A stretch of 64,000 nucleotides of DNA, from assembly GCA_963750165.1 (NCBI GenBank), contig CAVVPN010000004.1:608001-672000 (forward strand), written 5' to 3'. The translations under genes and the position numbers were made by a program. How positions within the stretch are numbered: position 1 is the stretch's first letter; each line of letters starts with the position of its first letter. Below are positions 1 to 64,000 of this stretch, one piece after another. The notes beneath the pieces were generated by a model. That model made no database searches. It had not been told where the DNA came from and saw only the letters and a list, made by a program, of their open reading frames with translations. This DNA is from an uncultured Gemmataceae bacterium. GTDB lineage: Bacteria > Planctomycetota > Planctomycetia > Gemmatales > Gemmataceae.

Positions 1-1088
1 AACGGCTTCAATGTTCGTGGATAGTTGTACAGGATCACCGGCTTCTGAAACTTCTTCTCCGTCAGGTAGCGTTCGTGCTCGGCCTGCAGGTCGCAGCCCC
101 ACTCCACCGGGAACTCGAACGTCTCACCGGACTGCTTCAACAGGTCGATGGCCTCGGTGTACGGCACCCGCAGAAATTCACTGGTCAGGATGGCCTCCAA
201 CCGCGGCAGCACCGCCGCATCGACGCGCTCCTTGAAGAACTGCATGTCCTCGCCGCAGCGCTCCAGCGCATCCTTGATGATGCGCTTGATGAACGCCTCG
301 GCCAGCGTCATGTTGTCGTCCAACTCGTAAAAGGCCATCTCCGGCTCGACCATCCAGAACTCGGCCAGGTGGCGGGTCGTGTTGGAGTTCTCGGCGCGGA
401 AGGTTGGACCGAAGGTGTACACCTTGCCCAGGGCGCAGGCGAAAATTTCGGCCTGCAGCTGACCGCTGACGGTCAGGTAGGCCGGCTTGTTGAAAAAGTC
501 CTGGCTGAAATCGACGGCCCCATCCTTGCGCGGCGGCTTGTCCAGGTCCAGCGTCGTCACCTTGAACATTTCGCCGGCGCCCTCGCAGTCGCTGGCGGTG
601 ATGATCGGGGTGTGGATGTAAAGGAAACCGCGTTCCTGGAAGAAGTCGTGGATGGACTTGCTGACGCAGTTGCGCAGGCGGGCCACGGCGCCGAAGGTGT
701 TGGTGCGCGGCCGCAGATGGGCCTTGGTGCGCAGGAATTCGTAAGAGTGGCCCTTCTTCTGCAGCGGATACGTCTCCGGGTCGGCGCCGCCGTGGACGGT
801 GACGCTCTTCGCCAGCAGTTCCGTGGCCTGGCCCTTGGCCGGCGACTGGCGCACCTCGCCGGTGACGGTGACGCTGCTGCCGGTGGTGAGGTGCTTGACC
901 GCGGTTTCGTAGTTGGGCAGCGTATTGTCGGCGACGACCTGCAGATTGCCCTGACTGGAGCCGTCGTTGAGTTCGAGGAAACTGAAACCGCCCTTGGAGT
1001 CGCGGCGCGTGCGCACCCAGCCCTGCACCTTGACCTGCCGGCCAATGCTCTCCGCCCGCCGCGCCGCGGCGACGCTGATGATGTCCAT
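1..1088 (-). CDS. asnS: Asparagine--tRNA ligase (3' end outside window)
   Basis: Translated by hand from ATG at 1088: [50 protein letters not shown]...[16 protein letters not shown]...[12 protein letters not shown]...[31 protein letters not shown]. These are the OB-fold N-terminus and class II motifs of AsnRS. The ORF track misses it because it runs off the window edge. Confidence 0.96.
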
Positions 1089-1174
1089 GAGAGTCCCCTG
1101 CTGACTTGCCGATGGGAATCGATTCCGCAGGGGTCATTGTCGGCGCGGCGGGGCGGCGGGGCAACTCTTCGGTC

Positions 1175-1240
1175 TTGGTTCGTCGTTCCGCCTTCAGGCG
1201 GTCTTCGCTCCAACCGCCTGAAGGCGGAACGACGAACCAA
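1175..1240. repeat. REP-like perfect inverted repeat (28-bp arms, 10-nt loop)
   Basis: ttggttcgtcgttccgccttcaggcggt ... accgcctgaaggcggaacgacgaaccaa, lying between the kinase stop and the asnS start. Confidence 0.85.
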
Positions 1241-1246
1241 AACAGC

Positions 1247-2239
1247 TCAACCCGCTCCCAGTGCCTCGTCCCAGAACTGCATCGTGCCGTGGTGCAGGCG
1301 GGCACCGATCTGCGTGATGACCTTCATCGCCAGGAAGTTCGCCGCCCGCGCCGCTGGCGCTGGCGCCACCCCGTGCGTGACGCCGTACAGGAACGCTCCC
1401 GCGAACATGTCGCCGGCGCCCGTCAGGTCGCGCGGCTCACACGGGTACGCCGGCACATGGGTCTCGCTGCCGTCGTAGCGCACGAAGGCTCCGCCGGCAC
1501 CGGCCGTCACCACCGCGGCCGGCACCACCTCACGCAGTCGGGCGAACGCTTCCTCGGCAGTGTCGGCCTTCGTCACGGCGCGGGCCTCGCTCTCGTTGCA
1601 GAACAGCAGGTCCGCCTTGATGAGCGCTTCAAAGAAGGCGTCGCGGAACACCTCCACGACGAACGCCTCCGAACAGGTGAGCGCCACCTTGACGCCGTGC
1701 TGGCGGGCGATGCGCATCGCCTCACGGATGGCCCCCTGACCGGTCTGCGGGTTGGCGAAGACGTAGCCCTCAATGAACAGCCAGTCGGCGTTCTGGATGA
1801 CGTGCTCGTCCACGTGCCGCGCGGCGAGGTGGCTGGACACCGCCAAACAGGTACGCATGGTGCGCTCGGCGTCCGGCGTGATGACGCAGACGCAGGTGCC
1901 GGTCGTCTCCTCGACGATGTTGGCGTTCACGAAGTCGATGCCAAGTTCGTCGAACTCGGTCTTGTAGAACAGGCCATAGCGGTCGTCGCCAACGCAGCCG
2001 ATGAAGCCGGCTTGGCCGCCGAGCTGCGAAAACGCGATGGTCGAGTTGGCCACGCTGCCGCCGCTGACCAGGCGCGGTTCGCGGCCGTGGAAGCGGTCGA
2101 GCAACTGCCGCTGTTCGGCCGACTCGACCAGGCGCATGGTGCCGCGCTCGAAGCCCAGGGCGGCGAACTCCGCGTCGGAGACCTCCACGAAGATGTCCAC
2201 GATGGCGTTGCCCAGACCGCAGAGCTGCAATTCTTTCAT
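1247..2239 (-). CDS. PfkB/ribokinase family carbohydrate or nucleoside (adenosine-type) kinase
   Basis: GLGNAIVD, SGGSVANS, GCVGDDRYG, FCNESEA and DLTGAGDMFAGAFLYG PfkB signatures; GGAG upstream of ATG 2239. Confidence 0.92.
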   Translation of the reverse strand: MKELQLCGLGNAIVDIFVEVSDAEFAALGFERGTMRLVESAEQRQLLDRFHGREPRLVSGGSVANSTIAFSQLGGQAGFIGCVGDDRYGLFYKTEFDELGIDFVNANIVEETTGTCVCVITPDAERTMRTCLAVSSHLAARHVDEHVIQNADWLFIEGYVFANPQTGQGAIREAMRIARQHGVKVALTCSEAFVVEVFRDAFFEALIKADLLFCNESEARAVTKADTAEEAFARLREVVPAAVVTAGAGGAFVRYDGSETHVPAYPCEPRDLTGAGDMFAGAFLYGVTHGVAPAPAARAANFLAMKVITQIGARLHHGTMQFWDEALGAG

Positions 2240-2285
2240 GGCGTCTCCCCCAGTGCGCATCGCGGTCGGGTGTAGCGGTCTGTTC

Positions 2286-2342
2286 GTAGCGGAAGTCGCC
2301 AGACTTCCGTAGCGGCTTCGGAAGTCTGGCGACTTCCGCTAC
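2286..2342. repeat. GTAG-type REP doublet (inverted pair)
   Basis: gtagcggaagtcgccagacttccg ... cggaagtctggcgacttccgctac; each arm is itself a small hairpin beginning with GTAG. Confidence 0.85.
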
Positions 2343-2372
2343 CCCCAAACGCCAACCGCTCCAGCCTCTTCC

Positions 2373-2400
2373 GTGGGGCAGACAGGAATGTCTGCCCCAC
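2373..2400. repeat. GTGG-type REP-like palindrome
   Basis: gtggggcagacaggaatgtctgccccac. Confidence 0.75.
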
Positions 2401-2442
2401 GAAAAGAACCACAGACAACATAGTGAAGCGCCGCGGCGGCGG

Positions 2443-2958
2443 TCAGGCGGGGCTGGCGTCGGCCTCAGGCGGGGGAGTGGCGGCGGGGTCGGGCGGCTTG
2501 ACGGCGGCGCGGCCCTCGACCAGCGTCAGCGTCACGCCCTCCTGTACCACCTTGCCGTGCTGGTTGACCACCTGCCGCTGCCAGGTGATGATGCCGCGCC
2601 GGCCGCGGCGCGCCCGGCTCTCCTTGGCGAGGATCTTGCAGCGCACGCGGATGGTGTCGCCGACAAAGACCGTTTCCTTGAACGTCCACTCGCGGATGCT
2701 GAGGAACGCCAGCGTGCGCATCGGCGGCGCGTTCATGGTCAGGCCGCTGCCGATGGCCCAGATGAGCAGGCCGTGCGCCACCGGGCGGCGGAACGGCGTC
2801 GTTTTGGCGAACTCGTGATCGACGTGGATGGGGTTGAAGTCGCCACTCAGGCCGGCAAAGTTGACGATGTCAGTCTCGGTGACGGTGCGGCCGAGCGACT
2901 CCCACTCCTGGCCGACTGCCACGTCGTCGAAGAACAGGTGGAGGTTGGTGAACGCCAT
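2443..2958 (-). CDS. MaoC/PaaZ C-terminal family (hotdog fold) dehydratase
   Basis: FDDVAVGQ...RTVTETDIVNFAGLSGDFNPIHVD...F...VAHGLL hydratase motif. Confidence 0.93.
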   Translation of the reverse strand: MAFTNLHLFFDDVAVGQEWESLGRTVTETDIVNFAGLSGDFNPIHVDHEFAKTTPFRRPVAHGLLIWAIGSGLTMNAPPMRTLAFLSIREWTFKETVFVGDTIRVRCKILAKESRARRGRRGIITWQRQVVNQHGKVVQEGVTLTLVEGRAAVKPPDPAATPPPEADASPA

Positions 2959-3036
2959 CGCTTGATTCCAGGAACGCGGACAGCGAATCTCCTGGTGCGA
3001 GTGTACAAAAACCGGCCGTCCGGTCGCAAGCCGTTC

Positions 3037-3813
3037 CTACGCGGCGGGAGTCGCCACCCCCTCCACGAACGGGCAGTACACCCGAAAGCCGAGCCGCTCA
3101 TACACCCGGCGGGCGGTCGCGTTCGCCTGGACCACGTTGAGCGCGATCGTCGGCAGGCCGCGCCGCAGTAGCTCCGCGACGACCGCGGCGGTGACACGGC
3201 TGGCCAGGCCACGGCCGCGGCGGTCGCGCCGCGTATAAATGCAGCCGACCGCGGCGACGCCCTCCTGCGGCACCACCAGATGCGTCCCCGCCGCCGCGAT
3301 CAACTCCGGCCCTTCGCGGACACCGAAGAAGACGCCCTCGGCCAGCATGTCCGGGACGAAGGCATCCGGGGCCTCGCCGCTGGCGTCCCCGTCCGCGAAC
3401 AACCGTCGCAGCGCGTCCAGGTCCGCCGGCCCCAGCGGCGCCGCGCCGGCCAGGTCGCCGGGCACAAACGCGGTCGGGTCGAGCGCCATCCGCAACATGG
3501 GCTTCAGGTGCGAGCAGTCGTACCGCGGCGCCAGCAGCGGCACCATGTCCGGCCGCACTTGCAGGTTGAGTGGCAGGGCGGCGTCGATCTCGTGAAGCAG
3601 CGGCGCGAGGCGTTCCGGCGGCCCGAGCGCGAACAGCACCGGCGGCGTGAACGCCTGGAAGAGTAACAGCAGTGCCGCGGGTTCGCCTGGGGAGTGGAAC
3701 CAACGGCAGTGCGGGAAAAAGCCCGGCGCAAGGTCGCCGAGCGCGTACACGGACCAGGGGCGGTCGGTTTCCAGCAGGGCGCGGAGGGCGGCCGGGTCGT
3801 GCAGTGGAGGCAT
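3037..3813 (-). CDS. GNAT family N-acetyltransferase (FR47-like C-terminal domain)
   Basis: IYTRRDRRGRGLA acetyl-CoA motif A and NATARRVYERLGF motif B. Confidence 0.9.
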   Translation of the reverse strand: MPPLHDPAALRALLETDRPWSVYALGDLAPGFFPHCRWFHSPGEPAALLLLFQAFTPPVLFALGPPERLAPLLHEIDAALPLNLQVRPDMVPLLAPRYDCSHLKPMLRMALDPTAFVPGDLAGAAPLGPADLDALRRLFADGDASGEAPDAFVPDMLAEGVFFGVREGPELIAAAGTHLVVPQEGVAAVGCIYTRRDRRGRGLASRVTAAVVAELLRRGLPTIALNVVQANATARRVYERLGFRVYCPFVEGVATPAA

Positions 3814-3828
3814 ACCTGTCTCGGGGCG

Positions 3829-4230
3829 TTATTCCCGTGGGCCTTTTTTCTTGAGCGCCCGTGGGGTGATCTGACTGATGGCGTAGGCAGCCCAGCGTCG
3901 CACTTCCGGGTCTTGGTCCTCCAGCAGCCGGGTCAGGCCCGGCAGCGCCTCGACGTGACGGCGGCCGTGGGTGCCCATGCTGCCAATGATCCGGGCCGCC
4001 TGGGCGCGCAGTTCCTTGTCGCGATGCTTGAACAGGTCGAGCAACGCCGGCAGCGCTCGCTTATCCAGGTCGCACAGGGCGCTGGCCGCGGAACTGCGCA
4101 CGCGGTCATCGGAATCTTTCAACGCCTTGATAAGGGCGGGAACCGCTTTGTCCAGTTCGTCACCGCTCGCTTGCCCGGCGGCCGGGACGGGCATCAGGGC
4201 CAGCAACGGCAGAACGCTCCACAGGCGCAT
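3829..4230 (-). CDS. Small secreted HEAT-repeat protein
   Basis: Hydrophobic signal-peptide-like N-terminus; repeats AVPALIKALKDSDDRVRSSAASAL and ALPGLTRLLEDQDPEVRRWAAYAI. Confidence 0.85.
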   Translation of the reverse strand: MRLWSVLPLLALMPVPAAGQASGDELDKAVPALIKALKDSDDRVRSSAASALCDLDKRALPALLDLFKHRDKELRAQAARIIGSMGTHGRRHVEALPGLTRLLEDQDPEVRRWAAYAISQITPRALKKKGPRE

Positions 4231-4307
4231 GGGCAATCCCTCCAGAGTTGACGTGAGTTACCGATCCTCCGTCGATTACAGCCGAACGCGACCGTTCCGG
4301 CAAGTCG

Positions 4308-5144
4308 TCACTCCACAAACTCCACCGCCACCGGCTTCGGAATGATGCCCGCCCGGTGGCCTTCCTCCAGCAAGCGGCGCACCGCCGCGCGGCCGCGCGG
4401 CCCGTAGTCCAGCGTCCAGTCATTGACGTACATGCCGACGAACTGGTCCGCCAGTGACACATCCATGTCGCGCGCATACTTCAAGGCGTACTGCAGGGCG
4501 TCCTGGCGGTGGGCCAGGGCGTAGCGGATGCTCTCCTTGAGCAGCCGGCTGATGTCGCGGATGGTGGCATCGCCGAGGTTGCGGCGCACGACGTTGCCGC
4601 CGAGCGGCAGCGGCAGCCCGGTCTGCTCCTGCCACCATACGCCAAGGTCTACGATCAACCGCAGCCCCTGGTTCTGAAACGTCAACTGGCCCTCGTGGAT
4701 AATCAGGCCGGCGTCGAAGCGGCCCGACGCCACGGCGTCAATGATCTGGTCGAACGGCACCACCTCATACGCGAACTCCCCGGCGCACAGTCGCAGCGTC
4801 AGGAACGCGGTGGTCAGCGTGCCCGGCACGGCGACGCGCACTGCGGGCAGGTCGCCGATGGTCAGCGGCCGGCGGGCGACGACCATGGGGCCGTAGCGGT
4901 CGCCCATGCTGCAACCGCTCGGCAGCAGGGCGTAGCGCTCCAGCAGGTGGGCGTAGGCGTGAATGCTGACAGCGGTCACCTCCAGCTCGCCGCGCAAAGC
5001 TCGGCGGTTGAGCGTCTCGATGTCCTGGAGTTCGTGGCGGAATTGCAGATTTCCGGTATCGATTTTGTCGTGGGCCAGGGCGTAGAACATGAAGGCGTCG
5101 TCGGGGTCGGGGCTGTGGCCGACGGTGATGAGTTGCTTGGCCAT
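4308..5144 (-). CDS. mqnD: 1,4-dihydroxy-6-naphthoate synthase (futalosine menaquinone pathway, MqnA/MqnD family)
   Basis: GHSPDPDDAFMFYAL, DIETLN, IIHEGQLT, LPLPLG and VGMYVN motifs typical of MqnD; start ATG 5144 after AAGGA. Confidence 0.88.
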   Translation of the reverse strand: MAKQLITVGHSPDPDDAFMFYALAHDKIDTGNLQFRHELQDIETLNRRALRGELEVTAVSIHAYAHLLERYALLPSGCSMGDRYGPMVVARRPLTIGDLPAVRVAVPGTLTTAFLTLRLCAGEFAYEVVPFDQIIDAVASGRFDAGLIIHEGQLTFQNQGLRLIVDLGVWWQEQTGLPLPLGGNVVRRNLGDATIRDISRLLKESIRYALAHRQDALQYALKYARDMDVSLADQFVGMYVNDWTLDYGPRGRAAVRRLLEEGHRAGIIPKPVAVEFVE

Positions 5145-5216
5145 GTGCGATCCTTTCCGGTTGCGGTGCGGGCTATTGTACGGCCAGAGAACCGAAAAGA
5201 GACCGCCGAGCATAAC

Positions 5217-5335
5217 CAGAGGTCAGGGGTCAGGAGTCAGAGATCAGAGGTCAGAGGTCAGAGATCAAAACCGGAGTTCTGCCGCTTTCGGCCTGGCGCT
5301 GACCTCTGACCTCTGATTCCTGACTCCTGACTTCT
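5217..5335. repeat. Inverted arrays of heptamer tandem repeats (GTCAGAG-like / CTCTGAC-like)
   Basis: cagaggtcaggggtcaggagtcagagatcagaggtcagaggtcagagatca ... ctgacctctgacctctgattcctgactcctgacttct. Confidence 0.85.
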
Positions 5336-6257
5336 ATTTCTGGTTCTTCAGCGTTCGGTCGAAGAACTCAACGACCGCCTGCCGCACCTCCGGCCCGCCC
5401 AGGCCATGGCCCAGGCCCTTGGCGACGTACAGCGTCACCGGCACGCCCGCCTTCTTCAGCGCCGCCTCCAGCAGTTCGCTCTGCTCCAGCGGCACCGTCG
5501 TGTCCTTGTCACCGTGGACGATCAGGAACGGCGGCGCGTCCTTGGTGATGTGCGTGATCGGGTTCGCCTGCTTCGCCAGCGCCTTCTTGTCCGCCACGGG
5601 ACCGCCCAGCAGCCTGGCGATCGAATTGTCCGGGTTCTTGTTTCGCGCAGCCAACTTCGCCAGGTCGATCGGGCCGCAGAAATCGCACACCGCCTGCACC
5701 TTGCTGGAGACGCCCTTGAACGGCCCCTTGGCGGCCACCTTCTCCTGGGCGCCGACCGTGCCCAGCAGCGCCACCAGATGACCGCCCGCCGACTCGCCCC
5801 AGACGCCAATGCGGTTCGGGTCGATGTTCAGCGCCTTGGCGTTCGCGCGCAGGTAGCGAATGGCGGTTCGGCAGTCCTCCAGCTGCGCCGGGAACTTCGC
5901 CTCCGCCGACAGCCGGTACTCGATGCTGGCGCCGACGAAGCCTTGCTTCACCAGCGGCAGCAACCGCGGCAGCCCGCTGTCACGATGGCCGCCCTGCCAG
6001 CCGCCGCCGTGAATCCACACCACCACCGGCCGCGGCGTCTTCGACTCCGCTTTCGGCAGCAGGATGTGCATCCGCAACGGCCGGCTGTTGCCGGTGCCGT
6101 ACTCCACGTCGCGGCGCAGTTCGACGCCTTCCGGGGCCACGAACGGCTTCGGCTGCTTTTTCTCCTGTGGCGGCTTCTTCTCCTGCGCCGCCGTTGGCAG
6201 CGCCGCCAGCGCCGCCAGTCCGGCCAGCACCACGCTCAACACGTCCAGTCGTCTCAT
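5334..6257 (-). CDS. Secreted alpha/beta hydrolase (esterase/lipase, BD-FAE-like)
   Basis: Signal peptide, IHGGGW oxyanion motif, GESAGG nucleophile, HGDKDTTVP and GHG catalytic His. Confidence 0.92.
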   Translation of the reverse strand: MRRLDVLSVVLAGLAALAALPTAAQEKKPPQEKKQPKPFVAPEGVELRRDVEYGTGNSRPLRMHILLPKAESKTPRPVVVWIHGGGWQGGHRDSGLPRLLPLVKQGFVGASIEYRLSAEAKFPAQLEDCRTAIRYLRANAKALNIDPNRIGVWGESAGGHLVALLGTVGAQEKVAAKGPFKGVSSKVQAVCDFCGPIDLAKLAARNKNPDNSIARLLGGPVADKKALAKQANPITHITKDAPPFLIVHGDKDTTVPLEQSELLEAALKKAGVPVTLYVAKGLGHGLGGPEVRQAVVEFFDRTLKNQK

Positions 6258-6384
6258 CGTCGGTCCTCCTGTGCTCGGGGTCGCCCCAACGGGGCCGCTC
6301 TTGACAGGCTGCATACGTCCTGCTCAGATTCAACACCAGCCGCGACCCGATGGCAAGCGCCCCGCGACGAAACAGGATTTGCCA

Positions 6385-7350
6385 ATGCCACCTGCCAGGA
6401 TCACCATCGTCATCCCCGCCGATGAGCCCGCCCAGTTGCAAGGCTCGCCGCACCTCGACCGCCTGCGCGCCCACGGCGAGGTCATCCTGCACGCTGACCG
6501 GCCCGCCGACGATGCGGAAAAAGTGCGGCGGCTGCGCGGCGCCCAGGTGCTCATCAACTCGCGCGGCTCCGTCAAGTGGCCCGGCGAGGTGCTACGGCAA
6601 CTGCCCGACCTGCGGTTGATCGCGAGTTGCGGCATCGGCACCGACGCCATCGACCTGGAGACCTGTCGCCGGCAGGGCATCGCCGTGTGCAACATCCCCG
6701 GCCGCACCGCCGGCATCGTTGCCGAGCACGCCCTGGCGCTGATGCTGGCCGTCGCCCGCCGCACAGCATTCCTGACCGACCAACTCCGCCGCGGCCGCTG
6801 GCAACCGGTGGACAGTGTGTACCTGCGCGGCAAGGTGCTGGGGCTGATCGGCGCCGGCAGCATCGCCGCGGAGATGGCCCGGCTCGGCGCCGCCATCGGC
6901 ATGCGCGTGCGGGCCTGGACGTACCGCTCCGACCCGGAGCGGGCTCAGCGGCTGGGCGTCGAATTCGTCGATCTGGACGAGTTGCTGCGCACGGCCGACG
7001 TGGTGAGCCTGCACCTGAAGTTGACGGAGCAGTCGCGGCGGTTGATCGGGGCGCGCGAGCTGGCGCTGATGAAGACGGGGGCGCTGCTGGTGAACACAGC
7101 GCGTGGCGGCCTGGTGGACACGGAAGCGCTGGCGGCGGCGCTGCAGTCGGGGCACCTGGGCGGGGCGGGGATTGACGTGTTCGAGGTGGAGCCGATTGGG
7201 GCGGAGCACCCGTTGCTGGCGTGTGCGCAGGTGGTGTTGACGCCGCACTGCGCGGACCAAACGCCCGAGGGCATGGAGTTGCTGAATGGGGGCGTCGTTG
7301 ACAACGTTATTGCGTTCCTGGAAGGCCGGCCGCAGAACCGCGTCGTTTGA
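6385..7350 (+). CDS. D-isomer-specific 2-hydroxyacid dehydrogenase (SerA/GhrB-like)
   Basis: VAEHALALML, GLIGAGSIA Rossmann motif, LVNTARGGLVD, DVFEVEP and LTPHCA. Confidence 0.92.
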   Translation: MPPARITIVIPADEPAQLQGSPHLDRLRAHGEVILHADRPADDAEKVRRLRGAQVLINSRGSVKWPGEVLRQLPDLRLIASCGIGTDAIDLETCRRQGIAVCNIPGRTAGIVAEHALALMLAVARRTAFLTDQLRRGRWQPVDSVYLRGKVLGLIGAGSIAAEMARLGAAIGMRVRAWTYRSDPERAQRLGVEFVDLDELLRTADVVSLHLKLTEQSRRLIGARELALMKTGALLVNTARGGLVDTEALAAALQSGHLGGAGIDVFEVEPIGAEHPLLACAQVVLTPHCADQTPEGMELLNGGVVDNVIAFLEGRPQNRVV

Positions 7351-7492
7351 CGTGTCGGCGGTGCATCCGGCAGGGCTGACAGGATCGGAGCATCTTGGAT
7401 GGCTGGCCGCCGTGGAGCCAGCGGAGGCGCTGGAGCGGGCGGGCGCAGAACGCCGATGGTTTTCTCCGGTCAATGTGGACACGGAGGAAGGC

Positions 7493-7792
7493 ATGTTCGA
7501 CGAGTTGGAGCCGCTGCGCGACCGTGATTTGCTGGAGTTGCTGGCCCACTACGCCGAGCGGGCCGAGCCGGATCGCGAAGCGTGGCAGGACCGCGTGATG
7601 GCGCGGGAGGGCGTCGAGGCACGCCAGTTGGCGCGGCTGCACGGGGCGCTGATCGCGGCCGGCTGGGTGGAGCAGAACACCGGCGTGGCGTCGGCGGGCA
7701 AGGTGGGGGCGGCGTGCTACCGGGTCACGAGCACCGGCCAGAAGGCGCTGAAGCGAGTCCGTGCGGAGTGTGTCGCCGATGTGGCGAGCTAA
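7493..7792 (+). CDS. Hypothetical protein (small, winged-helix-like)
   Basis: GGAGG RBS before ATG 7493; LARLHGALIAAGWVEQ...YRVTSTGQKAL resembles the end of a wHTH; codon usage is typical. Confidence 0.65.
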   Translation: MFDELEPLRDRDLLELLAHYAERAEPDREAWQDRVMAREGVEARQLARLHGALIAAGWVEQNTGVASAGKVGAACYRVTSTGQKALKRVRAECVADVAS

Positions 7793-7865
7793 CACCCACC
7801 GCGGCGACGGAATCGCGTTGGATGCCTGTTCCCCCAATTCCCGGCGCTTGAGCACTGCCCAGCGC

Positions 7866-8277
7866 CTACGGGACCGCCTCCACGGCCGCCCCATCCGCAA
7901 ACCGATAGACCAGGAAGTCCCGGTCCAGGGTGAATACCCTTCGTGTGCCCAGCCGCTCGGCCGCGGCCACGACCGAGGCGTCGGCAAAGTCCATCGGCAA
8001 GTCCTGGTACTTCCCCATGAGCGCGGCCATCCGCCCCAGTTCGGTCTCGTCGGGTGCGTGCAGTTCCAGGCGTCCCGCCTCGACTAACCGCCACAGCGCC
8101 TCCTGGCCGGCGTAGCCGCCCGCGCGGTGGAGCAGATACATCGCCTCGGTCAAGCACGGCCAGGTGGTCACCAGGGGACCGGCCGGCAGCGTCTTCGCGG
8201 CCGCGGTGCAGGCGGCGTGGTTGGGGTCGTTACGGTTGAGCAGGGCAACCAGGGGGGCCGGTGTCGGTGAGGGTCAC
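7866..8277 (-). pseudogene. vapC: VapC-type PIN-domain toxin with +1 frameshift near the 5' end (pseudogene or sequencing error)
   Basis: GTG start overlaps the antitoxin TGA (GTGA). It reads MTLTDTGP, then an extra base in the G6 run (8252-8257) shifts away from LVALLNRNDPNH...TEAMYLL...MDFADASVV...FTLDRDF, which carries the PIN acidic motifs. Confidence 0.85.
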
Positions 8278-8534
8278 GGCTGCCCCCGCGGTTGCTCAGC
8301 GGCCAGCCCCTCGCTGAAGCGGCGGCCGCAGTCCTCCGAGAGCCGCTCCGCCGTGCCGGCGACCGTGCCAAGGTATCCCGCGAGGAAGTCGTAAAGGGTT
8401 CCGGCAGGCGCAGGCGTCGGGGTGAACAGCTGCCGCAGCCCATCAAGGGCCAGCAGTTCAGGGGTCGTACCGCGGCGCGCAGCCTCCTCGGCGAGGCGGT
8501 TTTCCAGGTCGGGTGGTAGTGTGATGGTCGTCAT
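8274..8534 (-). CDS. Antitoxin (ribbon-helix-helix-like, VapB partner)
   Basis: MTTITLPPDLENRLAEEAARRGTTPELLA RHH-like N-terminus; directly upstream of the PIN gene and overlapping it. Confidence 0.8.
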   Translation of the reverse strand: MTTITLPPDLENRLAEEAARRGTTPELLALDGLRQLFTPTPAPAGTLYDFLAGYLGTVAGTAERLSEDCGRRFSEGLAAEQPRGQP

Positions 8535-8802
8535 TGAATACCTACTATCAAGTAGAACGGACGCGAAAGCGACGCGAAAAGGGCTGGGCCCGTCCCCCAT
8601 TTCCTGCTCGTTGGTTGGCTTGGCGGTCGCGCCGCTTTTTATATATCGGCGACACCAGTCCACGGAGGCAACTTTTCAAAACCGTGGACAATTCCGAATC
8701 CAGGGCGCAGCTGAATCCGCAGCCATTCTTTCTTGGACAACCAAATCTCAAACACGTCACATCCTGGATCCGTGTAACCAAAAAGCCATTCCGCCTCGCC
8801 GC

Positions 8803-10998
8803 TCACTCCTCCGGCTGCATCTCCTTCATGTGCGTCACCACCAACCGGATCACCTCCGGCGGCACACCCGGCCCCAACCGCACCTGCAGCGCCCGCAGCT
8901 GCTCGCCGAACTGCCGCACCGCCGTGGCGACGCGCTCGTAGACCGCGTTCGTCACCCACGGCGTCAGCGACCCCGGCCGCTCCGCCCGGATGTACTCGCA
9001 CAACTGCTCCAGTACGAGCGGCCGCGCCTGACCCGTCTGCCGCGCCACCTCGTCCAGCGACGAGCCCGCCCGGAACAGCGCGAACGCCGCCCGCCGCCCG
9101 CCGCCCGGCTTCGCTGCCGGCGCCGGCGCCGCTTTCACCTGATACTGTTGCAGCACCTCCAGGAAGATTTGCCCGAACTCGCGCAGCTTGTTGTCGCCGA
9201 TACCGTACAGGCCGCGCATCGCCTCCAGCGTCGCCGGCCGGTGCTGGGCCAGCTCGCGCAACGTCCGGTCGCCGAAAATGACATATGGTGGTTTGCCCAA
9301 CTCGGACGCCAGCTGCCGCCGCCGTTCGCGCAGCGCCTCGAACAGGCCGCGGTCCACCCCCTCCCACGACACCGCCTCGACCTGCGAGCGCTCCGCTTTT
9401 TGACCCTTCTTGCGCCGCACCAGTTGCAGCAACCGCACCGAGCGCTGGCCGCGCATCACCTCCCATGACGCCGGGTTCAACTTCAGGATCGGCACCTGGT
9501 CGCCCGAGGGCAGCGTCAGCGCGTGCTGCACCAGCACCTTCTGGCCGATCAGTTGATAGATCCAGTCGCGCAGGTCCAGCTTGGTCCGATCCTGTAACAG
9601 GCCGTAGGTCGAGAGTTTATCATGGTTGAACTTGGTGATCTTGTCGCTGGTTTCGCCGCGCAGCACGCTGATGACGTGGCCCAGGCCGAAGTGCTCCTGC
9701 ACCCGGGCCACGCAGGACAGGATTTTCTGCGCCACCACCTGGGCGTCGGGCACCTCGGCGGTGTCGCCCAGGCACAGGTCGCAGGCGCCGCACGACGGCT
9801 TCGGATATTCCTGGCCGAAATACTCCAGCAGCGCCCGGTGCCGGCAGACGGCGCCGCGGCAGTAACGGTCCATGTCGTCCAGGTGACGGTTGGCGCTGGC
9901 CACGAACGCCGGCCCCGCCTGAGCCTCCTCGGCAGACTTCTCAATGATCGACTTCCAGGTGAAGAAATCGGACCCGGAGTGCAGCAGCACGCACTCGGCT
10001 TCCAGGCCGTCGCGACCGGCGCGGCCGGTCTCCTGCTGATAGTGCTCCAGCGCCTTGGGCATGGCGGTGTGCAGCACGAAACGCAGGTTGGAACGGTCGA
10101 TGCCCATGCCGAACGCCACCGTCGCCACGATCAGATCGACCTCCTCCGCGGCGAACGCCTCCTGCGTGGCGGTGCGGTCCTCCGGCGCCATGCCCGCGTG
10201 ATAGCCGCGCACCTTGTAGCCGCGCTGCTGCAACGTCGCCGTCAACTCGTCCACGTCGCGCTTGCGCAGGCAGTAAATGATGCCGGCCTCGCCGGGGTGG
10301 CGGTTGAGCACGTCCAGCACCTGCCGCGTCGGGTCGTGCCGCGGCAGCACACGATAGGTCAAGTTGGGGCGGTCGAAGTCGCCGACCAGGAACTCGGGGT
10401 CGCGCAGCGCCAGCTGGGCCGCCATGTCCTGCCGCACCGGCTCCGTGGCCGTGGCGGTGTAGGCGTGGACGCTGGCGTCGGGAAACAGTTCGCGGATGCG
10501 GCTGAGCATGCGGTATTCGGGGCGAAAATCGTGGCCCCAGTGGCTGATGCAGTGGGCCTCGTCGATGGCGAAGGTCTTGACGCCGGCGCGGCGCAGCAGG
10601 TGATGGAACTCGGTCGTCACCAGCCGCTCGGGCGACAGGAACACCAGCCGTACCTGGCCGCTGACGAGCGCCTTTTCCGCCTGGAAGCGCTGTTCGGGCG
10701 ACTGCGAGCTGTCCACCTGCACCGCCGGCACGCCGCACGCCAGCAGGCCATCGACCTGGTCCTTCATCAGCGCGATCAGCGGCGAGAGGACAACGGTGGT
10801 GTCGCCGCGCAGCACCGCGGGGGCCTGGTAGCACAGCGACTTGCCGCCGCCGGTCGGCAGCACCACGACGGAGTCACGGCCCTCCAGCACGGCGCGCATG
10901 GCGCGCTCCTGCAAGGGGCGGAAACTTTGGTAGCCCCAGTGCTGCTCGACGACCCGCTTCAGGGCCGCGAGATCAAAGGCCGCGGGCCGGGTGGACAT
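8803..10998 (-). CDS. recQ: ATP-dependent DNA helicase RecQ
   Basis: PTGGGKSLCYQ, DEAHCISHWGHDFRP, ATVAFGMGID, YQQETGRAGRDG, Zn-binding CRH...CGACDLC, followed by RQC and HRDC domains. Confidence 0.97.
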   Translation of the reverse strand: MSTRPAAFDLAALKRVVEQHWGYQSFRPLQERAMRAVLEGRDSVVVLPTGGGKSLCYQAPAVLRGDTTVVLSPLIALMKDQVDGLLACGVPAVQVDSSQSPEQRFQAEKALVSGQVRLVFLSPERLVTTEFHHLLRRAGVKTFAIDEAHCISHWGHDFRPEYRMLSRIRELFPDASVHAYTATATEPVRQDMAAQLALRDPEFLVGDFDRPNLTYRVLPRHDPTRQVLDVLNRHPGEAGIIYCLRKRDVDELTATLQQRGYKVRGYHAGMAPEDRTATQEAFAAEEVDLIVATVAFGMGIDRSNLRFVLHTAMPKALEHYQQETGRAGRDGLEAECVLLHSGSDFFTWKSIIEKSAEEAQAGPAFVASANRHLDDMDRYCRGAVCRHRALLEYFGQEYPKPSCGACDLCLGDTAEVPDAQVVAQKILSCVARVQEHFGLGHVISVLRGETSDKITKFNHDKLSTYGLLQDRTKLDLRDWIYQLIGQKVLVQHALTLPSGDQVPILKLNPASWEVMRGQRSVRLLQLVRRKKGQKAERSQVEAVSWEGVDRGLFEALRERRRQLASELGKPPYVIFGDRTLRELAQHRPATLEAMRGLYGIGDNKLREFGQIFLEVLQQYQVKAAPAPAAKPGGGRRAAFALFRAGSSLDEVARQTGQARPLVLEQLCEYIRAERPGSLTPWVTNAVYERVATAVRQFGEQLRALQVRLGPGVPPEVIRLVVTHMKEMQPEE

Positions 10999-11195
10999 GT
11001 TGAGTTATTCTCCTTCCCCCCCACCATACCCGACAGGCGTACAGAGTTCCAGATTGGAAGCGGCCCGGGGCAGGTCAGAACCTTCAGCTCAGTCCGTCTT
11101 GTGCGGTCGCGCTGCATACGGTATGAGAGTTTCAACCACACGCGCCTAGAATGGCTTGAGAGCGATCTGTCACCCACCCGCACCGCGAGCCATTC

Positions 11196-12206
11196 ATGCA
11201 CACGAAACCACGGCTGTTGTTCACCCTGGGCGACGTGGCCGGGGTCGGCCCCGAAATCATCGCCCGCGCCTGGCCGCAACTGCACACCCTCTGTCGGCCC
11301 GTCGTCGTCGGCGATCCGGACTGGCTGCGGCGGGCGCTGCGGTTGACCGGCGTGCCGGCCCACGTCGAGCCGATCCGCGACCTGGAGCAAGCGCAGCCGA
11401 CACCGGACGTGCTGCCGTGCCTGCTGGCCACGGACGCGGACCTGAGCGGCGTGGTGCCGGCCCGCGTCAGCGCCGCGGCGGGGCGGGCGGCCTACGACTT
11501 CCTGTGCCGGGCCATTGACGAAACGCTGGCGGGCCGCGCCGACGGCATCGTCACGGCGCCGCTGCACAAGGAAGGGCTGCACGCCGCGGGCGTTCAGCAT
11601 CCGGGCCACACGGAAATCCTGGCGGAGCGCACTGGGGCGCGGCAGGTCGGCATGATGTTGTACGTCCGCAGTCCGAAATTGCCGCACGGCCTCGGCGTCG
11701 TCCACGTCACCTTGCACATGGCCCTGCGTGAGGTCTTCCGCCATCTGTCGGCGGACGCGGTGTACGAGAAAATTCGGCTGCTGCACGAGATCATGCCGCG
11801 GTTGAACGGCGGCCCGGCGGCGCTGGGCGTGGCGGCGCTGAACCCACACGCCAGCGACGGCGGCCTGTTCGGCGACGAGGAGCGCACGTTGATCGAGCCG
11901 GCGGTGCGGCGGGCGCGGGCGGAGGGTCTGCCGGTCACGGGGCCGTGGCCGAGCGACACACTGTTCGTGCGGGCGCAGCGCGGCGAGTTCGCCGGTGTGG
12001 TGGCCATGTACCACGACCAGGGCCACATCGCGCTGAAGCTGGTGAGCGAACTGCACGCGGTCAACATCAGTGTGGGGCTGCCGCTGGTGCGGACGAGTGT
12101 GGCGCATGGCACCGCTTATGACATCGTCGGCAAGGGCGTCGCGGACGAGCGCGGCCTGCTGGAAGCGGCGCGGGTCGCGGCCCGGCTGGTGGAAAAGAAA
12201 AAATAG
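11196..12206 (+). CDS. pdxA: 4-hydroxythreonine-4-phosphate dehydrogenase
   Basis: GDVAGVGPEI, VTAPLHKE, GHTEILA, LNPHASDGGLFGDEE, AMYHDQGHI and RTSVAHGTAYDI. Confidence 0.93.
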   Translation: MHTKPRLLFTLGDVAGVGPEIIARAWPQLHTLCRPVVVGDPDWLRRALRLTGVPAHVEPIRDLEQAQPTPDVLPCLLATDADLSGVVPARVSAAAGRAAYDFLCRAIDETLAGRADGIVTAPLHKEGLHAAGVQHPGHTEILAERTGARQVGMMLYVRSPKLPHGLGVVHVTLHMALREVFRHLSADAVYEKIRLLHEIMPRLNGGPAALGVAALNPHASDGGLFGDEERTLIEPAVRRARAEGLPVTGPWPSDTLFVRAQRGEFAGVVAMYHDQGHIALKLVSELHAVNISVGLPLVRTSVAHGTAYDIVGKGVADERGLLEAARVAARLVEKKK

Positions 12207-12301
12207 CCACAGAGGACACAGAGGACTCAGAGAGAAGAAGCGAGAAATGAAATAGCAATTCCTCTTTCTTCTCTCTGTGTCCTCTGTGTCCTCTGTGGCT
12301 A
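12204..12301. repeat. Inverted arrays of nonamer repeats (CACAGAGGA)
   Basis: tagccacagaggacacagaggactcagagagaaga ... tcttctctctgtgtcctctgtgtcctctgtggcta. Confidence 0.85.
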
Positions 12302-12315
12302 AGACCGTTCGCCAA

Positions 12316-12414
12316 GGAGGCGCCGAACAACAACTTCGTAGGACGGCTCTCCAGAGCCGTCCCGACGGCTCTGGAGAGCCGTCCTACTTTTGGAAGTTGT
12401 TGTTCGGCGCCTCC
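12316..12414. repeat. Nested inverted repeat (REPIN-like): outer 22-bp arms enclosing a GTAG REP doublet
   Basis: ggaggcgccgaacaacaacttc [gtaggacggctctccagagccgtc cc gacggctctggagagccgtcctac] ttttg gaagttgttgttcggcgcctcc. Confidence 0.85.
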
Positions 12415-12430
12415 CAAGGAGGAGGCAACG

Positions 12431-13651
12431 ATGCTCGATCCGCTGCCCTGGGAAGTTCTGCTGGGCCAGCTGCCCGACGGCTTTCATTACCAACTGCCGC
12501 CGCGCCAGCTCGGCCGCCTGCGCTTCGTGGGCCTGTTCCTGATTCTGAATACCCTGACCGTCGGCGGCCTGCTGTTGCTGGCACTGCTGCACGCCGACGG
12601 GCCGAGTTGGTGGCTCCGGGCCGGTCTCGCCGTGGCGACACTGGCCGTCGTGCGGTCGCTGGTCCGCCTGGGCTTTCTGATCTTCTGCGGGCACAGTCAA
12701 ATCCACCTGCGCCAGGGTCGATTGACGGCGCTGGAGTTCGCCGGCCTGTTCCTGCGGCGGCGCAGCGTGTCGTGGGGTGACGTGCGCCGCCTGAGCGTCA
12801 CCACGCTGCCGCTGGTCCAGCCTGGCGTGATCGTCGCCGATTGCGCCGGCGGTCGCCGTCTGTGGCTGGCCCCTGGGTATCCGCTCCGCATCCTGGCTCC
12901 GCTAGCGCGCGACCTGGCCCGACGCTGTGCCCAGCTCGCCGGCAGCGAGGCCATTCCCGTCAGGCAATGTGCGCCGTCACCGGCAGCGCCGGCGTTTGCC
13001 GAACACGCCATCGAGCAGGAGCGGCTCCATCCGCCACCGGACAGCCGCGTGCGCGTGACGGAGTGCGCCGACGGTGTGACTGTGGTGGTGCCGGCGGCAG
13101 GCGTGTGGCGCGGCAGCCGCGGCCTGTTCGCGTTCAGTTTGCTCTGGTGCGCCACGCTGGCAGGCCTGACAATGCTGGCCGGTAACCGCGGTGTCTTCGC
13201 GGGATTGCTCGGCGGTTGCTGGGCGGTGAGCGTGCTCCTGCTCCTGGTGGCGGTCGCGCGCGGCCGGCGGCGGGTCCTGCTGACGGTCGCGAACGAAACG
13301 CTGGTGCTACGACAACGGGGCCTGTTTCGGACCGACCGGCAGGATTGGGTCCGGGACGAACTGCTGGAAATCACCATCGGCCCGAGTTTCTGGAAGGATC
13401 GTGATGTGCCGCTTCTGGAACTGAAAATCTGGGAGTTTACGGGGCATTTCACGAGCCTGCTCGCCGGCCGCGACGCGGCGGACCTGGCATACCTCGCGAC
13501 CACCCTTCGCCACGCCCTCGACTTGCCGCTCAGCCCCGAGATGATGCCACGACTGGACGAGGCGACCGGGGAAGTAGCGGAACCGCCCGAACCCCAACGG
13601 TTGCGCCGCGCTTCCCAAGCAGGCGGTCCTGCGGGCCGGAGCAGTGGTTGA
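12431..13651 (+). CDS. Hypothetical membrane protein (two TM-hairpin + PH-like halves)
   Basis: GGAGG RBS; two hydrophobic helix pairs, each followed by a similar soluble segment, suggesting an internal duplication. Confidence 0.7.
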   Translation: MLDPLPWEVLLGQLPDGFHYQLPPRQLGRLRFVGLFLILNTLTVGGLLLLALLHADGPSWWLRAGLAVATLAVVRSLVRLGFLIFCGHSQIHLRQGRLTALEFAGLFLRRRSVSWGDVRRLSVTTLPLVQPGVIVADCAGGRRLWLAPGYPLRILAPLARDLARRCAQLAGSEAIPVRQCAPSPAAPAFAEHAIEQERLHPPPDSRVRVTECADGVTVVVPAAGVWRGSRGLFAFSLLWCATLAGLTMLAGNRGVFAGLLGGCWAVSVLLLLVAVARGRRRVLLTVANETLVLRQRGLFRTDRQDWVRDELLEITIGPSFWKDRDVPLLELKIWEFTGHFTSLLAGRDAADLAYLATTLRHALDLPLSPEMMPRLDEATGEVAEPPEPQRLRRASQAGGPAGRSSG

Positions 13652-13774
13652 GGACAGCGGCTTTGCCCTCACACCTCAACCGAAGCGGCTGCCGGGCGGT
13701 CTAAAAACTCCTCTACGTGATCCGCGGAAAGGAACAGGTGGTTAGCGCGCGTTGCGTTCGGGTGTGGCGGGTTC

Positions 13775-13986
13775 TTCGCCCCGAAGGGGCGGGACAACTT
13801 AGCCCAGGGCAACGCCCTGGGAACCAGGGAGGCGACTGTTACTCTGCTTTCTTCCGTGCCCTGAAGGGGCACCACAACAACGCTTGGGGTGCCCCAACAG
13901 GGCACGGAAGAGAGAAGCGGGGGGGGTCGCATCGGCGTCCCCAGGGCGTTGCCCTGGGCTAAGTTGTCCCGCCCCTTCGGGGCGAA
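13775..13986. repeat. MITE/REP-like element with 47-bp perfect terminal inverted repeats and internal hairpins
   Basis: ttcgccccgaaggggcgggacaacttagcccagggcaacgccctggg (13775-13821) versus its reverse complement (13940-13986); internal ccgtgccctgaaggggcac / gtgccccaacagggcacgg pair. Confidence 0.85.
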
Positions 13987-14081
13987 AGACACGACCGCAG
14001 AGAATGATCGTTTGATCTCCCCCGTATAAACGCGAGCATTTGATTTGGATTGTCGCACTTCAGCCATTCCGCCTCGGTCAT
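13987..14081 (-). pseudogene. 5' remnant of a Gemmataceae-type 'MTEAEW' family gene
   Basis: MTEAEWLKCDNPNQMLAFIRGRSNDHSLR matches the recalled family N-terminus (MTEAEWL.C.DP..ML.FL.G..S.RKLR) and breaks off at the MITE-like repeat. Confidence 0.65.
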
Positions 14082-14192
14082 GCGTTCACCCTCTGTCCGC
14101 CACCGGCCAGCGTTTTCCGCTCCGGCCGGCATCAAACTTGCTCTTCCTAATGGAAGGCACCTTTCGCCTCCATTCTCCCCAGGAGTTCTCTC

Positions 14193-14840
14193 ATGTCTGA
14201 CCTTGCTGACTTCCGCGTCGCCGTGCTGGCGACCGACGGCTTCGAGGAGGCCGAACTCACCGAACCCGTCAAGGCCCTCAAAAGCGCCAACGCCTGCGTC
14301 ACCATCGTGGCACCGAAAGCCGGCGAAATCCAGGCTTTTCGCCACGACACCAAGACCATCATGGTCCCGGTGGATCGCACCGTGCAGGACGTGCGCGCCG
14401 ACGAATTCGACGCCGTGGTGCTGCCCGGCGGCGCCCTCAACGCTGACTTCATGCGTGTCGTGCCGCAGGTGCAGATCTTGCTGCGCGAGATGCAGGAGGC
14501 GGGCAAACCGTTCGCCGTCATCTGTCACGCTCCCTGGGAGTTGATCTCCGCCGGCCTGGTGCGCGGCCGCACGCTGACCAGCTATCACACCATCCAGGAC
14601 GACGTGCGCAACGCTGGCGGCAACTGGGTGGATCGCGAGGTGGTCGAGGACGACAACTGGGTCACCAGCCGCCAGCCGGACGACCTGCCCGCGTTCACCC
14701 GCACCATGCTCAAGGTCTTCGGCAGCAGCCTGGCCGCGAGCCAGCGCGCAGCGCCGCATGCCGCACGACCCGTCCGCCGCGGTCCCGAAGCCGGGGCCGC
14801 GGCGGTAAATCGCGTCAACCGACGGCATCTCCGCGGCTGA
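14193..14840 (+). CDS. PfpI/DJ-1 family type 1 glutamine amidotransferase-like protein (protease/deglycase)
   Basis: VAVLATDGFEEAEL, FDAVVLPGG, AVICHAPW nucleophile elbow and VTSRQPDDLPAF; AGGAG RBS. Confidence 0.93.
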   Translation: MSDLADFRVAVLATDGFEEAELTEPVKALKSANACVTIVAPKAGEIQAFRHDTKTIMVPVDRTVQDVRADEFDAVVLPGGALNADFMRVVPQVQILLREMQEAGKPFAVICHAPWELISAGLVRGRTLTSYHTIQDDVRNAGGNWVDREVVEDDNWVTSRQPDDLPAFTRTMLKVFGSSLAASQRAAPHAARPVRRGPEAGAAAVNRVNRRHLRG

Positions 14841-14887
14841 TAGTGAATGGAAACTGCATTGCTGCCTGCACCCGGAGAGCGCCGCTC

Positions 14888-15613
14888 ATGAATGTCGTCT
14901 GCCTGCCCGTTCTGTGGGTCGCCTTTCTGACAGCCGACGGCCGCGCTCCGGCCGCGGCGTATCTGTATCAGCCATCCTACTCGAAGGAAGACTGTCCCGG
15001 GCCGGTGCGACCGTACCTGCCGCAACCGGGCGACATCATTCTGACCACGGATCGCTCGCGCATCATCCGGGCCGGTCACTGGCTGGTCGGCTGCGACGGC
15101 GTGCATCATTCCGCCCTGGTGTTCGCGCAGCCGGATGGCAGTCTGGCGGTGCTGGAAGCGGGGCCGTTTAACAGCCTGCGTGTCGAGATTGTCGATCTGA
15201 TGTACTTGCTGACCCGGCATGACGAGCGCGGCGAAAACGTGTGGATTCGCCAGCGCCGCATGCTGCTCACGGCGGAACAATCGGCAAAGTTGACCGCGTG
15301 GGCGCTGGCGCAGAACGGCAAACGCTTCGCCGGTTTGCGCATGCTCGGTCAGCTGACCGTCTTTCGCAGCCGGGGGCCGCTGCGGACGCACTTTATCGGC
15401 GGCCCGCACGGCGAGCGCAGCAGTTACTTCTGTTCAGAACTGGTGATGGAATCGTGCGTGGCGGCGGGGATCTGGGACGCGGCCCGCGCCCGCCCCGCGG
15501 CAACCTACCCGCGCGATCTGTTCACGGATCGCTCCACCAACGCCTTCCTGCGTGAGCACCTGGACCTATCCGCGTGCTGGTTCCCGCCGGCGCGGTGGAC
15601 GCTGTACCCGTGA
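14888..15613 (+). CDS. Secreted permuted papain-like (NlpC/P60, YiiX/YebB-like) protein
   Basis: PQPGDIIL...HHSALV (His) precedes YFCSELV (Cys), the permuted order; hydrophobic N-terminus. Confidence 0.75.
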   Translation: MNVVCLPVLWVAFLTADGRAPAAAYLYQPSYSKEDCPGPVRPYLPQPGDIILTTDRSRIIRAGHWLVGCDGVHHSALVFAQPDGSLAVLEAGPFNSLRVEIVDLMYLLTRHDERGENVWIRQRRMLLTAEQSAKLTAWALAQNGKRFAGLRMLGQLTVFRSRGPLRTHFIGGPHGERSSYFCSELVMESCVAAGIWDAARARPAATYPRDLFTDRSTNAFLREHLDLSACWFPPARWTLYP

Positions 15614-15704
15614 TGGGAGCTTACTGGCCGCGCGTGTTTCGCGGACCCGCGCGGCCAGTGCAGGGATCGGACGCACCTATTACCCCGGCGGGTAAGATCA
15701 TCAC

Positions 15705-15732
15705 GTAGGACGGCTCTGGAGAGCCGTCCTAC
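15705..15732. repeat. GTAG REP palindrome, same family as 12338-12387
   Basis: gtaggacggctctggagagccgtcctac. Confidence 0.85.
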
Positions 15733-15840
15733 ATGTTGACGCGGGATCAGTCACTCATCCTGGGGACAGTGGGTGTGTTGTCGGACGCGGTCATGTGGCA
15801 GATCGAGGGCTGCCTGAAACAGGTGCTGGAGATTCCGTAG
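15733..15840 (+). pseudogene. 3' remnant of a MazF/PemK-type toxin gene
   Basis: Translates as (M)LTRDQSLILGTVGVLSDAVMWQIEGCLKQVLEIP*, resembling the PemK/MazF C-terminus (T.D...I...IG.LS...M.QI..CLK..L.I). Confidence 0.55.
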
Positions 15841-15992
15841 GCAGGCTTTGCAAGGGGGACAGGTCCGCTTCATTCGCCACTACTGGCGAGATTGCAACCG
15901 TGTCTGCCGCCGGATAAACTCGGGAAAGGAAAAGTTCGCCGCACCGCGCCTGACCGGCACCCCGCCAAACAACTCCCAGGGAGCACCCACCC

Positions 15993-17309
15993 ATGCTGAC
16001 CATCCACGGCCCGCAACGCCGCCTTTGCGATGGCCTGACCCGCCGCGACTTCCTTCGCGCCGGCGCCCTCGCTGTCGGCGGCCTCACCCTGGCGGACCTG
16101 CTGCGCCTGCGGGCGCAGGGGGCGGCCCAGCCCACGTCGTCCGCCAAGGCCGTCATCATGGTCTACCTGAACGGCGGCCCCAGCCACCTCGACCTGTACG
16201 ACCTCAAGCCGGACGCCCCTGTCGAGTACCGCGGCGAGTTCCGGCCCACGCGCACCAACGTCCCAGGCATGGACATCTGCGAACTGTTCCCGCTCCAGGC
16301 CCAGATCGCCGACCAGTTCGCCATCATCCGCAGCATGCGCTTTCGGCAACAGGGCCACACCTCGCCCGAGTTGTACACCGGCTTCCTGACGGGCAACCGC
16401 CCCTCCATCGGCTCGGTGGTTAGCAAGCTTCGCCGCGACCGCGGCGTCATCGACGCTCTGCCGCCGTTCGTCGCGCTGGGCGACGCCAACCATGTGCCGC
16501 GCCCCGGTTTCCTCGGCCGCGCCCACGAGCCCTACCTGCCCGGCAACCGCAACGACAACCTGGGCCGCTCCCCCGGCATCAGCCTCGACCGCCTCGCCGA
16601 CCGCCGCGCCCTGCTGCAGTCGTTCGACAGCATGCGCCGCGACCTCGACGACGCCCGCGGCAGCCTGTCGGCGCGCGACGCCTTCACTGCCCAGGCGCTG
16701 GAAATGATCACCAGCAATCGCGCCCGCGCCGCCTTCGACGTGAGCAAGGAGCCCGAGCGCGTCCGGGCGAAGTACGGCCGCGGCACCGAGTACCTGCTGG
16801 CCCGCCGGTTGGTGGAGGCGGGGGTGCCGGTTGTGACGCTGACGCCGCAGAACCATCACGTGCCGACGCGCTGCAACGGCCAGTGGGACCACCACGACCA
16901 CATCTTCGAGTGCCTGCGCGTGGTGCTGCCGCAGCTCGACCGCTCGCTGCACGCGCTGCTCACCGACCTGCGCGACCGCGGGTTGGACCGGGACGTGGCC
17001 GTCGTGGTCTGGGGCGAGATGGGCCGCACGCCGCGGATCGGCACGCAGCGCGGCACCGTCGGCGGCCGCGACCACTGGCCGCAGGCGGGCTTCGCACTGC
17101 TGGCCGGCGGTGGCCTGCACACCGGCCAGGTGGTCGGCGCCACCGACCCGCGCGGCGAGAACCCGCGCGGCCGGGTGTACACGCCGCAGAACGTCCTCGC
17201 CACGCTGTACCGCGTGCTCGGTATCGACCCGTCGGCCACGCTGCCCGACCACCAGGGGCGGCCCATTTATTTGCTCGACGACCGTGAGCCCGTCGCGGAA
17301 CTCGTCTGA
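15993..17309 (+). CDS. DUF1501 domain protein (Tat-type signal)
   Basis: CDGLTRRDFL, GGPSHLDLYDLKP, LLARRLVEAGV, WDHH, WGEMGRTP and GRDHWP. Confidence 0.95.
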   Translation: MLTIHGPQRRLCDGLTRRDFLRAGALAVGGLTLADLLRLRAQGAAQPTSSAKAVIMVYLNGGPSHLDLYDLKPDAPVEYRGEFRPTRTNVPGMDICELFPLQAQIADQFAIIRSMRFRQQGHTSPELYTGFLTGNRPSIGSVVSKLRRDRGVIDALPPFVALGDANHVPRPGFLGRAHEPYLPGNRNDNLGRSPGISLDRLADRRALLQSFDSMRRDLDDARGSLSARDAFTAQALEMITSNRARAAFDVSKEPERVRAKYGRGTEYLLARRLVEAGVPVVTLTPQNHHVPTRCNGQWDHHDHIFECLRVVLPQLDRSLHALLTDLRDRGLDRDVAVVVWGEMGRTPRIGTQRGTVGGRDHWPQAGFALLAGGGLHTGQVVGATDPRGENPRGRVYTPQNVLATLYRVLGIDPSATLPDHQGRPIYLLDDREPVAELV

Positions 17310-17439
17310 GTGATGTCGGTCAGCTGACCGATCTGGTCGTTTGGGCCATCACGTCGGCGGTCGCCAGGGGGATGGCGCTGTCGTGGGAGGAGCTGCCTGT
17401 TAATTTGAATGGGTAACGCTTTCTCGTCGAGGACAGGCC

Positions 17440-18125
17440 ATGCCACTGTTAGACCACTTTCATCCACCGCTGAGTGAGCGCCGGCACTGGCACTCGTTCC
17501 ACAACTCGTGGGCCACCTATCTGTCCTCGCAGCTGAACTCCCTGCTGCCGGAGGGATACTTCGCCGAGGCGAACGTGCAGTTCGGCGTCGAGATCGATGT
17601 GGCTACGTTTGGGGAGGGTGCCGCGCCGCCGCTGCCAGCGGGGTGGGCACCCCCGCCGCCCCAGGCGAGCCTGCCCCTGGTACTGCTGGAGGCGGTCGTC
17701 GAGGTCGGCATCTTCAGCCGGGCGGGCCACGGTTGGCCGGGGCGGTGGAACTGGTCTCCCCCGCCAACAAGGACCGGCCGGCGCATCGAGAGGCGCTGGT
17801 GTCGAAGTGCGCGGCGTACCTGCAAGCGGGCATCGGTCTGGTGCTGGTGGACGTGGTGACCGACCGTTCGGCAGACCTCCACCGCGAACTGCTGGCCCGG
17901 GTGGGTGCGGGCGATCCGGGGCCGGGACCAGCGCTGAGTGGCTCGGCCTACCGCCCGGTGGAGCGGCAGGGGGCGGCGGTGGACGTGTGGCAGGAGCCGC
18001 TGGCGGTGGGGCAACGCCTGCCCACGCTGCCGTTGTGGCTGCGGGGCGGGCTGTGCCTGCTCGTGGAACTGGAGGCCACCTACGAGCGGATGTGCGTGGA
18101 GCAGCGCGTGCAGACCGCCGCGTAG
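17440..18125 (+). pseudogene. DUF4058 family protein (restriction-endonuclease-like fold) with frameshift at ~17716-17726
   Basis: MPLLDHFHPPLS..RHWHSFHNSWA in one frame continues as GGPRLAGAVELVSPANKDRP...LVLVDVVT...LPTLPLWL...ELEATYE in another frame. Confidence 0.85.
18062..18090 (+). repeat. 29-bp direct repeat, copy 1 (within the DUF4058 3' end)
   Basis: cgtggaactggaggccacctacgagcgga, identical to 19314-19342. Confidence 0.9.
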
Positions 18126-18307
18126 TCGCGGGGGCGGCGCCCCAGGCGCTGCATCTGGAGCCCGGATGAGGCGAAAGGGGCCAGGTTCCGCCTTCCCTTT
18201 GGTGGAGCGACTATGAACTTTCTGGCAGAGTTGGCAGAGGCGCCGAGGGACGAGACGTTTCCGCATTGAGGGCCGCCCCGGGACGTACTGGAACGGATGC
18301 CTGAGCC

Positions 18308-18811
18308 ATGCAATTTCGAGCGGATGAGTATTATCAAGCAAGTTTGGAGCGCACGCGGCAGGCCGTGGACCTTCATCGCGGGGGTGAGAACTATGCCCTC
18401 GCCATGTATTGCGCAGGGCTCGCCGTCGAATCGATGCTGCGAGCGTTCCGCTGGGTTGAGGATAGTTCGTTTGAGGGACGGCACGATTTGAAGGAACTGT
18501 TGAAGGCGAGTGGGCTGCTGAAAGTCGATGACGAGTACATGCGTCGGCGGGACGAAGCTGAGGAAGTCATTGAAGGCTGGGGCCGTCAGCTGCGTGCGGC
18601 GTTCAACGAGGTGGTGGCCCTCTGGCACAACAACCTGCGGTTCGCGTCGGAGAAAAGTCTCAAGGCCCACCTCAACCGAATTGACCGGCTGCAAGGGATA
18701 CGAGGCGATCCTTTGAAAAAGAACTCACAGAACCTGATCAACGCCGCCAGGATGATTGTCGAACGCGGAGCGGTACTATGGATGTTAAAAAAAGAGTCGA
18801 AAAAGCGTTGA
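18308..18811 (+). CDS. HEPN domain protein
   Basis: AMYCAGLAVESMLRA...HDLKELL...LWHNNLRF follows the HEPN helical pattern; lower GC than the flanks. Confidence 0.75.
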   Translation: MQFRADEYYQASLERTRQAVDLHRGGENYALAMYCAGLAVESMLRAFRWVEDSSFEGRHDLKELLKASGLLKVDDEYMRRRDEAEEVIEGWGRQLRAAFNEVVALWHNNLRFASEKSLKAHLNRIDRLQGIRGDPLKKNSQNLINAARMIVERGAVLWMLKKESKKR

Positions 18812-19293
18812 GCGATACGTTCGAGGACGCCTATGTCCGGCTGGAAGACGACGACGGCATTTCCGGGTTCGTGGTATCCGCGCGCTTCAAGGGGATGTCC
18901 ACCCTCGACAGGCAGGAGTTGATTGACGAGGCCATCAAGGGGGCTACTCCCCCGCTCGCCCCGGATGAGAAACGCCAGGTGCTGATGATTGCCGCACTTT
19001 CGCCAGCCGAGTTCAGTTCCGTTGGCGCGAAGGTCCGCGTGCATAAGGTCAAACAGCTGGCTCATGCCGTGGAGATCGTGCTTCATGGAGGGCATGCAGA
19101 CGCCGAATATGTCCGCGGCGCCTTGAACAATCAGAAAGGAGTGAAGACGACCGAGCCAAAACAGGTCCCCGGTGCAGTTGGCGTACTCATGCAATTCCGG
19201 GCATCTGGGACCAGGGCGGACCCTCTAGATAAAGCCAGAGCTATCCACGTGTTGAAGAACGACCCGTACATTGAGGTCATGCCCGATACATGA
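18778..19293 (+). CDS. Hypothetical protein, N-terminal BolA-like / degenerate MNT-like domain plus C-terminal extension
   Basis: GFVVSARFKGMSTLDRQELIDEAI...IAALSPAEF; GGAG RBS; overlaps the HEPN gene by 34 nt. Confidence 0.65.
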   Translation: MDVKKRVEKALSDTFEDAYVRLEDDDGISGFVVSARFKGMSTLDRQELIDEAIKGATPPLAPDEKRQVLMIAALSPAEFSSVGAKVRVHKVKQLAHAVEIVLHGGHADAEYVRGALNNQKGVKTTEPKQVPGAVGVLMQFRASGTRADPLDKARAIHVLKNDPYIEVMPDT

Positions 19294-19313
19294 TCGTTGC
19301 TGTCGTGGGCGCC

Positions 19314-19342
19314 CGTGGAACTGGAGGCCACCTACGAGCGGA
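19314..19342 (+). repeat. 29-bp direct repeat, copy 2
   Basis: Identical to 18062-18090. Confidence 0.9.
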
Positions 19343-19356
19343 CCCACGCGAGCGCG

Positions 19357-19409
19357 AAAAAACCCCGGCGCCGGCCGGCAAAACCAGCGCGCTGGCCCCG
19401 CGCCGGGGT
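19357..19409 (-). terminator. Probable intrinsic terminator of the DUF1501 gene
   Basis: ccccggcgc...gcgccgggg stem followed on the minus strand by T6. Confidence 0.55.
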
Positions 19410-19435
19410 GAGCCGGCAGTAGCAATCTCTCGTGG

Positions 19436-20815
19436 TTACAGCAGCTCGTGGATCGGCGTCGGGTCATCCAGCACGTTGACCGGCCGGCCGCTGGGGTCGA
19501 GCAGTTGCAGCCGTGGGTCGATGCCCAGCACCTGATAAATCGTGGCGTGGATGTTCGACGGCGTCAGGGGTCGGGTGTTGGGCCGCGTGCCGAGCCGGTC
19601 GGTGGAACCGATCACCTGGCCGCCGCGCAGACCGCCGCCGCCCAGCAGACAGAACATGGAGTTCCCCCAGTGATCGCGGCCCGGCGTGCCCATGCTGCGC
19701 GGCGCCCCGCCGTTGCCGCCGTCGTTCATGCGCGGCGTGCGACTGAATTCCCCGCACAGCACCACCAGCACCTGGTCCAACAGGCCGCGATGGTCCAGAT
19801 CCTCGAACAGACTGGCCACCGCAGCATCGACCATCGGCAAGTAGCGGTTCATGCCCGCTTCCAGATCCCAGTGGTGGTCCCAGCCGCCAAAGTGGACCGT
19901 AACAAACGTCGAGCCGGCCTCGACCAGCCGCCGCGCCAGCAGCGTGCTCTGGCCCCAGTTATTGCGGCCGTAGCGGTCGCGGAGGCGGGGATCCTCGCGG
20001 TTGATGTCAAAGGCCAGGCGGGCGGTCGGGCCGGTGACGAAGTCGAAGGCTTCCTGGCTGAAGCGGTCCATGGCCTGGGCGGCGCCGTTGCCTTCCAGGG
20101 CGCGGCGTGAGCTGTCGAAATGCCGACTGAGGGAACGGCGGTCTTCGAGGCGCTCCAGCGACAGGCCGCGGGCGAGGTTGAGGTTTTGCACGCCGAAATT
20201 GGCGTTGTTCGGGTCGCCGCCCGGCTGAAACGGGTTGTGCTGGGCGCCGAGGAGGTTGCCGCCGAAGTAGCCGGGGTTCAGGCCGATGCTGCTGGCGTGC
20301 GGCACCCCAACGTAAGCGGGCATGCCGGCGCGGCGCGGGCCGGCCTCACGGGACACGAACGCGCCGATGCCGGGGAAGCGCTGGGCGTTGCTGGCGCCGC
20401 TGACGCCCATGTCCTTGGTGGTGAGCATGCGGTGGCCGCCGGCGAAGTGATCGCCGGTGTCGTGGTGCAGCGAACGGACCATCGAGAACAGGTTCGTCAC
20501 CTGGGCCTGGCGCGGGAACCGCTGGCTGATGTCAAAGCCCGGCACGCACGTACGGATCGGCCGCCAGATGCCGCGGTACTCCGTCGGGGCGTCCGGTTTC
20601 AGGTCATACAGGTCCATGTGGCTGGGGCCGCCGTCCAGCCAGAGGAGGATGACCGAGGTGTTCCGGGTGCCGCCCGGCGGTGAGGATTGTTGCCGGGCCT
20701 GCAGCAGTTGCGGCAGCCCCACGCTGGCCATGCCCGAGACGCCGAGCTTCAAGAAACTACGCCGGCTGAGCCCGTCACAGTAACGGCCGGTACCGCCCAG
20801 ATCGAGACGAAACAT
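19436..20815 (-). CDS. DUF1501 domain protein (Tat-type signal)
   Basis: CDGLSRRSFL, GGPSHMDLYDLKP, LLARRLVEAG, GWDHH, GEFSRTP and GRDHWG. Confidence 0.95.
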   Translation of the reverse strand: MFRLDLGGTGRYCDGLSRRSFLKLGVSGMASVGLPQLLQARQQSSPPGGTRNTSVILLWLDGGPSHMDLYDLKPDAPTEYRGIWRPIRTCVPGFDISQRFPRQAQVTNLFSMVRSLHHDTGDHFAGGHRMLTTKDMGVSGASNAQRFPGIGAFVSREAGPRRAGMPAYVGVPHASSIGLNPGYFGGNLLGAQHNPFQPGGDPNNANFGVQNLNLARGLSLERLEDRRSLSRHFDSSRRALEGNGAAQAMDRFSQEAFDFVTGPTARLAFDINREDPRLRDRYGRNNWGQSTLLARRLVEAGSTFVTVHFGGWDHHWDLEAGMNRYLPMVDAAVASLFEDLDHRGLLDQVLVVLCGEFSRTPRMNDGGNGGAPRSMGTPGRDHWGNSMFCLLGGGGLRGGQVIGSTDRLGTRPNTRPLTPSNIHATIYQVLGIDPRLQLLDPSGRPVNVLDDPTPIHELL

Positions 20816-20965
20816 CGACAACCCCTTTGCCAGGGAAGTTCTCCGGGGTGGCGGCAAGTCCGCGCGGAAACTGCCCCCCATGCCACGACCGGATGTAAGT
20901 ATCTTACCCGGCAGGGGCGACGGAGGGAATTAAATTGGTAAACGGGGTTCGTGTTATTCTGCGGC

Positions 20966-21964
20966 TCAAACGAACGGCAGCGCCGCCACCTGCGCCGGTC
21001 GCCGCTCGCCGTCGATCTCCACCTCAACCACCGTGCCCGGCTCCTGACTGCCGCGCCGCAGGTACGCCAGCGCCAGCGCCCGGCCTAACCGCGGCGACAC
21101 CACACTCGACGTGACCTGGCCGACCTCCTGGCCGTTGTGGATGATCTTCGCGCCGCGTCGCACTGCCTGGTCCTGCTGCAACGTCAGCCCCAGCAGCGTG
21201 CGGTTGACGTGGCCGCGGTCGCGGGCCATGACGATCGGCTCCTGACCGAGATAGCACCCCTTCGTGTAGCTGATCGCCTGCTGCGTGCGGCCGACCTCGA
21301 ACACGGCGCGGTTCTCGTCCAACTCGCATCCGAAGCGCGGCAGTCCCGCCTCAACACGCAGCAGTTCCAGCGTCTCCGGCCCCGCCGGCGTCGCCCCGTG
21401 CTGCGCCAGCAAGCCGCGCAGCGCGTCGGCCTGCTCCCGGGCACACACGAGGTCAAAGCCGGGCAGGCCAAGCCGGTCGTTACGGAACACCTCCACGGTG
21501 CCGATGTCCGCCAACGTCCGTTGATGGTGGTGCAACTCCCGCAAATCATCCAGCAGCCCGCCCAGCGTCAGAAGAAGCGGACCGGCCTCTGGCCCCACCA
21601 GATGGAACTGCGCCGTCTCCGCGGTGCGGTCGATTAGCTCGATTTGCTCGCTGATCCAGTGGCGGTTGAGGTGCTGGAACACCGTCGGCCCCAGGTCCTC
21701 GGCCACGTCCAGCCAGAACGTGCCGGCTTCACCCGGCAACCGATAGACCCAGCCGTGCGCCAGCACGCGCGCCTTGGCGTTGCACAGGAAGAACTCGCAG
21801 CCCGTGTCCACTGCGAGGTTCTTGGTGTCGTTGGTACACAGGTTGTGCAGAAACAGCGCCGCCTCCGGCCCGGTCACGACGATGCGGCCGCGCGCCGACA
21901 CGTCAAACACCACGGCCCGTTCGCGGGCGGCCTGATCCTCCGTCAACACGTTCTGCTCCGCCAT
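20966..21964 (-). CDS. YgfZ/GcvT-like folate-binding protein
   Basis: FDVSARGRIVVTGPEAALFLHNLCTND, LRVEAGLP, and the YgfZ signature KGCYLGQE; GGAGGA RBS before ATG 21964. Confidence 0.9.
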   Translation of the reverse strand: MAEQNVLTEDQAARERAVVFDVSARGRIVVTGPEAALFLHNLCTNDTKNLAVDTGCEFFLCNAKARVLAHGWVYRLPGEAGTFWLDVAEDLGPTVFQHLNRHWISEQIELIDRTAETAQFHLVGPEAGPLLLTLGGLLDDLRELHHHQRTLADIGTVEVFRNDRLGLPGFDLVCAREQADALRGLLAQHGATPAGPETLELLRVEAGLPRFGCELDENRAVFEVGRTQQAISYTKGCYLGQEPIVMARDRGHVNRTLLGLTLQQDQAVRRGAKIIHNGQEVGQVTSSVVSPRLGRALALAYLRRGSQEPGTVVEVEIDGERRPAQVAALPFV

Positions 21965-23172
21965 GATCCTTCCTCCCCGCGCACGACCGCCAGTGTTTGT
22001 TCCGCGTCGTTCAGCACCAGACACGAGCCGGCGCCGACCAGCCGCTGCACCTGGCCGGCGTGGTCCAGCGGCACCGCGAACAGCTCCTCCGCGACCTCGC
22101 CCGGCAGCTCGCTCAGCAAATAAATCCGCGCCTGCTGCGCAGCGCTGGCCCACTGGAACGCCGCCGTGTGCTCGCCCTTGTCGTCCTTCAGCCGCCGCAG
22201 CGCCCCCTCCGCCGTCTCCGACCGCCGCAGCAGTTCCACGTCGTGCGTCAGCTCCGGCGTGCCGTGGCTCAGCAGGACGATGCGGCCGTTGGGCTTGACC
22301 ACCCGCGCCGCGCACGCCAGCGCCGCCGCCAGCGCCCCGAAGCGCACCGGCCCGGCGCCACCCACGCCCAGCACCACCGTGTCCGCCGCCGCGTCTGCCT
22401 CCATCCGCCAGCGCGCGTCCAACCGCCGCTGCCCCTCGCCGCTCGTCTCCACCAGGCCGCCGAGCACGTCCGTCACCGCCGCGTCCGCGCCGCCGATCAC
22501 CTGCACGAAGAACGGCGAGCCCAGCAGCCACGCGACCTCCGCCGCCTCCTGCCGCAGCCGCCACGGCCGGGCGCCCGGCGCCGCCATCGACAGGTGCGCG
22601 GCCGCCTCGGTGCGCGTGGCCGTGTCGCTCAGCAGCGGGAACAGCGCCCCCTCGGCGCCGCCGTGGCCCAGCAACGGGTCGTAGGATCGCCGCGTCAGCA
22701 CCACCAACTGGTCGGCGTCCACGGCGCTGCGGTTGAGGTAAATCCGCCGGCCCTGCCGCGTCGTCGCCAGGTAGGCGAGTTGCTTGCGCTCGCCGGGGTC
22801 GTGGACCTCGACGCACACCGCCTCGAACTCCTCGGGCAGTTCCTCCAGCCACGGCTGACCCGACGACGGCGGCGCACACACCAGCGTCACCGCGTCCGCT
22901 TCGACTCCGGCTGAGCGCAGGTGTTCGAGGATGGGCACCAGGAAGCCGGCCAGCTGCGGCACCTGTTCGTCCACGACGACGGTGACCTGGTCGTCCGGCG
23001 TCAGCGCCCGTCGCAGCGCCGGGAAGCCGAGCGGTGTTTCCAGGGCGGCGCGCACCGCCGCGGGCACGTCCGCCAGCGGCGGCGCGGCCGGTTCACGGTG
23101 GACGCCGATGACCTGGTGTTCTTCCAGTTGCAGCCCCAGGTGGGCGCTGCCGTAACGCACATCGATCTGCAT
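21943..23172 (-). CDS. LarA-like (lactate racemase N-terminal / DUF2088) protein
   Basis: VRYG..., AALETPLGFPAL, VEVHDP...LAYLATTRQGRRIYLNRSAVDADQLV, VVKPNGRIVLL and IYLLSELP follow the LarA fold layout. Confidence 0.8.
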   Translation of the reverse strand: MQIDVRYGSAHLGLQLEEHQVIGVHREPAAPPLADVPAAVRAALETPLGFPALRRALTPDDQVTVVVDEQVPQLAGFLVPILEHLRSAGVEADAVTLVCAPPSSGQPWLEELPEEFEAVCVEVHDPGERKQLAYLATTRQGRRIYLNRSAVDADQLVVLTRRSYDPLLGHGGAEGALFPLLSDTATRTEAAAHLSMAAPGARPWRLRQEAAEVAWLLGSPFFVQVIGGADAAVTDVLGGLVETSGEGQRRLDARWRMEADAAADTVVLGVGGAGPVRFGALAAALACAARVVKPNGRIVLLSHGTPELTHDVELLRRSETAEGALRRLKDDKGEHTAAFQWASAAQQARIYLLSELPGEVAEELFAVPLDHAGQVQRLVGAGSCLVLNDAEQTLAVVRGEEGSWRSRTC

Positions 23173-23220
23173 GGCGACCCTCCGGGTGGCCAGGAATGGC
23201 AGGCGAGAAACCCTCGCCGG

Positions 23221-23259
23221 GAAAAAACAGGCGAGGGCCTTTGCGAAAGACCTCGCCTG
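23221..23259 (-). terminator. Possible intrinsic terminator downstream of the kinase gene
   Basis: Minus strand reads caggcgagg-tctttcgcaaaggc-cctcgcctg followed by tttttt. Confidence 0.5.
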
Positions 23260-23378
23260 CCGGGAATGCTTTATTTTACCGAACCGCGTCAACCGCAGCG
23301 ATGGCCGCGCTGGAATCGGCGTCCCGCGCTCGCGCTGCGGGATGGATTGGCTCGCGCACCGGGGCTGCTGTGAACTGC

Positions 23379-26300
23379 TCATGGGGCCATCGCCTGCTCG
23401 AGGAGAGCGCCGACCTCCTTCCACAAAGCGAGCCACTCGCCCCGTTCCCTGGCGGACCACTTGCCCAGCGCCCCGGCTCGCGCAGCCCGGCCAGGTCCGC
23501 GTCGGCCTGCCAATGTCTCATCATCGTCTTCACCCGAGGGCGGTCCGCCGCGTTGCCGCCGGCCAGTTTCCCGGCCCACACGGCAAGATCGGCCTGCAAC
23601 CACGACCGCGCCTGCCGCCGCCAGCGCGCCCGCTCCGCCGTGCTCAGTTTGTCCCCGTCCATGCCTTGACCACAGCCGGCCAGGGCCGCCGCACAGGCGG
23701 CATTGTAGCGGTGAGCCGCTTGCATGTCGTCGGCCAGTTGGGGCCGGTCCGTGAAGGCTTTCTCGAACAGACTGGCGGCGTTGGCAAACCGCTTCGTCAG
23801 GTGACAGACTTCAGCGAACCGGAGGCGTTCGGCCGCGTCGATCAGCCCGGCCTCGCCCCGGAGGACCCCCGGCAGGCGCGCCTCCAGGGCGAGCAAATCC
23901 TCACAGCGCTGCAACTGCCGCTCGACACCCGGGCGCCGGGAATGGCCGGAGGGGAGCAGGTCGAGGCAGCGGCGCGTCGCGTCCCGGGCGTCGCGGAACC
24001 GCCCCACGGCGAGCAGGGCCTTGCCGAGCGCCCCGTGGGCCTGGCCGAACCTGGGAGCGGTGGCCACGGACCGCTGCAGGTGATCGACCGCCTCGGCGAA
24101 CTGTCCCCGGGAGGACAGCACCAGGGCGAGGTCGTAGTGGGCCGCCCCCAGCGTCGGGTCGATCCGGAGGGCCGTCCGGAACCGATCGACGGCCTCCTCC
24201 GTTTGCCCCGCTTCCGCCAGCGCGATGCCGAGGTTGGCGTGGGCCGGGGCAAACTCGGGGTCGTCGTGGAGTACCTGTTGGTAATGGGCGATGACCGCTT
24301 CCAACCCGCCCCTGGCTTTCAGCACGGAGCAGAGGCCCGTGTGCGCCTCGGGCAACCTCGGGTCGATGCGGAGCGCTTGCCGCAAGTGCTCCAGCGCCTC
24401 GTCCGGCCGCTCCTGGGCGAGCAGGGCGCTGCCGAGGTTGCTGTGGACCTCGGCCAGCGTGGGATCGCTGCGCACGGCGCGCCGGAAGTGAGCAACGGCC
24501 TCGTCCAGTCGGCGCCCGGCTTTGAGGGCGCAGCCGAGGCTGTTGTGGGCGTGGGCAAACTCGGGGTCGATGCGGAGGGCCTGCCGGAAGTGCTCGATCG
24601 CCTCGTCCGGCCGTTCGTCCCCCAGCAGGGCGATGCCGAGACTGTCGTGGACAATCGCCGTTCTCGGCCGGAGGGCCAGCGCCGCCTGGAGGTAACGCAT
24701 CGACTCCCCGGGGTTCTTCACCAGGAGCACGTTGCCCAGTGCGAAGTTGGCCCAGAAGTCGCCGGGGTACTCCCGCTGCACCCGTTGCAGAAACGGGACG
24801 GCGTCCGCGCCGGCCTGCCGCAGCCGCTCCGCGAACGCCATCAGCAGTGGCGCCGACGGTTTCTCCGCCAGCGCCGCCTCCGCCAGTGCCGTCATGGCTG
24901 CCCGGTCCTTCCACGGCGCCGGGTCGCGGAGGCGTCGGCGAACCTGGGTGGGGTTCGGGTCGGCCCGGCCCAGCACGAGTAGCAGCCAGCGCTGGCGGCC
25001 CTCGTCCCCGGCCGTGCCGGCGCAGACGGCCCAGTCATCCAGCGCCGCCACCAGTTCGTCGCGGACGGTCGAGGACGCCACCCGCGCCGCGACCGCCGCC
25101 GGGTCGTCTCCGACCTGCCCGAAGCCCGCCTCCTGGAACGCCGCCGCGTACTCCCGGTCGGCCCGCTCCCGGTTGTGGCGCACGTCAAAACGGCCGCCGA
25201 CGACGGCCGCACGGTTCAGAAGGATGGCGTCCAGCCGCTCCGCCAACCGCCGCTCGCGGCGGGCCTGGTCCAGACGCTGCAGAACGGCCTCCTGGTCGCG
25301 GTGCGCCTGGTCCAGACGCGCCATCTGCTCCTGCGCCTGTTCGTTGGCCGCGCGCTCGGTGCTCACCCACAGGCCGCCGCCGGCCAGGGCGGTCGCCAGC
25401 AGCACGCCGGCGGCCAGGCCCACCACCAGGCTCGGGCGCCGCCGCGCCCCCCGGGCCACACGCTCGAGCCGGCCCTCCGGCCGTGCCGCGATGGCTTTAT
25501 CCTGGAGAAAGCGCCGCAGGTCCTCGGCCAGCGCCGCGGCGCTGGCGTAGCGCCTGGGCGGCTCCTTGTGCAGGCACTTCAGGCAGATGGTTTCCAGGTC
25601 GCGCGGCACCCGCGGGTTCAACCGCGCGGGCGGCACCGGCTCCTGCGAAAGCACTTGCATCACCGTGTCGGCGGCCGTCTCCCCCCGAAACGGCGGCCGG
25701 CCCGTGAGCAGCTCGTACAGGATCGCTCCCAGCGCGTACACGTCCACGGCCGGCCCGAGGGCCTGCGTCCGGCCGCGGGCTTGTTCGGGGGCCATGTAAC
25801 TGGGCGTGCCGACGATGGCGCCGCTCTGGGTTAGCCGTTCACCGCTCTCCAGGCGCCGGGCCAACCCGAAATCGCTGACCTTGGGCGTGCCGTCGGCGGT
25901 CAGCAGGACGTTCGCCGGCTTCAGGTCGCGGTGTAAGATGCCGCCCTGATGCGCCGCCCCGACCGCTTCGGCCAACACGGCCGCCAGGGCGGCGGCCTCA
26001 CGGGCCGGCTGGGGCCCCCCCGCCAGCTTCTCGGCCAGGCTCCCGCCCTCGACAATCTCCATGGTGAAGTAGGGCCGGCCGTCCTGGTCGCCCACGTCGT
26101 AGACCTGCACGATGTTCGCGTGCCGCAGCCCGGCGACTGCTTCCGCCTCGCGCAGGAACCGCGCCCGGTCGGCCGGCCCGGCGTAGTCGCCCGCCAGGAG
26201 CATCTTCAGGGCGACGGGGCGGTTGAGGCGCAGGTGGCGTGCCCGGTAGACGACACCCATGCCGCCACGGCCGAGCACCGCCTCGACGGCGTAACCCGGA

Positions 26301-26530
26301 ATGGCCGGCAGGGGCTGTCCCTTCTCCGAAGGGGGCGCCGGCACAGTAGCAGCGGGGCCAGGCTCGCGCGGGAACAGGGCTTCGATCTCGGCGCGGGCAC
26401 GGCAGATCCGCTGCCAGCGCTCGCGGACGGCGGGCAGCAGCTCCGGGCACGCGCCACACACCTCTTCCAGAGTGGCCTGCCCGTCGAACAGCTCTTCGAG
26501 CAGTCGCTCGATGCGTGAGTCGTCGGCCAT
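23379..26530 (-). CDS. Hanks-type Ser/Thr protein kinase with TM helix and TPR repeats; 1-nt frameshift near the C-terminus
   Basis: LGRGGMGVVY, VALK, HRDLKPAN, DFGLA, GTPSYMAPEQ and multiple TPRs. The expected tail (LREPG-ALGKWSARERGEWLALWKEV...*) lies in another frame after the C4 run at 23471-23474. As given, the ORF runs to 23276. Confidence 0.9.
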
Positions 26531-26587
26531 GTCAGCCTCCTCCGCCGTCGCGGCCCTGGCGTGGGCGGCCGCGCGCGGCCGCGCCGT

Positions 26588-27127
26588 TCACGATACCCCG
26601 GGGGGCGTGTCATCCGGCCTGAGTTCGCCAAGCCGCTCGGCCAGCAGCTGGATGCCGCGGTCCAGGCGCCGCTTGACCGTCCGGGCGGCGACGCCGAGCA
26701 GTTCGGCGGCCTCGGCGTGGTCGAGCCCCGGGGACAGGGCCGAGTCGCCGCTGTCCGGGATGGGCACCAGCTCTTCCATCAGCGGCACGGCGGCCGGCTG
26801 TTTGTCTAGGCGCCGGGCGAGGTCATTCAGTTCCCACCGCGCGTGCTGGCCGGCCAGGGCGAAGAACTGGCGGACGGTCGCCGGCCGCGCCTCGCGCAGG
26901 GCCTTGACCAGCCGCTCCACCACGGCGCCGAGCAACTCGTCGGCTTGCAAGTTGGACGGCGGCCGCGTCAGCCGCGGGAAGTTGCGGTGCAGCAGCGTGG
27001 CGCAGAGACGTTGTAGCCTTTGGACGGCTCGGTCCATCAGGTCGCGAACGATCTGGTCGGCGGGGGCCTGCCCCGCCAGCGCGTCGAGGGAGCGCTGCAC
27101 GACGGCGGTGGTGTTTTCTTCGGACAT
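26588..27127 (-). CDS. ECF sigma-70 factor (planctomycete kinase-associated type), apparently with a shortened region 4
   Basis: MSEENTTAVVQR...FFALAGQHARWELNDLARR (region 2) and HAEAAELLGVAARTVKRRL (HTH); directly upstream of the kinase. Confidence 0.8.
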   Translation of the reverse strand: MSEENTTAVVQRSLDALAGQAPADQIVRDLMDRAVQRLQRLCATLLHRNFPRLTRPPSNLQADELLGAVVERLVKALREARPATVRQFFALAGQHARWELNDLARRLDKQPAAVPLMEELVPIPDSGDSALSPGLDHAEAAELLGVAARTVKRRLDRGIQLLAERLGELRPDDTPPGVS

Positions 27128-27433
27128 GCTTGCCCTCCCGCACTGCGGGGCCATCGGCCGTGATCGCTCTCCGCCCGCCGCGCTCGAATTTACGAACCGG
27201 ACACCCTCTGCCGGACCCTGTAGAAGAGAAGGTGCTGACGTTCGACCTGCTGGCGATTCTATTCCGGACGCTGTCCGGCCGCCACGCCACGGATTTGTTG
27301 TCAAACCCCAACGCTTAGAAACAGCGGGGAAGCGGAGGGAGGCGGGGCTCATCCTCATCCGCGAACCGTGGCCGACCGGTAACGTATCCGGGCGGCAACT
27401 CGAGTCACAAGGAGCCCGCAGAGGAGAATGGAG

Positions 27434-28297
27434 ATGAGTCAACAGCGTTCTTTGACATGGCTGATCACCGGGTGCTCGACCGGCTTCGGCCGCGAAGTGG
27501 CCCGGGCGGTGGTGGCCCGCGGCTACCGCGCGGTGGTGACGGCCCGCAATCCGACCCAGGTCGAAGACCTCGTTGTCGGGCACGAGGACCGGACGCTGGC
27601 CCTGCCGCTGGACGTGACGAACCCGGCGCAGGTCGCCGAGACGGTGCGGCGCGCCGAGGAGCACTTCGGCGGCATCGACGTGCTGGTGAACAACGCCGGC
27701 ATCGGGTACTTCGCGGCGGTCGAGGAGGGGGATGAGGCGGAGGTCCGCCGGATGTTCGAGATCAACTTCTTCGGCCTGGAACGGATGACCCGCGCCGTCC
27801 TGCCGGGGATGCGGCAGCGCCGGAGCGGACACATCATCAACATCGCCTCCATCTGTGGTTTGGCGGCGATTCCGAGCCTCGGCCACTATTCCGCGACCAA
27901 GTTCGCGGTCGAGGGCCTGTCCGAGGTGTTGGCGCTGGAGGTGGAACCGCTCGGGATTCGAGTGACGCTCGTCGAACCGAGCGCGTTCCGCACGAACTGG
28001 GCCGGCCGAGCGGCCAACGAAACCCGTGTTGAGATCGCCGACTACGCCGCGACGGCCGGCGCGACCCAGCGGAACCTGAGCGATTCCAGCGGGAAGCAGC
28101 CGGGCGACCCCGTCCGCGCCGCGAACGCGATCATCCGGGCAGTCGAAGCGCCGACGCCGCCGCTCCACCTGCTCCTCGGCAAGGACGCGCTGCGGATGGC
28201 GCGTGCGCAGGTCGAAGCCCTGCGCGGGGACTTCGACGCCTGGGAAAAAGTCACGGTCGGGGCCGACTTCCCAGCCAGTGAGCCGGTCAAGGTGTGA
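27434..28297 (+). CDS. Short-chain dehydrogenase/reductase
   Basis: WLITGCSTGFG, VNNAGIG and YSATK; GAGGAG RBS. Confidence 0.95.
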   Translation: MSQQRSLTWLITGCSTGFGREVARAVVARGYRAVVTARNPTQVEDLVVGHEDRTLALPLDVTNPAQVAETVRRAEEHFGGIDVLVNNAGIGYFAAVEEGDEAEVRRMFEINFFGLERMTRAVLPGMRQRRSGHIINIASICGLAAIPSLGHYSATKFAVEGLSEVLALEVEPLGIRVTLVEPSAFRTNWAGRAANETRVEIADYAATAGATQRNLSDSSGKQPGDPVRAANAIIRAVEAPTPPLHLLLGKDALRMARAQVEALRGDFDAWEKVTVGADFPASEPVKV

Positions 28298-28537
28298 GGC
28301 AGACATCGACTCCGGCAATTCGATGCGGACGGCCTCAAGGCGCTGGCCGCAAAGTTTGCCCCGAAACAGCGCTCGTCTTCACCTGATCAAGTCCTGCGCC
28401 CCACGACGGCTTGCCACGACAACGAAGTCGCGCGAAACCCCGCTTGCCCGAAGCGGGCGGCGGAGACGCTGCACCCCAATCAAGATTCCAAAGGTCTTTC
28501 CAACTGTGTTCCCTACTAACCTGATAGGAGAAATCCC

Positions 28538-29728
28538 ATGGCAAAGGTTCTGTGTGTGCTCTACCCCGACCCGGTGAACGGCTACCCGACGACGTACGCT
28601 CGGGACGGACTCCCCAAACTGGACCGCTACCCCGACGGCCAGACCCTGCCGTCGCCGCGGGCGATCGACTTCACCCCGGGGGCATTGCTCGGCTCGACGA
28701 CGGGCGAACTCGGCCTGCGAAAGTTCCTGGAAGCCGGCGGCCACGAGTTCGTCGTGACGGCGGACAAGGACGGGCCGGGGTCCGTGTTCGAGCGGGAGTT
28801 GCCGACCGCCGAGGTCGTCATCTCGCAGCCGTTCTGGCCGGCGTACCTGACGGCCGAGCGCATCGCCAGGGCCCGCCGGCTCAAGCTCGCGCTCGCGGCG
28901 GGGATCGGGTCGGATCACGTCGATCTCGAGGCCGCGAGCCAGCGTGGCATCACGGTCGCCGAGGTGACCTACTGCAACAGCATCAGCGTGGCCGAGCACG
29001 CGGTGATGCAGATCCTCGCCCTGGTGCGGAACTACATCCCGTCTTACGGGTGGGTCGTCCGGGGGGGCTGGAACATCGCCGACTGCGTCGAGCGGGCCTA
29101 CGACCTGGAGGGGATGAGTGTCGGCGTCGTCGCCGCGGGGCGCATCGGGCTCGCGGTCCTGCAGCGGCTCAAGCCGTTCGGCGTCAAGCTGCATTACACG
29201 CAGCGGCACCGGCTGTCCGCCGCCGTCGAGCAGGAGTTGGGACTGACCTTCCACGCCGATGCGGGGGCGCTCGCGAGCGTCTGCGACGTCGTCTCGCTGC
29301 ACTGCCCGCTCCACCCCGGCTCGCGGCACATGATTAACGAGACGGTGCTGAAACGGATGAAACGCGGGTCGTACATCGTCAACACCGCCCGCGCCGAACT
29401 ATGCGACCGGGACGCGATTGTCCGGGCGCTGGAGAGCGGGCAACTCGCCGGGTACGCAGGCGACGTCTGGTTCCCGCAGCCGCCGCCGAAGGACCACCCC
29501 TGGCGGACGATGCCCCACCACGCCATGACGCCGCACGTCTCGGGGACGACGCTCTCGGCCCAGGCCCGTTACGCCGCCGGCACGCGCGAGATCCTCGAGT
29601 GCTGGTTCGCCGATCGGCCGATCCGCGACGAGTACCTGATCGTCGAGGGTGGGAAACTGGCCGGCACCGGGGCCCGCTCGTACACGGTCGCCGCGGTGGC
29701 GCGGGAGCCGGTCGGGCTCCGGAAGTGA
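28538..29728 (+). CDS. fdh: NAD(P)+-dependent formate dehydrogenase
   Basis: MAKVLCVLYPDP, ISQPFWPAYLT, GIGSDHVD, NSISVAEH, YAGDVWFPQP and AQARYAAGTREILE; AGGAG RBS. Confidence 0.96.
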   Translation: MAKVLCVLYPDPVNGYPTTYARDGLPKLDRYPDGQTLPSPRAIDFTPGALLGSTTGELGLRKFLEAGGHEFVVTADKDGPGSVFERELPTAEVVISQPFWPAYLTAERIARARRLKLALAAGIGSDHVDLEAASQRGITVAEVTYCNSISVAEHAVMQILALVRNYIPSYGWVVRGGWNIADCVERAYDLEGMSVGVVAAGRIGLAVLQRLKPFGVKLHYTQRHRLSAAVEQELGLTFHADAGALASVCDVVSLHCPLHPGSRHMINETVLKRMKRGSYIVNTARAELCDRDAIVRALESGQLAGYAGDVWFPQPPPKDHPWRTMPHHAMTPHVSGTTLSAQARYAAGTREILECWFADRPIRDEYLIVEGGKLAGTGARSYTVAAVAREPVGLRK

Positions 29729-29884
29729 TGCCGGAGCGGGTTGGTTCTAACCTCAGGCAGCCACGGCCCAGTGGAACTCGACGGCCCGCCAACAACCGGC
29801 GGCTGGCGGTCAACCACTGGGCCGGTGCCTGAACTGCGGACGTCCGCCTGCTGCTTCCCGACTCCCGGACGACCAAGGAAACAT

Positions 29885-29935
29885 ATCTCGACGTGTGAAA
29901 AAGTTGGCTCCCTTGGCTCCCTTGGCCCCCTTGCT
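29885..29935 (-). repeat. 51-bp dispersed repeat (3 x 9-mer + conserved tail), inverted copy
   Basis: Reverse complement agcaagggggccaagggagccaagggagccaactttttcacacgtcgagat differs from 39084-39134 at 2 positions. Confidence 0.9.
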
Positions 29936-29982
29936 CTGTCAGACGCGGACACCGCATGACGCACGGTGCCAGTGCGTCCCAC

Positions 29983-32900
29983 CTAACCGGCGGGCAATAC
30001 TCGCACCTCCGCCGCCGTCAGCCGCGGCGTCGCCGCGTCCGCCGCGTCCGCGTCCCAGACGCGCTCCCAGTCGTGCCACGGTATCGGCACGTACGCCAGC
30101 AGCAACCGCTCCGGTTGCAGCAGTGGCAGGCCCGCGGCCACGCGGCCGTCCGCGTCCCACGCTCGCAGCGTTCCCTCTTCGCTCAGGTCGTACACCCCCT
30201 CCGGCCCGCCGTCGCGCGGCCGTACCGTCAGCCGGTGGCCGGCCAGGTGGTACGTCCACTTTTCCGGCGGCAGAAACACGGCCAGCTGTTCGCGCGTCAG
30301 ATCGACCGCCGCCAGCCGATACAACCCCGCCAGCGCATCCTCCCAGGCCTGCCGCTGCTCCGCCGTCAGCTGTCCCAGCCAGCCGGTCTGCACGACACCG
30401 GCGATCAGCCAGCCGCCCTCCTCGTCGAAGGCGACCGCCAGCGGTGGCCCCGAAAAATCCTGGCCGCCGAACTCCAGACGGATGCGCTGCGTGCCCGCCA
30501 CCACGGCCGTCAGCGACACTACCCGGCCGCCCCAGCGCCGGCTCTGCAACAGCAGGTTCAGGAACTCGCGGTCGATGAAGTGCCGCACTTCCTCCTCGAC
30601 GTGGTGCAGCGCCTCCTCGCGTTGGTAGACGTTGACGGTCTGGCTGTGCCGGGCCGCCCGCCGCAGTTTGCGGAACAGCTTCGGCAGCGTGCCGGAGTGG
30701 AAGCCTGGCCGCAGCAACCGCGGCACCGTCTCGCCGTGGCCGCCGACCAGCACCGGCCGCAGCGTCGCCGGCCGGTTGGCGCGGAACAGCCGCCAGTTCG
30801 CCCGCAGCTCCCAGGCGATGAAGCCGAAAATGCCCGGCACGAAGAACAGCGTCACGCCGGCGAACGCGCCGGAAATGTACTCCCCCAGCAGCGGCCGCAG
30901 CGGCGCCTGCAGCGTGAGGAACACCGTGGGGATGACGGGCAGCATCAGCTTGTGGCCCACCGTCACCACGGGAAAGTGCTTGATCGGGTTGACCGTCGGC
31001 TCGACCAGCAGGTTCGTGTAGATGCGCACCACGTAGGTGACCACGAACCAGAAGACGCCGAGCACCGCCTTGACCGCCAGCGACAGTTTGCTCTCGCCGG
31101 TGCGGAACAGCAGCCACTCGTCCACGGTGTAGATGACGCGTTCCACCGCGTCGAGGAACCAGGACGACAGCCACATGATGAACGCGAGCACGCCCGGCAC
31201 CAGGTCATGGCTCAGCAAACGCCAGCCGCGGGCCGTGCTGTCGGCCAGCGTCTCCTCCACGTCGCGGGCCAGGCGCGTCTGCGCCAGGACGGCCGCGGCC
31301 GCGAACACGCCGGCACCCAGCCCGAGCAGCAACTCCCCGCCGCCGCCCAGCATCGCCGCCGCCAGCACCGCTGCCGCCGCCGCCAGCAGCGGCCGCAGAG
31401 CGAGGCGGCAGAACAGCACCACCGGTGCGCTGTTCACGACCGCCCGCAGCACCGGCCACTGCAGCAGCCGGGCGGGGAAGTCGATCAGCACCAGGCGCAG
31501 ACCGCGCCCTAGCCGTCGCAGCCCACGGCCGACCGCGGCGCGGAACGCCGTCACGTGCAGCACCAGCAGCAGGAACACGCCCAGGCCGAGCGTCGCCGCG
31601 GTGAACGGCTCAACGCCGTACACGTCCCAGGGCATCGGGTGATGCCTGTGCTGCTCGCCCGGCTCGGGGTGCTCTGTCTCCATCATCCCGGCCAGCTGGA
31701 GCAACTTCGGCACCTCTTCGCCCAGGAAAAACAGGCCGGCCAGGATGACGAAGGCGCCGACGAAGGGCAGCAGCAAATACAGCGTCACGAAGCGGCCGAC
31801 CGGCGTGCCGAAGAAGCCGAAACTCAACCGTTGCAGCAGCCGCAGGTAGATTTCGCCGGGCTGGTACACGCCGTCCAGCGTCACCGCCAAACGTCGGTCG
31901 AGCAGCAACAACTGGTCGCCGTACGGGTACGTCTCATCGACCTTGAGCTGGTTAGCGGACAGGGCGTCGCGCAGCTGGCTCAGGTTGAAGCGACCGCGCC
32001 GGCCGATATGGTCGAGCAGCACTTCCACGACCTTTTCCCGGGCGACGCGCTCCGGCACGCTGCGCGGCAGCAGTCCCACCTGATCGAGCGCGGTGTGCAG
32101 GACCGGGCGGAGTTGCGTGCGCAGCCGGCCCTCGGCGTGCTCGCCGGCCTGGTGCAGCAGGTGCGCCAGTTCCTGGTGAGCCGCCTCGGGCAGCGCGATG
32201 CCGGCCAGCCGGCCGGCGGCGCTGCGCAGGTGCTCGACGATGCGTACGCCGCGCAGCAACGGCTGTTCACGGCGGATCGGCCGCCGGCCCAGCGACCACG
32301 CCCACGACACCACGTCCATCGTGGCGACGGTGCGCTCGTACTCGACGCAGACCTTTTGCAGGTCGAAGAGCAGCCGGGCCGCGCGCGTCCAGAAACCGTG
32401 GGCCGCCTGCTCCAGCAGCGGCGGCAGGGCGGCCCGCCACGCGGTGGTTTCAAGGTCACTGAGGTGCAGGGCCGCCTGCAGCCGCCGGCACAGTTCGTCC
32501 AGCGCCGGCCCGGCCGCCGTGCCGTCCGCAGCTGTCCGCGCCAGCAGCAGGGCCGCGCGGACGACGTTGCCCCGCTGGAACGCCAGGCCGGCCCGGTCGC
32601 TCAGCCACCCACGCTGGCCGCTGTTGAGGGTGGGGGGTGGCGGCGCGGCTGCGGCCTCGTGATCGACCGCATGGTTATCCCCGGAGTCGGCGGCGCCCGG
32701 CAGGCGCGTGCGCTCCAGCAGGGCGGCGGCGTCCACGTCCTGGGCCACCAGCTGATCGACGCGCCCGGGGTCAGTCAGCAGCGGAAAGAAGAACTCCAGC
32801 TGAGGGAGGGCGAAGTGCCGCAGCCCCAGGTAGACGGCGACGAACTCGGCGTAGACGTGGGCGTCATCGGTGGGCGGCAGCAGGAGTTTTTCCTGCGACA

Positions 32901-33360
32901 GCACGCTGCGCACCTCGTCGAATTCGCCGCGGCCGAGCGCTTCCACGCGGCCGCGGACCTCGGCGGCGGACAGCTTGCCGGCGTCCACGGCCTGGCGCAG
33001 CGCCTGATCGACGTGCAGGTGGAACAGCAGCCGCCAGAACTGGCGAAGCAGCTGTGGCCGCGGCTGGGCCAGCACCTGGGCCGACGGCTGTTCCAGCAGC
33101 AGGACGGTCGGCGGCAGGGCGGCGGCCTGTTCGGGCAACAGGCCCAGTTCGGCGGGCTCGGCCAGGCGCAGCAGCGCGGTGCGGTCGATGGGATAGCCGC
33201 GGCGGTGCGGCAACTGCAAGGCCAGGCCGCCGACCTGGAAGTGGTGGCGCAAGACGCGGTGGACGATGCGGCCCGGAGCCAGCAGCGCGGCGGCGTCCAC
33301 GGACCACAGGACTTTTTGTAGTTCGAGGGTGTCGGTGGTGAGGGCAACGGTCGCGGCCAT
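29983..33360 (-). CDS. Large hypothetical polytopic membrane protein (1125 aa)
   Basis: Long ORF with typical codon bias; helical N-terminal half, several TM segments and the motif EPTVNPIKHFPVVTVGHK. Confidence 0.8.
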   Translation of the reverse strand: MAATVALTTDTLELQKVLWSVDAAALLAPGRIVHRVLRHHFQVGGLALQLPHRRGYPIDRTALLRLAEPAELGLLPEQAAALPPTVLLLEQPSAQVLAQPRPQLLRQFWRLLFHLHVDQALRQAVDAGKLSAAEVRGRVEALGRGEFDEVRSVLSQEKLLLPPTDDAHVYAEFVAVYLGLRHFALPQLEFFFPLLTDPGRVDQLVAQDVDAAALLERTRLPGAADSGDNHAVDHEAAAAPPPPTLNSGQRGWLSDRAGLAFQRGNVVRAALLLARTAADGTAAGPALDELCRRLQAALHLSDLETTAWRAALPPLLEQAAHGFWTRAARLLFDLQKVCVEYERTVATMDVVSWAWSLGRRPIRREQPLLRGVRIVEHLRSAAGRLAGIALPEAAHQELAHLLHQAGEHAEGRLRTQLRPVLHTALDQVGLLPRSVPERVAREKVVEVLLDHIGRRGRFNLSQLRDALSANQLKVDETYPYGDQLLLLDRRLAVTLDGVYQPGEIYLRLLQRLSFGFFGTPVGRFVTLYLLLPFVGAFVILAGLFFLGEEVPKLLQLAGMMETEHPEPGEQHRHHPMPWDVYGVEPFTAATLGLGVFLLLVLHVTAFRAAVGRGLRRLGRGLRLVLIDFPARLLQWPVLRAVVNSAPVVLFCRLALRPLLAAAAAVLAAAMLGGGGELLLGLGAGVFAAAAVLAQTRLARDVEETLADSTARGWRLLSHDLVPGVLAFIMWLSSWFLDAVERVIYTVDEWLLFRTGESKLSLAVKAVLGVFWFVVTYVVRIYTNLLVEPTVNPIKHFPVVTVGHKLMLPVIPTVFLTLQAPLRPLLGEYISGAFAGVTLFFVPGIFGFIAWELRANWRLFRANRPATLRPVLVGGHGETVPRLLRPGFHSGTLPKLFRKLRRAARHSQTVNVYQREEALHHVEEEVRHFIDREFLNLLLQSRRWGGRVVSLTAVVAGTQRIRLEFGGQDFSGPPLAVAFDEEGGWLIAGVVQTGWLGQLTAEQRQAWEDALAGLYRLAAVDLTREQLAVFLPPEKWTYHLAGHRLTVRPRDGGPEGVYDLSEEGTLRAWDADGRVAAGLPLLQPERLLLAYVPIPWHDWERVWDADAADAATPRLTAAEVRVLPAG

Positions 33361-33387
33361 GCGCGTGAGTCCCCGGAGTGGTGGCCG

Positions 33388-34161
33388 TCAATGGGCCTCC
33401 AGCGCCGCCAGGATCGTCTCGACGCCCTCGGGCCACGTCTGCCTGGGTTCGTAACCGAGCAGCTGGCGTGCCGGGGCCAGGTCCACGCGCTGGATGTGCG
33501 GCGGCCGACTGGTAGCGTATATGACCGCGTAGCGAATATCCAGCGACGCGCTGACCGCGCAGGCGAAAAAGCGGCCGGCGTCCTCGGGGCTGAGGTAGGC
33601 GTCGCGGGCCCAGTCGCCCTCGTCGCGGATTTCGCGCACCTGCTCCGGCGTCCGCGGGCACCAGCCCAGCCGGGCCACGATGACGCTGATGCCGTGCTTG
33701 TCGGCGAAAGCGCGGCCGGCCGCCTCCAGAAAGACCTTGAGGGCGGCGTACCAGTAGCGCGGCGTCGGCGGCGTATCGGTGCGGATCGGCCACGGCCCGG
33801 TGCTGCGCTGGTTCCACACCACCTGGCCGCTGCTGGCGAGCACCAGTCGCTTGACGCCCGCCTCACGCGCCGCCTCGAAGACGTGGTAGACGCCGACGAC
33901 GTTGTTCGGCACCAGTTCGGTCAGGAAGTCGGCGTCGTCTGGCGTCGCGGCCAGGTGGACGACGGTGGCGGCGCCGGCGACGGCGCGGCGGATGGCGTCG
34001 GCGTCGGTGAGGTCGCCGACGAGGTAATCGGCCAGGCCGGGCGTCGGCACGCGGTCGAAGCCGCGCACCGGCAGGCCGCGGGCCTGCAGTTCCTCGACGG
34101 CGGCGCGACCGACGCGGCCGGCGGAGCCGGTGACCAGGACGAGGGAAGAAGGGGGCATCAC
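33388..34161 (-). CDS. NAD-dependent epimerase/dehydratase (uronate dehydrogenase-like)
   Basis: LVTGSAGRVG, VVHLAA, LASS and YAALK. Confidence 0.9.
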   Translation of the reverse strand: MMPPSSLVLVTGSAGRVGRAAVEELQARGLPVRGFDRVPTPGLADYLVGDLTDADAIRRAVAGAATVVHLAATPDDADFLTELVPNNVVGVYHVFEAAREAGVKRLVLASSGQVVWNQRSTGPWPIRTDTPPTPRYWYAALKVFLEAAGRAFADKHGISVIVARLGWCPRTPEQVREIRDEGDWARDAYLSPEDAGRFFACAVSASLDIRYAVIYATSRPPHIQRVDLAPARQLLGYEPRQTWPEGVETILAALEAH

Positions 34162-34169
34162 GGCGTCCT

Positions 34170-34769
34170 TTATAATTTCTCTCGGAGAATGCGAAGCACG
34201 CGCTCGAAAGAGGGAAGGTGCTTTTTTAGCGTTTCGGGGTCTACTTCCGGGAGGACTTCAAAGGACCGTTTTCCCTTGCGGTAGGCATTCGTGCATTTCC
34301 TCGTGGCGCGGACCAGAGCGTCCTGGATCTTGTGTCGGTGTCGAGCCTCCAGATCCACCAGGGAAGGCAACGCCCCTTTTTGCAATCCCGTTCCGTAATA
34401 CGCTTGCAAACCTGGCCGGTCGGAGACGATCCAGGTTTCCATGCAGGTCGTCATCAAAAGAACCTGGTCATCAGCGGCGCCCTCTGGCTTCTCCCAGCCG
34501 TCGCGTTCGTGCAGGTGTTCCCAAGCCTTCTCGATGTCAGACATGGGGTCTTCACTGTCGAGCAGCATCGCCACGAAATCGCCCCCGCGCATGGTTTGGT
34601 GGGCAATTGTGAAGCGAGCAAACATTGCCGCTCGTCCACCGCAGGCTACCAGTTTGGGTTGGCGGCCTGAGAAACCACACTTGTCCAGCAGTTTGCGAAA
34701 CCCTTCGCGGCAGCGGCGGCGCAATTCATCCGAATCCCCTCCACCTTCCAGATAGACGGTCGCGCTCAC
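34170..34769 (-). CDS. DUF4276 family protein (TOPRIM-like)
   Basis: VYLEGGG, ACGGR, LLDSE, CMETWIVSD and YRKG; GTG start overlaps the ATPase TGA (GTGA). Confidence 0.8.
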   Translation of the reverse strand: MSATVYLEGGGDSDELRRRCREGFRKLLDKCGFSGRQPKLVACGGRAAMFARFTIAHQTMRGGDFVAMLLDSEDPMSDIEKAWEHLHERDGWEKPEGAADDQVLLMTTCMETWIVSDRPGLQAYYGTGLQKGALPSLVDLEARHRHKIQDALVRATRKCTNAYRKGKRSFEVLPEVDPETLKKHLPSFERVLRILREKL

Positions 34770-36013
34770 CAGCGTGTTCCCCCGATCTGGCCGCTCGTCC
34801 ACAATTCGCCTAGCCGATACTTCTCAATCCAGGGGGCTACTTCCTGCGTTTCGAGCCGGTGGAGCGAGGTCTTGCCCGCGTGTTTCTCACACACAACGAC
34901 CGCTTCAGGGTATTCCGAGAGGGCGTCCACGAGCACGTCCGAATGAGTGGTCACGATGATCTGGCACCGCCGTGATGCCTCGACCAGGCGGTTCGCTAAT
35001 TTCGGGAGCAGATCGGGGTGCAATCCCAATTCGGGTTCTTCGATGCCGATCAGTGGCGGTGGATTGGGATCACACAAAATGGCCAGCAGACAGAGAAAAC
35101 GCAAACTGCCATCCGACAGTCGCGTTGCCGGGATGGTGAACTCCCCTTCCGTGAAGAAGACCTGGACCGTTCCGCCTTCGATGCTCACATCGAAATCGGT
35201 CAGTCCTTCATAGAGGTCCTTCAGGCCCGTGAGTACGGCTTTCTTCGCCTTGGGATGACGCCGCAGGCGGTTCAAAAAGAGGCCCAGATTCGAGAAATCC
35301 TCCGCCAGATGGTCGCTGCGCAGGTCGGCCATTTGCGGGAGCCGGAAGACCGTGTTGCGACCAAAAGCCCACTCCCGGTAAAGGCGAATCCGGTCGTAGC
35401 TTCCGGCAAGGTTTGTGATTTCAGGGTAGTTGTCTGGATCGCGTCGCTGTGCCAGTATCGAGAGGTCCCGATCAATTTTGTCGAGAGTAAGGTGGCGACG
35501 TCCCTCCTTGGTCTTAATTGCCGGTTGTCCGCCCTGGAATCGGTAGTAGAAATCGGCGTCCTTTTGACCTGCGTAGGGCGATTCATTCTCGATCCGCTCT
35601 TCGGAAATCTGCAAAGATTGGTTGACGATCCTGAACTCGAACACATGGCGCAGCGGTTGGTTACCGGAGGGGTTGGAGACCACCGCATCGATGGCAGCCG
35701 GTTCGTGTGGCTGTCCTTTCCAGATCCACTCGGCGACGCCCCCGCCCTTGATAATCACGGGACGGCAGTCCGAGGGGGTGCTTCGCAGAAGGGAAACCAC
35801 CTCCAACAGGTTCGATTTCCCCGAGCCATTCGGGCCGATCAGCACGTTCAGACTACCAAGCTCAAAGGGTGGCGTCTCCGGACCAAACGACAGCACGTTC
35901 CGCGGGGTAAGCGCATGCAGCAAACGCGTGCTGCTCTGGCTTGGTGGCTTCTCGTGAGTCTTCCGGGAGTCAATGCCGTTGCCGGGAACCGGGTTGTTCG
36001 GGGTTCTCGCCAT
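34766..36013 (-). CDS. ABC-type AAA_21/AAA_15 ATPase
   Basis: Walker A GPNGSGKSN, signature LSDG, Walker B IGIEEPE and H-loop TTHS; lower GC than the flanks. Confidence 0.9.
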   Translation of the reverse strand: MARTPNNPVPGNGIDSRKTHEKPPSQSSTRLLHALTPRNVLSFGPETPPFELGSLNVLIGPNGSGKSNLLEVVSLLRSTPSDCRPVIIKGGGVAEWIWKGQPHEPAAIDAVVSNPSGNQPLRHVFEFRIVNQSLQISEERIENESPYAGQKDADFYYRFQGGQPAIKTKEGRRHLTLDKIDRDLSILAQRRDPDNYPEITNLAGSYDRIRLYREWAFGRNTVFRLPQMADLRSDHLAEDFSNLGLFLNRLRRHPKAKKAVLTGLKDLYEGLTDFDVSIEGGTVQVFFTEGEFTIPATRLSDGSLRFLCLLAILCDPNPPPLIGIEEPELGLHPDLLPKLANRLVEASRRCQIIVTTHSDVLVDALSEYPEAVVVCEKHAGKTSLHRLETQEVAPWIEKYRLGELWTSGQIGGTRW

Positions 36014-36075
36014 CGCCGTTTACCTCGGGATGTGCCTTCCAGGTCCGAACGCCATGATACCACAGACACTTCCCC

Positions 36076-37008
36076 TTATCTCCCGGAACCCGCCTTGAGC
36101 ATTCCCCGAGCTCGCAGCCAATCCTCGCAGTTCCGCGTCCAGTTGGCGCAATGGCCGACGTTCGGGCGCACCCCCCAGCCGTGGCCGCCGCTCGCATAAA
36201 CGTGTAATTCCGCGTCGATGCCGGCACGCTTCAGGGCCAGATAGAACATGACGCTGTGCTCGACCGCGCTGATCTTGTCGTCCGAGGCGTGGGCGAAGAA
36301 CAGCGGCGGCGTCCCGGCGGGGGTGCGCACGGTCGGCGACAGTTCGCCCTTGTCCTTGAGCCAGAAATAGCCCGAGTAACACATGACAGCGAAATCGGGC
36401 CGGCAACTCACCTTGTCGATGGCGTCGCTCGGCTCGTAACTGCGGCGGTCGAAGTTGGTGGCGGTCGCGCCGGCGAGGTGGCCGCCCGCCGAGAAGCCCA
36501 TGATGCCGATGCGGCCCGGGTCGATGCCCCATGCCTTCGCCTTGCTGCGCACCAGGCTGACCGCCCGCTGAGCGTCCTTGAGCGGCCCGGGAGCCGGCAC
36601 GCCCTTCGTGTCGCCGGGCCGGCGCGGGCAGCGGTACTTCAGGATGATGCCGGTGACGCCGATGGAGTTCAGCCAGGCCGCCACCTCTTCGCCCTCCACG
36701 TCCCAGCCGAGGTTGTGATAGCCGCCGCCGGGGGCGATCAGCACTGCCGCTCCGGTGTCCCGGTCCTTCGCGGGTCGGTAAATCGTCAGGGTCGGTTTGG
36801 TGACGTTGGTCAACCATTTGGTCGGCTTGCCGCCGACTTCGTAGGGTTTGCCGTTGACCTTCAGTTCGAAGATTTTTTCCGGGCCGATCTTGTCCGCGTC
36901 ATCGCCGGCGGGTTTGCCGGGCCAGAGGGGGACGACGAGCGGGGTTTGCGCCACCGCCGGACGGGTTGCGAGCAGTGTGAGGAGCAGGGCCGCCGCGATG
37001 CGCTTCAT
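36076..37008 (-). CDS. Secreted alpha/beta hydrolase (acetyl esterase/xylanase-annotated type)
   Basis: Signal peptide, PGGGY, GFSAGGHL, RPDFAV and GGHGWG. Confidence 0.9.
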   Translation of the reverse strand: MKRIAAALLLTLLATRPAVAQTPLVVPLWPGKPAGDDADKIGPEKIFELKVNGKPYEVGGKPTKWLTNVTKPTLTIYRPAKDRDTGAAVLIAPGGGYHNLGWDVEGEEVAAWLNSIGVTGIILKYRCPRRPGDTKGVPAPGPLKDAQRAVSLVRSKAKAWGIDPGRIGIMGFSAGGHLAGATATNFDRRSYEPSDAIDKVSCRPDFAVMCYSGYFWLKDKGELSPTVRTPAGTPPLFFAHASDDKISAVEHSVMFYLALKRAGIDAELHVYASGGHGWGVRPNVGHCANWTRNCEDWLRARGMLKAGSGR

Positions 37009-37076
37009 GGGGAGACTCCTTGCGGGCACGGGGGCATTCTATGCCGACAGGGGCAGACTTGTTCGGCGTTCCAGTT

Positions 37077-37358
37077 CTACTCAGGATATTCGGCATCGAG
37101 CACGGCCACATTCTCACCAGGCGTGAAGTGGAATTGCACGGTGCGCAAATCGATCCGAAACACCTCCGCTTCCTCGTCCCACCAGACATTGCCTGCACTG
37201 TGAAGAAAGCCGCTTCGGCCGTCCTTGGTATCCAGGTCATAGAAGATGCACCGCATCCCTGCGTGTAACTCGATGCCCTGGCGCTTGAGGTCTTCCAGCG
37301 TCCATCGGTTGGCCAACGAGTTGCTGTTGAAGTCCATTCGCACGCGATGCAGTCGCAT
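37077..37358 (-). CDS. Small hypothetical protein
   Basis: 93-aa ORF with protein-like composition filling the gap between co-oriented genes. Confidence 0.55.
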   Translation of the reverse strand: MRLHRVRMDFNSNSLANRWTLEDLKRQGIELHAGMRCIFYDLDTKDGRSGFLHSAGNVWWDEEAEVFRIDLRTVQFHFTPGENVAVLDAEYPE

Positions 37359-37401
37359 GGGTCACCCGGAATGTCGTTGGCTCGACGCCAATTGCCTACG
37401 C

Positions 37402-37456
37402 AAAAAGCACGGCACCCGCAACGGTAGAGCTGTCGTCTGCCGTTGCGGATGCCGTG
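37402..37456 (-). terminator. Probable intrinsic terminator of the DUF1501 gene
   Basis: cacggcacccgcaacgg...ccgttgcggatgccgtg stem followed on the minus strand by ctttt t. Confidence 0.6.
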
Positions 37457-37473
37457 TTCGAGCCGTGGACAAT

Positions 37474-38817
37474 TTACACCAACTCGCGCATCACCGGGCG
37501 GTCCACCAGGTGCTGCGGCCGCCCGGTCGGGTCGTTGATGGTGGTCGTCGCCGTGTCGATGCCCAGGTTGTGATACAGCGTCGCGAAGATTTCGCCGAAC
37601 GTCACCGGCCGCTGACTGGCGAACTCGCCCAGGCGGTTGGTGGCGCCGATGACCTGGCCCGTCCGCATACCGCCGCCGGCCAGCCACGCGGCGCTGACCT
37701 GCGGCCAGTGGTCGCGGCCAGCGTTGTTGTTGATGCGCGGCGTCCGGCCGAACTCGCCCCAGCAAACAACTGTCACGTCGTTCAACATGCCGCGCAACTC
37801 CAGGTCCTCGATCAGGGCGCTGAGGCACTGGTCGAGCTTGCCGCCGTGGTCGCGCACCAGGTTGAAGTTCTGGCCGTGGCTGTCCCAGCGGCCGTACGAT
37901 AGCGTCACGCAGCGGGCGCCCGCCTCGACCAGCCGGCGAGCCATCAGCAGGTGTTCGTTGACCGTCGGAGCACCGTCGAACTGGAACTGGTAGGGCCGGC
38001 CGTCGCCGTAGCGCTCGCGGACGCGCTGCGGTTCGCGCGACAGGTCCATCGCCTCCAGCAGCTTGCTCGAGGTCAAGACGCCCAGCGCCCGCTCGGTGGC
38101 GGCGTCGTGGGCAGCGGCGTTGCCGGTTGTGTCGATCTCGCGGCGCATGGAATCGAAGGCGCCCAGCAGCCGGCGGCGGTCCTGCAGCGTGGCGTGCGTG
38201 ACGCCGTTGAGCCGCAGGTTGGCCATGCCGTTGCCCTCCGGCTTGAACGGCGCGTAGGCCATGCCCAGGAAGCCGGGTCGGCCGGAGTCGGCCCACGGCA
38301 TGTGCCCCGTCGGCGCGGCCAGGCCAATCGACGGCGGCACTGACGGATCAACCGGGCCGCGCAGCCGGGTGACGGCGGCGCCCAGGCTGGGCCGGCCGCC
38401 CAGGTTGGCCAGCGATGCGTTCGGCCAGCCGCTCAGGCACTGGAAGGCGTCGTGGCCGCCGGTGGCGCCCACGACTGAACGGATGATAACGGCCTTGTCC
38501 ATGAGCCGGGCCAGGCGCGGGAACACCTCGCAGACCTGGATGCCGGGCACGTTGGTGTTGATCGGCCGGAATTCGCCGCGAATCTCGCGTGGCGCGTCCA
38601 TCTTGAGGTCCCACATATCCTGGTGTGGTGGACCGCCGCCGAGGAAGATGTTGATGACGGCCTTGTGCGGCGACGACGTGTTGGCGCGGGCTTCCGCGCG
38701 GAAGATGTCGGCCAACGTCAGCGTGGCGGCGCCGAAGCCGAAGGCGCCGATCTTGAGGAAACTGCGGCGGGAGACGCCGTCACAGTAGCGGCTCTTCTGG
38801 CCCAGGATCGTCAGCAT
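37474..38817 (-). CDS. DUF1501 domain protein (Tat-type signal)
   Basis: CDGVSRRSFL, GGPPHQDMWDLK, MARRLVEAG, WDSH, WGEFGRTP and GRDHWP. Confidence 0.95.
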   Translation of the reverse strand: MLTILGQKSRYCDGVSRRSFLKIGAFGFGAATLTLADIFRAEARANTSSPHKAVINIFLGGGPPHQDMWDLKMDAPREIRGEFRPINTNVPGIQVCEVFPRLARLMDKAVIIRSVVGATGGHDAFQCLSGWPNASLANLGGRPSLGAAVTRLRGPVDPSVPPSIGLAAPTGHMPWADSGRPGFLGMAYAPFKPEGNGMANLRLNGVTHATLQDRRRLLGAFDSMRREIDTTGNAAAHDAATERALGVLTSSKLLEAMDLSREPQRVRERYGDGRPYQFQFDGAPTVNEHLLMARRLVEAGARCVTLSYGRWDSHGQNFNLVRDHGGKLDQCLSALIEDLELRGMLNDVTVVCWGEFGRTPRINNNAGRDHWPQVSAAWLAGGGMRTGQVIGATNRLGEFASQRPVTFGEIFATLYHNLGIDTATTTINDPTGRPQHLVDRPVMRELV

Positions 38818-39083
38818 GGCGGGAAGCCCTTTCCAGCAGGGGGCAAGGTGGGTGTGGCGTGGTCGGTTCTGGCCGCGCGCCGCGGCCGTGGGTTGGAGGG
38901 CGAGCCCGACACCGGCGCCTCGATTCTTTTCTCACCGTAAGGCGCATTACCCGACGTGTCAAGCGCATACTGGGCCGCTTTTCGCCGCTGGGGGTGCCCG
39001 TGGGTTTAGGGCGGTTCGCACGCGGATCGCGCCCGCGGTGGGACGGCGGGCACAGCTTGACCGGCAGGGGCCTGCGCTGTCGC

Positions 39084-39134
39084 AGCAAGGGGGCCAAGGG
39101 GGCCAAGGGGGCCAACTTTTTCACACGTCGAGAT
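39084..39134 (+). repeat. 51-bp dispersed repeat, copy 2
   Basis: agcaagggggccaagggggccaagggggccaactttttcacacgtcgagat. Confidence 0.9.
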
Positions 39135-39193
39135 TTGGCGCCCTGGCCGCGTGCGGCTGGCACGGCGCGACCACCACCGGCGGCGGTTGCCAC

Positions 39194-39244
39194 AGCAAGG
39201 ACGCCAAGAACGCCAAGAACGCCAACTTTTTCATACGTCGAGAT
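39194..39244 (+). repeat. 51-bp dispersed repeat, copy 3 (variant 9-mers)
   Basis: agcaaggacgccaagaacgccaagaacgccaactttttcatacgtcgagat. Confidence 0.88.
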
Positions 39245-39454
39245 GCGGCGCCCTTGCTGCACCGGCCTGCCGTTTGTGGGCCACGCGACTGCGAACCGCG
39301 CGAGGGCGCGTGGCGGCTGGGTGTAGCTCAGGGACCAGTCATCGGCGGCGCTGGGGGAGTCACCTGGCCACCTGGCCACACGGCGCGCCCCCCATCTCAC
39401 CACAGGTGACAACCAACGGCAACGCCTGGCGCACAACGCCGCGCTGCCGCGGGC

Positions 39455-42400
39455 TCACCCGTTCGTGTAGAACTCGCCCGACGACTCCAGGCCGAACCGG
39501 ATCGTTTGCAGGTTCAGCGACGAGGTCGCCCAGCCGGACACTTCGGCCGTACCCCCCTGGCGGTGCAGCAACCGGATGTAGTCCGCGGAGACCTGGTCGG
39601 TACGGTACTCCTGCCCGTCCACGAAGGCTGTGGCCAGCCCCGCCCGGCCGAGGCTCGTCACATCCGGTAGCACGTTGTTCACCTCCGCAGTGCTCGGAGT
39701 CCGGTTCAGCAGCAACTGATACAGGGCCTTGACGTAGTTGGTGTTCGCGTTCGTGCCGCCGATCAGCGCGTTGGCGTGGCTGGCGAACTCAGCCGTGGCG
39801 AAGATCTGCGACAGCACCTGGTCCTCGGTCTGACCGGCGGCCAGCAGGTTCACCCAGGTTTGCTCCTCGCCGTTCTGCGCCTGGCGGCCCAGGTAGGTGA
39901 CATACCAACCGTCCACCAGATGCGTCCGGGCCTCGGTGGTGTGCTCGACCGCGGTGACGACGTTCAACAGCTGGTTCGTGCTGGGGTTCGTGGGCAGGGT
40001 GTTCGCCCAGGCGTTGAGTTCGCTGACCGTGCCCAGGCGGCCCAGCACGTCGAAGTACAGGGACTGGATGTAACGTTGGTTGGCGTTCAACGTCGTCGGC
40101 GGGAAGTTGAGCTTCTCGATGTTGGTGAACGCCACCGTGGTGCCGCCGGCACTGACGCTGCTGGGGCCGAAGCTGACGGGGTTGCCCTGGGCGTCGAAGG
40201 TGAGCGTGTCAGCGATCACCTGCGGCCCGCCATTGACGTTCACGGTCGTCACAGGCGACGGCACCACGCTGAAGGTGTTGTTGCTGGGGCCGCCTGTCAG
40301 GTTGACCGTGCCGATCCGCGTCAGGTTGAGCTGCATGCCGTCGGTGGTGCTCAACACCCCGGTACTCGATAGCGTGAAGGTCGTCACGTCCTTGGTGGCC
40401 GCCAGCGTGTCGTTGGCCGTGCCGGTGATGATACCCGTGCCGGTCCAGCCATCGACGGTGAAGGTGTTGCCGCCCTGCGTGTCCGTCAAGTTCGCGGTCT
40501 TGACGTTGGTCAGCGTCAGGGACATCTTGCTGCTGCTCAGGTTCGTGTTGCTGAGCGTGAAGCCGCCGGCCTTGCTGGCGATCACCGTGTCGGCCATCGT
40601 GCCGCTGTCGGTCAGGCTGCCGGTGCCGGTCCAGCCGCTGACCGTGAAGGTCCAGCTGCCCTGCGTGTCGGTCAGGGTGGCGGTCTTGACGTTGGTCAGT
40701 GTCAGGGACATCGTGCCGCTGCTCAGGTTCGTATCGCTCAGGGTGAAGCCGCCGGCCTTGCTGGCGACCACCGTGTCCGCCGTCGCGGCGCTGTCGGTCA
40801 GGCTGCCCGTGCCGGTCCAGCCGCCTACCGTGAAGGTGTTACCGCCCTGCGTGTCCGTCAAGTTCGCGGTCTTGACGTTGGTCAGCGTCAGGGACATCTT
40901 GCCGCTGCTCAGGTTCGTGTTGCTCAGGGTGAAGCCGCCGGCCTTGCTGGCGATCACCGTGTCGGCCGTCGCGGCGGTGTCGGTCAGGCTGCCGCCGCTC
41001 GTCCAGCCGCTGACGGTGAAGGTGTGTCCGCCGGCGGTCTCGGTCAGGTTGGCGGTGCCGATGCCGCTGAGGGCCAGGGTGAGGCCGGAGGTGTTGGTCA
41101 GGTTGGTGTTGGTCAGCGTGTAGTCACCGCCCGAACTCACGGTCACAGTGTCGGGCGTCGCGCCGGTGTTGCTCAGGCTGCCGCCGCCGGTCCAGCCGGT
41201 GACGGTAAAGGTGTTGCCGCCCTTCGTGTCGGTCAGGTTCGCCGTCTTGACGTTGGTCAGCGTCAGGGACATCGTGCCGCTGCTCAGGCTGGCGTTGGTC
41301 AGCGTGAAGCCACCGGCCTTGCTGGCGATCACCGTGTCCGCCGTCGCAGCGGTGTCGGTCAGGCTGCCGCCGCCGGTCCAGCTGCTGACGGTGAAGGTGT
41401 GGCCGCCGGCGGTCTCGGTGAGGTTGGCGGTGCCGACGCCGCTCAGCGTCAAATTGAGGCCGGTGGTGCTGGTCAGGCTGGTGTTGGTTAACGTGTAATC
41501 ACCGCCCGAACTCATGGTCACGGTGTCGGACGTTGCGCCAGTGTTACTCAGACTGCCAGTGTTGGTCCAACCGCTGACGGTGAAGGTGTTGCCGCCCTGC
41601 GTGTCGGTCAGGTTCGCCGTCTTGACGTTGGTCAGGGTCAGGGACATCGTGCCGCTGCTCAGGTTGGTGTTGCTCAGGGTGAAGCCACCCGCCTTGTTGG
41701 CGACCACCTTGTCCGCCGTCGCGGCAGTGTCGGTCAGACTGCCGACACCCGTCCAGCCACTGACGGTGAAGGTGTGGCTGCCGGCGGTCTCGGTGAGGTT
41801 GGCGGTGCTGATGCCGCTCAGCGCCAGATTGAGGCCGGTGGTGCTGGTCAGGTTGGTGTTGGTTAACGTGTAATCACCGCCCGAACTCATGGTCACGGTG
41901 TCGGGCGTTGCGCCAGTGTTACTCAGACTGCCAGTGTTGGTCCAGCCGGTGACGGTGAAGGTGTTGCCGCCCGCCGTGTCGGTCAGGTTGGCCGTCTTGA
42001 CGTTGGTCAATGTCAGCGACATCGTGCCGCTGCTCAGGCTGGCGTTGGTTAGCGTGAAGCCGCCCGCCGAGCTCGCGGCCACCGTGTCGGGCATCGCGGC
42101 GGTGTCGGTCAAGCTGCCGGTGCCGGTCCAGCCGCTGACGGTGAAGGTGTGGCCGCCCTGCGTGTCGGTCAGGGTGGCGGTCTTGACGTTGCTCAGCGTC
42201 AGCGACATCGTGCCGCTACTCAGGTTCGTGTCGCTCAGCGTGAAGCCGCCCGCCTTGCTGGCGAGCACCGTATCGGCCATTGCGGCACTGTCGGTCAGAC
42301 TGCCGGTGCCGGTCCAGCCGCTGACGGTGAAGGTGTGTCCGCCAGCGGTCTCGGTCAGGTTGGCGGTGCCGATGCCGCTGAGGGTCAGGTTGAGGCCGGT

Positions 42401-45400
42401 GGTGCTGGTCAGGCTGGTGTTGGTCAGCGTGTAGTCGCCGCCCGAACTCATGGTCACCGTGTCGGGCGTCGCCCCGCTGTCGGTCAGGCTGCCGCTGCCG
42501 GTCCAGCCGCTGACGGTGAAGGTGTTGCCGCCCGCCGTGTCGGTCAGGTTCGCGGTGCTGAACGGCCCCACCAGGGTCAGCGACAGGCCGTCGGTGCTGG
42601 TCAGACTGGTGTTGGTCAGCGTGTAGCCCGCCGCCTTGCTGCTCACGAGGATGTCGGGCACAACCGGGCTGCTGGAGGCGTTGACGAGTGTGATCGCCCC
42701 CGTCCAGGTGCTCACGTCAAAGGTGTGGCCGCCCGCCGCGTCCGTGATGTTGGCCGTGCCGAAGGCGCCCACCAGCGTCAGCGACATGCCGTCTGTGCTG
42801 GTGATGCTGCCGTTGCCGAGCGTGAAGCCGGCTGGCTTGTTGGCCACGATGGTGTCCGGGACAACTGGGTTGCTGGTGGTGTTGGTCAGCTTGCCGCCGT
42901 GCGTCCAGCCGCTCACGTCGAAGGTGTTGCCGCCCGCCGTGTCGGTCAGGTTGGCCGTCGTGAACGGCCCGCTCAGTGTCACGCCCATCCCGTCCGTGCT
43001 GCTCAGGCTGGTGTTGGTCAGCGTGTAGCCCGCCGCCTTGACGGCCGTCACCTTGTCCGCCGGGTTGCTCGGCGTGTTGGCCAGGGTGCCGCCGTGCGTC
43101 CAGCCGCTCACGTCGAAGGTGTTGCCGCCCTGCGTGTCGGTCAGGTTCGCCTTGTTGAACAGGCCAACCAGTGCGAGGGTGAGTCCGTCGCTGGCGGTCA
43201 GGCTGGTGTTGCCCAGCGTGAAGCCGGCCGCCTTGACGGCCACCACGGTGTCGCCCACCTGCGGCAGGCTCGCGTTGGCCAGGGTGCCGCCGGCTGTCCA
43301 ACCGCTCACGTCGAAGGTCTGGTTGCCGGCCGTGTCCGCCAGGTTGGCGGTGGCGAATGCCCCCACCAGGGTCATCGACAGGCCGCTGCTGCTGCTCAGC
43401 TTCGTGTTGGTCAGCGTGAAGCCGGCCGCGCCCGCCGCCCGGACCGTGCTGCCGGTCACGTTGCTCGTCAGCGTGCCGGTGCCCGTCCAGAGGTCGGTGC
43501 CCGCGGCGTTGTTCAGCGTGAAGGTGTGGGCGTGCGTGGCGCCCAGCAGGTTCGCCACCGTGATGCCGCTCAGCGTCATCGACATCCCTGGCGTCTGGGC
43601 CACGCCTTCCAGCGTGGACAGGCTGCCGTTGGCCAGGAAGAAGTCGGCGTCGCGGTTCACCACCACGGTGCCGGCGACCTGGTAGCCGGTCAGGCTGCCG
43701 GTGCCGGTCCAGTGGTCGCTGCCGTTGGCGTTGTCCAGCGTGAAGGTGTGCGGATGGCTGATGACCGTCAGGTTGGCGGCGCCAACGTTGCTCAGGCCAA
43801 TGTTCAGGCCGTCCGTCGCGCTCAGGCTGCCGTTGACCAGCGTGAAGTTGGCGTCGCGCGTCGAGATGACCGTGGCGCTGGCGCCGGCGCCGGTGGCGCT
43901 CAGGGTGCCGCCGCCGGTCCACCTGTCCGGCGTCGGGGCATTGGGTGTGTCGAGCGTGATGGTGTGCGGGTTGTTGATGACCGCGAGGTTGGCGGCGCCG
44001 ATGTTACTCAGCGTCACCGCCAGGCCGTCGCTGGCGGACAGGCTGCCGTTGACCAGCGTGAAGTTGGCGTCGCGCGTCGTCACCACGGTGCCGCTGGCGC
44101 CGGTGCCGCTGGCCGCCAGGATACCGCTGCCAGTCCACTTGTCCGGCGTGGCGGCGTTTACCGTGTCGAGCGTGATGGTGTGGGCGGCGTTGATGACGGT
44201 CAGGTTGGCCGTGTTGATGGCCGACAGGGTCATGTTCAGGCCGTCGCTGGCGGACAGCTTGCCGTTGACCAGCGTGAAGTTGGCGTCGCGCGTCGAGATG
44301 ACGGTGCCGCCGCCGCTGCCGGTGATGCTGCCGGTGCCGGTCCACCTGTCCGGCGTGCTGCCCACAACCGTCTCCAGCGCGAAGTTGTGCGGGCTGACCA
44401 GCGACGCCAGGTTGGCGACGCCGAAGCCGGTCAGCGTCATCGAGGTGCCGTCGCTCAGGTTCAGGCTGCCGCTGGCCAGGGTGAAGTCGGCGTTGCGCGT
44501 GACGTTCAGCGTGCCGCTGCCGCTGGCGTTGACCAGGTGGCCGGTGCCGGTCCAGTGATCGTTGCCCGCGTCCAGCGTGAAGGTGTGAGCGGTCGTCAGG
44601 GCGGTCAGGTTGGCGACCTTGAGGTTGCCGTTGCTGTTGTTCAACGTCATGGCCATGCCATCGCTGGTGGACAGGCTGCCGCTGGCGATCGTGAAGTCAG
44701 CGTTGCGCGTGACGTTGATGGTGCCGGTGCCGCCGGTGCTGGTCAGCGTGCCGGTACCGGTCCAGTGATCGCTGCCGGCGGTGTTGTCCAGGTTGAACAC
44801 GTGGGCCGTCGTGGTCGCCGTCAGGTTGGCGATGGTGATGCCGCTCAGGGTCAGCGACAGGCCGTCGCTGGTGTTCAGGCTGCCGTTGGCCAGCGTGAAG
44901 TCGGCGTTGCGCGTCGAGTTGATGGTGCCGGCGACGCCCGAGGCGGTCAGTGCCCCGTGGCCGGTCCACTTGCCGTTCGCGTTGTCCAGGTTGAAGGCGT
45001 GGGCCGCCGTGTTGACCGTCAGGTTGGCGGTGCCGAAGCCGGCCAGGCTCATCGACAGGCCATCGCTGGCGGCCAGGCTGGTGTTGGTCAGCGTGAAGTC
45101 GGCGTTCTTGGTGGCGGCGACGGTGCCGCTGCCGACGTTGTTGCTCAGCGAACCAGTGCCCGTCCAGGTGCCGCCCGCGTTGCTCAGGTTGAACGTGTGG
45201 GCGTTGTTGATCGCCGACAGGTTGGCCACGTTGATGTTGCCGTTGGTGTTGTTCAGCGTCAGGGCCATGCCATCGGTGCTGCTCAGCGTGGTGTTGGTCA
45301 GCGTGAAGTCGGCGTCCCGGCTGGCGACCAGGGTGCCGGTGCCGCCGTTGCTGGTCAGGGTGCCGGTGCCGGTCCAGTGACTGGTGCCGTTGATGTTATC

Positions 45401-48400
45401 GAGCTTGAACGTGTGCGGCTGGCTCAGGGCGGTCAGGTTCGCCACCGTGATGCCGGCCAGGCTGGCCGAGAGGCCATCGGTCGTGTTGATGCTGCTGTTG
45501 GACAGCGTGAAGTCGGCGTTCTTGGACAAAATCAGCTTGTCCGGGTTGCCGGCGAGGCCGGCGCCGGCCAGCGCCGCGCCGTAGGTCCAGCCGCTCAGGT
45601 CGAAGTTGTTGCCGCCGCCGGTGGCCGTCAGGATGGCCATGTTGAAGCCGCCGGTGCCGGTCAGGCTCAGCGTCTTCGAGGTCGTGGCGGTGGCGATGGT
45701 CAACTGGGCCGGTGTCGTCGCGTTGGTCAGCGTGTAGCTGTTGGGGCCGACGGCCTGCACGGCGTCCGGCGTGGCCGTGGTGCCCGGCGTGGTGCCGCTG
45801 GCGTTGGTCAGCGTGCCGGTGCCGGACCAGCTGTTGAGCGCGAAGGTGTGGCCGCCGGTGGTGTCGGTCAGGTTGGCCGTGGTGATGCCGGACAGCGTGA
45901 AGGTCTGGCCGTTGTCGCTGCGGACCAGCTGAGTGTTGCTCAGCGTGAAGTTGGCCGGGCCGGAGTCCACCACGGTGCCGGCGGTGTCGGTCAGCGTGCC
46001 CAGGCTCGACCAGCCGCTCACATCGAAGGTGGTGTTGCTGCCGCTCAGCTGGGCGGCGTTGACGTTGCTCAGGGTGATGGTCGCTGCCCCCTGGCTGGTG
46101 CCGCCGCCGCTCGGCGTACCCGAACTGGTCAGACCGGAGTTGGTCAGCGTGTACTGCGTCACCGGGGCGTTGGCCACGATGGTGTTGACCACGGTGCCGG
46201 CGCCGCCGATGAACGAGATGCCGCCGCCGGTCGCCGGCAGGTTGTACGAGGTCGTCGTGTCGGTCAGCGTGGTGTTGGTCGCCGCCCCGCCCAGCACCTT
46301 GAAGAACTCCAGCTGTGCCGCCGCCAGCGACTGGATGGTCACGGTGTTGGTGGTCGGCGTGTTCGGGTTGGCGTTGTCGCCGAACAGCAGGTCCACCTCC
46401 TGATCGTTGCCGAAGAAGTCCGTGAAGGGCAGGCCGCCGATGGTGCCAGCCAGCCGGTTAAAGTGGCCGTCGGTCAGGCCGGCGCCGGTGATGGCGTTCT
46501 GGTCCGCCTGCGACAGACTGGCCAGGGCTGGGCTATCGACAGTCACCACGTCCGTGTTGCTTGGCAGTGAAATAATGACGGGCTGGGTTGCCAGCTGGTT
46601 GAAGAAGTACTGGGACATGGGTGTGGGATCCTGACTGTTCGTAAAGTTGATGGTCTGCGAGCGGCCGCCGCTGACGACCGTGATCCGGCCGCTGCTGGGG
46701 TTCGTCGCACTGGGCGAGTAAGTCACACTGCCGCCGCCGTTGATGACGAGCGCGTGGTGGCCGCTCGGGCCGCCGTTGAAGTTGATAATCGGGGTCACCA
46801 GGCCGTAGGTGTTGTCAATCGTGAGGACGTTGTCGCCGCCCAGGCCCTGCACGGTGATCGAACCGATGGCGGTGCTGACGCCGTCGAACAGCACGACACC
46901 GTTCATGCTCAGCTCCACCAGGTTGCCGCGCATCCGCACCGTCCACTGCGTCACCGCGGCCGGCGCCATGTCGGAGGAGTTGTTGTCCAGCAGCACGTTC
47001 AGCAACCCGCCCGCGGCCGTCACCTGGTTGAAGCCGGTGTAGCCCAGGGGCTGGTAGGCGGTGGAGCCGGGCACCGTCAGCGTCGCCTGGCCGGGGCCGG
47101 TGATGTGCAGCAGGTTCGCCGGCAGGTTCGACAGGTCCAGGCTCAGGATCTTCGGGACGCCGGTGGGGTTCGGCAGCGTGCTGGCGTCGATCTCGGTGAC
47201 GGTGCCGGGGCTCGGGGCCGCCACGCCCACCGGCGTGGCGCCGTAGACCGGGGCCAGCTGCACGTTCATCAGATCGACCGACTGCAATTTGGCGGTCCAG
47301 CCGATCACCTGGCCGGACGCCGACAGCAGGTTCGGCAGCAGGCGGAACAGCGTCTGTGGCGTCGGGCTGGTGATGGTCGCGGTGTGGGTGCCGCCGGCGA
47401 CGCCCTGGTCCTCGATGAGCACCACACCGCCGCCGCTGAGCACGATGTTGTACAGGTCGTTGCTGCTGCCGCCCTGGAGCAGCAGGGTGCCGAGCAGGCC
47501 GTTCGTCGGCCCCACCGGGTTGAAGGTCCGGCCGTCCACGTTGAAGGTCGCCGTGCCGCCGTTGGCCGCGTTGCCCTGGAACACGGTGGTGCTGCCGGCC
47601 AGGGTTGTCTTGATGCCGAAGGTGTCGTTGCCCGTGGCGGAGCCCACCAGCGTGATGCCGCTGCCGGTGGCCGGGTCGAAGAAGGCGCCGCCGGGAGCCG
47701 CCGTGTAGTAGATCGCCGCCGGGGCGAAGCCGGTGACCTGCTGATACACCTGGCCGGCCACCGTGGCGGTGGTTTGCAGCACGTTCGGGCTGCCGGGGCC
47801 GCCGTGGTTGTTGATGACCAGGCGGTTGCTGCTGCCGCTGCCACCGACGAGCGTCAGGGTGCCGAGGATCAGGTGCAGGTCATAGTCCCCTGTCGGCACC
47901 TTGTTGGCATCGACGGCGTTCGAGGCGACGTTGAAGGTGACGCTGCCGTTGCCGCCCCGGATCAAGGTGGTGCTGCCGGCCAGCGTGCTGCGGACGTTGA
48001 AGCTGTCGCCGCCCAGCGCCGCGCCCTTCAGCAGCACGCCGTCGTTGGTTGTGCCGTCCAGGAAGGCGCCGCCAGTGGCCGTGTAGTCGATCGGTGCCGG
48101 CGCGAAGCCGGTGATCTCCTGGACGCTCTGCGTCTGGATGACGGCGCCGCCCTGTGTCGAGTTGGCCGTGACCGTGAAGGCGGTGCCGTCCAGGTGCGTC
48201 AGGATGACCGTGTTGCCGGTGACGAAGGCGGTGAAGTTCGCGGTGCCGGCCAGTTCCGCCGCCAGGTGCTGGGCCACGTCGGCGCCGGTGTCGCCGGTCT
48301 GCACCGTGTAGGACACCGGCCCGGCCAGGGTCGTGGTGTTGGTGCCGTCCTTCAACGTCACGGTCCAGGTGTCGCCCACGACCACGGCTGCCGGGATGGT

Positions 48401-51400
48401 CAGCGTCTGGGTCATCGGACTGGCGTCCTGCGTGACCGGGCTGGTGGCGTAGCCGCCGTAGTTGCTGACGATCAGCCGGTTGGCCGGGGCGCTGCCGCCG
48501 TTGATGACCAGTCGGCCCTGCACGCCGAGCAGGTTGCCATCGCCAGGCGCCGTCGAGGACACCGTGATGTTGCTGTTGCCGACGCCGTTCTGGATCGTGG
48601 TCACCGTGTTGGCGTGGGTGCCCTGGACATTGAGGTTGTCGCCGGCCACGCCGAGCAGCAGGTTGACGGCGCCGAAGTCGTAGTAGTTGATGCCGGTGGT
48701 GCGCGTGTCCAGCGTCAGGGTGCCGGCCAGTTGCGTCGTGTCGATGTCGGCCGGCGTGATGACCTCGGTGGCGTTGCCGTTCACCACGCTGAACTGGCCG
48801 CGGAAGGTGATGAAGAAGACGTTGTCGTACTTGGTCACCGCGAAATTGTCGGTGAACGGCAGCGCCGGGTTGGTGTTGTTCGGGTTCAGGATCGGGTCGA
48901 GGGCGTTGAACAAATCCTGGGCGCTGGCGTTGTAGGCGACGGCGCCGGTGGTTTCGATGGAGTCCGTGTTCGGGTTCAGCAGCTTGATGGCGAAGCTGCC
49001 GCCGGTGGCGTTGACGGTCAGTGTCTCCACGAGGTTCTGCGGCGGCGCCGTGGTGCCGTTCTGCACGACGGTGGTGGTCACGCTGACGGGGTTGCCCGGC
49101 CCGGCCACCAGGCCGGTCAGCGGCAGCAGGTCGCCGGCGCTGCTCGACTCGGCCCACTGCAACGGAGCGAAGTCGCGGCCGGCGCGGGTGTTGGTGAACG
49201 TGATGGTGAAGGTCACGTTCTTGACTGTGCGGTCCTCGGTGACGGCGATGTCGGTGAAGCCGTACAGCGTCGCCAGCTTCTGTTGCAGCACGGCGGCCGA
49301 GTCGGTGTAGTTCAGGGTCACGGTCTGGTCGCCGCCAAGGACGGCGCCCGCGGCGGCCGGCGTCAGCGCAATCGTGAAGGCCGCCCCGTCCAGCCGGCTG
49401 ATGACGATGGTGTTGCCGGTGACGAACGCCGAGAAGTTCAGAGCTTTGCCCAGCCCGGCCGCCAGTTGCTGGGCGACGACGGCGGGTGTATCGCCGGCCT
49501 GCACCGTGTAGGCCACCGGCCCGGCCAGCGTCGTGGTGCCCGAACCGTCCCGCAGCGTTACGGTCCAGGTGCTGCCGGCGTTGACGGCCGGCGGCAGCAG
49601 GATGGTCTGCGTCAGGCCGGTGACCACCGTGGCGGCGCCCGGTGTCAGGCTGACCGTGTAGTCCACGGCGGTCTGCTCGATGGCGACGACGGTGTTGCCC
49701 TTGGCCACGGCCGCGATCCCCGTGAGGCCGTTCAGTGCGGCGGCCAGGCCCTGGGCCACGGCCGGCAGGTCGTCGCCGGTTTCCGCGACATAGCTGACGG
49801 TGCCGCCCGGCGTCAGCGTCAGCGTCCAGGTGGCGCCCGCGGTCACCGTGCCCTGCAGCGTGATGACCTTGGTGATGCCCGCGACCGGTGCCGTCAGCTT
49901 GTAGGTGCCGCCGTTCGCCTGCACCACCAGCGTCTGCACCTCGGGCACCGCCGGCATGTTCAGGCCGGTGAGCGTGGTGCCGGTCAGCGTGCCGGTGTAG
50001 TGCGTCTGGCTGCCGCTGTCATCGATGTTGAGCACGTCCGCGGGGTTGCCGCCGACCACCGTCAGCAGCGAGGAAATCTGGTCGATCTGCGGCGTCGCGC
50101 TGCTGACGTTGACCGTGCTGGCGCCGGTGCCGGCGTTGATGGTCGTGTGGCCGGAGATGGTGTTGACGTTGAAGGTGTTCTGGCCGCCGCCGCCGTAAAC
50201 GTTGGTCGCGCCCGTGCTGGTCGATTGCACGTTGAAGGTGTTGTTGCCGGTGCCCAGGTAGACGTTTAACACGTCGATGCCCTGGTAGGTGATGCCGCCG
50301 TTGAAGGCGGTGCCGGCGATCACCGTGTCGCCGCCCATGCCCAGGCCGGTGATCTGCGTTGCGGTCAGCGTGCCCGTGTCGTTGGACGGGCTGTGGTTGT
50401 TGAAGACGTTCAGCGTGTTGGTCGATTGCGACTCCGCCACGGTCGTGTTCGGGTTGAACGGAGCGTAGTAGTACAGGGTGCCCGGCGTCGCGGTCGTGGT
50501 GGTCGTCGGCCATGGCGCCGCGAAGGTCACCTCCGTGCCGGAGATGACCGGCGTGAAGTCGCTGTGGAACTGGCCCTTCAGTGCCAGGATCACCGAGGCG
50601 ATGGTGTCGGTGCTCTGGACCTGATACGTCGCCGTTTCGGGCGTGTTGCCGGGATACTGCAGACGGAAGACCCAGGTGGAGCCGACGGCCCCCGGCGTCG
50701 CCAGCACAATCGCGGCCTGCGTCCATTGCACGCTGCTCCCGGCGGCATACAGCGATGCCAGTGTCGGGTCGCCGGAGAAGATGACGCCGCCCTGCGTCGG
50801 GCTGCCGGCGGGCGCCTCGGTGATGTCGAAGTGGCCGGCGCTGATGGCCGCGCCGTTCTTGCGGGTGATGAGCAGATACGCCTCGCCCAGCAGGCCCGTG
50901 CGCTGCTCGACGTTGTACGGCGTGGCCGTGGCGCCGAGCACCGCCGCCAGGTCCGCCGCCACCAGCGACACCACGTTCCGGTTCGGGGCCACCGTCACCG
51001 AGTAGGTCGTGCCGTCCAGCGTGAGCGCCCAGACCTCGCCCACGGCCGGCGTGCCGGTCAGTTGCAGGATCAGTGTCCGCCACTGGAGCGTCGCGCTGAC
51101 GAAGTTGTCGTAGTTGTTGCCGGTCGTCGGATTCTGCACCGGCGTGCCGATGAAGCGGGCAGCGCTGTCCGACGGGGCCACGCCGTTCTGCGTGAAGCTG
51201 ACGGTGAAGGGCACCTGCACGCCGTTGACCGTCTTGGCGCCGACGGAGAGGATGTCGCCCGAGGTCGAGGCCACCGGCAACTGCACGTTCGTGGCCGGGC
51301 CGTTCAGGAACGTGATCGAGTACGAGTAGCTGTTCATGCGCGGGTCGAACCCGGGTCGCTGGCCGGCGTCCTGGCTGACGAACGTGGCGTTCGGGTCGGT

Positions 51401-54400
51401 GATGGTCGCCCGGCCGCGGATGGCGAACGACAGCGTGATCGGGTTCAGGCTCGCCAGGCTGACGGTCACGGTGACGCCCGACGCCGTGGCGTTGACCAGG
51501 CCGCTCTGCATTTGCAGCGCCAGGCCGGCCGCGATGTCCGCCAGCTGGTCGTTCGGCTTGACCGTGTAGCTGAACGTCGGCGAACCGCTGAGCGACGGAA
51601 TGGTGGTCGTCCAGACCTCGCCCACGGCCGGCGTGCCGCCGAGCGTCAGCAGGGCCGTCGCCGGGGTCGGGTAGGTGACAGTGCCCGTGCCCTGCGTCAC
51701 CGAGCCGACCGTGGCCACCGAGCCGTCGGGCACCAGGAAGTTCGTCTCGCCCGGCAGCAGCACCGGGTTGTTCAGGAACTGATCCTGGCCCACGAGCACG
51801 CCGCCGTCGATGGTCAGCGGGCCGCGGATGCTGTTGACGCGCTGATCGGGCGCCGGGAACACCAGGGCGTCACTGCCCTCGACAACGTTGTACGGGTCGT
51901 AGGCGGCCACGGTCACGGTCTGGGCCAAGTTCCAGTTGGCGTGCGTGAACACCAGTTGCGGCGTCAGCGTCGCACCGCCCAGGCTGTCCGGCGAGATGCC
52001 GAAGGCGAAGGTCATGGGGCCGCCGTCGAAGCGGTTGATCGTGAGGACCAGGCCCAGGACGCTCACGTTGTAGGTCGTGGTCGGCACGGCGGCGGCCAAC
52101 CCCGCGGCCACGTCGGCGAGGGCGTCGCCGAACTGCACCGCGTAGGAGTAGGTCACGCCACCCAGCGTCAGGCTCCAGGTCTGGCCCAGGATCGGGAAGC
52201 CCGTCAAGCCCACCTGGACCTGTTGCAGCGTCATGGCGCCGTCGTGCGGGTTGATGGGGTTGCCGCCGGTGTCGCTGAGGCTGGCCTGGAAGGTGCCGGC
52301 GCGCGTCACATCAAGGGCGTTGCCGTTCGTCGCGTCCACCACCGCCGAGTATGGGCCGCTCAGGGCGCTGATGAGCCGCACCAGGCCGCGGGCCACCGTG
52401 TTCAGGTTGTCGCCGGCCTGCACCGTGTAGGTCACGACCACGTTGGCCAGGCCCGGGGCGGTCAGCGTCACGGCCCACTGCTGGCCTGCCGCCGGCGTGC
52501 CAGCCAGCTGCAGCGTCTCGGTGATGTTGGCGCCGCCCTGCTCCGTCTGGATCGGAGTCGTGCCGCCCGTTGGCACCTTCAGGATGGCGAAGTGGCCAAA
52601 GAACGCCGCGTTGACGCTGGCGGTGTTGCGGATGACGAAGGTGTCAGCCGGCAGCCCCGTCGTGCTCGTCGTGTAGTCCTGCGACGTGAACGGGCTCTGG
52701 CCCAGTGCCGCCATCAGCCCGGCCATCACCGCGGCCAGCGGGTCCGGCGCCATCATGTCGGCGGCGGTCATCGTGTAGGCGGCGGTCAGCGTCGCGGTCG
52801 AGTCGTTCGCGATGTAGCCGGCGGCATTGGTCAGCGTGATGGTCCAGGTCTCGCCAACGGCCGGCGTACCGGTCAGCGTCACCTGCAAGTTCGGCGTGGC
52901 CACCTGCACCTCGGCCTGGCCCATGCCGTAGTTGGCTCTCGGGTCGAAGGCCAGCTGCGAGTTGTAGGTCGTCGTCAGCTGCGGCGACACGTTCACCGTC
53001 ACCGGGTTGGTCGGCTGGGCCGTCAGCACCACCGTGTAGGTGTCGGTCACCGGGCTGTTGCTCGTGAAGCTGGAGCCGTACTGCGTGATCGGGTTGAAGG
53101 AGATTTCAAACTGGTCGGTCGCGGCCGGCAGCGGATTCCACGCCTGGTTGACGGTGTATTCGTTGGTCGCCGGGTCGTAGCCCGTGATGACCGCCGACTC
53201 GCCCTTGGCGGCGCCGGTCAGGATGGTGATGGTCTTGCCCACCAGGTCGATGGCCGCCGGGTTGGTCGGGTGACCCGGCAGCGACATGTTCAGCTGGTAC
53301 GCCAGCCCGCCGGGCACATACGGCAGATACTGATCGGGCAGGAAGCCGTCGGCGTAGTGCAGGACCGAGGTCACCTCGATCTGGTAGTTGCCGGCATAGG
53401 TGAACAGGTACTCGAAGTAGGCGTCGAGCGTGGTTGCCTTGGTGCTGGAGGCTGCCTCCTGGATCGTGACGCTGCCGGCGGTCAGGCCCGTTGTGTTCAC
53501 CTGCACCGGCACCGGCTCGGCCGTGGACGAGGTGCCGGTCACGACGAAGCCGATGAAGTACGGCCCGTTGCCGCGCACCAGCGCTGTCGTGCCGCTCGGC
53601 AGGATCAGTTGCAGGGCGCTCTGAATCGCGGAGTCGTCGAGGCCGGCCACCGGGATCGCGGCGGTCGTGGCGCCGTTGTAGCTCAGCGTGAACGAACCCG
53701 CGGCGTCGCTGCTGACGCTCAGCTCCTGGAAGTTGGTCGTCAGGTTGCCCAGCGGCACGAGGTCGGTGGCGCCAGGGGCCGACGGGCCGTACAGCGTGAG
53801 CACCGGGGTGATCGTGTAGCTGTGGTTGACGATCACCGGGTACGAGAACGTGATGCCCAGGAAGCTGAAGGTCTGGTACGTGATCGAGGGCGTCGAGCCG
53901 TTGACGGGCGTGGTGTTGTTGGTGTCAAAGACGCCCAGCAAGGAGCCGCCGCCGCGGCTGAAGTTGGACAGGGGCACGACGAACGGAATGTTCGCGGTGG
54001 CCGTCACCTGGAAGGCCGCCCCCGTGGTCGCGAGCGTGGCGTCGAAGATCAGGGGCGGGCCGGTCTGGTTGCCGGGGTAGCTGGGGTTGTTGATGTCACT
54101 GACGAACGCCGCGGCGATGGTGGCCGGCGTGATGTTGTCCCGCTGCGGGTGCGCCGACACCATGTAGGTGTAGGTGTGGCCGTCGATGGTCAGTGTCCAG
54201 ACGGCGTTGGCCACGATCACGCCCGTGCCGCTCGGCAGGGTCACGGTCACGTTGAGGTAGTGGTCGCGGGTGTCCGGCGTGTTGCTGGTGTTGGTGTACG
54301 CCACCCGATCCTGCTCGACCGGGCCGACGCTCACCGCGCTGCCGTCCGTGGCCACGACCAGCAGGTTGCCGTCCGGGCCCACGCTGGCGTTGACCGAGGC

Positions 54401-57400
54401 GCCGCTGGCCACGGTGAGGTGGCGGCCGTTGATGGCGGTGACCAGGCCGCTGACCACGTTGGCGAACCCAGCCGCCGTGGCCGTGAATGACACCGGCGTG
54501 CCGTTGACCGTGACCGTCCAGGCGTCGCCCGCCGCGCTCGGCGACTGCGCCGCGACCGACTGCTGCACGGCGGTCGGCGGCGTACCGCTGACCGTGTCCG
54601 TGGCCACGGTCGAGTTCCGGGTGACGCTGAAGCTCAGCGCCGGCGTCGCCGTACTGGGGAACAGCGTCAGGTAGATGGTGCTGTAGGTCACCATGCCGAC
54701 CGTCGTGTCCACCTCGACGGCGGTGCGGTCGGTCTGCGTGCCCACGGCCAGCGCCGCCAGTTCCGTGGCGACCGTCGAGGCGGTGGCGCTGCTGGTGCCG
54801 ACCGTCTGCGGATAGGTGGTGCCGTCGACGGTCAAGTTCCAGGTGTCGCCGCTGTTGGCGGGGCCGGTCAGCGTGATCTTGGCGGTTGTGGTCGTGTTCG
54901 CGGGAGCGGTGTCCGCCGAGATCACCTGGGTTTGCAAGGTGCTGGTGAAGTCGAAGCCGCCCACCTGTGTGACCGCGATCTGGTTACCGCGGGCCACGGC
55001 GACGTACATCCCCGGCACCGCCAGGAGCTGGCTCGTCAGGCCCGTGACGACCGCGCTGGGGCTCATGCTGCTGGTCACGACCGGGAAGTTGGCGACGTTC
55101 TGGCCGCTGTTGTTGTTGTCCAGCTTCACGTGCCAGGTGTCCTGGGCCGACACCGGGCCGGTCAGCGTCAGCGTCGCGGACGGTTGGGCGCTGCCGACGG
55201 CGCCCGCCGGCTCGATGTTCAGGGTCAACGTGAAGGAGGCCGCGCCGGTGCCGCTCTCCACGGCTACGAGGGTCGGGCCGTTGGCCTGGACCGTCAACGT
55301 CGTCATGGCCGGGAGGCCGGTGACAGCCTGCAGCAGCGGCGCGAGCCCGCTGGCGATGTTCGTATACATGTCGCCCATGACGACGGGGTACGAGGCCGAG
55401 GTCATCGTGGTGGCGCCCTGGGTCAGCGTCACGCTCCACATGTCGCCCGTGTGGATCGGGGTCGTTTGCAGCGTGAGCAGGCTCGCGAATACGTTGGCCG
55501 GGCTGATGTCCACCGTGCTGCTCAGATCGGTCTGGCTCATGCCCGGGTTCACGATGACGGAGATGGTGTACGGTGTCCCGGTCATCAGGCCGGTGACGGT
55601 GATCGAGTGGTTGGTGCCGCTGTTGGTGGCGAAGGCTGTGAAGGTCGCCGAGATGTTCAGGTCGGCGGCCAGAGCGTTGGCGAGTTGATTGGTTCGCGAC
55701 ATCAGCGAGCCGGTGCTGCCCACCATGACGTTGAACGGACCGTACATCATGGTGCCCTGGGTGATCGTCACGCTCCAGGTGTCGCCGCCGTTGACATCGG
55801 ACTGGCTGATCGGGATGACCTGGTTGCTGCTGTTGGCCGACTGGTTGGCCACGGCCGCGGGGGTGAGCGACAGCTGGACGGTGAACGTCTGCGTCGGGTC
55901 GAGCGCCAGCACGAGGACGCCGGGCGTGCCGGGGCCGTTGGAGGCCACGTAGCCGGACAGCGCCGCCACACCGTTGAAGGCGGTCGTCAGAGCCGCGGCC
56001 AGGCCGGCGGCGGTGCTGCCGCTGGCCTGGGCCTGGCCGACAAACGCGCCGGTGTGGTCGAAGACCGACAGATACCAGGTGTCGCTCGCGCTCGCCGGCG
56101 CCGGCACCGTGACCAGGATGGCCCCGTGCCCGGTGGCGGACGTGAGGGTGCCGACCGGCGTGATCGCCACCGCCAGCGTGAAGGCTGTGCCGCTGGGCCG
56201 GACGACGACGAGGTTGGCCCCGTTCGCGCTGGCCGCGTAGCCGGTGAGCGTCGTGTTGATCTGGTAGGCCAGGCCCCCGGCGATGTCGGCCAGGGTCGAG
56301 AGCGTTACGCCGTTGACCACGCTGCCGGCCATGACGGACGCCGTGACGTCCGTCGCGAGCGTCGCCGTCCACGTGTCGCCCGCGTTAACCGGCCCGGTCA
56401 GCTGGACGCTCTGGGTGGTGGGGGTCGTCGTGACGTGCGTGGTATCGACCGCGCCCGCGGGCGTAACGGTCAGGGTCGCGGTGAAGGCGGTCGCACTGCT
56501 GACGGTCAGCACGGCGCCGCTGGTCGAGCGCGTGTAGCTGGTCGGGATGGCGTTCTTCAGGCCCGTGGCGATGTCCGCCGAGGTGGTGTCGCTCGCCTGC
56601 ACCGTGTACGAGTACGGCACCCCGCCCAGGGTCACGGTCCAGGTCTCGCCGGTGCGCGGCGGGCTGGTGATGGCGAAGTTCACCATCGTCCACTTGATGT
56701 TGGCGAACTCGGTCGGGGCCGGCGTACCGGCGATGCCGACCAGTTCCCGCGGACTGTTGCCCAGGATCGCCGTGCCCACCGTGAACCAGAAGTTCGACCC
56801 CGCCGTCAGCGTGAGAGTCGTCCCGCTGGCGCCAGCCGTCACGTTGGCGCTGCCATCCGCGTTCAGCGCCGCGGCCAGCGCCGTGGCGATGCTGTTGAGC
56901 GTGCTGCTGCCGGTCGTGGTCGGGGCCATGTAGCCCCTGCCGTTGACCTCAAGGAACCAGTCCTCCCCGGCCGCCACGGTGCCGCTCAGGGTCAGCGTCG
57001 CGGTGCTGAAGAAGATGGCCGCCTTGCCGCCGGTGATGGCGCTCTGCAGGTGGGTGGCGATGGTGCCCAGGGTGTCCGAGCCGGTGGCGATGTAGCTGTA
57101 GGTCACGCCGTCCAGGACGATGCTCCACAGCTGGCCGGCGCTGACCGTGCCGGAGAGCGTCAGGGTCGCCGAGGTGAAGGCGGTGGCGGACGGCGTCGCC
57201 ATGATGGCGATGCCGGTCGTGCCGGTCGCCTCCGCCACGCTCGACGTGCCGGTCGGGTTGGTCGGCGCGGCGGTCAGTGTCAGCGTCGCCGCCACCGTGT
57301 CCACCATCACCGTGCCGCCGAAGGCCGCCGTTTGCAGGGCGTTGGTCTGGCGGCTCACCGTGCCAGCGTCAAGGATGTCCTGGGTGACGCCGAGCGTCGT

Positions 57401-60400
57401 GCTGGTCGCGCCGACGAGGTTGAAGCCGCTGTCGGGCTGCTGAATCTCCAGCGTGTCCATCATGCCGTCGCTGCCGTTGACGATGGTCAGCGTGAAGCGG
57501 CCCGGCGTCATCGTCTGGATCGCGTGCTCCAGCCCCACGGCGACGGCGTGGAGGTCGTCCCCCATCAGGGCGGTGTAGGTGTAGGTGTGGTCGCTCAGGC
57601 CGAGTGTGAACACGTCGTTGGCGTGAACCGTCCCGTTCAGCTGCAAGTACGCCACGGTGTAATACGTGCCGGGGGCGTCCGGGGTCGAGAGTGCGCCGGG
57701 GCTCGGGTTCACCATGTCGGGCGTGATCGTGAACTGGTAGTAGGCCGGGGCGTTGCTGCCGGCGCCCTGGATCTTCACGTAGGGCGTCTGCGAATCGATG
57801 GTGCCGCCGAGGTTGGCGTTGCCGAGGGTCGGATCGTAGAAGGTGAAGAAGTTCGTGCCCGACGGCGGCGCGCCCATCGTGTTGCTCGTCGGCGGATCGA
57901 CGATCTGCGCGGTGGCCGGCGTCGTGTTGTTCGCGCTCTGCGACACGGCCTGCGGCGCGAACAGGAAGCCGTCCACCGGGTGCTGCGCGATGGACACCTG
58001 CAGGACGTAGTTGACACCGGCCGGCACGCCCGCGGAGTTGAACGGGAACCAGGCGGTGACGACGAGGTAATACGTCGCGGGCACCGTGCCCTTGAAGGTG
58101 TAGGTCAGGCGGTCGTCGAGCCACCACGAATTGCTCGGGCCCTTGTAGGCGGGGTCGGAGTAGCCCGGGCCCTCGGCGATCAGGTTGCCGGCCTGATCGA
58201 GCAGTTCGAGCCGGCTGGCCCAGAAGACCGAACTGGCCGCGCCGCCTTCCATGTCGAAGATGGCCTGAATGCCGTTGGGGCCGGCATTGTTAATCATGTC
58301 CTGCGTGATCGTGAACGAGTAATAGTCATTGGCGTTGTGGCCGGAGCCGAGCACGGTCAGGTGCGGCAGCGTCGTGGACTGCTCGATGGTCGGGTCGGCG
58401 TTCTGGTTCCACTTGCCGGCGTCGAGGTTCTGGGCGGTGTAGATCGAGTCGTGACTCTGCACCGCCTGCAGCACTGAGGTGCCGAAGTTGCCGGTGAAGT
58501 GCGTGTTCACGTCCAGGGTGGCCGTGCCGCCGAAGGTGTGGGCGGCGTTAATCACGGCGACCAGGGCCTGGGCCAGGCTCGTCGGCGTGTAGTTGCCGCC
58601 GGGGACCGTGTACGTCTGGCCGTCCAGCGTGATGCTGTACGGCTGCCCGTTGTTGACCGTATCGACCAGCACCACGGCGGTGGTGAAGGCGTCCGGCGTC
58701 GGGTTGCCCGTGAGGATCAGGCCCGCGCTGCTGGTCGAAACCCGCGAGACGCCGCCCGGGTTGCTCGGGTTGGCCGTCAGGTCCACCGCCGCCGTGATCT
58801 GGCTGACGGTGCCGTTGCCCAGCACGACGTTGCTGGTCGGCTCGATGACGTTGGTCGAACCGTTGCTCTGCTGGATGAGCACGCCCGGCGTCTTGTTGTC
58901 GGTGATGGTCACGTCCACGGAGGCGGGCGTCAGCGTGTCGTGGTTCTGCCCGGCGGTGAAGCCGTACAGGGCCGAGGAACCGCCGATGCCGTAGTTGTTC
59001 AGCGTCAGCACCCATTGCGTGCCCTGCGGGATGCTGACCGGCATGGTGATGGCCGACAGGTCCAGCACCAGCGTCACCCAGTAATTGGCGCTCGGCGTCG
59101 CGCTGGTGAACGACGCGGCGGGGGTCACGACCGTGCCATTGACCTGCGTCTGGCTCACGGTGGCGCTGAAGGGCGCCCCTTCCAGCTGGACCGTGCCGCC
59201 CGCCGCCAGCACTGCGGTGCCGCCGAACGGTCCGCCGGCGATGGCGTTGCGCAGCTGACTGGCCACGGTCGCCAGCGTGTCCCCGGCGACGGCCGTGTAC
59301 TGATACGTGTGTCCGTCCAGCGTCAGCGCCCACACCTGGCCGGCGCTGACGGTGCCGCTGAACAGCACGGTCGCCGTGGCGAAGGCCGACGCCTGCGGCA
59401 CACTGGTGATGGTGATGCCCGGCGTCGTGCTGCTGATGCTCGACGTGCCGTTCGCGTTGCTCGTGCTGCTCGTGAGCAGCACCGACGGATCGACGAAGGG
59501 ACCGCTCAGCGCCGCCGTGCCGCCGAAGCCGCCCGTGGTGATCGCGGCGTGCAGCTTGCCCGCGACGGTTTCCAGCGTGTCGCCGGCGGCGGCCGTGTAG
59601 CTGTACGTCTGGCCGTCCAGGGTGATGGCCCACACCTGGCCGGCGCTGACACTGCCCGTGAACAGCAGAGCCGCCGTGCTGAAGGCCGCCGCGTTGGGCA
59701 GGCCGGTGATGGTGATGCCCGCCGTCAGGCTGCTGACACTGGACAGGCCGCCGACGTTGGCGGGGTTGGCGGTCAGGTGCAGCACTGGTCCGGCGTAGGC
59801 GTCGTTGCTGATCTCGTTCAGCAGCGCCTGGGCGATGGTTTGCAGCGTGTCGCCGGCCACCGAGGTGTAGCTGTACGGCACGCCGTCCAGCAGCAGGCCC
59901 CACGTCTGGCCGCTGATGGTGCCGTTGGCGTTGATGGGGGAGAAGGTCACCAGGGCGTTGCTGAAGCCGCCCGCGGACGGGCTGGCGGTGATGGCGATGC
60001 CGCTCGTGGTCGCCTGAATGCTGGACACGCCGCCCGGGTTGGCCGCGTTGGCCGTCAGGCTGATCGTCACCTGCAGCAGCTTGACCGTCAGCGTCGCGCC
60101 GCTGGCCGTTGCCTGGTACGGCAGGCCGGCGGTCGTGACGGCAGCGGCCAGGCCGGCGGCCACCTGGGTCGGGCCGTCGCCCATGACCGCGACATAACTG
60201 ACTTCGCTGCCGTTGAGGTTCAGCACGAAGCGGTCGCCAGTGGTGACCGCGTTGGTCAGCGTCACGGAGGCGCTGCCGTCGAACGCCTTGACGGAACTGC
60301 CGTCGATGCTCGCCGAGAAGCCGGCCGGCGTCTGGAAGTCCGCGAGGGTGAAGCGGAACACCGTCGGGTTGCTGATCGTCACCTGGCTGCCGGTCGCGGT

Positions 60401-63400
60401 TGCTGTGTAGTTGTTGTTCAGGTCGCGGTTGATCGACGTGGCCAGGCCCGTCGCCACATCGGAAAGGTTCAGGGCCAGGTACGCGGTCAGGTTGCTGGCG
60501 GTTGGGTCGATCACCGTCTGGATGCGCGAGTAGTGCGTGCCCTGCACCTCGGTGCTGGTGACCGCCATCACCGTGATGATGACCGGCACGTCCCAGTTCG
60601 CCGGCGAGAAGGTCACCGTCTGGTTGGCGGCGTTGTAGTTCGCGGCGGCCGACGACACCGTGACCTGGCCGTCCGTGACGACATCGACAACGACGTTGGT
60701 GGTCGGCTGCTTGGTGAGCACCAGGGCGTAGGTGGCGGAGGCCGGGTTGCCGCCGGGGCCCTCGGCGACCACGGTGCTGGTGGTCGGCGTGTTGCCGTTC
60801 ATCGGCACCACCTCGACGCTGGCGGCGTGGTTGTCGTACACCTGCACCGCCACCGACGGCACCACAATGCCGTTGTACGGGTCGCCGTCGGAGGCGTTGG
60901 CGCCCTCGGTCACCGTCATGAGGATGTTCAGGGAGCGGTCGCCGGTGGCGATGCCGTCATCCGGCGCCGTGACAGTGACGGTCTGCGGGATGAACCAGTT
61001 GGTGCGGTCGAAGATCAGGGTCACGCCGGTGGCGCTGCCGTCGAGCAGGATGTTGCTGACGCCCGCGCGCTGGTCCTGGGCCGAGAGCGGTGCCGGCGTC
61101 GCCGTGATCCGCACCGGATCGACCGGCGCCTGCGTCAGCACCACCGTGTAGCTGTTGACCACCAGGTTCTGACGCGGGTCGGTCGGCGACCAGCTGGCGC
61201 CGCCCTTGAAGATTTGCAGCGGCCCATTCGGCAGTGACACGACCACGCCCGCCGTGTCCTTGTCGGCCACGTAGGCGACGACGCTCTGGTCGTAGCTGCT
61301 GCCGAACGCCGAATCGGTGCCGGAGGCTGTGATGGTGTGGTCGATCAGGGCGCTGTAGCCGTTCAGGCTCTGGCTGACGACCGTGATGGGTTGGCCGTCG
61401 CCGGTGCCGCCGACGTTGAAGATGTCGCTGCCGAGACCGCCGACCAGCTCCACGTCCACGCCCTGCGGCGTGCTGGCGATGTCGAAGATGTCGTTGCCGG
61501 CCTGGGCGTCCACGACCAGCTTCTGGATGCCAGTGTAGGTCACGTACAGGCCGGCGCCGAAGATGCCCTGGTCGGTGACGACGTAGGTGTCGCCGAAGTC
61601 GGTGCCGACCACGACCACGGTGTTGAAGCCGGTGCCGCCGATGATGTGCACTGGGGCGGTCACGTCGTAGGTGATGAAGTTGGCGCCCTTGCCGCCGTTG
61701 ATGTTCGTGAACGGCGCCTTCGGGTCGTTCGGGTTTACCTTGACGAACGCGTGGATGCGGAAGGTGTTGGTGCCGTCGCCACCGAACAGGAACAGCTCGG
61801 CCAGGTGGTTGTAGACCGTGAAGTCGCTGTCGCCCTGGCCGCCCTGGATGGTCGTCACGAAGCTGGCGCCGTTGGTCAGGAAGCCCGCGGTGGTCTGCGT
61901 CGTCTGGTAGTAGTCCAGCGGGTCCAGGCCGTTGTTGGGGTTGCTGCCGTCGCGCGGCGACTTGAACACTTCGCCGATCTGGTAAGTGTCATTCCCGGTG
62001 CCGCCGAAGATATTCGTCTTGACGAGGTTGTCATCCATCACGACCGTGCTGTTGCCGCCGCCCAGGTACACCGCCAGGCCGCCGGTCAGCGACGGGTCGT
62101 AGTTGACGCGCTCGAAGAATGAGCCCGGCCCGTCCAGCGGGTTGTTGGCGGCGTCCACCGCGTACATGGCGACCACGCCCGTCTTGGCCACCTGGTTGGC
62201 CCGCAGCAGGAAGAAGTCGTTCTGCAGCCGCGTGCCGTAGATCTGCAGCTGGTCGATGCCCAGTTCGTTCTGCGGGTTCTGGTCCTCGACGTTGATGACC
62301 GAGTTGACCGGGCTGCCGGAGGCGCCGAGCACTGCCAGGCCGATCTGGTACAGCTCGTTGCCGGTGCCGCCCAGCAGCGTCAGCGGCGCCGTGATGCCGT
62401 TGACGTAGGTTTGCTTGCCGTTCTGGTCGTAGTTGACGCGGAACACGTCATTGCCGCTGCCGCCCTCGATGGTCGTCGGCTCGCTCACCGTGTTGATGTT
62501 AAAGGTGTTGCTGACCTCATCCGGCCCGGCGACGGTCGCCTTGCTGGCCTGGATGTCGAGGAGCGGCGTGCCGCTCGTGGAGGTGCCCTGCGGCGTCGAG
62601 GCGATGTACAGGTTGTTGTGGCCGCTGCCGAGCAGCAACTGCAGCGTGTGGAAGTTCAGGTAGTGGACGCCCAGCGTCATGCCGAAGCCGGTCAGGTCCG
62701 TGGCCGTCAACTCGCCGGCGGCGCCCAGGGCGTTGCCGCTGTCGTACAGTTGCAGGGCGTCGTTGCCGCTGCCCTGGAGTGTCAACAGGCCGTTCTGCAG
62801 GCCGCTCAGAACGCTGTTCTGCTGCACCGGATCGGTGAAGCTGGTGCCGCTGCCGACGCGCACCGTGCTGCCGGCGCTGCCGCCGCCGGTGTTGATGTTG
62901 GTGTTGCCGGCGATGGTCTCGATGTTAATGGTGTTCTGACCACCGCCGCCGTTCACGTTGGTCGTCATCGCCACGGACGGGCTGCCGGCCGTGCTGTGGA
63001 TCGAGTAAACGTTGCCGCCCTGGCCGAGATTCACGTTCAGCTGCTTCAGGTTGTAATACGCGATACTGCCGCTCGGGCCGAACAGCTGGCCGCGGCCGCC
63101 AACCAGCGTGGCATTGCCCGCCGTGGTGACGGTGTTGGTGATGGTGGTGGCGGTCATCTCGGCAGCGCGGCCGATGGTGTCGCCGGTGTCGTCCACGGAC
63201 ACCATGTCAGCGTGGTTGCTGCCGCCGTTGATCGTTAGCGGGGCCAGCACGCCGAACTGATCGCCGTTCAGCAGACGGTACTGCGAACCGGTCAACGTCA
63301 GCGGGTAGGTGGTCCCCTGGACGTTGATGAAGTTCAGCTGGCCGGGCGTCTGCATGCCGTTGGCGGCCACCTGCCACAGGCCCGCCTTGCTGCCGACCGC

Positions 63401-64000
63401 GATGGTGTCGGTGCCGTTGGCGTTGATCGTCGTCGGGCCGGGGACCGTTTGCAGGGCGATGTTGTCCGTGCCCTTCGCCGCGGTCGTGATGACCGTGCTG
63501 CCGGTGAAGTTGTAGGTCGAGGCCACCGTGAAGGTGTTGGTGCCAATGCCAGTCGCGACACTGACGACGCTGCTGGCCGGGTTGAGGTTGGCGAAGTAGA
63601 CGGTGCCGGAGGTCGCGGCCGTCACCATCACACCGCCGCCGGTCAGGCCGGAGCCGTTCGCCGTCAGCAGGGCCACCGCCGTCACCAGCGTACCCTGGAA
63701 CGTGACCGTCCACGGGCCGCCGTTGGGGCCGGTCACCGCCACGTTGCCGATGCCGATGGTCGGCAGCCCCGCCAGGGTCGATTGCACCGTCGCGGCGGTG
63801 GCGTTGAAGGCGATCGGGGCGCTGGTCTGGCCGCCAAGGCTCAGGGTGAAGCTGCCGGCCGTCGGGCTGCCGGTCAGGGTGACTTTCTGCACGGTGTTGA
63901 TGGCCTGCGGCACCGCCGGGTTGTTCGGCTGCTCGGAGATGGTCACGCTCTGATACAGTTTGACCACCTGCACCGGGTCTGCGGCGGTGAAGTACGCCGG
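39455..64000 (-). CDS. Giant repetitive surface protein/adhesin (>8180 aa, 5' end outside window) with C-terminal DUF4214-like domain
   Basis: Uninterrupted ORF to the window edge (PAYFTAADPVQVV...); T/G/A/V/S/N-rich; beta-solenoid-like repeats, Calx-beta/cadherin-like and PPC-like domains; C-terminal LY..VLGR / Y..YLGR / LY..LLNR helical repeats at 39455-40085. Confidence 0.93.
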   Translation of the reverse strand, partial: PAYFTAADPVQVVKLYQSVTISEQPNNPAVPQAINTVQKVTLTGSPTAGSFTLSLGGQTSAPIAFNATAATVQSTLAGLPTIGIGNVAVTGPNGGPWTVTFQGTLVTAVALLTANGSGLTGGGVMVTAATSGTVYFANLNPASSVVSVATGIGTNTFTVASTYNFTGSTVITTAAKGTDNIALQTVPGPTTINANGTDTIAVGSKAGLWQVAANGMQTPGQLNFINVQGTTYPLTLTGSQYRLLNGDQFGVLAPLTINGGSNHADMVSVDDTGDTIGRAAEMTATTITNTVTTAGNATLVGGRGQLFGPSGSIAYYNLKQLNVNLGQGGNVYSIHSTAGSPSVAMTTNVNGGGGQNTINIETIAGNTNINTGGGSAGSTVRVGSGTSFTDPVQQNSVLSGLQNGLLTLQGSGNDALQLYDSGNALGAAGELTATDLTGFGMTLGVHYLNFHTLQLLLGSGHNNLYIASTPQGTSTSGTPLLDIQASKATVAGPDEVSNTFNINTVSEPTTIEGGSGNDVFRVNYDQNGKQTYVNGITAPLTLLGGTGNELYQIGLAVLGASGSPVNSVINVEDQNPQNELGIDQLQIYGTRLQNDFFLLRANQVAKTGVVAMYAVDAANNPLDGPGSFFERVNYDPSLTGGLAVYLGGGNSTVVMDDNLVKTNIFGGTGNDTYQIGEVFKSPRDGSNPNNGLDPLDYYQTTQTTAGFLTNGASFVTTIQGGQGDSDFTVYNHLAELFLFGGDGTNTFRIHAFVKVNPNDPKAPFTNINGGKGANFITYDVTAPVHIIGGTGFNTVVVVGTDFGDTYVVTDQGIFGAGLYVTYTGIQKLVVDAQAGNDIFDIASTPQGVDVELVGGLGSDIFNVGGTGDGQPITVVSQSLNGYSALIDHTITASGTDSAFGSSYDQSVVAYVADKDTAGVVVSLPNGPLQIFKGGASWSPTDPRQNLVVNSYTVVLTQAPVDPVRITATPAPLSAQDQRAGVSNILLDGSATGVTLIFDRTNWFIPQTVTVTAPDDGIATGDRSLNILMTVTEGANASDGDPYNGIVVPSVAVQVYDNHAASVEVVPMNGNTPTTSTVVAEGPGGNPASATYALVLTKQPTTNVVVDVVTDGQVTVSSAAANYNAANQTVTFSPANWDVPVIITVMAVTSTEVQGTHYSRIQTVIDPTASNLTAYLALNLSDVATGLATSINRDLNNNYTATATGSQVTISNPTVFRFTLADFQTPAGFSASIDGSSVKAFDGSASVTLTNAVTTGDRFVLNLNGSEVSYVAVMGDGPTQVAAGLAAAVTTAGLPYQATASGATLTVKLLQVTISLTANAANPGGVSSIQATTSGIAITASPSAGGFSNALVTFSPINANGTISGQTWGLLLDGVPYSYTSVAGDTLQTIAQALLNEISNDAYAGPVLHLTANPANVGGLSSVSSLTAGITITGLPNAAAFSTAALLFTGSVSAGQVWAITLDGQTYSYTAAAGDTLETVAGKLHAAITTGGFGGTAALSGPFVDPSVLLTSSTSNANGTSSISSTTPGITITSVPQASAFATATVLFSGTVSAGQVWALTLDGHTYQYTAVAGDTLATVASQLRNAIAGGPFGGTAVLAAGGTVQLEGAPFSATVSQTQVNGTVVTPAASFTSATPSANYWVTLVLDLSAITMPVSIPQGTQWVLTLNNYGIGGSSALYGFTAGQNHDTLTPASVDVTITDNKTPGVLIQQSNGSTNVIEPTSNVVLGNGTVSQITAAVDLTANPSNPGGVSRVSTSSAGLILTGNPTPDAFTTAVVLVDTVNNGQPYSITLDGQTYTVPGGNYTPTSLAQALVAVINAAHTFGGTATLDVNTHFTGNFGTSVLQAVQSHDSIYTAQNLDAGKWNQNADPTIEQSTTLPHLTVLGSGHNANDYYSFTITQDMINNAGPNGIQAIFDMEGGAASSVFWASRLELLDQAGNLIAEGPGYSDPAYKGPSNSWWLDDRLTYTFKGTVPATYYLVVTAWFPFNSAGVPAGVNYVLQVSIAQHPVDGFLFAPQAVSQSANNTTPATAQIVDPPTSNTMGAPPSGTNFFTFYDPTLGNANLGGTIDSQTPYVKIQGAGSNAPAYYQFTITPDMVNPSPGALSTPDAPGTYYTVAYLQLNGTVHANDVFTLGLSDHTYTYTALMGDDLHAVAVGLEHAIQTMTPGRFTLTIVNGSDGMMDTLEIQQPDSGFNLVGATSTTLGVTQDILDAGTVSRQTNALQTAAFGGTVMVDTVAATLTLTAAPTNPTGTSSVAEATGTTGIAIMATPSATAFTSATLTLSGTVSAGQLWSIVLDGVTYSYIATGSDTLGTIATHLQSAITGGKAAIFFSTATLTLSGTVAAGEDWFLEVNGRGYMAPTTTGSSTLNSIATALAAALNADGSANVTAGASGTTLTLTAGSNFWFTVGTAILGNSPRELVGIAGTPAPTEFANIKWTMVNFAITSPPRTGETWTVTLGGVPYSYTVQASDTTSADIATGLKNAIPTSYTRSTSGAVLTVSSATAFTATLTVTPAGAVDTTHVTTTPTTQSVQLTGPVNAGDTWTATLATDVTASVMAGSVVNGVTLSTLADIAGGLAYQINTTLTGYAASANGANLVVVRPSGTAFTLAVAITPVGTLTSATGHGAILVTVPAPASASDTWYLSVFDHTGAFVGQAQASGSTAAGLAAALTTAFNGVAALSGYVASNGPGTPGVLVLALDPTQTFTVQLSLTPAAVANQSANSSNQVIPISQSDVNGGDTWSVTITQGTMMYGPFNVMVGSTGSLMSRTNQLANALAADLNISATFTAFATNSGTNHSITVTGLMTGTPYTISVIVNPGMSQTDLSSTVDISPANVFASLLTLQTTPIHTGDMWSVTLTQGATTMTSASYPVVMGDMYTNIASGLAPLLQAVTGLPAMTTLTVQANGPTLVAVESGTGAASFTLTLNIEPAGAVGSAQPSATLTLTGPVSAQDTWHVKLDNNNSGQNVANFPVVTSSMSPSAVVTGLTSQLLAVPGMYVAVARGNQIAVTQVGGFDFTSTLQTQVISADTAPANTTTTAKITLTGPANSGDTWNLTVDGTTYPQTVGTSSATASTVATELAALAVGTQTDRTAVEVDTTVGMVTYSTIYLTLFPSTATPALSFSVTRNSTVATDTVSGTPPTAVQQSVAAQSPSAAGDAWTVTVNGTPVSFTATAAGFANVVSGLVTAINGRHLTVASGASVNASVGPDGNLLVVATDGSAVSVGPVEQDRVAYTNTSNTPDTRDHYLNVTVTLPSGTGVIVANAVWTLTIDGHTYTYMVSAHPQRDNITPATIAAAFVSDINNPSYPGNQTGPPLIFDATLATTGAAFQVTATANIPFVVPLSNFSRGGGSLLGVFDTNNTTPVNGSTPSITYQTFSFLGITFSYPVIVNHSYTITPVLTLYGPSAPGATDLVPLGNLTTNFQELSVSSDAAGSFTLSYNGATTAAIPVAGLDDSAIQSALQLILPSGTTALVRGNGPYFIGFVVTGTSSTAEPVPVQVNTTGLTAGSVTIQEAASSTKATTLDAYFEYLFTYAGNYQIEVTSVLHYADGFLPDQYLPYVPGGLAYQLNMSLPGHPTNPAAIDLVGKTITILTGAAKGESAVITGYDPATNEYTVNQAWNPLPAATDQFEISFNPITQYGSSFTSNSPVTDTYTVVLTAQPTNPVTVNVSPQLTTTYNSQLAFDPRANYGMGQAEVQVATPNLQVTLTGTPAVGETWTITLTNAAGYIANDSTATLTAAYTMTAADMMAPDPLAAVMAGLMAALGQSPFTSQDYTTSTTGLPADTFVIRNTASVNAAFFGHFAILKVPTGGTTPIQTEQGGANITETLQLAGTPAAGQQWAVTLTAPGLANVVVTYTVQAGDNLNTVARGLVRLISALSGPYSAVVDATNGNALDVTRAGTFQASLSDTGGNPINPHDGAMTLQQVQVGLTGFPILGQTWSLTLGGVTYSYAVQFGDALADVAAGLAAAVPTTTYNVSVLGLVLTINRFDGGPMTFAFGISPDSLGGATLTPQLVFTHANWNLAQTVTVAAYDPYNVVEGSDALVFPAPDQRVNSIRGPLTIDGGVLVGQDQFLNNPVLLPGETNFLVPDGSVATVGSVTQGTGTVTYPTPATALLTLGGTPAVGEVWTTTIPSLSGSPTFSYTVKPNDQLADIAAGLALQMQSGLVNATASGVTVTVSLASLNPITLSFAIRGRATITDPNATFVSQDAGQRPGFDPRMNSYSYSITFLNGPATNVQLPVASTSGDILSVGAKTVNGVQVPFTVSFTQNGVAPSDSAARFIGTPVQNPTTGNNYDNFVSATLQWRTLILQLTGTPAVGEVWALTLDGTTYSVTVAPNRNVVSLVAADLAAVLGATATPYNVEQRTGLLGEAYLLITRKNGAAISAGHFDITEAPAGSPTQGGVIFSGDPTLASLYAAGSSVQWTQAAIVLATPGAVGSTWVFRLQYPGNTPETATYQVQSTDTIASVILALKGQFHSDFTPVISGTEVTFAAPWPTTTTTATPGTLYYYAPFNPNTTVAESQSTNTLNVFNNHSPSNDTGTLTATQITGLGMGGDTVIAGTAFNGGITYQGIDVLNVYLGTGNNTFNVQSTSTGATNVYGGGGQNTFNVNTISGHTTINAGTGASTVNVSSATPQIDQISSLLTVVGGNPADVLNIDDSGSQTHYTGTLTGTTLTGLNMPAVPEVQTLVVQANGGTYKLTAPVAGITKVITLQGTVTAGATWTLTLTPGGTVSYVAETGDDLPAVAQGLAAALNGLTGIAAVAKGNTVVAIEQTAVDYTVSLTPGAATVVTGLTQTILLPPAVNAGSTWTVTLRDGSGTTTLAGPVAYTVQAGDTPAVVAQQLAAGLGKALNFSAFVTGNTIVISRLDGAAFTIALTPAAAGAVLGGDQTVTLNYTDSAAVLQQKLATLYGFTDIAVTEDRTVKNVTFTITFTNTRAGRDFAPLQWAESSSAGDLLPLTGLVAGPGNPVSVTTTVVQNGTTAPPQNLVETLTVNATGGSFAIKLLNPNTDSIETTGAVAYNASAQDLFNALDPILNPNNTNPALPFTDNFAVTKYDNVFFITFRGQFSVVNGNATEVITPADIDTTQLAGTLTLDTRTTGINYYDFGAVNLLLGVAGDNLNVQGTHANTVTTIQNGVGNSNITVSSTAPGDGNLLGVQGRLVINGGSAPANRLIVSNYGGYATSPVTQDASPMTQTLTIPAAVVVGDTWTVTLKDGTNTTTLAGPVSYTVQTGDTGADVAQHLAAELAGTANFTAFVTGNTVILTHLDGTAFTVTANSTQGGAVIQTQSVQEITGFAPAPIDYTATGGAFLDGTTNDGVLLKGAALGGDSFNVRSTLAGSTTLIRGGNGSVTFNVASNAVDANKVPTGDYDLHLILGTLTLVGGSGSSNRLVINNHGGPGSPNVLQTTATVAGQVYQQVTGFAPAAIYYTAAPGGAFFDPATGSGITLVGSATGNDTFGIKTTLAGSTTVFQGNAANGGTATFNVDGRTFNPVGPTNGLLGTLLLQGGSSNDLYNIVLSGGGVVLIEDQGVAGGTHTATITSPTPQTLFRLLPNLLSASGQVIGWTAKLQSVDLMNVQLAPVYGATPVGVAAPSPGTVTEIDASTLPNPTGVPKILSLDLSNLPANLLHITGPGQATLTVPGSTAYQPLGYTGFNQVTAAGGLLNVLLDNNSSDMAPAAVTQWTVRMRGNLVELSMNGVVLFDGVSTAIGSITVQGLGGDNVLTIDNTYGLVTPIINFNGGPSGHHALVINGGGSVTYSPSATNPSSGRITVVSGGRSQTINFTNSQDPTPMSQYFFNQLATQPVIISLPSNTDVVTVDSPALASLSQADQNAITGAGLTDGHFNRLAGTIGGLPFTDFFGNDQEVDLLFGDNANPNTPTTNTVTIQSLAAAQLEFFKVLGGAATNTTLTDTTTSYNLPATGGGISFIGGAGTVVNTIVANAPVTQYTLTNSGLTSSGTPSGGGTSQGAATITLSNVNAAQLSGSNTTFDVSGWSSLGTLTDTAGTVVDSGPANFTLSNTQLVRSDNGQTFTLSGITTANLTDTTGGHTFALNSWSGTGTLTNASGTTPGTTATPDAVQAVGPNSYTLTNATTPAQLTIATATTSKTLSLTGTGGFNMAILTATGGGNNFDLSGWTYGAALAGAGLAGNPDKLILSKNADFTLSNSSINTTDGLSASLAGITVANLTALSQPHTFKLDNINGTSHWTGTGTLTSNGGTGTLVASRDADFTLTNTTLSSTDGMALTLNNTNGNINVANLSAINNAHTFNLSNAGGTWTGTGSLSNNVGSGTVAATKNADFTLTNTSLAASDGLSMSLAGFGTANLTVNTAAHAFNLDNANGKWTGHGALTASGVAGTINSTRNADFTLANGSLNTSDGLSLTLSGITIANLTATTTAHVFNLDNTAGSDHWTGTGTLTSTGGTGTINVTRNADFTIASGSLSTSDGMAMTLNNSNGNLKVANLTALTTAHTFTLDAGNDHWTGTGHLVNASGSGTLNVTRNADFTLASGSLNLSDGTSMTLTGFGVANLASLVSPHNFALETVVGSTPDRWTGTGSITGSGGGTVISTRDANFTLVNGKLSASDGLNMTLSAINTANLTVINAAHTITLDTVNAATPDKWTGSGILAASGTGASGTVVTTRDANFTLVNGSLSASDGLAVTLSNIGAANLAVINNPHTITLDTPNAPTPDRWTGGGTLSATGAGASATVISTRDANFTLVNGSLSATDGLNIGLSNVGAANLTVISHPHTFTLDNANGSDHWTGTGSLTGYQVAGTVVVNRDADFFLANGSLSTLEGVAQTPGMSMTLSGITVANLLGATHAHTFTLNNAAGTDLWTGTGTLTSNVTGSTVRAAGAAGFTLTNTKLSSSSGLSMTLVGAFATANLADTAGNQTFDVSGWTAGGTLANASLPQVGDTVVAVKAAGFTLGNTSLTASDGLTLALVGLFNKANLTDTQGGNTFDVSGWTHGGTLANTPSNPADKVTAVKAAGYTLTNTSLSSTDGMGVTLSGPFTTANLTDTAGGNTFDVSGWTHGGKLTNTTSNPVVPDTIVANKPAGFTLGNGSITSTDGMSLTLVGAFGTANITDAAGGHTFDVSTWTGAITLVNASSSPVVPDILVSSKAAGYTLTNTSLTSTDGLSLTLVGPFSTANLTDTAGGNTFTVSGWTGSGSLTDSGATPDTVTMSSGGDYTLTNTSLTSTTGLNLTLSGIGTANLTETAGGHTFTVSGWTGTGSLTDSAAMADTVLASKAGGFTLSDTNLSSGTMSLTLSNVKTATLTDTQGGHTFTVSGWTGTGSLTDTAAMPDTVAASSAGGFTLTNASLSSGTMSLTLTNVKTANLTDTAGGNTFTVTGWTNTGSLSNTGATPDTVTMSSGGDYTLTNTNLTSTTGLNLALSGISTANLTETAGSHTFTVSGWTGVGSLTDTAATADKVVANKAGGFTLSNTNLSSGTMSLTLTNVKTANLTDTQGGNTFTVSGWTNTGSLSNTGATSDTVTMSSGGDYTLTNTSLTSTTGLNLTLSGVGTANLTETAGGHTFTVSSWTGGGSLTDTAATADTVIASKAGGFTLTNASLSSGTMSLTLTNVKTANLTDTKGGNTFTVTGWTGGGSLSNTGATPDTVTVSSGGDYTLTNTNLTNTSGLTLALSGIGTANLTETAGGHTFTVSGWTSGGSLTDTAATADTVIASKAGGFTLSNTNLSSGKMSLTLTNVKTANLTDTQGGNTFTVGGWTGTGSLTDSAATADTVVASKAGGFTLSDTNLSSGTMSLTLTNVKTATLTDTQGSWTFTVSGWTGTGSLTDSGTMADTVIASKAGGFTLSNTNLSSSKMSLTLTNVKTANLTDTQGGNTFTVDGWTGTGIITGTANDTLAATKDVTTFTLSSTGVLSTTDGMQLNLTRIGTVNLTGGPSNNTFSVVPSPVTTVNVNGGPQVIADTLTFDAQGNPVSFGPSSVSAGGTTVAFTNIEKLNFPPTTLNANQRYIQSLYFDVLGRLGTVSELNAWANTLPTNPSTNQLLNVVTAVEHTTEARTHLVDGWYVTYLGRQAQNGEEQTWVNLLAAGQTEDQVLSQIFATAEFASHANALIGGTNANTNYVKALYQLLLNRTPSTAEVNNVLPDVTSLGRAGLATAFVDGQEYRTDQVSADYIRLLHRQGGTAEVSGWATSSLNLQTIRFGLESSGEFYTNG
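40440..43400 (-). repeat. Intragenic tandem repeats of ~62-63 aa (186/189 bp) in the giant gene
   Basis: The marker ttgacgtt recurs at 40500, 40686, 40872, 41247, 41622, 41997 and 42183 (spacings 186, 186, 375, 375, 375, 186). Unit: TFTVSGWTGTGSLTD...ASKAGGFTLSNTNLSSGTMSLTLTNVKTANLTDTQGGN. Confidence 0.92.

Follow-up and report, generated by a model that had tools for sequence, protein, structure and literature searches.

The window analysed here, a 64,000-nucleotide stretch of genomic DNA, holds 8,181 codons at the 3' end of a giant gene (39455..64000; this and all features below lie on the minus strand). We estimate at about three in four the probability that its product is a nested, branched giant surface protein with a triangular hub of Calx-beta-like domains, most likely an adhesin. 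The backbone of this presumably secreted, fibrillar cell-surface protein would be a Ca2+-binding beta-roll/beta-solenoid stalk whose turns act as insertion slots, one of which would bear a hub of 3,175 aa. The chain would exit the stalk via the F-G strands of a Calx-beta-like domain, pass two more Calx domains and add the A-E strands missing from the first domain only at the end, the three domains closing head-to-tail into a triangle fixed at one vertex. Three arms would depart from the hub. The first would run from Calx2 through a permuted module A to four A beads, the second from the permuted domain X through barrel D and the domains PPC1 and PPC2 to twelve A beads and one module B, and the third from domain X to three A beads, for a total depth of four levels below the stalk. 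By fold or sequence, modules A and B and barrel D are of kinds met elsewhere as outer domains inserted into the sheath, nozzle and baseplate proteins of phage tails; given this likeness, their termini should adjoin, and modules could be added, duplicated or excised at loops without breaking the backbone.

The giant gene

The reading frame runs off the window edge, and the whole gene would encode ~26,500 aa, reaching 5' to about G000:C4:727175, if five frameshifts in this assembly, all upstream of the window, are sequencing errors. This corrects the initial annotation, the frame in the window being the tail of a much larger gene. The C-terminal region (39458..40075) contains DUF4214 (PF13946, E 3.1e-12), which we take to be a cell-surface anchor, and the protein sequence includes LEQLEDR, of the LE.LE.R type that presumably marks the N-termini of planctomycete extracellular proteins. 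DUF4214 was the only domain named by Pfam and NCBIfam in the window frame; the upstream part of the gene gave nothing above the cutoff, and its N-terminal piece had no Pfam match at E 0.01. We identified neither a ligand nor a secretion signal nor a transporter for the giant protein, and no T1SS gene was found among the 16 ORFs scanned on the downstream side.

The stalk and its insertion slots

Dozens of homologues, spread over many phyla and including cultured strains, have the same domain halves in the same order, so the splits described below are not due to chance. Where insert-free homologues are counted in rows, the counts refer to 50 aligned rows, from which rows lacking either anchor (2 to 25 of the 50) were dropped first.

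GGxGxDxF-type repeats are visible in the stalk and are modelled as short strands; they have no Pfam or NCBIfam RTX match, and Ca2+ binding by the stalk is putative. An RTX-like beta-roll block occupies 61397..61945; the Calx cassette is entered from its final loop, which comes after GGLGSD.F.VGG. In the homologue P0118, which has no cassette, this loop is just 23 aa long.

Other turns carry smaller inserts. A module B (63611..63904; phrog_2839 tail sheath, E 4.5e-17) is placed in the 'G..G.I.Y' turn of the stalk repeat and is missing in 19 of 23 homologues. The small domain D2 (50444..51721) is split by one and then by two copies of module A; it is missing in 15/50 rows, its first insert in 46/46 and its second in 5/35. 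D2 looks like barrel D by eye, a likeness for which HHalign gave no established homology. Two module B copies fill another turn (48704..49948), and two A modules (49337-49885) interrupt the first of these copies at HMM position 24; the pair is missing in 13 of 39 cases and the inner split in 24 of 25. The last slot holds a single module A (48137..48421; 117 aa versus 17-50 aa in homologues), which is missing in all six homologue matches of the pattern.

A permuted cassette of three Calx-beta-like units

One beta-roll loop carries a circularly permuted cassette made up of three Calx-beta-like units. The cassette starts with a lone F-G strand pair, FG0 (61253..61387; HHalign to the F-G strands of Calx1, 95.2%), the N-terminal part of domain X, modelled with pLDDT 92-95 in the homologue L060. 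FG0 was seen in 63/63 complete loci, a count that is partly selected since the loci were chosen for resembling a query that itself contained FG0-Calx2. It is followed by the intact copy, Calx1 (60824..61252), the L060 counterpart of which matches CALX-CBD1 (3ead; Z 9.0, rmsd 3.1, 107 aligned). The fold is seven-stranded, Ig-like and of the CBD1 type (3ead, Z 9.0 and 8.0; 2dpk, Z 9.6), with other Ig-like folds within 1 Z; as Calx1 has no match to PF03160 (Calx-beta) at E 0.05, we call the units Calx-beta-like.

Calx2 consists of strands A-F (60500..60823, from the AF2 model) and a returning G strand (58889..58927, pLDDT 91-94). The gap between its anchors is 527 aa, compared with 11-17 aa in insert-free homologues (6 of 40 rows in which both anchors are present, out of 50 aligned), and among homologues insert lengths rise in steps of ~110 aa. 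The insert opens with the C-half of a permuted module A, from the helix onward (60281..60469, HMM positions 50-113), continues with four intact tandem A copies identified by HMM and structure match (59126..60277), and closes with the N-half (58955..59116, pLDDT ~76-94), which is the conserved last position of the insert in homologues. The two halves, directly joined in the homologue P0012, would pair across the insert. In the AF2 model of the query Calx2 with its insert (653 aa; pLDDT 80.5, pTM 0.62, 90/653 residues below 50), the G strand comes back after 520 aa and the host aligns as one domain (model residues 5-648) to 3ead (Z 8.0, rmsd 3.2, 103 aligned), to be read with the tendency of AF2 to complete domains where the alignment includes insert-free rows.

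The third copy, the remainder of domain X, is interrupted twice. Strands A-A' (58838..58888) are separated by 1930 aa from strands B-C (52892..53047, placed by homologue alignment); A and B are contiguous in 10/48 rows and in P0066. Three module A copies (51962..52891; HMM, row alignment) occupy the C-D loop, a gap of 310 aa that is insert-free in 2/36 rows in one count and in more in another comparison. After strands D-E (51869..51961) no F-G follows and the chain re-enters the stalk in 63/63 complete loci.

The cassette has exactly three units, with F-G at the start and no F-G at the end, in all 63 loci with both ends, 17 of 80 loci without the far end having been left out. Plain arrays of the same Calx-like domain vary in number, with 22 matches in G001 and 55 stretches in P0001. 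Since Calx1 and Calx2 are full-length and in natural order in the L060 model, FG0 can, by elimination, only complete domain X. A complex prediction on four pieces of the query domain X scored 0.09, with the partner fold uncertain, and was counted neither for nor against the ring. By elimination and the invariance of the cassette, the three units are best read as a closed triangle.

Barrel D and the PPC arm

The 1930-aa insert of domain X starts and ends with the two parts of a small beta-barrel, D (58481..58837 and 53093..53251), which align as one domain in L060. One permuted module A (58505-58798), missing in 14/36 rows, sits within the N-part. AF2 modelled L060, a homologue of 809 aa with three levels, with pLDDT 85.3 and pTM 0.76, most half-domain strands reaching ~87-97; in this model barrel D closes around the PPC domain and matches a phage baseplate protein (model 406-672 to 8gtc_P 160-257; Z 9.2, rmsd 2.9, 82 aligned). 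Foldseek searches with whole multidomain models gave no useful information.

PPC1 (57977..58480) is an intact jelly roll of the PPC/collagen-binding-domain type. It has no Pfam match to PF04151 (PPC), and its L060 counterpart matches the ColG CBD (5iku, Z 11.3, rmsd 2.5, 112 aligned; 1nqd, Z 10.8). The paralogue PPC2 is split. Its N-part (57707..57976; BLAST to PPC1, E 3.6e-7) is followed by twelve A modules, defined by HMM and arrayed in a single loop (53945..57679), and by its C-part (53261..53944; HHalign to the C-part of PPC1, 99.8%), itself interrupted by a module B (53453-53728; gap of 164 aa versus 44-108 aa in 25 rows). The large split measures 1257 aa in the query and 727-1593 aa in 26 homologous rows (shortest in L038), none of which is insert-free; the intact references are PPC1 and the single-PPC homologues L060 and L062. 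PPC2 would close across its ~1,250-aa array. One to three PPC/CBD-like domains were found in 49/49 proteins counted, the query included; collagen-type binding by them is putative, the likeness being one of fold at 16% identity.

Inserted modules resemble phage tail domains

Module A (query model 386-479) aligns without a break to the sheath domain of cyanophage A-1(L) (8kee_A 94-184; Z 13.7, rmsd 1.8, 88 aligned). Recursive nesting of the inner A modules of Calx2 was considered and dropped, as one inner A aligns contiguously. The repeated inserts are mostly tandem intact beads within one loop, not deeper dolls. The module tolerates permutation, given the single permuted inserts in P0012 and at 58505-58798. 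HHalign gave just 35% for A against B and established no homology among C, D and D2 (0.6-12%). No sheath core was detected, with no Pfam sheath match along the gene (PHROGs was run on five modules, and two regions were folded). In the ESM Atlas, module A falls into unnamed clusters and points weakly to a crAss auxiliary capsid (0.88).

Insert-free homologues and fate of the initial proposals

Insert-free natural homologues were found for every site except the large PPC2 split, and they form a graded series. P0118 has no cassette; L067-L080 (for example L069:10283-11824, 514 aa) and P0066 have the ring only; L060, L062 and P0068 have the ring, barrel D and one intact PPC; L042, L058 and L059 add the split PPC2; and the final stage carries all inserts. 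In L039 the whole D/PPC arm is cleanly lost, and the tree places it deep inside the arm-bearing clade; its row values of 105 and 253 are alignment artefacts, its layout coming from separate comparisons. Because the inner nodes of this midpoint-rooted tree are poorly supported (0.16-0.67), it does no more than suggest in what order the parts were gained.

The initial annotation described a protein with Russian-doll insertions. All of its listed splits were recovered at the coordinates that it gave (Calx2, Calx3 and PPC2), as were the intact Calx and PPC copies, the second module in PPC2 and every stalk insert, including the one within the 48704-49948 insert. It counted three levels; the nesting stands, and barrel D adds a level, which brings the depth to four below the stalk. 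Also missing from that account were the permuted three-unit cassette and the sheath likeness of the inserts. Split halves close as single domains in both model cases that could be read (Calx2 and barrel D), they are not complete independent domains, and insert-free versions exist at all sites but the large PPC2 split, where a paralogue and single-PPC relatives take their place. Since these three results agree, the proposed looping-out into a branched protein is well supported, and the shape in vivo would follow it. As the long inserts are intact modules in one loop, the tree would end in bead arrays and not in ever deeper dolls.

Alternative explanations

The same nested, branched fold could play a passive part instead, as a steric coat or a brush of decoys against predators or phages or for biofilm spacing, with the bead arrays as bulk. 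The module matches along the whole gene (28 A, ~16 B and 11 C), the free variation of array lengths among homologues and the likeness of the modules to phage tail outer domains would suit such a role. We consider it possible though rather unlikely, because the PPC/CBD-like domains hold the outward position of the ligand-binding domains in RTX adhesins and their copy number is kept low in all proteins counted. A nested adhesin would instead use these domains, possibly with the bead arrays, for attachment, much as ligand-binding domains are projected by the split domains of RTX adhesins. We also doubt that FG0 of one molecule pairs by strand donation with the F-G-less Calx3 of its neighbour, cross-linking the fibres into a mesh. 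Donor-strand complementation is described as common in surface filaments, three straight domains would not close a ring, and the Calx1-Calx2 tandem is a poor match for solved CBD12 pairs (rmsd 9-12 Å), which makes its junction geometry unusual. However, the cassette enters and leaves through a single short stalk loop, its unit count is fixed, and the single-chain L060 model is confident for both parts.

Strings of locally folding permuted units, in which F-G joins the next A-E and a helix-half the next N-half, would need no long-range reassembly, and single permuted A inserts do exist. The linker between the G strand of one Calx unit and the A strand of the next is only 3-5 residues, though, and Calx1, Calx2 (L060 model) and one inner A (query model) align in natural order; the idea is contradicted for Calx2 and the inner A and is very improbable overall. 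We give equally little credence to an assembly artefact or a decaying pseudogene with unselected inserts, which the five frameshifts and the repetitive modules might suggest. Viewed by eye, each break resembles an indel of a single base, with a CTCGAG site at three of the five, and long-read errors are the probable cause; 9,104 codons are stop-free, GC3 is 0.89-0.95 in all six gene pieces, and the halves keep their order in unrelated assemblies.

Preferring the nested, branched adhesin, we also lean, with less assurance, towards a wider proposal: a widespread unnamed family of single-chain dendritic fibres, with a triangular hub locked by strands 3,100 residues apart and mobile, phage-tail-derived bristle modules gained, duplicated and excised at loops.

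Relation to known systems

The principle of split domains, with two levels, has been described for the RTX fibrillar adhesins AhLap, FrhA and Bp1 (PMC12077191; bioRxiv 10.1101/2025.09.30.679566). According to these accounts, Ig-like and beta-roll hosts are interrupted by domains budding sideways, with inserts just ahead of the last strands of the Ig-like host, and a beta-roll, vWFA and insert nest in turn, which we count as shared design. Nesting in these accounts goes no deeper than two levels, with ligand-binding domains inserted singly, in contrast to four levels below the stalk, arrays of sheath-like modules, arms of up to 3,175 aa and a permuted three-domain ring in the query. The depth thus exceeds what is described for these proteins, although splitting itself is not new. 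The query may work like RTX split-domain adhesins, yet we do not class it as one, no RTX retention module or T1SS signal having been identified and its C-terminus being DUF4214.

'Russian doll' domain-in-domain insertion is reported for contractile tail sheath proteins (PMC6088184), whose inserted domain has the fold of module A and whose family phrog_2839 is matched by module B. Unlike in the sheath, the outer domain stands alone here, repeated dozens of times within a cellular protein; the outer domains compared were those of the sheath (8kee), the T7 nozzle (6r21) and a crAss capsid chain (7qof). The Si3 insertion of the cyanobacterial RNA polymerase beta' subunit is described as recursive and bifurcating with six levels (PMC10895346, PMC13114784), deeper than the query, but it is cytoplasmic, ~600 aa long and built of one repeated SBHM fold, its domains being unrelated to those of the query. 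Calx-beta/cadherin-like extenders of the Ca2+-dependent adhesins BapP and LapA (PMC12153261) and NCX/CALX CBD1 share the fold (Z 8-9.6) and acidic inter-domain motifs; the extenders are described as linear tandems, whereas the query has a three-copy permuted cassette entering and leaving one loop. Collagen-binding/PPC domains of clostridial collagenases (5iku, 1nqd, 3jqw) share the PPC fold (Z 10.5-11.3), and differ in that the second query copy is itself a host. No paper on the giant protein family or on a permuted Calx ring was found in the literature covered, mostly open-access main texts.

The split-domain design known from shallower adhesins is far more elaborate here, with steps traceable in relatives, and extends from single buds to a multi-arm tree. 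Since the natural series leads from stalk only through ring and ring with barrel and PPC to the full tree, folding and evolution are testable on constructs of 500-800 aa, and knockouts of larger forms could be tried in cultured carriers, which include Yoonia litorea DSM 29433, Roseateles albus hw1, Mangrovicoccus sp. HB161399 and Pelagicoccus sp. SDUM812005. The protein offers a natural branching scaffold and a folding question, as strands separated by 3,100 residues would have to meet before one domain is complete, probably while the protein is being secreted or afterwards. Nested splits also account for domain scans leaving such giant proteins blank. A 125-aa repeat in the upstream part of the gene falls, in the ESM Atlas, into unnamed Planctomycetota clusters with low recognition.

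Permuted Calx cassette and nested arms

The initial annotation of the giant reading frame (window 39455–64000, minus strand) had described repeat domains split by inserts at three levels of nesting. Self-comparison recovered the split halves in place, and anchor profiles placed these halves in an identical order in homologous loci. The reported nesting is real and richer than first described: mapped at the sequence level, two arms reach four levels below the beta-roll stalk, and the annotation had overlooked a permuted Calx cassette, a small inserted barrel (D) and a permuted copy of the repeated insert module A.

The Calx-beta-like units form a circularly permuted string. An isolated F-G strand pair (FG0; HHalign 95% to the Calx1 F-G pair) comes first, and the third unit ends after strand E, where the chain re-enters the stalk. 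Exactly three units with the same F-G start and E end were found in all 63 loci holding both ends (of 80); copy numbers in plain arrays of the same Calx-like domain elsewhere vary widely. From the stalk, domain X (FG0 plus Calx3) leads through Calx2 and a permuted module A to four A modules, through D and the collagen-binding-domain-like PPC2 to twelve A and one B, and directly to three A. Other arms run from the stalk through the small domain D2 to module A, and through B' (a B copy split by A) to two A. Barrel D separates Calx3 from the PPC domains, and copies that look uninterrupted by eye occur elsewhere in the homologous proteins P0109, P0131 and P0143. In the Calx2 insert the two halves of a module A are swapped, the second standing at the start and the first at the end; in P0012 they are joined directly. 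In the same homologue (residues ~2400–2580), one module A, by eye, interrupts a second one in the loop that follows the helix, making a fifth nesting level for P0012.

Module matches along the gene comprise 28 A, ~16 B and 11 C. In PHROGs, module B matched a tail sheath family (phrog_2839, E 4.5e-17) and module A weakly matched phrog_165 (E 0.006), which agrees with the structural sheath match described below. Module B recurs many times in further large genes of the same genome, G000 (61 tblastn matches on contigs C3, C4, C9 and C12), and module A matches are confined to the giant gene in this genome. Closely related variants of module A lie at G000:C4:726024–726212 and at window 57029–57300, 58505–58798 and 59126–59990, with up to 62% identity to the copy 60 kb upstream; their insertion in differing circular phases suggests recent hopping inside the gene.

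Insert-free homologues and evolution of the arms

The beta-roll/Calx region had 3,783 phmmer matches, 41 of which were inspected for colinearity. A genome scan yielded 80 loci whose record titles name Verrucomicrobiota, Actinomycetota, Pseudomonadota, Chloroflexota, Planctomycetota, Desulfobacterota and others, although some MAG labels may be misbinned. Gap sizes between halves were compared in 50 aligned rows, leaving out at each site the rows without an anchor. The Calx2 F|G gap is 527 aa in the query and 11–17 aa in 6 of 40 rows, the rest having ~200, 320, 440, 550 or 660 aa. The Calx3 A|B gap (1930 aa) shrinks to 3–6 aa in 10/48 rows and to ~270 aa in two, the Calx3 C|D gap (310 aa) to 4 aa in 2/36 (more in the anchor-profile mapping), and the first insert gap of barrel D (102 aa) to 8–25 aa in 14/36. 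Insert-free homologues were thus found for the other splits. PPC2 is the exception: its ~1,250-aa split is present in every one of 26 rows (gaps 727–1593 aa), and its intact references are PPC1 of the query and the single PPC of loci L060 and L062. The second PPC2 gap is 164 aa, versus 44–108 aa in 25 homologous rows.

Along the stalk, the module B at 63611–63904 is absent in 19 of 23 homologues, D2 in 15/50 and the B cassette in 13/39. The first and second inserts of D2 are absent in 46/46 and 5/35 homologues, respectively, the split of B' in 24/25, and the stalk module at 48137–48421 in all six matching homologues. The stalk loop that bears the Calx cassette in the query is only 23 aa long in P0118, and in a paralogous upstream block this loop holds another insert of ~160 aa. 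L063, L064, P0006, P0068 and P0143 carry other module types in the same slots (e.g. a V.VDG..L...EY.L.G repeat), so the slots are interchangeable.

A midpoint-rooted FastTree core tree of 80 rows and 455 columns places all 16 PPC-less rows in a single clade (support 0.97); among the remaining 64, the single-PPC pair L060/L062 is the first branch. L039, which lacks the whole D/PPC arm, lies deep within these 64, and five rows whose Calx2 is intact fall among insert-bearing ones. Gain and clean loss of arms have therefore probably both occurred, though support at the inner nodes is weak. Five inserts are rare in homologues or found in the query alone, so insert accretion is recent. A strong match (E <1e-30) in only 2 of 60 related genomes suggests a patchy distribution.

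Structure models

The L060 model (809 aa; stalk, ring, D and one PPC; 54 alignment rows) reached pLDDT 85.3 and pTM 0.76, with FG0 at 92–95 and the late X strands at 87–97. With VIA-align, residues 406–672 aligned as one 82-residue domain with the phage baseplate chain 8gtc_P (Z 9.2, rmsd 2.9) and also matched 8vjh and 8rk3; barrel D thus closes around the PPC in this model. Residues 430–603 matched the ColG collagen-binding domain (Z 11.3), and Calx1 matched CALX-CBD1 (Z 9.0). Calx1 and Calx2 each align over their entire length with the strands in native order, so by elimination FG0 would complete only Calx3.

The query Calx2 including the insert (653 aa, 54 alignment rows) was modelled with pLDDT 80.5, pTM 0.62 and 90 residues below 50. 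In the model the host closes over its insert, aligning as one domain across residues 5–648 (3ead, Z 8.0, 103 aligned); most other structure matches span ~1–650. An inner module (residues 386–479) contiguously matched a cyanophage tail sheath in its inserted domain (8kee_A 94–184, Z 13.7, rmsd 1.8), and also the T7 nozzle 6r21 and the crAss capsid chain 7qof. Each long insert is thus a row of complete bead-like modules set in a single loop; twelve beads leaving and re-entering one loop may form a rosette or a hairpin.

Proposed function and comparison with known systems

We favour, at a probability of about 0.75, a nested surface fibre with a triangular Calx hub and arms for multivalent off-axis attachment. 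A beta-roll stalk stiffened by Ca2+ would be secreted and displayed on the cell, its turns taking up modules whose two ends sit together. One turn would carry the hub, closed into a ring, whose loops would project arms with terminal PPC/CBD-like domains, PPC2 presumably closing over its insert, and bead arrays, giving multivalent adhesion away from the fibre axis. A passive brush is compatible with the same fold; we consider it unlikely. Strand donation between molecules, which would pair FG0 with the Calx3 of another chain, appears improbable, and we give very little credence either to strings of permuted units or to an artefact or pseudogene.

The principle of such nesting has been described before, and its depth here has been exceeded elsewhere. 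Split Ig-like and beta-roll domains of RTX adhesins bud ligand-binding domains, with nesting up to beta-roll > vWFA > insert (PMC12077191; 10.1101/2025.09.30.679566), and sheath proteins are likened to Russian dolls (PMC6088184; PMC10136805). Domain insertions are described as mostly simple and single-level, and recursion in cyanobacterial RNA polymerase is reported to reach six levels, against four below the stalk here (PMC13114784, PMC10895346). Calx-beta extenders of Ca2+-dependent adhesins are portrayed as linear (PMC12153261), in contrast to the permuted three-domain cassette of the query. A giant-gene survey mentions neither nesting nor Calx under the terms searched (10.1101/2023.11.21.568195), and our literature searches turned up neither an account of this protein family nor one of a permuted ring of three domains. 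With its proposed triangular hub, bristles that resemble phage-tail domains and a graded series of homologues, the protein is notable and open to direct testing.

The gene and its frameshifts

The reading frame runs open at the edge of the window, which covers G000:C4:608001–672000, and measures 9,185 codons stop to stop. Upstream, five more frames of similar style overlap end to end back to ~C4:727175. By eye, the junctions (approximately G000:C4:725055, 716000, 700860, 694680 and 674830) resemble single-base indels; a CTCGAG site at three of the five suggests methylation-linked basecalling error. GC3 is 0.89–0.95 in all six pieces, which we infer to be fragments of a single ~26,500-aa gene interrupted by long-read errors. 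DUF4214 forms the C-terminal end. The N-terminus bears LEQLEDR, which we take to be a motif of planctomycete extracellular proteins, with no Pfam match there. The N-terminal piece at G000:C4:726800–726300 (L090) has a motif presumably like that of autotransporter-associated beta-strand regions; a Pfam search of it gave no match.

Upstream of the window, G000:C4:674781–725100 (L087–L090) encodes ~14,000 aa of ~125-aa all-beta repeats, which the ESM Atlas places in unnamed Planctomycetota clusters and which have no Pfam match; module C (6 matches) and an array of ~10 module B copies are inserted into them. At G000:C4:~671900–675700 (L091 plus window 63905–64000), the stalk is broken by a >1,000-aa cassette of G.PV..Y.GGE-type hairpin repeats containing five tandem module C copies, of which homologues have none or one. 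Downstream of the giant gene, at a distance of 3.4 kb, an AAA_21 ATPase followed by DUF4276 (window 34170–36013, minus strand) is possibly a defence or toxin-antitoxin-type pair.
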